The translations under genes and the position numbers were made by a program. From contig CAIIXF020000001.1 of assembly GCA_903813345.2 (NCBI GenBank), forward strand, positions 17,670,001-17,734,000: a stretch of DNA of 64,000 nt, written 5' to 3'. The stretch is from Owenia fusiformis (taxonomy: Eukaryota). Each line of letters starts with the position of its first letter. Within the stretch, counting starts at the first letter, position 1. Below, one piece after another: positions 1 to 64,000 of this stretch. Below the pieces are notes generated by a model. The model was not told the DNA's origin. It ran no database searches and saw only the letters and a program-made list of their open reading frames with translations.

Positions 1-360
1 TCATGTAGTCCTATTCAAAAACTTCCCGTTCGGTTATATGGTGAAAAAAATATCCCACGAACGAAAAAAGATTTTGCTACATTTATAAGCGAGCATTGAT
101 TTCTGGGCCTGTAAAAAGCACGTAGGACCTGATTACCCCATTGATTTACTGAGACCGCCAAAAATTTAATTCAATTTTTTGGTTCAAAATAATAATCTGT
201 CAGCGGTCCCTGACACTCCTACTAGCTATCACCAAACATTAATTGCCAATACATGTACACATATACGTGCCATACATCTACAAAGTAGCGAACTAGTGTA
301 TTAAGTACTACTTTTCCTATACGATGAGCAAAACAAATCTCAAGTAGGTTATATTGACCC

Positions 361-1225
361 TATTAGTGTCATGGTTGACTGAATATGCATTTTATTCAAT
401 ATGAATTTTAAAGTTCGGGGTTTTATGAAGTGATATGTACATTTTTGCTCAAATCCCCTCAGCACTTTTGATTCTATAGGGTTCTCTTGACCCCTGGGGT
501 CATTATATTTTGTGACAATTTATTCCAGACTAAATGTAGTTATTTTGTCATTAAAATATCTTATTAGAGAAACGTTCAGGAAAAGTTGCGCTATCCACAA
601 GACTTCTTGTCACTGCACTGATAAATGTAGCAAAATAGTCAAAATAATTCAGCCTTGAGCATGAAATTTTTGAATTTTTGGACAAATTTTGGGCTATTTT
701 GGGGGATTTTTGCCCATAACGATACTAATCTACTTAAAACAGCTGTTTAAAGTTGTACAAATTGCTTAAGTGATTTATATTCTCTCATAAGTAGGACTAT
801 TTGCTACTTTACTAAACTGAACATCATTGATTTTTCGTTTTTCATGAACTTCTGATGGCTAGTTCAAGTAGCATTGTCTTTTGTGCAGGTTTACTGAATA
901 CGTCCCTTTAAAATTGGGTCTTTCGTGGGTTTAAAGGGTCAAAATATTGGAACTTTGCACACCGTGGAACGTTTGGGGTGTGTTTCCTTTAATTTGGCAA
1001 GAACTGCATCAAATTACTTGATAAGAGAGCAGAAATGTAGCAATTTAGGCTGAAAAGTACTGTTTTCAATGAAAAAACGAAAATTGCTGACACAGCAAAA
1101 TTTAGATCGTCGTCTCCAGAATTTTAGGGGTTAATTTGCAAAACTTTAAATGGTCCCATAGAAACATATGCGAAATATGGCTAAATTCGACATATTTCTC
1201 GAAATTCACTAATAAATGTGGTTGA
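361..1225. repeat. Reference copy of satellite unit A (865 bp)
   Basis: Runs from TATTAGTGTCATGG to AAATGTGGTTGA. Contains the hairpin TGACCCC-T-GGGGTCA (488-502) and repeated AAATGTAG(CAA) motifs. Confidence 0.98.
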
Positions 1226-4200
1226 TATTAGTGTCATGGTTGACTGAATATGCATTTTATTCAATATGAATTTTAAAGTTCGGGGTTTTATGAAGTGATA
1301 TGTACATTTTTGCTCAAATCCCCTCAGCACTTTTGATTCTATAGGGTTCTCTTGACCCCTGGGGTCATTATATTTTGTGACAATTTATTCCAGACTAAAT
1401 GTAGTTATTTTGTCATTAAAATATCTTATTAGAGAAACGTTCAGGAAAAGTTGCGCTATCCACAAGACTTCTTGTCACTGCACTGATAAATGTAGCAAAA
1501 TAGTCAAAATAATTCAGCCTTGAGCATGAAATTTTTGAATTTTTGGACAAATTTTGGGCTATTTTGGGGGATTTTTGCCCATAACGATACTAATCTACTT
1601 AAAACAGCTGTTTAAAGTTGTACAAATTGCTTAAGTGATTTATATTCTCTCATAAGTAGGACTATTTGCTACTTTACTAAACTGAACATCATTGATTTTT
1701 CGTTTTTCATGAACTTCTGATGGCTAGTTCAAGTAGCATTGTCTTTTGTGCAGGTTTACTGAATACGTCCCTTTAAAATTGGGTCTTTCGTGGGTTTAAA
1801 GGGTCAAAATATTGGAACTTTGCACACCGTGGAACGTTTGGGGTGTGTTTCCTTTAATTTGGCAAGAACTGCATCAAATTACTTGATAAGAGAGCAGAAA
1901 TGTAGCAATTTAGGCTGAAAAGTACTGTTTTCAATGAAAAAACGAAAATTGCTGACACAGCAAAATTTAGATCGTCGTCTCCAGAATTTTAGGGGTTAAT
2001 TTGCAAAACTTTAAATGGTCCCATAGAAACATATGCGAAATATGGCTAAATTCGACATATTTCTCGAAATTCACTAATAAATGTGGTTGATATTAGTGTC
2101 ATGGTTGACTGAATATGCATTTTATTCAATATGAATTTTAAAGTTCGGGGTTTTATGAAGTGATATGTACATTTTTGCTCAAATCCCCTCAGCACTTTTG
2201 ATTCTATAGGGTTCTCTTGACCCCTGGGGTCATTATATTTTGTGACAATTTATTCCAGACTAAATGTAGTTATTTTGTCATTAAAATATCTTATTAGAGA
2301 AACGTTCAGGAAAAGTTGCGCTATCCACAAGACTTCTTGTCACTGCACTGATAAATGTAGCAAAATAGTCAAAATAATTCAGCCTTGAGCATGAAATTTT
2401 TGAATTTTTGGACAAATTTTGGGCTATTTTGGGGGATTTTTGCCCATAACGATACTAATCTACTTAAAACAGCTGTTTAAAGTTGTACAAATTGCTTAAG
2501 TGATTTATATTCTCTCATAAGTAGGACTATTTGCTACTTTACTAAACTGAACATCATTGATTTTTCGTTTTTCATGAACTTCTGATGGCTAGTTCAAGTA
2601 GCATTGTCTTTTGTGCAGGTTTACTGAATACGTCCCTTTAAAATTGGGTCTTTCGTGGGTTTAAAGGGTCAAAATATTGGAACTTTGCACACCGTGGAAC
2701 GTTTGGGGTGTGTTTCCTTTAATTTGGCAAGAACTGCATCAAATTACTTGATAAGAGAGCAGAAATGTAGCAATTTAGGCTGAAAAGTACTGTTTTCAAT
2801 GAAAAAACGAAAATTGCTGACACAGCAAAATTTAGATCGTCGTCTCCAGAATTTTAGGGGTTAATTTGCAAAACTTTAAATGGTCCCATAGAAACATATG
2901 CGAAATATGGCTAAATTCGACATATTTCTCGAAATTCACTAATAAATGTGGTTGATATTAGTGTCATGGTTGACTGAATATGCATTTTATTCAATATGAA
3001 TTTTAAAGTTCGGGGTTTTATGAAGTGATATGTACATTTTTGCTCAAATCCCCTCAGCACTTTTGATTCTATAGGGTTCTCTTGACCCCTGGGGTCATTA
3101 TATTTTGTGACAATTTATTCCAGACTAAATGTAGTTATTTTGTCATTAAAATATCTTATTAGAGAAACGTTCAGGAAAAGTTGCGCTATCCACAAGACTT
3201 CTTGTCACTGCACTGATAAATGTAGCAAAATAGTCAAAATAATTCAGCCTTGAGCATGAAATTTTTGAATTTTTGGACAAATTTTGGGCTATTTTGGGGG
3301 ATTTTTGCCCATAACGATACTAATCTACTTAAAACAGCTGTTTAAAGTTGTACAAATTGCTTAAGTGATTTATATTCTCTCATAAGTAGGACTATTTGCT
3401 ACTTTACTAAACTGAACATCATTGATTTTTCGTTTTTCATGAACTTCTGATGGCTAGTTCAAGTAGCATTGTCTTTTGTGCAGGTTTACTGAATACGTCC
3501 CTTTAAAATTGGGTCTTTCGTGGGTTTAAAGGGTCAAAATATTGGAACTTTGCACACCGTGGAACGTTTGGGGTGTGTTTCCTTTAATTTGGCAAGAACT
3601 GCATCAAATTACTTGATAAGAGAGCAGAAATGTAGCAATTTAGGCTGAAAAGTACTGTTTTCAATGAAAAAACGAAAATTGCTGACACAGCAAAATTTAG
3701 ATCGTCGTCTCCAGAATTTTAGGGGTTAATTTGCAAAACTTTAAATGGTCCCATAGAAACATATGCGAAATATGGCTAAATTCGACATATTTCTCGAAAT
3801 TCACTAATAAATGTGGTTGATATTAGTGTCATGGTTGACTGAATATGCATTTTATTCAATATGAATTTTAAAGTTCGGGGTTTTATGAAGTGATATGTAC
3901 ATTTTTGCTCAAATCCCCTCAGCACTTTTGATTCTATAGGGTTCTCTTGACCCCTGGGGTCATTATATTTTGTGACAATTTATTCCAGACTAAATGTAGT
4001 TATTTTGTCATTAAAATATCTTATTAGAGAAACGTTCAGGAAAAGTTGCGCTATCCACAAGACTTCTTGTCACTGCACTGATAAATGTAGCAAAATAGTC
4101 AAAATAATTCAGCCTTGAGCATGAAATTTTTGAATTTTTGGACAAATTTTGGGCTATTTTGGGGGATTTTTGCCCATAACGATACTAATCTACTTAAAAC

Positions 4201-4686
4201 AGCTGTTTAAAGTTGTACAAATTGCTTAAGTGATTTATATTCTCTCATAAGTAGGACTATTTGCTACTTTACTAAACTGAACATCATTGATTTTTCGTTT
4301 TTCATGAACTTCTGATGGCTAGTTCAAGTAGCATTGTCTTTTGTGCAGGTTTACTGAATACGTCCCTTTAAAATTGGGTCTTTCGTGGGTTTAAAGGGTC
4401 AAAATATTGGAACTTTGCACACCGTGGAACGTTTGGGGTGTGTTTCCTTTAATTTGGCAAGAACTGCATCAAATTACTTGATAAGAGAGCAGAAATGTAG
4501 CAATTTAGGCTGAAAAGTACTGTTTTCAATGAAAAAAACGAAAATTGCTGACACAGCAAAATTTAGATCGTCGTCTCCAGAATTTTAGGGGTTAATTTGC
4601 AAAACTTTAAATGGTCCCATAGAAACATATGCGAAATATGGCTAAATTCGACATATTTCTCGAAATTCACTAATAAATGTGGTTGA

Positions 4687-5159
4687 TATTAGGTAGAAAG
4701 CAACTTACTTTTTCACCCATTGGAATACATGTAAAATTGGCAAAGTTCAAATCATAATTTCTCAAATCCCAGCCCATCGAATCCTCACATCCATTCAGAT
4801 CATGTAGTCCTATTCAAAAACTTCCCGTTCGGTTATATGGTGAAAAAAATATCCCACGAACGAAAAAAGATTTTGCTACATTTATAAGCGAGCATTGATT
4901 TCTGGGCCTGTAAAAAGCACGTAGGACCTGATTACCCCATTGATTTACTGAGACCGCCAAAAATTTAATTCAATTTTTTGGTTCAAAATAATAATCTGTC
5001 AGCGGTCCCTGACACTCCTACTAGCTATCACCAAACATTAATTGCCAATACATGTACACATATACGTGCCATACATCTACAAAGTAGCGAACTAGTGTAT
5101 TAAGTACTACTTTTCCTATACGATGAGCAAAACAAATCTCAAGTAGGTTATATTGACCC
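4687..5159. repeat. Reference copy of satellite unit B (473 bp)
   Basis: TATTAG-GTAGAAAGCAACTT...GGTTATATTGACCC, followed by the TATTAG of the next A; identical by eye in all copies. Confidence 0.98.
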
Positions 5160-8100
5160 TATTAGTGTCATGGTTGACTGAATATGCATTTTATTCAATA
5201 TGAATTTTAAAGTTCGGGGTTTTATGAAGTGATATGTACATTTTTGCTCAAATCCCCTCAGCACTTTTGATTCTATAGGGTTCTCTTGACCCCTGGGGTC
5301 ATTATATTTTGTGACAATTTATTCCAGACTAAATGTAGTTATTTTGTCATTAAAATATCTTATTAGAGAAACGTTCAGGAAAAGTTGCGCTATCCACAAG
5401 ACTTCTTGTCACTGCACTGATAAATGTAGCAAAATAGTCAAAATAATTCAGCCTTGAGCATGAAATTTTTGAATTTTTGGACAAATTTTGGGCTATTTTG
5501 GGGGATTTTTGCCCATAACGATACTAATCTACTTAAAACAGCTGTTTAAAGTTGTACAAATTGCTTAAGTGATTTATATTCTCTCATAAGTAGGACTATT
5601 TGCTACTTTACTAAACTGAACATCATTGATTTTTCGTTTTTCATGAACTTCTGATGGCTAGTTCAAGTAGCATTGTCTTTTGTGCAGGTTTACTGAATAC
5701 GTCCCTTTAAAATTGGGTCTTTCGTGGGTTTAAAGGGTCAAAATATTGGAACTTTGCACACCGTGGAACGTTTGGGGTGTGTTTCCTTTAATTTGGCAAG
5801 AACTGCATCAAATTACTTGATAAGAGAGCAGAAATGTAGCAATTTAGGCTGAAAAGTACTGTTTTCAATGAAAAAACGAAAATTGCTGACACAGCAAAAT
5901 TTAGATCGTCGTCTCCAGAATTTTAGGGGTTAATTTGCAAAACTTTAAATGGTCCCATAGAAACATATGCGAAATATGGCTAAATTCGACATATTTCTCG
6001 AAATTCACTAATAAATGTGGTTGATATTAGTGTCATGGTTGACTGAATATGCATTTTATTCAATATGAATTTTAAAGTTCGGGGTTTTATGAAGTGATAT
6101 GTACATTTTTGCTCAAATCCCCTCAGCACTTTTGATTCTATAGGGTTCTCTTGACCCCTGGGGTCATTATATTTTGTGACAATTTATTCCAGACTAAATG
6201 TAGTTATTTTGTCATTAAAATATCTTATTAGAGAAACGTTCAGGAAAAGTTGCGCTATCCACAAGACTTCTTGTCACTGCACTGATAAATGTAGCAAAAT
6301 AGTCAAAATAATTCAGCCTTGAGCATGAAATTTTTGAATTTTTGGACAAATTTTGGGCTATTTTGGGGGATTTTTGCCCATAACGATACTAATCTACTTA
6401 AAACAGCTGTTTAAAGTTGTACAAATTGCTTAAGTGATTTATATTCTCTCATAAGTAGGACTATTTGCTACTTTACTAAACTGAACATCATTGATTTTTC
6501 GTTTTTCATGAACTTCTGATGGCTAGTTCAAGTAGCATTGTCTTTTGTGCAGGTTTACTGAATACGTCCCTTTAAAATTGGGTCTTTCGTGGGTTTAAAG
6601 GGTCAAAATATTGGAACTTTGCACACCGTGGAACGTTTGGGGTGTGTTTCCTTTAATTTGGCAAGAACTGCATCAAATTACTTGATAAGAGAGCAGAAAT
6701 GTAGCAATTTAGGCTGAAAAGTACTGTTTTCAATGAAAAAACGAAAATTGCTGACACAGCAAAATTTAGATCGTCGTCTCCAGAATTTTAGGGGTTAATT
6801 TGCAAAACTTTAAATGGTCCCATAGAAACATATGCGAAATATGGCTAAATTCGACATATTTCTCGAAATTCACTAATAAATGTGGTTGATATTAGTGTCA
6901 TGGTTGACTGAATATGCATTTTATTCAATATGAATTTTAAAGTTCGGGGTTTTATGAAGTGATATGTACATTTTTGCTCAAATCCCCTCAGCACTTTTGA
7001 TTCTATAGGGTTCTCTTGACCCCTGGGGTCATTATATTTTGTGACAATTTATTCCAGACTAAATGTAGTTATTTTGTCATTAAAATATCTTATTAGAGAA
7101 ACGTTCAGGAAAAGTTGCGCTATCCACAAGACTTCTTGTCACTGCACTGATAAATGTAGCAAAATAGTCAAAATAATTCAGCCTTGAGCATGAAATTTTT
7201 GAATTTTTGGACAAATTTTGGGCTATTTTGGGGGATTTTTGCCCATAACGATACTAATCTACTTAAAACAGCTGTTTAAAGTTGTACAAATTGCTTAAGT
7301 GATTTATATTCTCTCATAAGTAGGACTATTTGCTACTTTACTAAACTGAACATCATTGATTTTTCGTTTTTCATGAACTTCTGATGGCTAGTTCAAGTAG
7401 CATTGTCTTTTGTGCAGGTTTACTGAATACGTCCCTTTAAAATTGGGTCTTTCGTGGGTTTAAAGGGTCAAAATATTGGAACTTTGCACACCGTGGAACG
7501 TTTGGGGTGTGTTTCCTTTAATTTGGCAAGAACTGCATCAAATTACTTGATAAGAGAGCAGAAATGTAGCAATTTAGGCTGAAAAGTACTGTTTTCAATG
7601 AAAAAAACGAAAATTGCTGACACAGCAAAATTTAGATCGTCGTCTCCAGAATTTTAGGGGTTAATTTGCAAAACTTTAAATGGTCCCATAGAAACATATG
7701 CGAAATATGGCTAAATTCGACATATTTCTCGAAATTCACTAATAAATGTGGTTGATATTAGTGTCATGGTTGACTGAATATGCATTTTATTCAATATGAA
7801 TTTTAAAGTTCGGGGTTTTATGAAGTGATATGTACATTTTTGCTCAAATCCCCTCAGCACTTTTGATTCTATAGGGTTCTCTTGACCCCTGGGGTCATTA
7901 TATTTTGTGACAATTTATTCCAGACTAAATGTAGTTATTTTGTCATTAAAATATCTTATTAGAGAAACGTTCAGGAAAAGTTGCGCTATCCACAAGACTT
8001 CTTGTCACTGCACTGATAAATGTAGCAAAATAGTCAAAATAATTCAGCCTTGAGCATGAAATTTTTGAATTTTTGGACAAATTTTGGGCTATTTTGGGGG

Positions 8101-11100
8101 ATTTTTGCCCATAACGATACTAATCTACTTAAAACAGCTGTTTAAAGTTGTACAAATTGCTTAAGTGATTTATATTCTCTCATAAGTAGGACTATTTGCT
8201 ACTTTACTAAACTGAACATCATTGATTTTTCGTTTTTCATGAACTTCTGATGGCTAGTTCAAGTAGCATTGTCTTTTGTGCAGGTTTACTGAATACGTCC
8301 CTTTAAAATTGGGTCTTTCGTGGGTTTAAAGGGTCAAAATATTGGAACTTTGCACACCGTGGAACGTTTGGGGTGTGTTTCCTTTAATTTGGCAAGAACT
8401 GCATCAAATTACTTGATAAGAGAGCAGAAATGTAGCAATTTAGGCTGAAAAGTACTGTTTTCAATGAAAAAACGAAAATTGCTGACACAGCAAAATTTAG
8501 ATCGTCGTCTCCAGAATTTTAGGGGTTAATTTGCAAAACTTTAAATGGTCCCATAGAAACATATGCGAAATATGGCTAAATTCGACATATTTCTCGAAAT
8601 TCACTAATAAATGTGGTTGATATTAGTGTCATGGTTGACTGAATATGCATTTTATTCAATATGAATTTTAAAGTTCGGGGTTTTATGAAGTGATATGTAC
8701 ATTTTTGCTCAAATCCCCTCAGCACTTTTGATTCTATAGGGTTCTCTTGACCCCTGGGGTCATTATATTTTGTGACAATTTATTCCAGACTAAATGTAGT
8801 TATTTTGTCATTAAAATATCTTATTAGAGAAACGTTCAGGAAAAGTTGCGCTATCCACAAGACTTCTTGTCACTGCACTGATAAATGTAGCAAAATAGTC
8901 AAAATAATTCAGCCTTGAGCATGAAATTTTTGAATTTTTGGACAAATTTTGGGCTATTTTGGGGGATTTTTGCCCATAACGATACTAATCTACTTAAAAC
9001 AGCTGTTTAAAGTTGTACAAATTGCTTAAGTGATTTATATTCTCTCATAAGTAGGACTATTTGCTACTTTACTAAACTGAACATCATTGATTTTTCGTTT
9101 TTCATGAACTTCTGATGGCTAGTTCAAGTAGCATTGTCTTTTGTGCAGGTTTACTGAATACGTCCCTTTAAAATTGGGTCTTTCGTGGGTTTAAAGGGTC
9201 AAAATATTGGAACTTTGCACACCGTGGAACGTTTGGGGTGTGTTTCCTTTAATTTGGCAAGAACTGCATCAAATTACTTGATAAGAGAGCAGAAATGTAG
9301 CAATTTAGGCTGAAAAGTACTGTTTTCAATGAAAAAACGAAAATTGCTGACACAGCAAAATTTAGATCGTCGTCTCCAGAATTTTAGGGGTTAATTTGCA
9401 AAACTTTAAATGGTCCCATAGAAACATATGCGAAATATGGCTAAATTCGACATATTTCTCGAAATTCACTAATAAATGTGGTTGATATTAGTGTCATGGT
9501 TGACTGAATATGCATTTTATTCAATATGAATTTTAAAGTTCGGGGTTTTATGAAGTGATATGTACATTTTTGCTCAAATCCCCTCAGCACTTTTGATTCT
9601 ATAGGGTTCTCTTGACCCCTGGGGTCATTATATTTTGTGACAATTTATTCCAGACTAAATGTAGTTATTTTGTCATTAAAATATCTTATTAGAGAAACGT
9701 TCAGGAAAAGTTGCGCTATCCACAAGACTTCTTGTCACTGCACTGATAAATGTAGCAAAATAGTCAAAATAATTCAGCCTTGAGCATGAAATTTTTGAAT
9801 TTTTGGACAAATTTTGGGCTATTTTGGGGGATTTTTGCCCATAACGATACTAATCTACTTAAAACAGCTGTTTAAAGTTGTACAAATTGCTTAAGTGATT
9901 TATATTCTCTCATAAGTAGGACTATTTGCTACTTTACTAAACTGAACATCATTGATTTTTCGTTTTTCATGAACTTCTGATGGCTAGTTCAAGTAGCATT
10001 GTCTTTTGTGCAGGTTTACTGAATACGTCCCTTTAAAATTGGGTCTTTCGTGGGTTTAAAGGGTCAAAATATTGGAACTTTGCACACCGTGGAACGTTTG
10101 GGGTGTGTTTCCTTTAATTTGGCAAGAACTGCATCAAATTACTTGATAAGAGAGCAGAAATGTAGCAATTTAGGCTGAAAAGTACTGTTTTCAATGAAAA
10201 AAACGAAAATTGCTGACACAGCAAAATTTAGATCGTCGTCTCCAGAATTTTAGGGGTTAATTTGCAAAACTTTAAATGGTCCCATAGAAACATATGCGAA
10301 ATATGGCTAAATTCGACATATTTCTCGAAATTCACTAATAAATGTGGTTGATATTAGTGTCATGGTTGACTGAATATGCATTTTATTCAATATGAATTTT
10401 AAAGTTCGGGGTTTTATGAAGTGATATGTACATTTTTGCTCAAATCCCCTCAGCACTTTTGATTCTATAGGGTTCTCTTGACCCCTGGGGTCATTATATT
10501 TTGTGACAATTTATTCCAGACTAAATGTAGTTATTTTGTCATTAAAATATCTTATTAGAGAAACGTTCAGGAAAAGTTGCGCTATCCACAAGACTTCTTG
10601 TCACTGCACTGATAAATGTAGCAAAATAGTCAAAATAATTCAGCCTTGAGCATGAAATTTTTGAATTTTTGGACAAATTTTGGGCTATTTTGGGGGATTT
10701 TTGCCCATAACGATACTAATCTACTTAAAACAGCTGTTTAAAGTTGTACAAATTGCTTAAGTGATTTATATTCTCTCATAAGTAGGACTATTTGCTACTT
10801 TACTAAACTGAACATCATTGATTTTTCGTTTTTCATGAACTTCTGATGGCTAGTTCAAGTAGCATTGTCTTTTGTGCAGGTTTACTGAATACGTCCCTTT
10901 AAAATTGGGTCTTTCGTGGGTTTAAAGGGTCAAAATATTGGAACTTTGCACACCGTGGAACGTTTGGGGTGTGTTTCCTTTAATTTGGCAAGAACTGCAT
11001 CAAATTACTTGATAAGAGAGCAGAAATGTAGCAATTTAGGCTGAAAAGTACTGTTTTCAATGAAAAAACGAAAATTGCTGACACAGCAAAATTTAGATCG

Positions 11101-14100
11101 TCGTCTCCAGAATTTTAGGGGTTAATTTGCAAAACTTTAAATGGTCCCATAGAAACATATGCGAAATATGGCTAAATTCGACATATTTCTCGAAATTCAC
11201 TAATAAATGTGGTTGATATTAGTGTCATGGTTGACTGAATATGCATTTTATTCAATATGAATTTTAAAGTTCGGGGTTTTATGAAGTGATATGTACATTT
11301 TTGCTCAAATCCCCTCAGCACTTTTGATTCTATAGGGTTCTCTTGACCCCTGGGGTCATTATATTTTGTGACAATTTATTCCAGACTAAATGTAGTTATT
11401 TTGTCATTAAAATATCTTATTAGAGAAACGTTCAGGAAAAGTTGCGCTATCCACAAGACTTCTTGTCACTGCACTGATAAATGTAGCAAAATAGTCAAAA
11501 TAATTCAGCCTTGAGCATGAAATTTTTGAATTTTTGGACAAATTTTGGGCTATTTTGGGGGATTTTTGCCCATAACGATACTAATCTACTTAAAACAGCT
11601 GTTTAAAGTTGTACAAATTGCTTAAGTGATTTATATTCTCTCATAAGTAGGACTATTTGCTACTTTACTAAACTGAACATCATTGATTTTTCGTTTTTCA
11701 TGAACTTCTGATGGCTAGTTCAAGTAGCATTGTCTTTTGTGCAGGTTTACTGAATACGTCCCTTTAAAATTGGGTCTTTCGTGGGTTTAAAGGGTCAAAA
11801 TATTGGAACTTTGCACACCGTGGAACGTTTGGGGTGTGTTTCCTTTAATTTGGCAAGAACTGCATCAAATTACTTGATAAGAGAGCAGAAATGTAGCAAT
11901 TTAGGCTGAAAAGTACTGTTTTCAATGAAAAAACGAAAATTGCTGACACAGCAAAATTTAGATCGTCGTCTCCAGAATTTTAGGGGTTAATTTGCAAAAC
12001 TTTAAATGGTCCCATAGAAACATATGCGAAATATGGCTAAATTCGACATATTTCTCGAAATTCACTAATAAATGTGGTTGATATTAGTGTCATGGTTGAC
12101 TGAATATGCATTTTATTCAATATGAATTTTAAAGTTCGGGGTTTTATGAAGTGATATGTACATTTTTGCTCAAATCCCCTCAGCACTTTTGATTCTATAG
12201 GGTTCTCTTGACCCCTGGGGTCATTATATTTTGTGACAATTTATTCCAGACTAAATGTAGTTATTTTGTCATTAAAATATCTTATTAGAGAAACGTTCAG
12301 GAAAAGTTGCGCTATCCACAAGACTTCTTGTCACTGCACTGATAAATGTAGCAAAATAGTCAAAATAATTCAGCCTTGAGCATGAAATTTTTGAATTTTT
12401 GGACAAATTTTGGGCTATTTTGGGGGATTTTTGCCCATAACGATACTAATCTACTTAAAACAGCTGTTTAAAGTTGTACAAATTGCTTAAGTGATTTATA
12501 TTCTCTCATAAGTAGGACTATTTGCTACTTTACTAAACTGAACATCATTGATTTTTCGTTTTTCATGAACTTCTGATGGCTAGTTCAAGTAGCATTGTCT
12601 TTTGTGCAGGTTTACTGAATACGTCCCTTTAAAATTGGGTCTTTCGTGGGTTTAAAGGGTCAAAATATTGGAACTTTGCACACCGTGGAACGTTTGGGGT
12701 GTGTTTCCTTTAATTTGGCAAGAACTGCATCAAATTACTTGATAAGAGAGCAGAAATGTAGCAATTTAGGCTGAAAAGTACTGTTTTCAATGAAAAAACG
12801 AAAATTGCTGACACAGCAAAATTTAGATCGTCGTCTCCAGAATTTTAGGGGTTAATTTGCAAAACTTTAAATGGTCCCATAGAAACATATGCGAAATATG
12901 GCTAAATTCGACATATTTCTCGAAATTCACTAATAAATGTGGTTGATATTAGTGTCATGGTTGACTGAATATGCATTTTATTCAATATGAATTTTAAAGT
13001 TCGGGGTTTTATGAAGTGATATGTACATTTTTGCTCAAATCCCCTCAGCACTTTTGATTCTATAGGGTTCTCTTGACCCCTGGGGTCATTATATTTTGTG
13101 ACAATTTATTCCAGACTAAATGTAGTTATTTTGTCATTAAAATATCTTATTAGAGAAACGTTCAGGAAAAGTTGCGCTATCCACAAGACTTCTTGTCACT
13201 GCACTGATAAATGTAGCAAAATAGTCAAAATAATTCAGCCTTGAGCATGAAATTTTTGAATTTTTGGACAAATTTTGGGCTATTTTGGGGGATTTTTGCC
13301 CATAACGATACTAATCTACTTAAAACAGCTGTTTAAAGTTGTACAAATTGCTTAAGTGATTTATATTCTCTCATAAGTAGGACTATTTGCTACTTTACTA
13401 AACTGAACATCATTGATTTTTCGTTTTTCATGAACTTCTGATGGCTAGTTCAAGTAGCATTGTCTTTTGTGCAGGTTTACTGAATACGTCCCTTTAAAAT
13501 TGGGTCTTTCGTGGGTTTAAAGGGTCAAAATATTGGAACTTTGCACACCGTGGAACGTTTGGGGTGTGTTTCCTTTAATTTGGCAAGAACTGCATCAAAT
13601 TACTTGATAAGAGAGCAGAAATGTAGCAATTTAGGCTGAAAAGTACTGTTTTCAATGAAAAAACGAAAATTGCTGACACAGCAAAATTTAGATCGTCGTC
13701 TCCAGAATTTTAGGGGTTAATTTGCAAAACTTTAAATGGTCCCATAGAAACATATGCGAAATATGGCTAAATTCGACATATTTCTCGAAATTCACTAATA
13801 AATGTGGTTGATATTAGTGTCATGGTTGACTGAATATGCATTTTATTCAATATGAATTTTAAAGTTCGGGGTTTTATGAAGTGATATGTACATTTTTGCT
13901 CAAATCCCCTCAGCACTTTTGATTCTATAGGGTTCTCTTGACCCCTGGGGTCATTATATTTTGTGACAATTTATTCCAGACTAAATGTAGTTATTTTGTC
14001 ATTAAAATATCTTATTAGAGAAACGTTCAGGAAAAGTTGCGCTATCCACAAGACTTCTTGTCACTGCACTGATAAATGTAGCAAAATAGTCAAAATAATT

Positions 14101-17100
14101 CAGCCTTGAGCATGAAATTTTTGAATTTTTGGACAAATTTTGGGCTATTTTGGGGGATTTTTGCCCATAACGATACTAATCTACTTAAAACAGCTGTTTA
14201 AAGTTGTACAAATTGCTTAAGTGATTTATATTCTCTCATAAGTAGGACTATTTGCTACTTTACTAAACTGAACATCATTGATTTTTCGTTTTTCATGAAC
14301 TTCTGATGGCTAGTTCAAGTAGCATTGTCTTTTGTGCAGGTTTACTGAATACGTCCCTTTAAAATTGGGTCTTTCGTGGGTTTAGAGGGTCAAAATATTG
14401 GAACTTTGCACACCGTGGAACGTTTGGGGTGTGTTTCCTTTAATTTGGCAAGAACTGCATCAAATTACTTGATAAGAGAGCAGAAATGTAGCAATTTAGG
14501 CTGAAAAGTACTGTTTTCAATGAAAAAACGAAAATTGCTGACACAGCAAAATTTAGATCGTCGTCTCCAGAATTTTAGGGGTTAATTTGCAAAACTTTAA
14601 ATGGTCCCATAGAAACATATGCGAAATATGGCTAAATTCGACATATTTCTCGAAATTCACTAATAAATGTGGTTGATATTAGTGTCATGGTTGACTGAAT
14701 ATGCATTTTATTCAATATGAATTTTAAAGTTCGGGGTTTTATGAAGTGATATGTACATTTTTGCTCAAATCCCCTCAGCACTTTTGATTCTATAGGGTTC
14801 TCTTGACCCCTGGGGTCATTATATTTTGTGACAATTTATTCCAGACTAAATGTAGTTATTTTGTCATTAAAATATCTTATTAGAGAAACGTTCAGGAAAA
14901 GTTGCGCTATCCACAAGACTTCTTGTCACTGCACTGATAAATGTAGCAAAATAGTCAAAATAATTCAGCCTTGAGCATGAAATTTTTGAATTTTTGGACA
15001 AATTTTGGGCTATTTTGGGGGATTTTTGCCCATAACGATACTAATCTACTTAAAACAGCTGTTTAAAGTTGTACAAATTGCTTAAGTGATTTATATTCTC
15101 TCATAAGTAGGACTATTTGCTACTTTACTAAACTGAACATCATTGATTTTTCGTTTTTCATGAACTTCTGATGGCTAGTTCAAGTAGCATTGTCTTTTGT
15201 GCAGGTTTACTGAATACGTCCCTTTAAAATTGGGTCTTTCGTGGGTTTAGAGGGTCAAAATATTGGAACTTTGCACACCGTGGAACGTTTGGGGTGTGTT
15301 TCCTTTAATTTGGCAAGAACTGCATCAAATTACTTGATAAGAGAGCAGAAATGTAGCAATTTAGGCTGAAAAGTACTGTTTTCAATGAAAAAACGAAAAT
15401 TGCTGACACAGCAAAATTTAGATCGTCGTCTCCAGAATTTTAGGGGTTAATTTGCAAAACTTTAAATGGTCCCATAGAAACATATGCGAAATATGGCTAA
15501 ATTCGACATATTTCTCGAAATTCACTAATAAATGTGGTTGATATTAGGTAGAAAGCAACTTACTTTTTCACCCATTGGAATACATGTAAAATTGGCAAAG
15601 TTCAAATCATAATTTCTCAAATCCCAGCCCATCGAATCCTCACATCCATTCAGATCATGTAGTCCTATTCAAAAACTTCCCGTTCGGTTATATGGTGAAA
15701 AAAATATCCCACGAACGAAAAAAGATTTTGCTACATTTATAAGCGAGCATTGATTTCTGGGCCTGTAAAAAGCACGTAGGACCTGATTACCCCATTGATT
15801 TACTGAGACCGCCAAAAATTTAATTCAATTTTTTGGTTCAAAATAATAATCTGTCAGCGGTCCCTGACACTCCTACTAGCTATCACCAAACATTAATTGC
15901 CAATACATGTACACATATACGTGCCATACATCTACAAAGTAGCGAACTAGTGTATTAAGTACTACTTTTCCTATACGATGAGCAAAACAAATCTCAAGTA
16001 GGTTATATTGACCCTATTAGTGTCATGGTTGACTGAATATGCATTTTATTCAATATGAATTTTAAAGTTCGGGGTTTTATGAAGTGATATGTACATTTTT
16101 GCTCAAATCCCCTCAGCACTTTTGATTCTATAGGGTTCTCTTGACCCCTGGGGTCATTATATTTTGTGACAATTTATTCCAGACTAAATGTAGTTATTTT
16201 GTCATTAAAATATCTTATTAGAGAAACGTTCAGGAAAAGTTGCGCTATCCACAAGACTTCTTGTCACTGCACTGATAAATGTAGCAAAATAGTCAAAATA
16301 ATTCAGCCTTGAGCATGAAATTTTTGAATTTTTGGACAAATTTTGGGCTATTTTGGGGGATTTTTGCCCATAACGATACTAATCTACTTAAAACAGCTGT
16401 TTAAAGTTGTACAAATTGCTTAAGTGATTTATATTCTCTCATAAGTAGGACTATTTGCTACTTTACTAAACTGAACATCATTGATTTTTCGTTTTTCATG
16501 AACTTCTGATGGCTAGTTCAAGTAGCATTGTCTTTTGTGCAGGTTTACTGAATACGTCCCTTTAAAATTGGGTCTTTCGTGGGTTTAAAGGGTCAAAATA
16601 TTGGAACTTTGCACACCGTGGAACGTTTGGGGTGTGTTTCCTTTAATTTGGCAAGAACTGCATCAAATTACTTGATAAGAGAGCAGAAATGTAGCAATTT
16701 AGGCTGAAAAGTACTGTTTTCAATGAAAAAACGAAAATTGCTGACACAGCAAAATTTAGATCGTCGTCTCCAGAATTTTAGGGGTTAATTTGCAAAACTT
16801 TAAATGGTCCCATAGAAACATATGCGAAATATGGCTAAATTCGACATATTTCTCGAAATTCACTAATAAATGTGGTTGATATTAGTGTCATGGTTGACTG
16901 AATATGCATTTTATTCAATATGAATTTTAAAGTTCGGGGTTTTATGAAGTGATATGTACATTTTTGCTCAAATCCCCTCAGCACTTTTGATTCTATAGGG
17001 TTCTCTTGACCCCTGGGGTCATTATATTTTGTGACAATTTATTCCAGACTAAATGTAGTTATTTTGTCATTAAAATATCTTATTAGAGAAACGTTCAGGA

Positions 17101-20100
17101 AAAGTTGCGCTATCCACAAGACTTCTTGTCACTGCACTGATAAATGTAGCAAAATAGTCAAAATAATTCAGCCTTGAGCATGAAATTTTTGAATTTTTGG
17201 ACAAATTTTGGGCTATTTTGGGGGATTTTTGCCCATAACGATACTAATCTACTTAAAACAGCTGTTTAAAGTTGTACAAATTGCTTAAGTGATTTATATT
17301 CTCTCATAAGTAGGACTATTTGCTACTTTACTAAACTGAACATCATTGATTTTTCGTTTTTCATGAACTTCTGATGGCTAGTTCAAGTAGCATTGTCTTT
17401 TGTGCAGGTTTACTGAATACGTCCCTTTAAAATTGGGTCTTTCGTGGGTTTAGAGGGTCAAAATATTGGAACTTTGCACACCGTGGAACGTTTGGGGTGT
17501 GTTTCCTTTAATTTGGCAAGAACTGCATCAAATTACTTGATAAGAGAGCAGAAATGTAGCAATTTAGGCTGAAAAGTACTGTTTTCAATGAAAAAAACGA
17601 AAATTGCTGACACAGCAAAATTTAGATCGTCGTCTCCAGAATTTTAGGGGTTAATTTGCAAAACTTTAAATGGTCCCATAGAAACATATGCGAAATATGG
17701 CTAAATTCGACATATTTCTCGAAATTCACTAATAAATGTGGTTGATATTAGTGTCATGGTTGACTGAATATGCATTTTATTCAATATGAATTTTAAAGTT
17801 CGGGGTTTTATGAAGTGATATGTACATTTTTGCTCAAATCCCCTCAGCACTTTTGATTCTATAGGGTTCTCTTGACCCCTGGGGTCATTATATTTTGTGA
17901 CAATTTATTCCAGACTAAATGTAGTTATTTTGTCATTAAAATATCTTATTAGAGAAACGTTCAGGAAAAGTTGCGCTATCCACAAGACTTCTTGTCACTG
18001 CACTGATAAATGTAGCAAAATAGTCAAAATAATTCAGCCTTGAGCATGAAATTTTTGAATTTTTGGACAAATTTTGGGCTATTTTGGGGGATTTTTGCCC
18101 ATAACGATACTAATCTACTTAAAACAGCTGTTTAAAGTTGTACAAATTGCTTAAGTGATTTATATTCTCTCATAAGTAGGACTATTTGCTACTTTACTAA
18201 ACTGAACATCATTGATTTTTCGTTTTTCATGAACTTCTGATGGCTAGTTCAAGTAGCATTGTCTTTTGTGCAGGTTTACTGAATACGTCCCTTTAAAATT
18301 GGGTCTTTCGTGGGTTTAAAGGGTCAAAATATTGGAACTTTGCACACCGTGGAACGTTTGGGGTGTGTTTCCTTTAATTTGGCAAGAACTGCATCAAATT
18401 ACTTGATAAGAGAGCAGAAATGTAGCAATTTAGGCTGAAAAGTACTGTTTTCAATGAAAAAACGAAAATTGCTGACACAGCAAAATTTAGATCGTCGTCT
18501 CCAGAATTTTAGGGGTTAATTTGCAAAACTTTAAATGGTCCCATAGAAACATATGCGAAATATGGCTAAATTCGACATATTTCTCGAAATTCACTAATAA
18601 ATGTGGTTGATATTAGGTAGAAAGCAACTTACTTTTTCACCCATTGGAATACATGTAAAATTGGCAAAGTTCAAATCATAATTTCTCAAATCCCAGCCCA
18701 TCGAATCCTCACATCCATTCAGATCATGTAGTCCTATTCAAAAACTTCCCGTTCGGTTATATGGTGAAAAAAATATCCCACGAACGAAAAAAGATTTTGC
18801 TACATTTATAAGCGAGCATTGATTTCTGGGCCTGTAAAAAGCACGTAGGACCTGATTACCCCATTGATTTACTGAGACCGCCAAAAATTTAATTCAATTT
18901 TTTGGTTCAAAATAATAATCTGTCAGCGGTCCCTGACACTCCTACTAGCTATCACCAAACATTAATTGCCAATACATGTACACATATACGTGCCATACAT
19001 CTACAAAGTAGCGAACTAGTGTATTAAGTACTACTTTTCCTATACGATGAGCAAAACAAATCTCAAGTAGGTTATATTGACCCTATTAGTGTCATGGTTG
19101 ACTGAATATGCATTTTATTCAATATGAATTTTAAAGTTCGGGGTTTTATGAAGTGATATGTACATTTTTGCTCAAATCCCCTCAGCACTTTTGATTCTAT
19201 AGGGTTCTCTTGACCCCTGGGGTCATTATATTTTGTGACAATTTATTCCAGACTAAATGTAGTTATTTTGTCATTAAAATATCTTATTAGAGAAACGTTC
19301 AGGAAAAGTTGCGCTATCCACAAGACTTCTTGTCACTGCACTGATAAATGTAGCAAAATAGTCAAAATAATTCAGCCTTGAGCATGAAATTTTTGAATTT
19401 TTGGACAAATTTTGGGCTATTTTGGGGGATTTTTGCCCATAACGATACTAATCTACTTAAAACAGCTGTTTAAAGTTGTACAAATTGCTTAAGTGATTTA
19501 TATTCTCTCATAAGTAGGACTATTTGCTACTTTACTAAACTGAACATCATTGATTTTTCGTTTTTCATGAACTTCTGATGGCTAGTTCAAGTAGCATTGT
19601 CTTTTGTGCAGGTTTACTGAATACGTCCCTTTAAAATTGGGTCTTTCGTGGGTTTAGAGGGTCAAAATATTGGAACTTTGCACACCGTGGAACGTTTGGG
19701 GTGTGTTTCCTTTAATTTGGCAAGAACTGCATCAAATTACTTGATAAGAGAGCAGAAATGTAGCAATTTAGGCTGAAAAGTACTGTTTTCAATGAAAAAA
19801 CGAAAATTGCTGACACAGCAAAATTTAGATCGTCGTCTCCAGAATTTTAGGGGTTAATTTGCAAAACTTTAAATGGTCCCATAGAAACATATGCGAAATA
19901 TGGCTAAATTCGACATATTTCTCGAAATTCACTAATAAATGTGGTTGATATTAGGTAGAAAGCAACTTACTTTTTCACCCATTGGAATACATGTAAAATT
20001 GGCAAAGTTCAAATCATAATTTCTCAAATCCCAGCCCATCGAATCCTCACATCCATTCAGATCATGTAGTCCTATTCAAAAACTTCCCGTTCGGTTATAT

Positions 20101-23100
20101 GGTGAAAAAAATATCCCACGAACGAAAAAAGATTTTGCTACATTTATAAGCGAGCATTGATTTCTGGGCCTGTAAAAAGCACGTAGGACCTGATTACCCC
20201 ATTGATTTACTGAGACCGCCAAAAATTTAATTCAATTTTTTGGTTCAAAATAATAATCTGTCAGCGGTCCCTGACACTCCTACTAGCTATCACCAAACAT
20301 TAATTGCCAATACATGTACACATATACGTGCCATACATCTACAAAGTAGCGAACTAGTGTATTAAGTACTACTTTTCCTATACGATGAGCAAAACAAATC
20401 TCAAGTAGGTTATATTGACCCTATTAGTGTCATGGTTGACTGAATATGCATTTTATTCAATATGAATTTTAAAGTTCGGGGTTTTATGAAGTGATATGTA
20501 CATTTTTGCTCAAATCCCCTCAGCACTTTTGATTCTATAGGGTTCTCTTGACCCCTGGGGTCATTATATTTTGTGACAATTTATTCCAGACTAAATGTAG
20601 TTATTTTGTCATTAAAATATCTTATTAGAGAAACGTTCAGGAAAAGTTGCGCTATCCACAAGACTTCTTGTCACTGCACTGATAAATGTAGCAAAATAGT
20701 CAAAATAATTCAGCCTTGAGCATGAAATTTTTGAATTTTTGGACAAATTTTGGGCTATTTTGGGGGATTTTTGCCCATAACGATACTAATCTACTTAAAA
20801 CAGCTGTTTAAAGTTGTACAAATTGCTTAAGTGATTTATATTCTCTCATAAGTAGGACTATTTGCTACTTTACTAAACTGAACATCATTGATTTTTCGTT
20901 TTTCATGAACTTCTGATGGCTAGTTCAAGTAGCATTGTCTTTTGTGCAGGTTTACTGAATACGTCCCTTTAAAATTGGGTCTTTCGTGGGTTTAAAGGGT
21001 CAAAATATTGGAACTTTGCACACCGTGGAACGTTTGGGGTGTGTTTCCTTTAATTTGGCAAGAACTGCATCAAATTACTTGATAAGAGAGCAGAAATGTA
21101 GCAATTTAGGCTGAAAAGTACTGTTTTCAATGAAAAAACGAAAATTGCTGACACAGCAAAATTTAGATCGTCGTCTCCAGAATTTTAGGGGTTAATTTGC
21201 AAAACTTTAAATGGTCCCATAGAAACATATGCGAAATATGGCTAAATTCGACATATTTCTCGAAATTCACTAATAAATGTGGTTGATATTAGTGTCATGG
21301 TTGACTGAATATGCATTTTATTCAATATGAATTTTAAAGTTCGGGGTTTTATGAAGTGATATGTACATTTTTGCTCAAATCCCCTCAGCACTTTTGATTC
21401 TATAGGGTTCTCTTGACCCCTGGGGTCATTATATTTTGTGACAATTTATTCCAGACTAAATGTAGTTATTTTGTCATTAAAATATCTTATTAGAGAAACG
21501 TTCAGGAAAAGTTGCGCTATCCACAAGACTTCTTGTCACTGCACTGATAAATGTAGCAAAATAGTCAAAATAATTCAGCCTTGAGCATGAAATTTTTGAA
21601 TTTTTGGACAAATTTTGGGCTATTTTGGGGGATTTTTGCCCATAACGATACTAATCTACTTAAAACAGCTGTTTAAAGTTGTACAAATTGCTTAAGTGAT
21701 TTATATTCTCTCATAAGTAGGACTATTTGCTACTTTACTAAACTGAACATCATTGATTTTTCGTTTTTCATGAACTTCTGATGGCTAGTTCAAGTAGCAT
21801 TGTCTTTTGTGCAGGTTTACTGAATACGTCCCTTTAAAATTGGGTCTTTCGTGGGTTTAGAGGGTCAAAATATTGGAACTTTGCACACCGTGGAACGTTT
21901 GGGGTGTGTTTCCTTTAATTTGGCAAGAACTGCATCAAATTACTTGATAAGAGAGCAGAAATGTAGCAATTTAGGCTGAAAAGTACTGTTTTCAATGAAA
22001 AAACGAAAATTGCTGACACAGCAAAATTTAGATCGTCGTCTCCAGAATTTTAGGGGTTAATTTGCAAAACTTTAAATGGTCCCATAGAAACATATGCGAA
22101 ATATGGCTAAATTCGACATATTTCTCGAAATTCACTAATAAATGTGGTTGATATTAGGTAGAAAGCAACTTACTTTTTCACCCATTGGAATACATGTAAA
22201 ATTGGCAAAGTTCAAATCATAATTTCTCAAATCCCAGCCCATCGAATCCTCACATCCATTCAGATCATGTAGTCCTATTCAAAAACTTCCCGTTCGGTTA
22301 TATGGTGAAAAAAATATCCCACGAACGAAAAAAGATTTTGCTACATTTATAAGCGAGCATTGATTTCTGGGCCTGTAAAAAGCACGTAGGACCTGATTAC
22401 CCCATTGATTTACTGAGACCGCCAAAAATTTAATTCAATTTTTTGGTTCAAAATAATAATCTGTCAGCGGTCCCTGACACTCCTACTAGCTATCACCAAA
22501 CATTAATTGCCAATACATGTACACATATACGTGCCATACATCTACAAAGTAGCGAACTAGTGTATTAAGTACTACTTTTCCTATACGATGAGCAAAACAA
22601 ATCTCAAGTAGGTTATATTGACCCTATTAGTGTCATGGTTGACTGAATATGCATTTTATTCAATATGAATTTTAAAGTTCGGGGTTTTATGAAGTGATAT
22701 GTACATTTTTGCTCAAATCCCCTCAGCACTTTTGATTCTATAGGGTTCTCTTGACCCCTGGGGTCATTATATTTTGTGACAATTTATTCCAGACTAAATG
22801 TAGTTATTTTGTCATTAAAATATCTTATTAGAGAAACGTTCAGGAAAAGTTGCGCTATCCACAAGACTTCTTGTCACTGCACTGATAAATGTAGCAAAAT
22901 AGTCAAAATAATTCAGCCTTGAGCATGAAATTTTTGAATTTTTGGACAAATTTTGGGCTATTTTGGGGGATTTTTGCCCATAACGATACTAATCTACTTA
23001 AAACAGCTGTTTAAAGTTGTACAAATTGCTTAAGTGATTTATATTCTCTCATAAGTAGGACTATTTGCTACTTTACTAAACTGAACATCATTGATTTTTC

Positions 23101-26100
23101 GTTTTTCATGAACTTCTGATGGCTAGTTCAAGTAGCATTGTCTTTTGTGCAGGTTTACTGAATACGTCCCTTTAAAATTGGGTCTTTCGTGGGTTTAGAG
23201 GGTCAAAATATTGGAACTTTGCACACCGTGGAACGTTTGGGGTGTGTTTCCTTTAATTTGGCAAGAACTGCATCAAATTACTTGATAAGAGAGCAGAAAT
23301 GTAGCAATTTAGGCTGAAAAGTACTGTTTTCAATGAAAAAACGAAAATTGCTGACACAGCAAAATTTAGATCGTCGTCTCCAGAATTTTAGGGGTTAATT
23401 TGCAAAACTTTAAATGGTCCCATAGAAACATATGCGAAATATGGCTAAATTCGACATATTTCTCGAAATTCACTAATAAATGTGGTTGATATTAGGTAGA
23501 AAGCAACTTACTTTTTCACCCATTGGAATACATGTAAAATTGGCAAAGTTCAAATCATAATTTCTCAAATCCCAGCCCATCGAATCCTCACATCCATTCA
23601 GATCATGTAGTCCTATTCAAAAACTTCCCGTTCGGTTATATGGTGAAAAAAATATCCCACGAACGAAAAAAGATTTTGCTACATTTATAAGCGAGCATTG
23701 ATTTCTGGGCCTGTAAAAAGCACGTAGGACCTGATTACCCCATTGATTTACTGAGACCGCCAAAAATTTAATTCAATTTTTTGGTTCAAAATAATAATCT
23801 GTCAGCGGTCCCTGACACTCCTACTAGCTATCACCAAACATTAATTGCCAATACATGTACACATATACGTGCCATACATCTACAAAGTAGCGAACTAGTG
23901 TATTAAGTACTACTTTTCCTATACGATGAGCAAAACAAATCTCAAGTAGGTTATATTGACCCTATTAGTGTCATGGTTGACTGAATATGCATTTTATTCA
24001 ATATGAATTTTAAAGTTCGGGGTTTTATGAAGTGATATGTACATTTTTGCTCAAATCCCCTCAGCACTTTTGATTCTATAGGGTTCTCTTGACCCCTGGG
24101 GTCATTATATTTTGTGACAATTTATTCCAGACTAAATGTAGTTATTTTGTCATTAAAATATCTTATTAGAGAAACGTTCAGGAAAAGTTGCGCTATCCAC
24201 AAGACTTCTTGTCACTGCACTGATAAATGTAGCAAAATAGTCAAAATAATTCAGCCTTGAGCATGAAATTTTTGAATTTTTGGACAAATTTTGGGCTATT
24301 TTGGGGGATTTTTGCCCATAACGATACTAATCTACTTAAAACAGCTGTTTAAAGTTGTACAAATTGCTTAAGTGATTTATATTCTCTCATAAGTAGGACT
24401 ATTTGCTACTTTACTAAACTGAACATCATTGATTTTTCGTTTTTCATGAACTTCTGATGGCTAGTTCAAGTAGCATTGTCTTTTGTGCAGGTTTACTGAA
24501 TACGTCCCTTTAAAATTGGGTCTTTCGTGGGTTTAAAGGGTCAAAATATTGGAACTTTGCACACCGTGGAACGTTTGGGGTGTGTTTCCTTTAATTTGGC
24601 AAGAACTGCATCAAATTACTTGATAAGAGAGCAGAAATGTAGCAATTTAGGCTGAAAAGTACTGTTTTCAATGAAAAAACGAAAATTGCTGACACAGCAA
24701 AATTTAGATCGTCGTCTCCAGAATTTTAGGGGTTAATTTGCAAAACTTTAAATGGTCCCATAGAAACATATGCGAAATATGGCTAAATTCGACATATTTC
24801 TCGAAATTCACTAATAAATGTGGTTGATATTAGTGTCATGGTTGACTGAATATGCATTTTATTCAATATGAATTTTAAAGTTCGGGGTTTTATGAAGTGA
24901 TATGTACATTTTTGCTCAAATCCCCTCAGCACTTTTGATTCTATAGGGTTCTCTTGACCCCTGGGGTCATTATATTTTGTGACAATTTATTCCAGACTAA
25001 ATGTAGTTATTTTGTCATTAAAATATCTTATTAGAGAAACGTTCAGGAAAAGTTGCGCTATCCACAAGACTTCTTGTCACTGCACTGATAAATGTAGCAA
25101 AATAGTCAAAATAATTCAGCCTTGAGCATGAAATTTTTGAATTTTTGGACAAATTTTGGGCTATTTTGGGGGATTTTTGCCCATAACGATACTAATCTAC
25201 TTAAAACAGCTGTTTAAAGTTGTACAAATTGCTTAAGTGATTTATATTCTCTCATAAGTAGGACTATTTGCTACTTTACTAAACTGAACATCATTGATTT
25301 TTCGTTTTTCATGAACTTCTGATGGCTAGTTCAAGTAGCATTGTCTTTTGTGCAGGTTTACTGAATACGTCCCTTTAAAATTGGGTCTTTCGTGGGTTTA
25401 GAGGGTCAAAATATTGGAACTTTGCACACCGTGGAACGTTTGGGGTGTGTTTCCTTTAATTTGGCAAGAACTGCATCAAATTACTTGATAAGAGAGCAGA
25501 AATGTAGCAATTTAGGCTGAAAAGTACTGTTTTCAATGAAAAAACGAAAATTGCTGACACAGCAAAATTTAGATCGTCGTCTCCAGAATTTTAGGGGTTA
25601 ATTTGCAAAACTTTAAATGGTCCCATAGAAACATATGCGAAATATGGCTAAATTCGACATATTTCTCGAAATTCACTAATAAATGTGGTTGATATTAGGT
25701 AGAAAGCAACTTACTTTTTCACCCATTGGAATACATGTAAAATTGGCAAAGTTCAAATCATAATTTCTCAAATCCCAGCCCATCGAATCCTCACATCCAT
25801 TCAGATCATGTAGTCCTATTCAAAAACTTCCCGTTCGGTTATATGGTGAAAAAAATATCCCACGAACGAAAAAAGATTTTGCTACATTTATAAGCGAGCA
25901 TTGATTTCTGGGCCTGTAAAAAGCACGTAGGACCTGATTACCCCATTGATTTACTGAGACCGCCAAAAATTTAATTCAATTTTTTGGTTCAAAATAATAA
26001 TCTGTCAGCGGTCCCTGACACTCCTACTAGCTATCACCAAACATTAATTGCCAATACATGTACACATATACGTGCCATACATCTACAAAGTAGCGAACTA

Positions 26101-29100
26101 GTGTATTAAGTACTACTTTTCCTATACGATGAGCAAAACAAATCTCAAGTAGGTTATATTGACCCTATTAGTGTCATGGTTGACTGAATATGCATTTTAT
26201 TCAATATGAATTTTAAAGTTCGGGGTTTTATGAAGTGATATGTACATTTTTGCTCAAATCCCCTCAGCACTTTTGATTCTATAGGGTTCTCTTGACCCCT
26301 GGGGTCATTATATTTTGTGACAATTTATTCCAGACTAAATGTAGTTATTTTGTCATTAAAATATCTTATTAGAGAAACGTTCAGGAAAAGTTGCGCTATC
26401 CACAAGACTTCTTGTCACTGCACTGATAAATGTAGCAAAATAGTCAAAATAATTCAGCCTTGAGCATGAAATTTTTGAATTTTTGGACAAATTTTGGGCT
26501 ATTTTGGGGGATTTTTGCCCATAACGATACTAATCTACTTAAAACAGCTGTTTAAAGTTGTACAAATTGCTTAAGTGATTTATATTCTCTCATAAGTAGG
26601 ACTATTTGCTACTTTACTAAACTGAACATCATTGATTTTTCGTTTTTCATGAACTTCTGATGGCTAGTTCAAGTAGCATTGTCTTTTGTGCAGGTTTACT
26701 GAATACGTCCCTTTAAAATTGGGTCTTTCGTGGGTTTAAAGGGTCAAAATATTGGAACTTTGCACACCGTGGAACGTTTGGGGTGTGTTTCCTTTAATTT
26801 GGCAAGAACTGCATCAAATTACTTGATAAGAGAGCAGAAATGTAGCAATTTAGGCTGAAAAGTACTGTTTTCAATGAAAAAACGAAAATTGCTGACACAG
26901 CAAAATTTAGATCGTCGTCTCCAGAATTTTAGGGGTTAATTTGCAAAACTTTAAATGGTCCCATAGAAACATATGCGAAATATGGCTAAATTCGACATAT
27001 TTCTCGAAATTCACTAATAAATGTGGTTGATATTAGTGTCATGGTTGACTGAATATGCATTTTATTCAATATGAATTTTAAAGTTCGGGGTTTTATGAAG
27101 TGATATGTACATTTTTGCTCAAATCCCCTCAGCACTTTTGATTCTATAGGGTTCTCTTGACCCCTGGGGTCATTATATTTTGTGACAATTTATTCCAGAC
27201 TAAATGTAGTTATTTTGTCATTAAAATATCTTATTAGAGAAACGTTCAGGAAAAGTTGCGCTATCCACAAGACTTCTTGTCACTGCACTGATAAATGTAG
27301 CAAAATAGTCAAAATAATTCAGCCTTGAGCATGAAATTTTTGAATTTTTGGACAAATTTTGGGCTATTTTGGGGGATTTTTGCCCATAACGATACTAATC
27401 TACTTAAAACAGCTGTTTAAAGTTGTACAAATTGCTTAAGTGATTTATATTCTCTCATAAGTAGGACTATTTGCTACTTTACTAAACTGAACATCATTGA
27501 TTTTTCGTTTTTCATGAACTTCTGATGGCTAGTTCAAGTAGCATTGTCTTTTGTGCAGGTTTACTGAATACGTCCCTTTAAAATTGGGTCTTTCGTGGGT
27601 TTAGAGGGTCAAAATATTGGAACTTTGCACACCGTGGAACGTTTGGGGTGTGTTTCCTTTAATTTGGCAAGAACTGCATCAAATTACTTGATAAGAGAGC
27701 AGAAATGTAGCAATTTAGGCTGAAAAGTACTGTTTTCAATGAAAAAACGAAAATTGCTGACACAGCAAAATTTAGATCGTCGTCTCCAGAATTTTAGGGG
27801 TTAATTTGCAAAACTTTAAATGGTCCCATAGAAACATATGCGAAATATGGCTAAATTCGACATATTTCTCGAAATTCACTAATAAATGTGGTTGATATTA
27901 GGTAGAAAGCAACTTACTTTTTCACCCATTGGAATACATGTAAAATTGGCAAAGTTCAAATCATAATTTCTCAAATCCCAGCCCATCGAATCCTCACATC
28001 CATTCAGATCATGTAGTCCTATTCAAAAACTTCCCGTTCGGTTATATGGTGAAAAAAATATCCCACGAACGAAAAAAGATTTTGCTACATTTATAAGCGA
28101 GCATTGATTTCTGGGCCTGTAAAAAGCACGTAGGACCTGATTACCCCATTGATTTACTGAGACCGCCAAAAATTTAATTCAATTTTTTGGTTCAAAATAA
28201 TAATCTGTCAGCGGTCCCTGACACTCCTACTAGCTATCACCAAACATTAATTGCCAATACATGTACACATATACGTGCCATACATCTACAAAGTAGCGAA
28301 CTAGTGTATTAAGTACTACTTTTCCTATACGATGAGCAAAACAAATCTCAAGTAGGTTATATTGACCCTATTAGTGTCATGGTTGACTGAATATGCATTT
28401 TATTCAATATGAATTTTAAAGTTCGGGGTTTTATGAAGTGATATGTACATTTTTGCTCAAATCCCCTCAGCACTTTTGATTCTATAGGGTTCTCTTGACC
28501 CCTGGGGTCATTATATTTTGTGACAATTTATTCCAGACTAAATGTAGTTATTTTGTCATTAAAATATCTTATTAGAGAAACGTTCAGGAAAAGTTGCGCT
28601 ATCCACAAGACTTCTTGTCACTGCACTGATAAATGTAGCAAAATAGTCAAAATAATTCAGCCTTGAGCATGAAATTTTTGAATTTTTGGACAAATTTTGG
28701 GCTATTTTGGGGGATTTTTGCCCATAACGATACTAATCTACTTAAAACAGCTGTTTAAAGTTGTACAAATTGCTTAAGTGATTTATATTCTCTCATAAGT
28801 AGGACTATTTGCTACTTTACTAAACTGAACATCATTGATTTTTCGTTTTTCATGAACTTCTGATGGCTAGTTCAAGTAGCATTGTCTTTTGTGCAGGTTT
28901 ACTGAATACGTCCCTTTAAAATTGGGTCTTTCGTGGGTTTAAAGGGTCAAAATATTGGAACTTTGCACACCGTGGAACGTTTGGGGTGTGTTTCCTTTAA
29001 TTTGGCAAGAACTGCATCAAATTACTTGATAAGAGAGCAGAAATGTAGCAATTTAGGCTGAAAAGTACTGTTTTCAATGAAAAAAACGAAAATTGCTGAC

Positions 29101-30999
29101 ACAGCAAAATTTAGATCGTCGTCTCCAGAATTTTAGGGGTTAATTTGCAAAACTTTAAATGGTCCCATAGAAACATATGCGAAATATGGCTAAATTCGAC
29201 ATATTTCTCGAAATTCACTAATAAATGTGGTTGATATTAGTGTCATGGTTGACTGAATATGCATTTTATTCAATATGAATTTTAAAGTTCGGGGTTTTAT
29301 GAAGTGATATGTACATTTTTGCTCAAATCCCCTCAGCACTTTTGATTCTATAGGGTTCTCTTGACCCCTGGGGTCATTATATTTTGTGACAATTTATTCC
29401 AGACTAAATGTAGTTATTTTGTCATTAAAATATCTTATTAGAGAAACGTTCAGGAAAAGTTGCGCTATCCACAAGACTTCTTGTCACTGCACTGATAAAT
29501 GTAGCAAAATAGTCAAAATAATTCAGCCTTGAGCATGAAATTTTTGAATTTTTGGACAAATTTTGGGCTATTTTGGGGGATTTTTGCCCATAACGATACT
29601 AATCTACTTAAAACAGCTGTTTAAAGTTGTACAAATTGCTTAAGTGATTTATATTCTCTCATAAGTAGGACTATTTGCTACTTTACTAAACTGAACATCA
29701 TTGATTTTTCGTTTTTCATGAACTTCTGATGGCTAGTTCAAGTAGCATTGTCTTTTGTGCAGGTTTACTGAATACGTCCCTTTAAAATTGGGTCTTTCGT
29801 GGGTTTAGAGGGTCAAAATATTGGAACTTTGCACACCGTGGAACGTTTGGGGTGTGTTTCCTTTAATTTGGCAAGAACTGCATCAAATTACTTGATAAGA
29901 GAGCAGAAATGTAGCAATTTAGGCTGAAAAGTACTGTTTTCAATGAAAAAACGAAAATTGCTGACACAGCAAAATTTAGATCGTCGTCTCCAGAATTTTA
30001 GGGGTTAATTTGCAAAACTTTAAATGGTCCCATAGAAACATATGCGAAATATGGCTAAATTCGACATATTTCTCGAAATTCACTAATAAATGTGGTTGAT
30101 ATTAGGTAGAAAGCAACTTACTTTTTCACCCATTGGAATACATGTAAAATTGGCAAAGTTCAAATCATAATTTCTCAAATCCCAGCCCATCGAATCCTCA
30201 CATCCATTCAGATCATGTAGTCCTATTCAAAAACTTCCCGTTCGGTTATATGGTGAAAAAAATATCCCACGAACGAAAAAAGATTTTGCTACATTTATAA
30301 GCGAGCATTGATTTCTGGGCCTGTAAAAAGCACGTAGGACCTGATTACCCCATTGATTTACTGAGACCGCCAAAAATTTAATTCAATTTTTTGGTTCAAA
30401 ATAATAATCTGTCAGCGGTCCCTGACACTCCTACTAGCTATCACCAAACATTAATTGCCAATACATGTACACATATACGTGCCATACATCTACAAAGTAG
30501 CGAACTAGTGTATTAAGTACTACTTTTCCTATACGATGAGCAAAACAAATCTCAAGTAGGTTATATTGACCCGTAGAAAGTCATTAATCACACATCTGGT
30601 GTTCTTGCACATGCGTAGTGGTAATAAAATCTGTCTTAGAAAATATGGCTGTGGTGTTTGAAGGCTATGTCATGTTGTCTGGTAAGCTTAAAATCTATGA
30701 TTTCTACCAACATTTCTCTGTCTAAACTTATTACCTTATTATCTTATGATATTAAAGACTTGCTGAAACATATTTATTTGGTCATTATGTTACTATTTTA
30801 AAGGTATCAGTTAATATGAAATAGATATTTTTTGCATTTTTGAGTGTACCTTTACATCATATTTTCTATATTTTCCTACTTTTTTACTTCAGAACTTTTT
30901 TCACAGTGAGAAACAATGGGGTATTATGAAACAATATCACTTCAAGAAAAGTGTACATTATTTTTTTTAAAGAAGATATTGGCATTTTAATTGAGTAGG

Positions 31000-33900
31000 T
31001 TGTATTGTATATCTTTATTGCCCATAATAAAATGGAGATACAATTTATATTTACAGTGATGTAAAATAAAAGTACAAAATGATGACAAAATTATATACAT
31101 ATTAGACTATAAAAACTATTCAATGAGCAAAATGCTCGTACGGTTGAGTCAGGCACTGTAAGTGTCTCAAACACAGTCACTGTTAGACCGTGCTTTATAT
31201 TGTTTGAAAATAATTTGTGATATCTCTTTTAAGAGAACAATTGCATTTGGATTTGGCACAACATTTATTCCAAGAATTGTATTGAACGAAAACTCGAAAT
31301 TGTGCTTACTAAAACATTCCTTAAGTTCTTGCCTGTATATGGAGTATTGTGCAGCAGAGCAATGCATTAAGAAATGTTCAACCGTCTCTAACTGGAATGA
31401 GTTACAAAGTTTACATCGTTTACACTGATCTTCACCTCCTCTATTCTTATAGTTTAAGTTGTGCTCACCTACCAATAGTCTAAACATTAGTTTACAAGAG
31501 TCTGTTGCCCGCGGAAAATTTTGAGCAACGATCCACCATATATTAGGATCCAATGTAATACAAACATTTTTTCTAAAATCTGCAAGACTGCTGTACATGA
31601 TTGACTGAATAGACGTTCTATAAATTTGGCTGTGTGAAATATTGGCGAAAACTAATCTTTTCCATTGGCCTTTACTTATCACAATATTACAATCTAACAT
31701 ATTCTGAATAATCTCTCTAAATCCAAACCTCATAGCACATTGCAACATTGATGCCATGGGTGAAAATATTTTGGTATTTTTAAACCCTTCATGTAAGAAT
31801 TTTGTCAAACGTACTACAAGTAATCTTTTGTAAACATTCTTATATGATAACTGAATAAGACTCCACAAGAACATCATTCTTAAAAAATCTATATACAAGT
31901 CGATGTCTAACCACCCTAGGGTCACTGTAGAAATGGAATTGCTAGCAGATCTAGGCAAGGACTGGATCCTTCGCCCAATATCACGTTGTGTTTTATTAAT
32001 AGTTTCAATGTCCTTCTGCTGATAATTCACAACTGGGGCAGCATAGGTCATACATGGAATTGAATAAGTTTTATACAGTTTAGATGCAGAAATAGGAGTT
32101 AAACCTCCACATTTATTTCCAATACCAAGTAATGAGTAAAATTGCTTTCTTCCCTTAGAACATTTTTCTTCTACATATGTTGAGACATCATTCTTGGAGG
32201 ACAGAGGTACACCTACATGTACTTGATAATCTGATTTTTCAATTGCCTCACCTCCAATACTCAAACTGTGATTAACATGTAAGTTTTTATTGTCATTAAA
32301 GGTCATATATGCACATTTTTGTGGATGGACTTGGTACCTCCATTTGTTGCTATGATGTGTAAGATGATTTAGAAGGGTTTGCATTGACATATATGAGTTT
32401 GACAGAATACACATATCATCGGCGTAACATGGACACACACATTTGATATCTGCTACAGATGCACCGGTATGAACTTGCATCATAGTGTCAATTAAATCTG
32501 ACATATACAATTGGTAAAAAAGCATAGAAAGAACCCCTCCCTGGTGTACTCCTTGTAATACAGAGAAGGTTTCAGAGCATATTTGGCCTACCATTACAGC
32601 ACATTCATACATTTTATAGCTAAGGTACAATATTTTCCATAAATGGCCTCTAATACCGCAGTCGTACAGTTTAACCAGGAGACCATCTATCCACACTGTA
32701 TCAAATGCCTTTTTAATATCACATATTGTAATAATTAACATTTGGCCTTGTTCAACATTGTGAGCTATCGTTTCTTGTACCAACAAGGAGGTATGAACAC
32801 TCGAGCATTTTTCAATAGACGCACCTTGGAGAAATGGGATAGCCTTTACAATTGGAGTTTTAATACGTAATAAAATAATGTTATCAAACAGTTTGCGTAA
32901 CATGGTCATTAAAGTAATGCCTCTCGAGTTATCTCTGTATAAGGGGTCTTTCCCCTTTTTACTTAAAGGAATCATAATCCCAATACAGAAATTTTTGGGA
33001 ATGCATTGTGCATTAAAAATACTATTAAACAGTAAAGTAATTGTCTTAACCATCTCATCACCTGCATACTTTAAGTGTTCGGCAGTGAGCATATCAAAAC
33101 CACAAGCACGTCTGCAATGAAGTGCTTTGATAGCAGTCGTCACGTCATCTTCATCGATCTGCTTGAAGCCATAATCATTATCTATGTTCGAGTGCTCATT
33201 CAAAATTACATTTAATCTTTCCTCTGTTTCAAGTTTAAAAGTATCATCAAAGGAAGGATTAATTAAAGGAGTAGCTAGGTTTTCAAAATGAATTTTCCAT
33301 TGGTTTCGTATTTCGTCTACATCAGTTACTACTTTTCCGCCATCTGACATAACTGGGCTTACTGGTCTTTGAGCTGTCTTTCTGTTCTTGTTCAATACAT
33401 ACCAATAAAATTTCTGGTCAGTCTGCTCTGAACTGTACAGCTTCTGCAATTCAGCTTGTTCATATTCTACCTGAGCATTATAATAAGCCTTATTAAAGCG
33501 TTTTTTGGCATCTTTGTACCGTCTACGAAATTGATTAGTGTGCTCTCTAGGCCGCCCATTATCTACCCATGCTCTCCAAAAATATTTTTTCTCCTTAACC
33601 ATAACCGTTAGATCATTGTTCCAAAAAGGCTTTACATAGGCACGATACTTTCGTTTTGGTACGTGGGTTTCTGAACACTTAACCATGACATCTATTATCT
33701 CATTAGTACATAGTTCAATATCATTTTCTTTTAAGAGACCATTAGACGATTTAGAAAAACCATCAACTATTAATTTACATGACCCATTAACAGAGGCTGT
33801 GTACGTGCTTTTAATTTCTGTGTCATTTAGCTTATCCCAGGCTATCCCTTTAACAGCAGGTTTTGCATTTGTTATTCTTGGCAGTGCGATACAATTAATA

Positions 33901-34340
33901 GCAATAACAGTATGTAAAGGCAAATGATCAGACGAGTTATCTGGCTCGTCATTGATAACGTGACATCTCAGTATTCCGTCAAGAAGATCTGACGATACAA
34001 TAAAATGATCAATGTAGCTGACATAAACGGTATCGTTCCTTACCATTTCAAACGTATGACACGGACCAGTAGTCATATTGCACATATCAACTGCAGTTAA
34101 AGCATTGTGAGTTAAAAAATCATACAATTTAAGCCCATTCGCAGATGCGTTGCCACTACCTCTGCTGCCGCAAAGTTGACCTAGATTTGCATTTGTATCT
34201 CCAAGTATGACCACGGATCCATTTACACTTACCTCCTGAACGTATAATTCTAACGTATAGAGAACATCTTCATACAATTCAGAAGTGCAATTCTGCTGAG
34301 GCAGATATACGGAAAAAAACATATAAAGGGGCTCTATTAT
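31000..34340 (-). mobile_element. 5'-truncated non-LTR retrotransposon (LINE, APE-RT type; clade not determined)
   Basis: Long RT ORF, about 150-bp 3' UTR, AATAAA (plus-strand TTTATT 31014-31019) and a short (TACAA)2 tail at 31000-31009. The endonuclease begins mid-domain, so the 5' boundary is approximate. Confidence 0.92.
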
Positions 34341-34427
34341 TTGGTGTTGGCCAAAATTGATATTTTTAACATTGGTTTGAATAAGCAACTTTGAGCTGTT
34401 ACTCACAGAAAACAAGTGATATATCAA
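31167..34427 (-). CDS. LINE ORF2: C-terminal half of AP-like endonuclease, reverse transcriptase and C-terminal CCHC knuckle (first ~30 aa probably read-through from flank, no true start)
   Basis: APE motifs SVYLP, LGDTNA, SYIDHF, SDHLP; RT motifs NSRGITL, DIKKAFDTV, GVHQGGVLS, YADD; CKLC-x9-H-x4-C; no stop in more than 1000 codons. Confidence 0.93.
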   Translation of the reverse strand: MIYHLFSVSNSSKLLIQTNVKNINFGQHQIIEPLYMFFSVYLPQQNCTSELYEDVLYTLELYVQEVSVNGSVVILGDTNANLGQLCGSRGSGNASANGLKLYDFLTHNALTAVDMCNMTTGPCHTFEMVRNDTVYVSYIDHFIVSSDLLDGILRCHVINDEPDNSSDHLPLHTVIAINCIALPRITNAKPAVKGIAWDKLNDTEIKSTYTASVNGSCKLIVDGFSKSSNGLLKENDIELCTNEIIDVMVKCSETHVPKRKYRAYVKPFWNNDLTVMVKEKKYFWRAWVDNGRPREHTNQFRRRYKDAKKRFNKAYYNAQVEYEQAELQKLYSSEQTDQKFYWYVLNKNRKTAQRPVSPVMSDGGKVVTDVDEIRNQWKIHFENLATPLINPSFDDTFKLETEERLNVILNEHSNIDNDYGFKQIDEDDVTTAIKALHCRRACGFDMLTAEHLKYAGDEMVKTITLLFNSIFNAQCIPKNFCIGIMIPLSKKGKDPLYRDNSRGITLMTMLRKLFDNIILLRIKTPIVKAIPFLQGASIEKCSSVHTSLLVQETIAHNVEQGQMLIITICDIKKAFDTVWIDGLLVKLYDCGIRGHLWKILYLSYKMYECAVMVGQICSETFSVLQGVHQGGVLSMLFYQLYMSDLIDTMMQVHTGASVADIKCVCPCYADDMCILSNSYMSMQTLLNHLTHHSNKWRYQVHPQKCAYMTFNDNKNLHVNHSLSIGGEAIEKSDYQVHVGVPLSSKNDVSTYVEEKCSKGRKQFYSLLGIGNKCGGLTPISASKLYKTYSIPCMTYAAPVVNYQQKDIETINKTQRDIGRRIQSLPRSASNSISTVTLGWLDIDLYIDFLRMMFLWSLIQLSYKNVYKRLLVVRLTKFLHEGFKNTKIFSPMASMLQCAMRFGFREIIQNMLDCNIVISKGQWKRLVFANISHSQIYRTSIQSIMYSSLADFRKNVCITLDPNIWWIVAQNFPRATDSCKLMFRLLVGEHNLNYKNRGGEDQCKRCKLCNSFQLETVEHFLMHCSAAQYSIYRQELKECFSKHNFEFSFNTILGINVVPNPNAIVLLKEISQIIFKQYKARSNSDCV

Positions 34428-36536
34428 AGGAAAAAAATAATGTAGAAAATTGATTTAGATGAGCAGAAAGAGGAGACTTTTAAGTACAAATCCATCAAAA
34501 AATTATAGGATTAAAAAAGTAGAATCAATTAGATAAGTGACTTTTCATGCAAATGAGTACTAAAATTAAAATTTTATTTATGTACAAGTGTTCCATTTAC
34601 AAAAGATAGATACAATGGAATGTGTTAGAATTCGGTTGATTATGATTGGAATTTGTAAACTTTTTTTACATCTATAAATTACTAATTGATCATTCTTTTT
34701 AGTTATTGCAAAAGTTATAGTTTCTAAGTAAGTTTAAACGATTAATAACATGAAAAGTGAATGCGGTTTAATTAACCAAAAGTGGCTATAGCATTAACTT
34801 TCTACAGTGGAAGACTGTTTGACCTACTAGTAAACACAGCTAAGAACTGGATACAAGGCTAATTAATCAAAACAAGCTTGACAAGCGAACTGCCAGCTCA
34901 GGTTTACAGTGACAGTGACAAAATATACTGTCGTACACTTTAGATGTACGGTGTCACTATTTAACTGATTTGCAGCGAATTGTACGTTGTCGATGGTGAG
35001 GCGTGTCTCCTGCTGGTGCAAAACAAAAAAAGAACGTTCATATTTTCAAATGTCCAACAAAACTTCATCAATTAAGCATGCGTGGCGAGAACAGCTGGCA
35101 GTTGCAAACAGAGCTACATTATAATGATCGTGAAGATTCAACCAAATACGTATTTCACTGGTGGAATATTATAAATTCTCCATAACATATTACCTAGCAT
35201 TCAAAGATACGAAATAAGGAATTTAGCAAGACCAATGAACCATTGTGACATCTATTTACTTTCACTTTCGTATCCTCAAACAATGGTTTACAGAGTACTA
35301 GCTTAATAAAAATGTACTATCACACACATGAGCATTCAAAAACAATTGTAATTCACAACTCTAAAGTAGAAGGCATCGTCATTTGAATTCAATTAATAGA
35401 AGGTAATGAGCTAAGTAAGTGCTTTTTGCAAAAAAACAAAAACAACACTTAACAACAGCACTTATCAAAAACATCTCACACAACCAAGTATTTAGAGATG
35501 TATCTAAAGGAAAAACGATTCTCGATCTGTTGGTTGCATGGTTGCACAACCTACCAAAACATGATATTAGTAGAAGGCAGCTTGTGGCCAGTTGAGCTAA
35601 CGTTTATAGAATGTCGTGAGCTGGGTTAAATGTTTTTATTCACACGGGTTCATAACCAGAGTAAACTAGGAATAATATTTTTTGTTTCCTTGATAAGATT
35701 AAAAAACAATTGAAAGACTTATTGATATATGATGATATCCTCAACATTCTTTTTCATCTTTTATCAGATTTTATAAATGATGATTTTACACACAAGAATG
35801 TTTGATTTGCAGATATGCTGACTTGACCTTTACTAGGTCACGATGACCTCAATAACACTTAGGATGTACCTGAACACTATACCATAATAACTCCTTACTA
35901 AATAATACAATATTAATGGTTATGAATGTTCTGGGGGCACTTTTTATATATCATCTGACTGAACATTCTGTCAAAGTGAGTATAAATCATTCGTTAAAGA
36001 TATCCACCGACTCCATAAGTATTACTGATCATGACGCCTTTTTCCCTTGGCTCGATTATTTGTTTTTTGACATAATCAACATATGTCATCATCATAGTGT
36101 ATTTGCACTAGACCAGGATGTAGAAGAACAATATTATGGATTGATAGAACAGTCTGGATATGCAAAATGTGAACCGTCATTTTTTATTAATATAACCATG
36201 AGCGTAGCCGGGGGGGGGGGGGGGTGCGATGCGATCTTACTTAAATGGTCTATTATAGAGACATAGTATGTATATACTTCTTACCCTATTACTATTGGAA
36301 CGAGGGCCCAAAAACTACCTTGATACAATTTTCTTGCATTATTCAGCTTTTTGAGTAGAACAGACAAGCCACTGTCAAAGTATGTCTTCACCTGTCGATA
36401 TCAAATGAAGCAATAACAGGCATTTCAAGAAAAAAAATCATTTTTCGTCATTTTGCTTTCAGCAATATCACATCCATTAATAATTCGAGAAAAATAAAGC
36501 ATATTGGTTATTCTATCTATCCTGACATACCTAGTA

Positions 36537-37621
36537 GGGGAGAGTGGGGTAAGACGGAACGAAAATCTACACCTATCTTTGATAGGCTACTGTTCATTAA
36601 ACATTGGTTTCCTTGAAAATGTCTATAATATTTTACAATGCTACTGAAAATGATTTTAAAATTAATTTATATTATCCATACAAACTATTTCATATCAAAT
36701 CCGTCTCGCGTGTCAACAGGTTCACCTTTACCAGGCGTGGTGTAAGACGGAACAGGTGGGGTAAGACGGAACGGTTGATATTATTTGAAGGAAATCTAAA
36801 TAAAATTATTTTAAGTTCAATAGCACACGTGACAGTGTTTTTCTAACATAACCAATATGGAACAATTTTCCAAAAAGCACTTGGTACCCATGTAAAGATG
36901 CATGGTACAATGTTTAATATATTTTGAGTTTAAGAAAAGTTAACACAATGATCTACCTGTCGACTATTCTCATACACAGATCAACACTAGGTGGGAAACG
37001 TCTTATCTTTGCATTAACACATGAAAAGTTTCCAAATTAGTGGGATGACATTGACCTCATGTCTCCTAATCATGGGTCGCCAAGGGTCATAGCACCCTCC
37101 AAGGTCCTCGAAACGGCAAAAACCGAAATGTTGACCTTTGACCTTGAGATGACCTTGACTCATAAACCTTGACCTTGACTTCAGGTCACGTTATTATGAG
37201 TTGCCAAGGGTCACTGCAGCCCTCTAGGACCTTGACCTTAATTCACTAAATCATGGGTCACAGAGGTTCACAACAGCCCCATTGACTTTAAATCACCAAA
37301 TACCTAGATGATGACCATTGGCCTTGGAATGACCTTGACCTTGAAAATGGGGTAAGACAGAACGACCGTTCCGTCTTACCACCACCACGTGAATCTTCAA
37401 AATGTTGTCTGCTATCTACGGGCGACCAAAACCGTATGAAATGTTATAAGAATGGCTAAAAAGATATATCTATCCTTATCAAAAATATTACTTGCAGCCG
37501 ACGAGGAATTGGCAGTTGAATAGAAAAATTACGTGATATATTTTCAGCTACCATTTTTAAACAGTTTCTGTTTAAAAGCCACTATTCCGTCTTACCCCTC
37601 GTCCCGTCTTGCCCCGCTCTC
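36537..37621. mobile_element. Non-autonomous TIR DNA transposon (Tc1/mariner-pogo-like MITE)
   Basis: Left TA-GGGGAGAGTGGGGTAAGACGG, right CCGTCTTGCCCCGCTCTC-TA; several internal GGTAAGACGGAAC copies in both orientations; central cluster of TGACCTTG motifs; no ORF. Superfamily inferred from TA flanks only. Confidence 0.75.
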
Positions 37622-37872
37622 TAGTAGTTCCATCATGTCTCTTGTGTTACGCGGTAAACACGCAGACACGATACATATATCCCGCGAGTGAATCTGACAG
37701 ATTCACTTGAGGTGTATCATATTCTCACCCAACGTGACGTAACGTAACACATCTATCACTACACCACTACACAGAACTATATTCGACGGAAATTGATAAA
37801 GAAGATCGATCATTTTCAATCAAGTGTGTTGAGATGCGATATGCACTACTTTCTACAAAATTTTAGAAATTT

Positions 37873-38200
37873 TAGGTAATCGGTCTAGAGTTCTCAACTA
37901 GTAATCTGTCCGACTTCTTATAGATAGGGGAATGTTTCCAAGTTTCCAGCAGTTGAGAAACTGGCCACAAGCAAAAATCATATTAAACAATTTGGATAAC
38001 TGGGAGGCTTGTGCTTCCTGGGCTATTTTAGTCACTCTGTTATTAATTTAGCCAAGATCATGTGCTCTGTTGCGTTCTAAGGACTGGATTGTTTGAAGAA
38101 TTTCATCTGAAGTGGTTGATAAATGGTCAAGTGGTGTTCCAGGTCCATTTCGAAAATGTGGAAGTGCATCATCATCCACTAAGTTTTGAGTTTCTATGTT
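37873..38200 (-). pseudogene. Decayed CR1/L2-like LINE reverse transcriptase fragment
   Basis: Manual minus-strand translation: TSDEILQTIQSLERNRAHDLG*INNRVTK...LSKLFNMIFACGQFLNCWKLGNI / frameshift / PIYKKSDRLLVENSRPIT*, matching the LFN..G.FP..WK...PI.KK...NYRPI region of LINE RT. Confidence 0.8.
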
Positions 38201-38497
38201 TTGAAGATATGGAATTTTGTGGTCTGGAGATGTGGCTTCTTTGTACTAAGGAGTGAACCCTGCAGATAGAAATATGTGGCTAAGATGTGTGGCTAAATAG
38301 AGTTTTCAAGAAAATTGAACATTTGTCAAAAAGTATATTTCTCCACTAAAATGTTCCAAAATGTCCTCCAGTCGATTGTGTACACATTGTTATACAGAAA
38401 ATAGCAATTGCACCGAGGATCAACTGAAAACGAAGACATGGTGTGTTACGCTGTATATGGCATACATTCATGGTTGCGCGGTATTTGTGATACGGTT

Positions 38498-38933
38498 GGA
38501 TATGCCATACTCACCTGCGGTATATGGCATATTCCGCAGGTGAGTATGCGATATTCCGCAGTGAATATGCGATACATTGATTTCAGTGAATACCCGATAT
38601 GCCATATACCGCAGGTGAAAAGTTGATACAGAAAGCCTTGATTTGATTGGTTGCGAGAATCGACTCTAAATGTAAAACTACGCTGGATTACCAATATAGT
38701 TAGTGCGTCGAGTACTAATACATAAATCCTGGATTGATTGAGTAAGTTTATTACGAGAGATTGGTGACTGATACTTTTGCTAAGTTAATGAATTCGATAC
38801 ATAGTACTGTTGATTCAGTAATCATTATAATAATTTATAACGTTTTACTTGTTCGTTCAATCGATGTAATTGACAATTCCGTACTTCCGTATCACGTTCT
38901 CATTGGTTTTGTATGCCATATACCGCAGGTGAA
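38498..38933. repeat. Cluster of direct and inverted copies of TATGCCATATACCGCAGGTGA (probable TE relic)
   Basis: Inverted copy near 38511-38531; direct copies near 38528-38543, 38598-38618 and 38912-38932. Confidence 0.6.
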
Positions 38934-40894
38934 TCAAGGGCGTTACAATACCCGGGAATTTATCGGTTCGTGCAGTACTTGTTTGTGATAGCGCCCTCTG
39001 TAGGTCACTGTGCTTATAGCCTACAGTAATACGGGGTAGGATATCGGGAATTCGGTCAGTTTCTATCCGTCGATTTCGCTATGAATTGAAGCAAGTGTGA
39101 CCACTTTATCCACTTAACTAATTTGATAATTGATTAAATCTTTAAACAAAATCGATAAACACGTTATACACTTCCTATCTCCTTAAAAATTAGCATGTAT
39201 TTATGGATTGTGTTTTCGAACAAGGCTCGACCCACACCAATAGGGAAATCCTTATGCTAATTAGTATGACGTCATATTTTCCTGGGGAATCCTAGATTTC
39301 AAAGCCTCAGTCTGTTATTGTGTCAAATGTAAACGCTCTTTTGCAGACAGAAAATTGACAGATTAGCTTTTAACTTTCAGCCTTGATGTTTAAATATTCT
39401 GTATTTCTACCGGATCCTTGCTGAATATCATATAATGTTACTTGATTTGGACCATTGCCTGATTGATCATTCTGAAATTTTGATTGTGATTCATGACTGA
39501 TTGGCAAGAAAAATAATTCCTATTGTTTTCCAGCGAAGTCAAAATGTTACAGCATGAGTTATAATGTCGAGTTTGCATCATGTTAAATTCTGCTAGTGAT
39601 TAGAAGTCCATGCACAAGCATACACATAAGAGACAAACACACCCAGGCTCCAGGCCGTGGATGGAAATATAAAACTATTTAAGGCACAAACTGGTATTAA
39701 TAGACCGATATGTAGTGTCTGCCATGTATTGAAGGTAAACCAATCTGCATTATTAATGTTTCATCTATCAATACATGGATTGTGCAATGGAAAAGCAATG
39801 GCACAATCAAAAATGTGCATATCAATCGTGAATATCTCTCGGTTCAAAGCTTATTTCCAACAGAATCGTGTCAAAATATGTGTCTGAGTAACAGTTATAC
39901 GTTATAAAATTGCAAACTCTTACCAATTATCAGCCGAATGGCTCATTTTCAACGAAATGTCCTTAAGACAGCAGCCCTGGGTCGCGCCTGAGACCAAAAA
40001 CTATTTCAAATAGCCCTCCCCTAATTATATTGGATAATCACATTTATGCGTGCGCGCGCAGCTCATCCACTGAACGAAACGCCACTTCCCGCTGAAATCA
40101 CCGGGTATTGATCTTTCCCTTGGGTGAATCTGTCATACACCGTAAGTAAATATGCCATATTTGTTGCGGAATATGACATATTTTTGTATCGTGTTACCGC
40201 GTAACAATTGTGTTCGTTTTAGTATGGCTGGACTTCCGGTTGATAATAGTTTTTGTTTTCACGATTTTTATCATCTTGAAAGTTTTTTTGATGGTGTTAT
40301 CTCGTTCACGCCATGTGCCTTGTTAATTGATCTTATAAAAAAGAATGTTTCATTTTTTGTTTCGGGAGCAGTTTTGTATTTCATATTTGAAACTGCTCCC
40401 TAAAATTTGGATAATTTTGACATTATTTTTCATAAAAAGATTTTAAAAAACGAATACATCTAAATGTCATTAATACTTTCAGAGTTATGCTGATCATTAT
40501 ATGTCACTTTATCGTGCCAATGAAAGTAAAAAAGAAATGGTACATTTAATTGAGAGTATGATAAATTGGTTTAAAGAAAGCTTTTTGAGGCTTTGATTTG
40601 AACAGCTAAACTGATTTAATTTTACAGTGCTAGAGTGTGATAGGTGTTAGTGATGTGTCGATTGCCAGTGTGGTGTGGGTCAAGGTGCAAGAATTTAGTC
40701 ATATGTAGCATGTCAATTTATTTATTTATTCCATTAATTAAAAAGGATACAACTGAGGTAAGTTACAAACGCTACGGTGTGGCTCACAATTCTGTTGGGC
40801 TATTTTGTGACTAAAATCACCATGTAATACTTTCTAAAATAGACCTACATGTAATATGATTGTTACGCTATGTAATTAAAAATGATTGATTCAA

Positions 40895-41600
40895 AGGAGT
40901 GGTATCGATCTGGTGAACTTTTTGAACACGCGTTTCTCTTACTATCAAAACATCCTGAAAAGTCTACACATCGTCGATTTATGGTCATATTTTGAATGAT
41001 AACATTATAATTTGAATTATGTATGCTTATTTTTCTCTATATTGTTTTAGAAAACACACCAGACACTTTTTTCGTTCTTGGTATCATATGTTCGGTATGA
41101 AATGAAACATCTATCCGAACCTCGTTGGAACAAAACGACTTAAACACAACGTGGTCTCTCAATATTGTAATTGTACAAAGGAAAGTTTGCTTCATTTTTA
41201 AAAAGTATCTTGCTAATGAAATAAAAGGTTTATCTATTTTGGGGGGTTTGTTTTAAGTTTTTGCATGCTTTTGGTAAATCAACCAAAATTACCTTTGTAT
41301 AACAATAGTATTGAGAGGTCTAAGAAAATGTTGTATATGCTATTTTGTTCCAACAAGGTTTGGAAAGACATTTTATTTCATTCTCAAGAATTGGTAGAAA
41401 GGAACAAATAAACAATTGCACTAAAAAAAACAATGTTAACAAAAACAGTTATATAGAATATATATTAATAATTTTTGCATTAAATTGTTGCCAATCAGTC
41501 AACGTTACATAAAGGATCGTGTTTTTTACAGAATGTTTTCAATAATTGGTTTTAGAGAAAAACATTGTTGAATTCAGTTCACCATATCGATACCTATCCT
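40895..41600. mobile_element. Foldback MITE of about 706 bp with Kolobok-like AGG...CCT termini
   Basis: AGGAGTGGTATCGATCTGGTGAAC versus GTTCACCATATCGATACCTATCCT; inner inverted segments (GTTGGAACAAAA / TTTTGTTCCAAC, CTCTCAATA / TATTGAGAG); flanks TCAA and TTAC resemble a decayed TTAA. Confidence 0.75.
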
Positions 41601-42077
41601 TTACGGTGTAGAGTTGAAACTCAACGTGCGTTCTTTTTAACTCACTGTGTTTGATTGATCAGTATACCAAATTAAGCGTGACACTTGAACGAGCGAGTAA
41701 GGTACAGCACGAGGGTGATGAAATTAAGCCAACTGATGTTTTCGTCGTTTCAGAAAGATCTGAGGTTTAGTTTTTAAATAGTTTCAAATGTAAATGTCTG
41801 TAATAATCGAAGCCGAAATGAAAATCGGAGCAAATGTGACCAAGGCATAACTTTCGATTCTGAGAAAAGCATTGCAATACTTTTTGACGAACAATGACTT
41901 GCGAACTAGTCGTAAGTTACGACGGTTTCAAAAAACGGACCCCTTTTTCGAACTCGATAGGCGAGTAATGACGGCTGATCTGTGACTTCATAGGGGTCAG
42001 GGTGGGAGTTTTGGACCGGGGAGATTGCAAATATAGAGGTGTTTAGCTGGAACCCTGCCATCTCACGAACTAATTCT

Positions 42078-42279
42078 GTCGTAAAAACTTGGCTTGTATT
42101 CGCGAATGCAACTTTCGGCTTTCGGCTACTGAATTAACCTACTATTTAATGGTCAAATGTTAAATATGAATAGCATAATGTAGCGGTTACTATTCCAGTC
42201 ATATTTAATTAAGTTGGTAATAGAATAGTAGGTTAATCCGGTAGCCGACAACCGAAAGTTGCATTTGGTCGTAAAAACT
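42078..42279. repeat. Short foldback (about 45-bp arms) between 12-bp direct repeats
   Basis: AATGCAACTTTCGG...AACCTACTATT (42105-42146) is inverted at about 42224-42265; GTCGTAAAAACT occurs at 42078 and 42268. Confidence 0.7.
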
Positions 42280-42523
42280 AAGATTATCAGAAAGATCTGA
42301 CTAAAAAGTTAGGTAAAGTGTCACGGAGGGGAGATCTGATAAATCTGAATACAGGTTCGTGACAAATGACAATGTACATTTTACCTACATTGTACATCTG
42401 GTTGAATTATCTAATCTCGCCTTCCTGATAGCTGGAAATATTTTTCAAATATCAGGATGTATTTTCATATGGACATGTAGACAAATGCGAACTGCAAACA
42501 TTGAATATTCTCATTTTGCCTAA

Positions 42524-42685
42524 AGCCTAGGTCACATTTGCTCTACGGCGACCGTAGGTTTAAAATATATGTAGAAAATTCACATCATAGGGCTTATCCC
42601 TATGTTTTATGCTACGTATAATTCTCTCAATCTTGTGAAGCAACGGGCGCCGTACGGTTGTTATAGATCAAATCTGACCGAGGCT
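42524..42685. mobile_element. PIF/Harbinger-like MITE (162 bp)
   Basis: TIR AGCCTAGGTCACATTTGCTCTA versus TAGATCAAATCTGACCGAGGCT; TAA/TTA flanks; a solo related end at about 41828-41850. Confidence 0.75.
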
Positions 42686-43448
42686 TTAGCAATGAAATTC
42701 CCTTTTCAACAATTTGAATTTGCGTCTTTGAAAGAGAGTATTTTATTTCCCCATTGCACTAAACACTGCCATTCAGTGTCATCAACATATTTAAAAACTT
42801 AAATATGTTCACTGATGTCCGAGAAGGCCACATGCAAATAATTAAAGAAGACAACAGAGATAAACAATTTCACAATTTTCCAATACACTCCAACCTTTAA
42901 CCCTTACGCAATTAAATGTAGGCAAAATCACTGAGGCTTTCAACCCCATATTGCGTTGAATCAGTGTGTCGGATGAAGATGGTCAACCAAGCGTTTATGT
43001 ATTTTATACTTAATACTGTAAATATAACAGTATAACATACATACAAATCATTTGATCATTTTAAGGGCGTAACACGGAAGGACTCGGGATAAATCATACC
43101 ACATGGAGAAAAGCTAAAGAATTGGGACTTTTACATGTGCAGTCAGCTGAGATGCTCTGGCCACGGTGTTCATTTGATGCAATTTTATGTTAAAAGCTTA
43201 AATGTGTCGAGTATCAAAATGAGTTTCAAGTTGAAACTCATCGTGGTAGCTTAGTGACGTTAAAGAAGAATCAGCAGTAGACATCACAATAACAGGTTCA
43301 TTGCGGATCGATTTAGCTCCCGATTTCCATCCGGATAGCTCGATTTTAGTGAGTTTCACCACAATTAATAAGTCTTTTTACAGGCTAAACTACAGAACAA
43401 CATATAGGCAGACATCAATCTCTTGTAGTATTTTATAAACTAGTTAAA

Positions 43449-44054
43449 ATGAATTATCGACCGATATTTCTGATTTTAATTGTTTTGGCTATATTCATTT
43501 GCTTCGTCATGTATACATCATCACTCTACAGAGCTGATGTCTCAGAGTATCTGATGAGAACACGTTTTTCTGACGTTGTGACTACCAATTCAGCTGTATT
43601 TCTACGTAATAAAACAGACGTGATACTTCCAACAAACAAAACAAATAAACTGACCATAAAAACTGAAGAAAGTTTAACAAAGAAATCAGATGTGATTATG
43701 ATATTACTATGGTCGAAATGTATGGGTCATGCATGCATGCCAGCTGGGATATATGGTGATGCTGATTTTAAATGTGAAGTAACCGAAGATCGTTCCAAAA
43801 TAAAGGAAGCTCAGGCTGTGATGTTCCATACGTGCATTTTGAGTAATGTGGCCGAGGTAGGACTTCCAACGTACCGATCGGCCAATCAGAAATGGATATT
43901 CAGATGTGCGGAGGCGCCAGCCAAAGGTGCCAAGTCCACGCGCAAGATACCTTTGAAATTCTTAGAGCTGCAAGACGCGTTAAAAGACGCGTTTAATTTT
44001 ACAATGACAACTAGGTTGGATTCTGATTATCACACCTATCATGGATTGTACAGT
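43449..44054 (+). CDS. Fucosyltransferase coding exon 1 (202 codons)
   Basis: ATG at 43449; donor AGT|GTAAGT at 44055, phase 0. A possible upstream acceptor (TTTTTACAG ending 43383) suggests a non-coding 5' exon further upstream. Confidence 0.9.
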
Positions 44055-47000
44055 GTAAGTAGTGTTGCTGTTAACATCGATCATATTTGGTCGTATAACA
44101 AAATTGATAGGGGTGACCAGTTATTGGGGTGTAAGACTATTAGAGTATTTGCGTTACGTTGAGTTTGCAATAAGATACACCGTAAATCGATTTTCTTCGC
44201 ATTTGAACACAGGGCTATATTGTAGTTGTCTTGAAGGTGCTTAGGGGTTTAAAGGGCTATATTGTAGTTGTCTTGAAGGTGCTTAGGGGTTTAACAGGGC
44301 TATATTGTAGTTGTCTTGAAGGTGCTTAGGGGTTTAACAGGGCTATATTGTAGTTGTCTTGAAGGTGCTTAGGGGTTTAACAAGGCTATATTGTAGTTGT
44401 CTTGAAGGTGCTTAGGGGTTTAACAGGGCTATATTGTAGTTGTCTTGAAGGTGCTTAGGGGTTTAGCAGGGCTATATTGTAGTTGTCTTGAAGGTGCTTA
44501 GGGGTTTAACAGGGCTATATTGTTGTTGTCTTGAATGTGCTAAAGGGTTCAACAGGGCTATATTGTTGTTTTCTTGAATGTGCTTAGGGGTTCAACAGGG
44601 CTATATTGTTGTTGTCTTGAATGTGCTTAAGGGTTCAACAGGGCTATATTGTTGTTGTCTTGAAGGATATGTTAAGTCATAGTTCATGGTATGACTCCGA
44701 AACGTGAAGAATCCGTTGCTCACTATAGCACAGCAACATTTGAAGCAATATTCAAGGAGGTACATACGAGTATGTCTTGATTTAAAAAACAAAAACATTA
44801 GCTCTTGCAAGGGGTCAAACAACAAATTGTTGCTTAAGGATTTAAGCCCTTGACTCACTGCGTTGTTTGCTGAATCTTACCATGAATGTGTTGTTTCCAA
44901 ATCTTTGCATGACCGCACAATGGGAATGCAAAGTTAAAGGGACACTTCGCGTATTTTCAATGTTTTTGGGCAAAATGAAGACTTTTATTTGAATTCTATA
45001 GAATATCCAATGTATTGATAAGAAATGTATCTTTCATTTGACACCATCAACAGCTCAAACGGGCCACATCAAACCTTACAATAATTAATCAAAAAAAACA
45101 TTTTCGATCTTTCAAGCTTTATATATCAAGTTTTTATCAATGTCATTAAAAGATGGCAAAGTTGTTTGTATTACATGATACATTCAAAGAGGAGGGAAAG
45201 CCCCAGAGTTTCGAGATGACAGACATAATTACCTCTCTTGCTTACCACCTTCGTTCGTTCGAATTTTCATCGGCTAGTTATCAAATACTACACTTCGATG
45301 GGATGTTATAATTGATATAGGCATATTCCGTACACCTTTCTTTATCTTGATGTGAAATGAGATGCTATGATATTGGTTAACACGCCAGAAATGAACATAA
45401 TATTATTCGAAGCGTATTCATTTTTATAGAAGTGTCGCCATCTTTTAAATCAAAAGTAATTAAAAACATGCACTTTGTTTAGCATGTGCATGCATGTCTA
45501 ATGATCTCTGGACTTCAAATGCTCTTTTCTATGTGAGTTATTTTTTCCTTGGTTCAATATTAAAGCAAATCAAACTTTGTTTCATATTTGAGCGAGTGTG
45601 TGAGTAATATGTTTCAATGATATTTCTTTTCTTTTTTCTTCTAAATTAAGTATAGTGGGCCTAAATAAAACGCCTGAGTGGAACTAACCATCTACAATTG
45701 GGTTTTGGGCTTAAATTCTTTTAACACAATGCAAAATATTTTCTACAAAATCATCTAAGATACAAAATCAATAAAAGAACATATTTTCAATGAAACTTTT
45801 TCCAAAGGTCAAGTATTGGCAAAGCTTCAATTTAAAACTCATCACCTTAACAACCATACAAAACAAATGCGTTATTGATTATTTCATGACTGCTGTCATG
45901 TGAACGTACTGTGTTCGGATTGGCTGGAATGGGACACACCTTGCCTAGCCAATTATATTTTATAAATCCTAAAACAAGCTATATTACTACGGAAAATATC
46001 ATTTTGTTGTTCAAAACAACTGTGTTACGATTTAAGAGTAGCCGAGATTTGTTCTTGCAAACGACATGATCAAAAAATATTTTTAACCAAATAGCGATGT
46101 TGAAATGCATCTGAATTGCTATTTCGAAAATAATTCCGACATTCCATTACAGGTTAATCCGGATCCTCCAAAGGTTCTGCCGGATTACGCACAGGGGAAG
46201 AGCAAGCCTGTGGCTTGGATAGCCTCTCACCACTGTGAGTCACAAAGCAGACGAGAGCTATATGTGCAAAGACTACGGGAGCATATTGAAGTAGATGCAT
46301 ACGGCGGCTGTGGGTGGCTTACATGTCCTGATCCAACGAACAGAGCTGTATGTCAGCGTCATGTCGGTATGTATTACTCATTTCGAGAGCCATGTTAGAT
46401 TTTGAAACTTATGGCTCTCGAACGGGGACATGGGACAGCTGAATAATAGTGACCTTTGAAACACGAATTGAGTCGATCAGCGCCGATCAGCGCCTTACTT
46501 TTGTTCTTTAACTATGTCATACATCATTTTCATCCTTCCGTGCAAGTATTGGAGCGCTGTAGTACTTCCTTTTCGACCAAGACTTGTAATTGTTAGTCGA
46601 GTGAAAGTTTCTTTTCTGCCCAATTCCAATATGGCGTTTTCTGCTCGGACATTTTCGTAAATCTCCGGAGGTTGTCCGAACCTAACTCATTCTCAAAATT
46701 CATTTCGTTCGTTGCGTATCTCGCTCCTAGCAGACCGCCATATTGTAAATGGGTCGAAAAAAACATCCACTCGACGAACAATTTACAAGTCTTGATCGAA
46801 AAAGAAGTATTTCAGCGCTCCAATACTTGCACGGATTGATGATACCGACGGAAGACACAGTTAGAGACCAAAAGTAAGCCACTGATCGACGCTGATCGAC
46901 TCAATTCGTGTTTCAAGGGTCACTATTATTCAGCTACCCAAATGCGCCGTGGGAAAGCTATTATATCAAAATCCACATAGCTTTCGCAGTAAGTAAGGTA

Positions 47001-48096
47001 TGTATTATTGTTTGTTTTAGTCTAGCTTTTATGAGCCTTCCGTCACTAGACACTTCCCCACAAGGTCTAGTATTCTTTTCGTTCAACAACTTAAACCAAG
47101 TCTTAATTATTTCCTATTGGTTCAACAAGTTTAAAGTTAATCCAGCTTATTCATTAATCTGACTTTTAATAGTTACTGCTGGGGCCGGATTAATGTAAGT
47201 TACATCCGAGGTATGTTTTTATAGGTCGCAACTTTTGGATTGATGGAAACCAATTTCCCTCAATAGTGCTACAGATACTTGACGATAATATAAAAACTAC
47301 TAAAATGAAACGATTCCACGTAACAATGTTTTATTTTGTAGCATTATTATGGTGAAATATAGATCGTCAAGCCTTTATAAAGAGGATTTTTCATTTTGAC
47401 ACAATTTTGCATTTTATTTGTGAAATTCCCAGATTTTCTTTTTGTTTAATAGAAAATTGATATCTTGATTTACCTATCAGATATTAGTATAAATCATGGC
47501 CTTATGGAATGTCCTGTAAATAAAGCATAACTAAACGGAAATATACTAGTATTAATAAGTATTTTTTTAATTCCACGATAGAAAATATTGAATCTACCAG
47601 GTTGGCAAGGGCCAAAGCAATTTTAAAACAAAACAATCAATTTCCAGGTGCAACGTACAAGTTCTACCTAGCGTTTGAAAATTCTGATTGTCGAGACTAC
47701 GTCACTGAGAAGGTATGGAAGAATTCATTTTTGATGAACACAGTTCCGATAGTGCGTGGATACTACAGCAATTTCAAGTCAATCCTACCACCAGGCTCAT
47801 ATATTCACACCAACGAGTTCCCAAATCCCAAAGCACTTGCGAAATACCTGAAATACTTGGACAAGAACCACACAGCTTATAATGAATACTTGATGAATAA
47901 TGAATACAAATGGAGGCTTACATACAAAATTGATAGTACATCTTCTAAAAGAAATTGGGGAAATGGTTTGTGCAGAAAATTACACGAAACGAAGGGACAA
48001 ACCAAAACATATAAAAATATTTGGAAAGAGTTTTACTCATTTGACAATAATTGCTACAATTATTATGATATTCCTCTCAACAAGTTTGACAAATAA
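43449..48096 (+). CDS. GT10-family alpha-1,3/4-fucosyltransferase, join(43449..44054,46153..46366,47648..48096), about 422 aa, type II Golgi membrane protein
   Basis: N-terminal TM helix (IFLILIVLAIFICFVMY), stem, ILLW, AVMFH, KWIF..E.P, FNFTMTTRLDSD, VAWIAS..C, VDAYGGCG and YKFYLAFENSDCRDYVTEK; GT-AG introns with compatible phases (0, 1). Confidence 0.93.
44208..44665. repeat. 43-bp intronic minisatellite, about 10.6 copies
   Basis: Unit ACAGGGCTATATTGTAGTTGTCTTGAAGGTGCTTAGGGGTTTA. Confidence 0.97.
46153..46366 (+). CDS. Fucosyltransferase coding exon 2 (214 nt)
   Basis: Acceptor CCATTACAG|GTT; encodes VNPDPP...VAWIASHHC...DAYGGCG...QRHV; donor G|GTATGT, phase 1. Confidence 0.92.
46432..46939. 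mobile_element. Foldback MITE in intron 2 with about 180-bp inverted arms
   Basis: AGCTGAATAATAGTGACC...ACACGAATTGAGTCGATCAGCG...CCGTGCAAGTATTGGAGCGCTG...CAAGACTTGTAA is mirrored at about 46760-46935; no TSD evident. Confidence 0.85.
47648..48096 (+). CDS. Fucosyltransferase coding exon 3 (GT10 signature, stop codon)
   Basis: Acceptor TTTCCAG|GT; YKFYLAFENSDCRDYVTEKVWKNSF...VPIVRG...PPGSYIH..F..PKALAKYL; TAA at 48094-48096. Confidence 0.94.
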
Positions 48097-48181
48097 GTTA
48101 AGACCTTACTTAAAGCACCTTACTTAATGTTCCAAACAATCGCATCAAATGTTCAACAAAATAATGAAAACAAGTTTACGG

Positions 48182-48187
48182 AATAAA
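48182..48187 (+). promoter_or_regulatory. Candidate polyadenylation signal of the fucosyltransferase gene
   Basis: First AATAAA about 85 nt after the stop codon; AT-rich background makes chance occurrence possible. Confidence 0.45.
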
Positions 48188-48363
48188 AAGCTATGACACA
48201 TGTTAACAATTGTATATTAGAGTAGGAGGGAAATTAGTGCAACAGATTTCAGACAGTCATATGTTTGGCTACTTTCTGAGGATTCAAACAGATGCATATG
48301 TCATATGCCAATGCATTACCTCCAGGAAAAGCACTTCTAGAGATGATAAAATAATTTCGACTT

Positions 48364-48573
48364 TGAGACTGGGCAGATGCAAACAACCCATCCACATGGA
48401 TATCTTTAAAATCCCTGTAGGAATTACTTATTTCTTAAAAGTGGTTAATTGTGTGTCAAAACACAACATATTGATGCAACAAAAATTAAAAAGCAGGGGT
48501 GGAAGGAGGTGGAAATCAGAACAAGATTTCAGAAAAAACATGTGGATGGGTTGTTTGCACCTCCCCTGTCTCA
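48364..48573. mobile_element. Small TIR element (210 bp, 35-bp TIRs)
   Basis: TGAGACTGGGCAGATGCAAACAACCCATCCACATG versus CATGTGGATGGGTTGTTTGCACCTCCCCTGTCTCA; no TSD seen. Confidence 0.7.
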
Positions 48574-48765
48574 GAGGCCTACCATATGGACCTGTTTGAG
48601 CCATATGCACCTTTTTGAGTCAGTCATGGTTTATGTTAAAGTAACACACAGACGATGTATCTATAATCTAAAACCCCAAAAAGCAATAGATGTGACTATA
48701 TGTTATATAGAAAGAGATGTAAAAATATATTATGGGCCAGAGATCAATAAAAAAAGACAATAATC

Positions 48766-48815
48766 TTTGCCATGACCGGGATTCGAACCACCAACTTTTA
48801 GTCGGACCGCTGCAC
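48766..48815 (-). mobile_element. tRNA-derived SINE head fragment
   Basis: Minus strand GGTGGTTCGAATCCCGGTCATGGCA has a Pol III B box / T-arm motif; no complete cloverleaf. Confidence 0.4.
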
Positions 48816-50327
48816 CAGATTAATAAAAATAGTCAACAACATGGTAATCATATACCGTCATGTCTTAATTTTAAATGTTATTTATTTTATTTTGAATATA
48901 GTTTCAAATATCAACGTATTGAAACTTCATCTTCAAGCTTTTAAAGAATGTTAACAAACATAAGGTCTACATGATGAATCAAATAAAATAATGCATGCAG
49001 TTGTCATATTCGAAAAAAGAAATAGTAGTCATGTGTCACTTATCCTAGATCGACGTATGACTAAGTCTTTCAGAGAGATACATTGCATATGGTAATCAGT
49101 GTATTCTGAAATTATTTCCACAAAAATGGAATACTAGAAGAATTATAAGACAAAAAAAGTAACATCAAGAAAAACGAAGATTTGTATCGTTCTTGTTTTA
49201 CCCAATATTTTGCCTACCACTTAAGTTTTCCTTGATATGGAACCAGTCCATTCAATTTTCTTTATTGGTCTCTAGTAGCAAATCCATCCCACTGCTTCAA
49301 TTTTACACAAGGCATTGACATGCAAAATGTTAACCACCAATCATAGTTACAACGCCACACCTGGTTTTCAATATAAATAGCATAATAGTAGGTGGGTTAA
49401 ATACATTTGAACTTCATTTTATGATGCAAATGTTCCATTTGGTATGGGAGTACCTTAGGGCAATAGAGATTGTAAGGAATAGATTGGTACGTCAATTGTA
49501 CATGTTGCTTGTAATTTTGTCACCCCCATAATTATAATCTGATTCTGCCTTTATACATGACAGTATAGAATGTGAATCTATCTTTCCATGTTCGTTTTGA
49601 CTCAGATACTCGTCATCCAAGAAATAACGGAGCCTCTTTAATAACTTGCAATTAATATGCACCTGCAATGGTAGTGCAACTTTAGTTGATGCAATGGACC
49701 ATACATAAGAGAGGAATGTGATAAATAGAAACCACCCAGGACAGACACTCCAGTGGTGAGAACGTGTCAGAAACCTTCTGGCGAGCGAAAATCTTATCTC
49801 CTCCCACCAAATCATACATATTGCCCCTGTTTTGGTCTTCCACTATTCCCCGGGTTAGTGTGTTATTAAGCTCCCCAACCAACTAACCAACCAATCAATT
49901 GCCTTAACCCAGGCCAGACAACAGTGATCAGCCACCACTCCCCGCACTTGCGAAGAAACGTGAAATTATCTAAGCTTGTATCTTGCTAGAGTCTTTCCTG
50001 GTAACACCGAGATCAGTACATACAGTAGAGACACTACAAAGTGTCTGAATACTGGCTTGATGGCAGTGACTGGATAGTAGGCCTTACCACGGTGTTACAG
50101 CATGACGGTTACGTTTTTGCGGTAACGATAGAAAAAAATGGCGGATGGGAAAGGCAGCATGTCCTCTTTCTCGCCTGTAGGCAATATTCACAGATGAGGT
50201 TTCCTTTTAATATGTAGATATTTATCTCTTGATAATTGTCTCTTGATAATTTGAGGAGATTTGTTTGTGTGTTAATCTGCTTGATTGCTTATTTGTTTTA
50301 TGTAGTGGTTCTTACTATAAAGCACGG

Positions 50328-50973
50328 TGGTCTGTCTGCCTGCCAACATGTCGTTCAGGCTGTAAGCCTGTCGTTCTGACTGCCAGCCTATCGGTCTGCC
50401 AGGCTGTCCGTCTGTCACCCTGTCGGTCTGCCAGCCTACCGGCATATCGGTCTGTCGTTCTGTCTGCCAGGCTGTCGTTCTGTCTGCCAGCCTGTCGGTC
50501 TGCCAGCCTGCCAACATGCCGGTCTGTCAGCCTGCCAGCCTGTTGTTCTGTCTGCCAGCCTGTGGTTCTGTCTGCCAGCATGTCGTTCTGTCTGCCAGCC
50601 TGTCGGTCTGTCAGCCTGCCAACATGCCGGTCTGTCAGCCTGCCAGCCTGTTGTTCTGTCTGCCAGCCTGTGGTTCTGTCTGCCAGGCTGTCGTTCTGTC
50701 TGCCAGCCTGTCGGTCTGCCAGCCTGCCAACATGCCGGTCTGTCAGCCTGTCAGCCTGTTGTTCTGTCTGCCAGCCTGTGGTTCTGTCTGCCAGCATGTC
50801 GTTCTGTCTGCCAGCCTGTCGGTCTGTCAGCCTGCCGACATGCCGGTCTGTCAGCCTGCCAGCCTGTTGTTCTGTCTGCCAGCATGGTTCTGTCTGCCAG
50901 CATGTCGTTCTGTCTGCCAGCCTGTCGGACTGCCAGCCTGTCGGTCTGCCAACCTGCCGGTCTGTCATGATCA

Positions 50974-51012
<39 letters not shown>

Positions 51013-51093
51013 CGTCCGTCCGTCCGTCCGTCCGTCCGTCCGTCTGTCCGCCCGCCCGCCCGCCCGCCTACCCGCCCGCCCGCCTGTCTGTCT
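50328..51093. repeat. GC-rich compound repeat: 108-bp minisatellite made of 24- and 20-bp subunits, followed by (TCTG)n(TCCG)n(CCCG)n microsatellite
   Basis: 36-codon periodicity in the overlapping spurious ORFs; pure tetranucleotide tracts at about 50974-51092. Confidence 0.95.
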
Positions 51094-51281
51094 ACAGTAG
51101 GTCAGCCTACTTTTTTTCGTTCATGAAGTATTATCTTTCTCAATCCTAAGTTTCGGGCTCAAACAAATTTGAAAAATTTGGATTTTTTTGTTTTATTTTA
51201 AATTTTTTCAAAAAATAATTTGAAAGAAATTAAAAGAAAAAAAATGCGACAAAAATTTGAACAAAAAAAGAATTTTGATTA

Positions 51282-52329
51282 AAAAGTGATATTCGATGGT
51301 TTGGGACATTTTTTGCTAAAATATGATATCTTAATCCACATATCAAATATATATCTTCACGTGATATTCGATCTATATCCTTGCAACCATGGGATAATAT
51401 AGGAATATCTTATGGTTTTGTAAAAATATCATTTATATCCATGAGTGGAGATATGATATCTTCACGAGTGAGCGCAGTTGATGAGTGACGATATTGATAT
51501 CAATGAATGGATATAAATGATATTTTTTAAAACCAATGGATTGTCCGTTTATCCCAGGGAAATCATTACCCATTAATGTCCATGAGTGGATATATGATAT
51601 CTTCACAAGTGAGCGCAGTGAATGAGAAAAGATATTGATATCCATGAGTGGATATAAATTATATTTTTTCAAAACCATAGGATTGTCCGCACATACATAT
51701 ATATCCCCGCTGTATATCTCTCGCTCCAATATTCCGGGGAAAACGTTTTTGTCCAGTGTAGAAACAGTCGATTTTTTATATGTTATATCTTGCAAAAGCG
51801 AAACTGTCAAAATGGATGCAGCAGACGGTAGCATTTCTTTTGACCAGAATGTTGATGTTTTTTCCAAAATAATGAGAATGAGAACACTTTAAAAAACAAA
51901 TCTGCACTATTGGTGTCCTAAAAACCGCACTCATGAAATCTTACTTGTCATGAGATAAATCAGTTATGCGATGCTCGGTTTTTAATATGGGGTATATCCC
52001 TCGGGAAATATGATATCTTACCTCGGACCGTCCGGGCCCTCGGTAAGATATCTATATTCCCCTTAGCAAGATAGGATATATCCCAAATACAGAACCTCCC
52101 ATAACCCTCATTTATCCCATGGTTGCAAGAATATAGATCGAATATCACCTGAAGATATATTTGATATGTGGATCAAGATATCATATTTTAGCAAAAAACA
52201 ACCATCGAATATCACTTTTGAAACCATCGAATCTCACTTTTTCATATTAGAAAATTTGAAACCATCGAGTATCACTTTTTATATTAAAAGTGATATTCCA
52301 TGGTTTCAAAAGTGATATTTGATGGTTTC
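51282..52329. mobile_element. Long inverted-repeat non-autonomous element with multiple copies of AAAAGTGATATTCGATGGTT
   Basis: An arm of about 115 bp at 51282-51397 is mirrored at about 52110-52219; four more motif copies extend to 52329; internal duplicated GATATCTTCACrAGTGAGCGCAGT blocks. Confidence 0.75.
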
Positions 52330-55300
52330 GATTTTTTAAAATTTCGTATACTTTACATCAAACAACTGATCAACAGAACAAAGCAGTCTGGCATGTAAAG
52401 GAGAAAGTGAAATAGTCTAGTCTGCCGGAACAGTATGGCTTTCACATAAGTGATACAATAATGGCAATACGAATTGCTATTATTTCATACTTGAAATTAT
52501 CTGCAACTTTACCCATAGGATTCGTTATTTATTGAACCATAGCACATACACAGCTATTCGACAGATATGTTACTTTTAAATTAGTAACATAAATAAACAG
52601 CACATTGCTTTTTTAGTCATTTATCAATGGTTCAAAACTCACGTTCCAACCAACCTGTAAAGTGCCAAATTCACGTCTTGCCGCTCGTGTAAAATGAATG
52701 AGACCGTGAAATTAATAGTACATAGTTATGTAATACTGATCTCACTCACAATCTTTCGCGTACAGGTTCACAACAAGACGACAAATACGCCCGGCGCTGT
52801 TGAATTTACACGTCAACGGGATTATAAAACAAGTCAGACGTGTCGAATGGAGCATAAAGTTACATGATTTGTTGCGCGCGCATCATGTTTCACGTACAGG
52901 TACACGTACAGGTTACTATTTGGTGCAATCTTAAGGTCTCTATTATCAGCTGCAGACCTACCGACTGAGATATCCAAGTTAATAATTTTTGGTCTATTCT
53001 CGTGTTTTCTCAGTACATGTGCCTCAGAACTACTCAAAATATTAACTGTAAGTAAACTGTGTATAAACAAGGCATAACATGACAAATCCAGAACAGGAGC
53101 GTGGTGTATATCGTAAATAATAAGGTTTCAAACGCAATGCCGTTAGACGACTGCGTATGACTTCTACCGAATTCTATTGACGGTGACGAATTGTATTAGT
53201 TGTACATAAGATATTTAGCGGACGGTTACGTGCGTGTACATCTGTCAAGTCAAGGTTGCTAGATCTGATAGCCTCTTTCCATGTTATTGTTATAATGGGT
53301 AAGAAATGGAATATTGAATTTCCTATATATGTTTTCAGGACTCGCAAGAGACGCTCTTGTTTCAGCCTCTATAAGGCAAGGAAAAAACTGTCGCTTGTTT
53401 CATTTATGAAACCGATGAATGTGTAAAAGATAGCAATGGAGAGCTGGGCAAAAGAAGATTTGAGATCAAGTACTGATGAAGATGACAAAGTTAATAACAA
53501 TGAATCTGGGTTTCATATTTGAATCAGGTTCGCGTAACCGTCAATCAATTTACGTTACGTTACCGCAAATTCAAAATACATTATTCGGTCATTCCACATA
53601 TAAGGAGACATTTAAGGTTCCAAACTTTTGAAAAATGAACTCCGTTTCATTGCATTCATTTTAAGATTTTGATTTTGTTTTATGTATCCTCTATAGAATC
53701 CCAAAGTTTTGGCATTTTAACGTTTATATATCAAAAGTTACACTATTTTGAAAATAAGAGGTGTAAAATTATAAAAAGCGTATAGTTTAAGATTCGTTCT
53801 CGATACCTCTTTTATTCTATGGAGATTTTAGCTAACTTGATATGCGATGTCTTCCTCTGGTAATCTCTATTCTATAGATCACTAAGGAACAAAACTATAA
53901 ATTGCATTTGGGAAATCACTAATCATTTTAATCAAGAAATAACATAAATTTACGTTGTAATGCATAAATGCAGTCGCTTCTCAAAAAAATTATTTTACAA
54001 AACGCAACACTGTCATGTATTCTCATGATGTTTAACACAACATGTGAAAAGTTATTTTGGGCATACAATGAAACTATGAGATTTCGCTTTCAAATCATCA
54101 TATATTTGTATGTGGCAAAGACATCTAGTAATAATCAGAAATAAGTTAAACTTGTCAGTGCAAAACAACGTCGCTTAAAGTGAAAATTGACGCAATTGTT
54201 AATCCACCGAATCTTTCTCGTATATGTCTTAAAAAACAAGCTCCTGTCCATTGTATTGTCACCATAAACCATTTTATATCTTTTAATAGAGATAAAAAAA
54301 TTACTTTGAAAATAATAACGTATCTTAATATCATTATGAAAACATTTTAACTCGATCAATATCATTTATTTATTTGTTTAGAAGAATATAAACTCTTGAT
54401 ATGACCAACTACAAATAAAAAACAACTTCTTAAGCAACAAAACATAAAATGCTTCATATATAATAGCAGAGGCAAATGAAAGGGAACGTCGCTTAAATCT
54501 AAGACATTTCGTTCCTTTACAAATGTCAAATGTTAACTTCGCCGGAATAAGGCTTTAGCCAACGTTTTCACTAGATGTGCTCCACTTTTGCAAGATCAAT
54601 TGCATGTCACTGGCGGCGATTTTCATCATCTTATTTCAATTGTTTTCCATTTAGCTCAGCACGGGGCACATAGTATCGTCTTCTTCTGATACGTTCCTTT
54701 TCAAGGTATTTTTGACCCTCAATTCTTTTCTTTCTCTACAGTGCGTATCACAAAAACGCAACAGATTGTTATCTTGGAAAAACACAAAACCAGTGATAAC
54801 AGCATTGATTTCATTCAATTCACCAAAGCTATGTGTCTCCTCTTTACAATGATATATCATTCATTGATATTTGGTCATGGTCAGGTGAGTAATCATTCCA
54901 TTTGAAAAGTGGGCCAAAATTAGCTTCGGGCCAAGTTATAAACATTGCAAAAGTCAGTGTACGGAGCCCGATGCAATATTGGACGAAAACATAAAACCAA
55001 TGCTGACTGCATCCTTTTAATTCAATGTACCAAAAAGCCAAATTACTCCTCTTTGCAATGAAATATCATTCATTCACAGGGAGTCACCTCTGTCCGAATA
55101 ATCATTAATTTTGCAAAGTGGGGCAAAATTTAACTCGGACCCAAGTTTAAAACATTGCAAAAGCCAGTACAAGGGGCATAGGGGCTATTGGAAGAAGGTG
55201 TGACAGGTATGGAATAGACAGTAAAGTGTTCATACTCACAGTCGCTCGGCAGGTCAGAGAAATGTCTTTACTTTTGTTTTTCTGCGCATGATTTTTGAGC

Positions 55301-57954
55301 TTCTACTTCCGGAAATGATCGATGATTTATTTGCTCTAAAATCACCCCTAAATAGTCACCAATGAATACAATTCCTATAAGATACGTCTTAAGAATGAAT
55401 TGAAGCATATTTTAAGCCCAAATATTTGTAAATATATCGATCGTATCAAGTGTGGTTGGCGATCAAAAAAATATTTCGAAAAATCGAGACTTGTTTTTTA
55501 TGAAGTTCGTCGATGTTTTAAGTGGAACAGAAATTATTTTTTCACAGAAACATAGCAACAAGCCCAATGAATCAGAATAACTTGGAAAAACATCCTCATT
55601 TCAGATGGCCCGGCTATGATACGCTTTTTCCCTCGGATATTTTATCATTTTTCGAAAAATCCAATATGGCGGCCGACGAAGAAAGTGAGAACAACCCGAT
55701 TAAGAATTTTTTTCCTGAATAACTTCTCCAATCTGCGTTTAATGTAATGATTAGAGGAACACTTTATACAGGATAGGGTACGCATTGTTATTTTAACACT
55801 GAAGATAATGAAAACGCCAGAATATAGACAGTTGAACTGTGTCGAATGCCTTCTGAAAGTCAAAGTATGCCTTGTTTTCTTTCTTCAAATCATGGGCTTT
55901 CAAGAGATTGCAATGTATTCTTGCAGGTCTAGGATCAGAATAATATTTTCCCCAACATATTGGTTTTCAAGTCGCAGAGTAGTCCTGTTTGATCATATTG
56001 AATACTTTTTTGTAATACTGATATGATTTTTACTGCTATGATCTAAAATTAATTAAAATAATTATGATTATAATTTAGCGATATTTGTAACTTTTTTACA
56101 GGGCACGCAAGAAATCAGCATTATCAATAAAGTTAATATTATCGCTGGTACTGATAATTTTGATAGTATTCCTATTAGCAATAAATTCGATAATTATCAA
56201 TAATCGACAAGTTATCAAAATTATCTGCTATTGTCTGATAATTCTAAATTCACTTTGTCCATTTTCTTATAAACTGAATAACTTGGGCTTCGGGCAAAAT
56301 AGATTTTTCAGATTTAGACAAAATCAGATTGAGTAAAACTTTTATCAATTTTGATAAAAACTCCGATTGAAATAACATTGGCTCTGGAAAATAAGGAAGT
56401 AAAAGTGACTTCCATACCAACGTCAACCAATGAGATCTACATGAACTTTTTATATGATCAAATATTGTCTTGTCAGAAGTTCAGAACTCCAAATGGTATT
56501 TAGTCTTGGCCCTAGACCATGGTTATTCACAAATAATGGAAACTATAGAGGACTATACACCAACCATGTCAACAGCTAGTACTTTGTCTATCATATGGGT
56601 CATGTCTACATTCATCACTGGGCCTACAGTCCAATCTAACTAGTTTTTTCCAATGATTTATGATCAGCATAAGTTACAACACAGCAGGATTTAGTTTCAA
56701 TAGAATTATAATTGTAAAAATATATTAACAGTATAAGTTTCATGAAAAATAAATACATAGAGATATTTCCATATGCTGACGATAAATGAAAAATCTAGTC
56801 ATACATTTGGGTCCCCAAAATTCAACTTAAATATAGATTAGTTTATATAAAAAAGTAATATATTTATATTGAAACATCATTAAGTAAGTCAAATATGACT
56901 TTCAATTAAAACAGGTCAATAGCATATAAAACATGAAAAAACTAAATAATTGCACTATTTAAGTTTGATAGGCTTTGTATCCAGTGAATAACAAATAATC
57001 TGTTCCAACACATCATCACTTCCCTCTCTGATATGTTCTTTGCACCAAATGTTCTCATACTAAAGCAATATTAAAAAATTGTTTGGTTTGCTATATTAAA
57101 TATCTTGATTGATCATTGAATCTACACATATTGACCATATTCTTCACTTGCATAAATACTTTCAAGAACCCATTGCATGGATGTCATTTTGCATCTGATC
57201 CTCTAATTACTCTTACAATGATTACAAATGCAAAATACTTCCATGTCGATAAACATATTTGTGTAGTTACACATTGTCGAAACAATTTATTGAACAAACC
57301 TATTGTAGGAGCTTACTGCAAAACTATTGCTATAAGTAGTAGCTTCTTTATAACTTTTTCTTTAAGAATGAGTAAACAGCACCTCTCTTTTTTGTGCAAT
57401 GGAATTTGGATAGGTATACAAGTAAAGAATGATTGATATATAAACAGTTCAGTTTTTTAAAGTCCATGTCATAGTTGTAATCACTCAATTCTTATTCTGC
57501 TGTTCAGTATACTTGTTGCATCTCATTAGACTTGTTGTCTTGCATTTCAGTAACTGGAAAAACAACATACTGATTTGGGTGATACTTGAAATGACAGAAT
57601 ATGCTTTAATAAGTTTTCAGGAAATGTTCTGATAAATGAATTTTATCACTGACAGCTAGGCTTAATTATTCTCAAAAAATTATCTGATACATAGTCTAAT
57701 GGATAATATTATAGTATACAACAAAATTTAATCAAATTTATTTAGGAAACTGCATTTTTTGCTACAAAAACTATAATAGACTTTTTAGAATAAAGAAGAT
57801 AAGAATAAAGACTAAAATGGAATGCTGATAGCACAATCTTGTTTCAAGCATTCTATCATTTTGTGTCCATTTTTGTACTCCTTTCATAGAATTTCTTTAG
57901 AATTGACAAACTGACCGAAGTATATTTAATGTTCATATTTTAACTAGCAGGCAT

Positions 57955-59430
57955 ATTCACCTTGCACTCAGCAGAGATGTTAAAAGCAGCCCCTCAGCAC
58001 TCTGTACACAGCAGCTGGATCTTCAGCCCCAAATGCAACACAGTATGCATCTCAGCAATGGTTAAAGCATAGCTGAAAATGAACGCTATACTGATGAAAC
58101 ACCACGTGAAATAAAGCATAGTACATGGAGTAGAAGCATCATCACAGGCACAAATTCACTAGACATTGACTTATTTTGACTCGTATCTAAAATGAAACTG
58201 GGGATATGTGAAATGCCCATGAATAGTGCTTTTTCTCATTTTGCCTCACTTATTTTTGGATCCTGGCTACACCCCTGCACTTTACATCAATCGCTATGTA
58301 TCACTAATTCCTATTCAATTTCAGGGGAAGACCTGTACCATTATTTAGAAAAACAGTATTCAAATTTGCAAATTTTGGGAAATTTCAATTTCACTGCCAC
58401 TTTCCAGATTTCACAAATTTAACTTTTACTTTTCTCTCTTCAATGGATACAATACAAATGAAAAATCATGTAAAATAAAGCCAAGTAGAAGCATCATTTG
58501 CCATTGGTACAGGCACAAGTTAAACATGTATTTTATATTCACTGCACTAGATATTGTATTTGAAATGAAACTCTGAATACGTAAAACTTGTTTTCTCAAT
58601 TTCTCTCACTATTTTGGGATCCTGGCTACACCTCTGCACTTTACATAAATCACTATGTATCACTGTTTTCCCCAGATTAGTGGTAGGTTATTTCAGAAGA
58701 TCAAAAGTATTCTCCCAGTATATTTTGACGCAATGCAATTCTGCGAATCTTGAGGAATCAAAATTTCACTGCCATGAATTTTGCAGATTTCATTAGTTTA
58801 AATTTCACTATGCTCTGGATCACAAAGATTTGTAAACCTACCTTTCGACCTTCACATTTTAAATACTAGGATAATGGAATATTTACCTTGCACTCAGCAT
58901 ATATGTTCAAAGACAAGCAGTCCCTCAGCACACTGTACACAGCAACTGGATCTTGGGCTCCATAATGCAACACAGCTTGAATCCTAGCATTGGTCAAAGC
59001 ATATCTGAAAATGAATACTATATCTATGAAACATCATGTAAAATAAACCATCAGTGGAAGCATCATTTGCAGTTGGTACAGGCACATATTACATGTATTG
59101 TATATTCACTATAGATATTGACTCTTGAATCAACTTGATCCTTAAAATGAAACTGAATATTTTAAAGTCTTATGAAAGTGAATTTTTTTGATTTGCCTCA
59201 CTTATTTTTGGATCCTGACTACACCCCTGTACTTAACATCAATCAGTGTAACACCAATTTCCATTCAATTTGAGGAAAGTCCTGTTTCTCCCAGGTCTTA
59301 GTTGTAAGTTATTTTGGAAAAAAAAACAATATTGTTTTCCCGGTATACGGTATGTTTAAAGCAAATCAATGTTGCAAATTATGAGAAATCACAATTTCAC
59401 TGACATAAGTTTTGCAAATTTCAAAAGCTA
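57955..59430 (-). pseudogene. Tandemly duplicated exon plus intron block of an unidentified relic gene
   Basis: AG..GT-bounded exon-like segments at 58887-59004 (open: YALTNARIQAVLHYGAQDPVAVYSVLRDCLSLNIYAECK) and 57961-58072 (frameshifted); intron-like block in three copies starting near 58130, 58486 and 59055. Confidence 0.5.
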
Positions 59431-59634
59431 AAATTTGACTTGGCCTATTCTTTGAATCTTCAAGATTTTTAAACCTAAGTAACCCTTAGACTCCCTGAAG
59501 TTTTAAAAGTAATGCCTATGGCACAAGCAATAGTTCAATAATGTACAGTAATCAAATTGTATAGTACACAGTGTATAAATATTACACCGGGGCTTTATTT
59601 GGCAAATATCGCCACAATTATCTTTTGCGATTTT

Positions 59635-60170
59635 ACCATTATTGGGAGTCGAGTGTAATTAATTGCATGCAAAAAAAATACTGGGAGTAGAGCAACTGAT
59701 TATAATGGGGTTGCCATATAGGTTTGAATCGCAATGGTCCAAATCCGATTGGCTCAAATCCCATTGGTCCATATCCCAATGGTTCAATTCTAAGTTGTCA
59801 GAATTAATGCAATTTTATACCACCATTGGTATTTGGGTGAAATTAAATTGCATGCAAAAAATAAAAATGGTACAGCAACTGATTATAATAGGGTTGCCAC
59901 ATTGGTTCGAATCGCAATGGTCTGAATCTGATTGGTTCGAATCACATGGGTCCATACACCAATGATCCGATTCAAAGTTGTCTGAATTTCAGTTGTCAGA
60001 ATTCAATCCCACAGGCCCAGGAACATGTATGAAAAAATCAAGTCAAGTTCCCGGCTCTTTTCAAATTTTTGTACATGTCGCCCCGGGCCTAGCTATGGAA
60101 TCCCATGTGTCCGAAACCCAATCGTCCAAATCCTATTCGTCCGGAATCCAGTGTCCAAATCTCAATGGTC
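59635..60170. repeat. Degenerate ~16-bp repeats (AATCCCATTGGTCC-like) within a ~185-bp tandem duplication
   Basis: 59635-59820 is duplicated at about 59820-60005; further periodic copies at 60098-60170. Confidence 0.75.
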
Positions 60171-60190
60171 ATGATTATCACAAATCTGCT

Positions 60191-60392
60191 CAGGCCCGTA
60201 GCCAGGGGGGGGGGGGGGTTCGGGGGGTTCGGGCGAACCCCCCCCCCTGGCCAAAATTTCTTTCAAAATCATGCAGTTTTTCACCATTCTGACTATTTTT
60301 TGAGTGATTTTTGGCCAAATTTGCAAAAGTGAACCCCCCTAGAATTTTTTGGAAAAGTGAACCCCCCTTGGAAAATTCTGGGTACGGGCCTG
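60191..60392. mobile_element. GC-rich MITE (202 bp), CAG...CTG ends, 5-bp TSD CTGCT
   Basis: TIR CAGGCCCGTAGCCAG / CTGGGTACGGGCCTG (14/15); CTGCT at 60186-60190 and 60393-60397; internal GAACCCCCC repeats. Confidence 0.9.
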
Positions 60393-61168
60393 CTGCTCTC
60401 ACTGACACAAACAGACCAAAATGAATAACTGTGACATGATACAGGTAAGGCTTGATACAATTCAAAGAGTCTACACTGGATGCACACATTACTACTAATG
60501 AGATTTTACAAAAAATTACCTTCAAAATGTAGTCGATATCAGTAACCAGCTATAAGTCAACATTAATCGCCCCAAGACAGTGTTACACCTAAAATAAACA
60601 CAAATAAAAAAAAATTATGATGGAATTCATCATTATTTTTCATATATTTCCTAGAAATATTCGATAATTCCTGAAACCGGAAGTTGGGTTACCTCCGATT
60701 ATATGTTAAATATCGCTACATTGACCGGGGGAACATTAATTCTGTTTTAAATTACAAAAAATACGATTTATTTTGAAGAAAATCAAGTCAACATTCAGCC
60801 CCAATCTTTAATGGCCCGGTTGTGATACGCTTTTGCAGACTTACCCTAAATCTATCACTCAAAACGTACCAGCCTTCTTTGAGCCTTCTAAAAACTTATT
60901 TCCCGTCGAAGAAAAATAATGTTCTATACACCAAAATGTCGAGAAAAGACTCGTTTTTGAAACTAAAATGGCACGACATTAGTTCCTTGTATGGGGTGGG
61001 TCATGCCTCCAAAAGAGAGAGCTCTCTCGAGAAATCTCGCGGAGTCTCGTTAGACGATTCCCCGGGAAATTCAAGCGTGATTTGAAAATTAAATTTTCTT
61101 ATTTAGTGTAGCGCGCAGCTGGCCTGCGTATCAGCTGCTCATACTCTTGCAAGAATACATCCTATACC

Positions 61169-61536
61169 CAGTCCTGTCAACTGTCCCGCAATTTGCGTAT
61201 TTGTCACGCATTTGCTGAAGAATTTGAAGTCACGCCAGTTATTTTTGCGTGACAGAAAATGTCACGCAAATACGCATTTTACCTGGTAATTGTCAAGCAA
61301 AAATATTTCTGTAGAAAAATTTCTAAAAAAGATCGTCTACACAGCAAAAATACGAACGCCGGAAAAAATGTACGCATTTCGTTCGGACTTTTCACGCGAA
61401 TTACGTATATGTCACGCATTCCGTTAGAAATTTTTCGTACCTACCCCAGATTTGGACCAAGGTGTCCACATTTTGAGGGGAGGTGTTCAACATTTCCAAG
61501 TCACTCATGTTAGGTGTTCCCAAGTTGACAGGCCTG
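61169..61536. mobile_element. MITE (368 bp), CAG...CTG ends, 6-bp TSD TATACC
   Basis: TIR CAGTCCTGTCAACT / AGTTGACAGGCCTG (13/14); TATACC at 61163-61168 and 61537-61542; internal TCACGC repeats. Confidence 0.9.
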
Positions 61537-64000
61537 TATACCCCTTCAAATTGCCACCACTTCCTTGCACATAAAGATGCGCTCATCTGTCCACGTCATG
61601 CATGGTTCACCCCTAAATCATGTGTGGGTTAAAGCAAAGAAAAGCAGCCCATGGGCAAATCTTTCTCGAGGTTTTGCAATATCTGGTGGAGGAATTGTGA
61701 GCACAGATGCTCCTGAGATAGCTCCAAAAGAAAAAGTCATAACAATTAAAGTCAGGGGAACTTCCATTGGCACTTAGCCCTTGCACTGATTTTTCAATAT
61801 TTAAAACTTGGCGCAGAGCCGATTTTGACCCACTGTGTAAATGGAAGGATTTCTCACCCAACCATTACCACATGTGAATGAATGACATATCATTGCAAAG
61901 AGGGGAGACATGGCTTTATGGTACATTAAATGAAATTGATGTAGTCATTACTAGTTTTGTGATTTTACGAGATAACAACTTGTTGCGTTTTTTTGATACG
62001 CCCTGTATAATTCTTTTGAATTTCTGCTTTAGTCTTGGCCATATTCTGCAACAAATTGTGAATTCCCGGGTTAGTTACCACTGTTAAGACAGATATAAAA
62101 CAAGTATTAAGTGACGTTATCAAAAGCAACGTACCTTAATTGATATAAAACTCAAGTCGTATGTGATTTGGGAAAAAAAATTGGCATCATGTTTTAACAA
62201 TGACCAATTAAGTTGTTTATTTAGAATATCTTTCAACCGAATCGGGATATCCTAGATCTTTGATTAAGCAGCTTTGCTTAGGCAAAAGATACAGGTGTTG
62301 TACTTATGCGATTGCTGTATTATTTAGGGATTATTAGGAAGAAATCCCTATTCCTTAGACTGCAAATAAAGCATGGCGTAACATGAGATCACGTGATGAC
62401 CTCCTCCACTTGAGTTAGTAGCATTTATTGCTGAGTTATCAACTTATTTCGCACTTTCCGTAACGTACCTTATTGCAACGTACATGAGGAAAACTCATTA
62501 CATGTTCCAATAAAGCAATAGAACAGAGCGAACAAAGGTAATGAGCACATTGTATTGAATGTCCGCCTTGTCATATTCAAGAATTTATTTACTAATTCCA
62601 TCAAGATATTACAAAATGTTGGGAAATGTTGTAACGTACCTTAAAATCCTTATCTTTTGAATTGAAAAATGACACCTTTATGACCTATAACTTTTGTTCT
62701 GGATAGAATACAGTTTTTAAACTTTGCATGCATTTTGATAAATCATTTTCTGATAAAATATCACTCTGGGTTAAACATTTAAGTAATTCGTGCATTCTCT
62801 AGAAATTGAAATATCTAAAGTGGTATTTTAGAAAAAAAACTGGCGACATGGGTTCCGGGCATCTGATTATTAGGTTGGAAAGGGTTAAATTACTCGAAAA
62901 GTTGGTAAAATAAAGTATATACCCACAGGTATCTTTTCAGGAAGTTTGGATGTGTTCTGAAATCTATAACTACTTCAGTTATGCTTATAAAACATCACTA
63001 TGCACTCTGGCGACATAACGTACCTGAGGAATTTGTCATCAAATTAAGTTAGAAAAAATTCTCACTTACTACCTAACAATTAAAATTTGCTGTATGGTGG
63101 TTGTACAAGTGGGTATTGGTCCTAAGTAGATATTCTTAAAAAGTTTCTATATATATCTATTAACGCTTGAGAAAAAACCCTTGGCGACACGAATGTCTGC
63201 TTATATGTGGAATGACTGTATTATGGCTTGAGTAGAACATATTAGGTGGTTTCCAATGCTCAATTGGCTTTGTATGATCGTATGTAGTTTACATCTATAT
63301 ACCACAAGGTTTTTAGACTGTAGACCATGCCCTAACAACAAAAATAAACAGATTACTAAATTTTGTAATGTATGTAAATGTAATGTAATGTAAATTTTTT
63401 AAATTTAGTTTTGAATTTCAAACTCGTCAGTTTTCTCTTATTTCATGTTATCCCGGGCATCAATTTGCAAAGACTACGTTCAAAATATACATTACTGAAT
63501 GTATCACCGAATGCGACGCTTACATAAATCTTTCATTCTTTCATTGATACACAGTAGTAGAAAATAAAGCACCAACCATACTTTTCTCTTCCATCGCGGC
63601 CATTTTATTGGATAAATCAGTGAACGTAGCCGTCCAACCTCGTTTTCAGAGGTGGCGTAACCGACATGCTATAACACCGTGCTTACTGATAGTTGCGTCT
63701 CAACAAGTGGCAAACTCAGCCTTTTGTTGTGTTTACCACGTTTGCAGATCCCGACTTTGTGTTTTGGTTTTGAAACATAAGATAATATGTCACTGCAACT
63801 ATCATTCACATGCCGAGTTTCCTAGACCCATCATGCTAAGTTTGCCCGTCTAAAATAATATTTTTTTGTCAATTCACGACTATTTTGAAAAAATCCTATG
63901 TATACAGATTCAGCACTGAATATTATGAATCATCTTGTAATGAAGAAACTCTAATTTTATCATTTTAATATTTAAGAGGATACTTAACCTCGCCCAAAAA

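Follow-up and report, generated by a model that had tools for sequence, protein, structure and literature searches.

Architecture of the tandem array

The analysed window is a 64-kb stretch of the Owenia fusiformis genome, in which positions 1..30572 (+) are occupied by a tandem array of 30 copies of a unit A together with nine whole copies and one cut copy of a unit B. From the window start to position 30572 the order is B(part) A5 B A12 B A3 B A B A2 B A B A2 B A2 B A2 B. Unit A measures 865 bp in 25/30 copies and 866 bp in 5/30; the eight internal B units are identical, each of 473 bp, the cut B spans 1-360 and the last B 30100-30572. Unit A, non-coding and with TATTA at both ends, corresponds to the internal region (INT) of a KolobokP DNA transposon, whose long terminal direct repeat (LTDR) makes up the last 468 bp of B (GG...CC). 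B is accordingly a 468-bp terminal repeat plus a 5-bp TATTA, and it has dispersed ends of its own and a published relative. The features are as follows:

1..30572 (+): very probably a KolobokP multimer, non-autonomous and built of LTDR and INT head to tail, of which the window covers the right-hand part and not the left end
1..360 (+): LTDR truncated where the window begins, identical to the final 360 bases of B
361..4691 (+): five INT units with no LTDR between them
4692..5159 (+): LTDR, 468 bp, exact copy
5160..15546 (+): 12 INT units with no LTDR between them, the final two with G at INT position 574
15547..16014 (+): LTDR, 468 bp
16015..18615 (+): three INT units (alleles a, g, a)
18616..19083 (+): LTDR, 468 bp
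19084..19953 (+): single INT (g) flanked by two LTDRs, the canonical LTDR-INT-LTDR monomer of 1806 bp
19954..20421 (+): LTDR, 468 bp
20422..22156 (+): two INT units (a, g) that, joined to the LTDR behind them, make up the first ~2203-bp higher-order unit of four
22157..22624 (+): LTDR, 468 bp
22625..23494 (+): single INT (g)
23495..23962 (+): LTDR, 468 bp
23963..25697 (+): two INT units (a, g)
25698..26165 (+): LTDR, 468 bp
26166..27900 (+): two INT units (a, g)
27901..28368 (+): LTDR, 468 bp
28369..30104 (+): two INT units (a, g), including the final whole INT at 29235-30104 (870 bp, with TATTA at both ends)
30105..30572 (+): terminal LTDR, 468 bp, GG...CC, imperfect inverted ends (12/19), the right end of the insertion as placed by mixed flanks in other runs and hand comparison with KolobokP-3_OwFu-LTDR
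30573..30580 (+): flank on the target side, GTAGAAAG, with the expected target duplication in the first 3-5 bases

The junctions are uniform. All A-A junctions read GGTTGA-TATTAG-TGTCATGG (21/21), all A-B junctions GGTTGA-TATTAG-GTAGAAAG (9/9) and all B-A junctions TTGACCC-TATTAG-TGTCATGG (9/9), and the array contains no B-B junction. Thus, the array, its junction sequences and its mixture of two monomers of 1338 and 865 bp differing by one segment had been correctly described in the initial annotation, as had the rule that B never follows B, which results from the LTDR-INT-LTDR layout. The further description of B as the segment between two TATTAG copies holds at the internal B units, but the last B has no TATTAG after it and the array stops at the CC of the LTDR, from which it follows that the hexamer is part of A and not of B. 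Moreover, every A carries a third TATTAG, at position 202, which is used by no junction (0/30 units shortened). TATTAG is the 5-bp TATTA repeat plus a G common to INT and LTDR, and B, as a transposon terminal repeat with its TATTA, is not the optional, anonymous satellite module that had been proposed.

The A units, 25,955 bases in total, vary just at a single SNP (position 574 of A, with G in 9/30 units) and by one extra A in a homopolymer (5/30). INT-only units outnumber LTDRs 3 to 1, the longest INT run being 12. No further A+B copies were found in the rest of the 64-kb window (best E=0.13). Tandem Repeats Finder, with its period limit of 500, did not detect the array, and an Rfam search of positions 26000-64000 returned four weak matches below the gathering score, none of them inside the array.

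Joints and loose ends in other sequencing runs

The window was compared with four public runs of the same organism (including X1, X2, X8 and X22). The B-to-A joint is present in all four runs, and one X1 contig bridges A to B. Among the joints listed for these runs (15 of 18) there is no A-to-A joint, which leaves the assembly as the sole source for the 21 A-A junctions. This would fit an artefact in the A-A junctions or in the unit order, and near-identical 865-bp units are difficult to assemble. However, assemblers seldom create an exact new junction 21 times, the SNP is phased with junction type, and the same structure occurs in published data (PMC9587614, as far as compared). Rare variants are also lost from contigs, and since the runs and the window disagree at fixed positions, in A as well as in the flank, the runs probably derive from other individuals. 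We therefore consider an artefact highly improbable, while the exact unit count in the assembly may be wrong.

Loose ends with mixed flanks were found on both sides of the terminal LTDR among the 24 of 318 rows listed: before 30104/30105 in X2 (5+4 contigs) and X22 (seven reads), and behind 30572 in X2 (three), X1 (one) and X22 (10); X8 has no loose-end row at either place among these 24. The host hence carries dispersed LTDR-bounded copies, solo LTDRs and monomers being indistinguishable in such data, and the dispersed parent element suspected earlier does exist. The right flank of the array sits within another, lower-copy repeat, and the sequence upstream of 30573 is constant in 4/4 runs. 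In the X22 RNA-seq data, 293 reads fall on both strands, 134 of them with a partial fit, and they are uninformative on transcription of the array.

Relationship to KolobokP transposons

The array is very probably a multimer of a non-autonomous KolobokP element that inserted into another repeat, multiplied, lost one or more LTDRs and was amplified by local duplication. Nine exact 468-bp LTDR copies alternate with INT runs in a direct-repeat layout, and the array ends on an LTDR. KolobokP LTDRs are near 450 or near 660 bp long, many listed families having 466-473 bp (PMC9587614, in the part compared), which places the window LTDR inside the ~450-bp class. Its ends, GG...CC, correspond to the 5'-RR / YY-3' termini of KolobokP and were placed by the loose ends at 30104/30105 and 30572 together with the published relative. 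Inverted repeats at these ends are weak (7/14, 10/17 and 12/19 matches); Table S1 of the same source gives terminal inverted repeats of 1 to 25 bp. With longest frames of 67 aa in A+A and 57 aa in A+B, the element is non-autonomous and lacks the coding capacity of an autonomous KolobokP.

A 17-base motif of the window occurs once in supplementary file 3 of PMC9587614, within KolobokP-3_OwFu-LTDR. The other two of the three motifs compared with this file had no match, and three junction motifs gave no match in the four supplementary files compared, where line breaks can hide motifs, file 4 is truncated and one motif had a base outside the LTDR; a 23-base LTDR-start pattern had no match in metagenome contigs. 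Likeness to the published consensus is given as hand counts at chosen blocks. On this basis, the window LTDR agrees with KolobokP-3_OwFu-LTDR in 20/21 of the first and 42/54 of the last bases, and blocks of 20 and 22 bases are identical at matching offsets (20/20, 22/22).

Two other element types were considered. A Helitron mobile unit runs from 5' TC to 3' CTRR, and its dispersed copies end in these motifs. Read by eye on its minus strand, A does show TC...CTAA, but the mixed-flank ends listed fall at the LTDR termini, and a Helitron tandem array was rejected. A Crypton or other tyrosine-recombinase unit has a 4-6-bp direct repeat on both sides and no RR...YY inverted ends. CryptonV was the initial lead and was abandoned on the loose-end evidence from other runs: unrelated letters lie behind the dispersed right ends, and the last B has no hexamer at its right.

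SNP phase and growth of the array

Allele g of the SNP, which lies ~300 bases upstream of B, precedes B in 7/9 g units, allele a in 2/21 (Fisher p=0.0005), and the linkage is also seen in the right-hand 15 units alone (p=0.04). All four two-unit blocks read a-g-B (shuffle p=0.004), and B placement is skewed to the right, with one B in the first 15 units and eight in the last 15 (p=0.014). The linkage indicates that long and short units were inherited in blocks by local duplication and not picked anew at each hexamer.

The earlier proposal of TATTAG as a recurrent nick or crossover site, be it by Helitron-like end bypass or as a tyrosine-recombinase core, with the presence of B decided independently at every hexamer, therefore appears hardly credible. 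The hexamer is common to both junction types, and all four SNP/junction combinations occur. However, B travels with the upstream SNP, the internal TATTAG is unused, the array terminates at CC, the dispersed ends at 30104/30105 and 30572 do not have the hexamer on both sides, and B resembles the LTDR of a DDE-transposon. Since all four combinations are present, a single excision followed by crossover is indistinguishable from two excisions.

The most probable course is as follows. A non-autonomous KolobokP of 1806 bp (LTDR 468 bp, INT 870 bp, LTDR) would have entered another repeat and grown there to (LTDR-INT)n-LTDR. At least one removal of an internal LTDR plus one 5-bp TATTA would then have abutted two INTs, and later local duplication, by unequal crossover or repair from a neighbouring copy, would have amplified two linked unit types, short INT-only and long INT+LTDR, and produced the 2203-bp higher-order unit four times. 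We infer that the LTDR was removed by a transposase supplied in trans, perhaps from KolobokP-3_OwFu, and that unequal crossover drove the growth of the array.

A host deletion could also account for the loss. In that case a single microhomology-mediated deletion between TATTA(G) copies, independent of any transposase, would have removed the LTDR, and amplification of the product would have followed, an explanation that we regard as rather unlikely, if still a serious contender. It is in line with the identity of all 21 A-A junctions, 19 of them on one SNP allele, with a 6-bp identity that suits microhomology repair and with the A-A junction being unseen among the joints listed for other runs. 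Against it, the lost segment has precisely the boundaries of the LTDR, no unit was shortened at the third TATTAG of A, and like junctions recur at separate loci and in three families (PMC9587614, in the part compared), where INT-INT junctions with one terminal motif (TATA in KolobokP-1_MeMe) are described as LTDR-excision products. The earlier suggestion of a single microhomology deletion amplified beside its parent comes close in its sequence of one loss and subsequent amplification, which fits the SNP phase, but LTDR excision explains the loss better than chance microhomology. The two routes have an equal sequence outcome and differ in the enzyme alone.

Growth by rolling-circle copying or by circles (LTDR-INT, 1338 bp; INT, 865 bp) integrating repeatedly in a targeted manner, instead of unequal crossover, seems improbable. 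The units are almost identical over 30 kb, which speaks for a recent burst, a circular LTDR-INT intermediate has been offered for multimers (PMC9587614, as far as compared), and the run of 12 INTs could be read as its product. This run, however, is within chance placement of B (p=0.09), a single circle would yield a uniform string, and the concentration of B at the right together with the fourfold a-g-B argues for local block duplication.

A more speculative interpretation, which we consider doubtful, sees in the array one stage of a ratchet that turns a transposon into a satellite. LTDR loss would leave INTs without transposase-binding ends, which could no longer undergo excision and would outgrow the LTDR-bearing units; the 12 INTs in a row and the three INTs per LTDR are what this reading points to. 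If true, satellites with kilobase monomers would regularly arise from KolobokP families. In its boldest form, the ~865-bp non-coding INT would be an old passenger paired with LTDRs of three autonomous families (2, 3 and 5), and insertion would have been aimed at a site mimicking the LTDR left end (nine matching bases in the right flank). Some bacterial insertion sequences are said to target sites mimicking their own ends.

Comparison with known systems

The array shares its layout, LTDR length class and RR...YY ends with KolobokP-1_MeMe-type multimers, (LTDR-INT)n-LTDR and LTDR-(INT)n-LTDR; as there, the short direct repeat of INT is kept once at INT-INT junctions (one TATTA in 21/21 here) and LTDR-LTDR junctions do not occur (PMC9587614, in the part compared). 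It differs in the 3-to-1 excess of INT-only units and in a footprint of 5 bp at INT-INT junctions, where that source gives 3-4 bp (1-5 bp for excisions in general). Its INT units number at least 30, up to 12 of them in succession, whereas the text of that source names (INT)4 and the longest row in the compared part of supplementary file 2 has five INTs; the chain is far longer than the published multimers compared.

Among host families, the autonomous KolobokP-3_OwFu (LTDR 470 bp) has an LTDR collinear with that of the window at both ends and in the middle, but it is a different family: the LTDR interiors largely diverge, and the window INT (870 bp, non-coding) shares with the ends of the KolobokP-3_OwFu INT no more than a few terminal bases on either side. 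Two X1 loose ends equal the KolobokP-3_OwFu LTDR letter for letter (30/30, 28/28), so the organism also carries this family. The non-autonomous KolobokP-2N2_OwFu and KolobokP-5N1_OwFu (INT 865 and 861 bp) share INT length and start with the window element (first 22 bases 18/22 and 17/22 by hand), and KolobokP-2N2_OwFu-I also has the GGGGT-CATT motif at the same position, 140, and 31/39 matches ~160 bases from the end (hand counts). Their LTDRs, as far as given, are without the KolobokP-3-type blocks found in the window LTDR. The family of the window element is absent from the ten KolobokP families listed for the host in the compared part of PMC9587614; Repbase or subscription journals may list it.

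Kolobok-derived satellites with long monomers have already been catalogued in oyster, where CgiSat13 and CgiSat16 (2414 bp) are annotated DNA/Kolobok (PMC8268682). Their monomer is close to LTDR+INT of KolobokP-N3_CGi (2872-460 = 2412), a match in length only, and, unlike for the window array, no two-unit structure or LTDR loss is mentioned in the portion of PMC8268682 compared. Tandem transposon arrays in Drosophila, such as the ~16 tandem hobo copies in one line, are likewise young and possibly private DNA-transposon expansions, but they begin with double insertions (PMC5932611, in the part compared), whereas the window array would have been seeded by the element's own direct repeats.

The apparent puzzle of a binary satellite is thereby removed, as the array is, with high probability, a known kind of transposon multimer; its layout has already been described, and only the family and the chain length are new. 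Its remaining use lies in scale and youth. The models proposed in PMC9587614 are excision of LTDRs, integration of circles and unequal crossover triggered by the nuclease of the element, and a 2026 review still terms the model of that work unconfirmed (PMC13565253, in the part compared). With a chain of at least 30 kb and one phased SNP, these models become comparable at one locus across individuals.

Array structure and its repeat units

Splitting the array (window positions 1–30572) at its two junction motifs returned the order cut B, A5 B A12 B A3 B A B A2 B A B A2 B A2 B A2 B, where A is a unit of 865 bp and B one of 473 bp. This bears out the mixture of 865- and 1338-bp (A+B) monomers described in the initial annotation. 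The eight internal B copies are all identical, and the 30 A copies differ only by one SNP (A position 574) and one homopolymer. A third TATTAG is found at position 202 in every A and is used by no junction, while the last B passes directly into the flank without the hexamer. No protein-coding frame was found in A or B (longest frame, 67 aa), no Rfam match in the scanned part of the array, and no further copy of the units elsewhere in the window.

Dispersed copies in public sequencing runs

All or part of this stretch is present in 20 public runs, which belong to one organism and six studies, and the segment 29235–31000 was compared with four of 24 listed runs (X1, X2, X8 and X22). The family is large and varied, as more than 1,400 contigs matched per DNA run at a spread of identities (in X2, 828 at ≥ 99%, 487 at 95–99% and 257 lower). 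Reads or contigs that leave the window match into mixed flanks (loose ends) were found before 30104/30105 (5 + 4 contigs in X2 and seven reads in X22) and behind 30572 (three in X2, one in X1 and ten in X22), each among the rows listed; X8 showed none at these sites among 24 of 318 rows listed. B is dispersed and bounded by ends of its own. With regard to the A/B order in these runs, the joint from B end to A start was present in all four runs and A to B was bridged by one X1 contig, but no A-to-A joint appeared among 15 of 18 joints listed.

Relationship to KolobokP transposons

Since these loose ends define their limits, the units can be redrawn as follows:
29235–30104, INT-like unit (internal region), 870 bp, TATTA on both ends
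30105–30572, LTDR-like unit (long terminal direct repeat), 468 bp, GG...CC, weak inverted ends (12/19)

This layout is that of KolobokP DNA transposons, whose LTDRs, about 450 or about 660 bp long and bounded by RR...YY, enclose an internal region (PMC9587614). The same paper describes solo LTDRs, (LTDR-INT)n-LTDR multimers and INT-INT junctions, the latter retaining a single copy of the INT terminal motif, which its authors ascribe to LTDR excision. The 473-bp module of the initial annotation is an LTDR plus one TATTA rather than an anonymous module. TATTAG is the 5-bp INT terminal repeat plus a G serving as both LTDR base 1 and INT base 6. The hexamer is a family trait, because six of ten O. 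fusiformis INTs in the consensus file of PMC9587614 start with TA(A/C)TAG and a mussel family with TATTAG. B would never follow B because, in this layout, an INT always separates LTDRs and LTDR-LTDR recombination leaves one.

The nearest LTDR found in that consensus file is KolobokP-3_OwFu (470 bp), with LTDRs of other hosts compared by motif search. By hand count in chosen blocks, the two agree in 20/21 first and 42/54 last bases, and identical blocks span 20 bases (150–169 versus 148–167) and 22 bases (415–436 versus 417–438). A 17-base window motif has one match in the 1.06-million-character file, namely this LTDR, and two X1 loose ends are identical to it (30/30, 28/28). The array LTDR itself is absent from the ten given for O. 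fusiformis in PMC9587614. The array INT is collinear with that of the non-autonomous KolobokP-2N2_OwFu (start 18/22, a common motif at position 140, near end 31/39), and its start matches KolobokP-5N1_OwFu in 17/22 bases (hand counts). Across 29235–30572, the INT is therefore like those of 2N2 and 5N1 and the LTDR like family 3 (hand counts, supplementary file 3 of PMC9587614). This combination resembles a non-coding INT of ~865 bp common to three LTDR types, possibly through co-divergence or exchange.

The A-A junctions probably arose by transposase-mediated LTDR excision, for which KolobokP-3 may have acted as helper. The same junction sequence would be expected from microhomology repair by the host. 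Against the KolobokP reading stand the weak LTDR inverted ends and the A-A junction, which is present in the assembly but not among the joints listed for the four runs; the INT-INT footprint is 5 bp here, compared to 3–4 bp in PMC9587614.

Growth of the array

The G allele at A position 574 was absent from three contig sets and eight RNA reads and therefore probably arose within the array. B follows 7/9 units with G (g) and 2/21 with A (a) (p = 0.0005), an association also seen in the 15 units counted from the first G (p = 0.04), and two-unit blocks have the order a-g-B in 4/4 cases (p = 0.004, shuffling). B is furthermore skewed rightwards, with 1/15 in the first 15 units and 8/15 in the last 15 (p = 0.014). 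On this evidence, 26 of the 30 units fall into two linked types whose copies were multiplied block by block, probably by unequal crossover. The four exceptional units need either crossover or conversion within ~300 bases or a second excision, and the data fit either.

A single SNP in 25,955 bases, set against such a varied family, shows that the array is a recent clonal expansion. The bases at 29820, 29837 and 29966 are common to all 30 copies and rare or absent in the four compared runs; this may partly reflect a population difference, as the flank also differs from the runs.

Right flank and neighbouring features

The sequence flanking the array on the right is part of another repeat, which usually reads CACTG followed by GTAGAAAG (4/4 runs have loose ends before 30573). 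This repeat (30573–31000) has a lower copy number, is present in all four runs and shows constant upstream sequence. Nine bases at the flank junction equal the left end of the LTDR; the chance of the eight post-junction bases is ~2 in 100,000 given flank composition, for a single site spotted post hoc. Five X8 contigs follow the window as far as 30576 before departing from it, a possible hint of target preference.

Further features of the window
31167–34454, minus strand: open frame, 1095 aa stop to stop, reverse transcriptase domain (Pfam RVT_1, E = 3.8e-25)
43389–44162 and 47524–48096, plus strand: family-10 fucosyltransferase in two halves (PF17039, E = 3.2e-15; PF00852, E = 1.1e-36)
44209–44666: 43-bp tandem repeat, 10.7 copies, between the fucosyltransferase halves
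46374–46996: MITE-like foldback element, 623 bp, 75% match to its own reverse complement
50335–51088: nested tandem repeats with periods of 8, 20, 108 and 216, leading into GTCT/GTCC tetranucleotide runs
52185–52342: palindromic 22-bp repeats; Rfam microRNA matches weak and well under the gathering score
54737–54959 and 61784–62007: inverted pair, ~225 bp, 80% identity, 7 kb apart

The frame at 31167–34454 belongs to a LINE-type element that appears intact and lies ~600 bases beyond the end of the array. The fucosyltransferase halves lie ~3.4 kb apart, with the 43-bp tandem repeat and a palindromic element between them, and the gap could be either an intron or a disruption. The microRNA matches are probably due to chance, arising from the hairpin, and the inverted pair may mark the termini of an old DNA transposon or be a dispersed repeat that occurs here twice.

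Comparison with known arrays

The structural kind of this array has already been published (PMC9587614), and Kolobok-annotated satellites of 2414 bp have been catalogued in oyster (PMC8268682). Its KolobokP family seems not to be among those listed in PMC9587614. According to the authors of that study, long arrays were under-assembled; the present chain is far longer than the multimers compared from it, (INT)4 in the text and five INTs in supplementary file 2.
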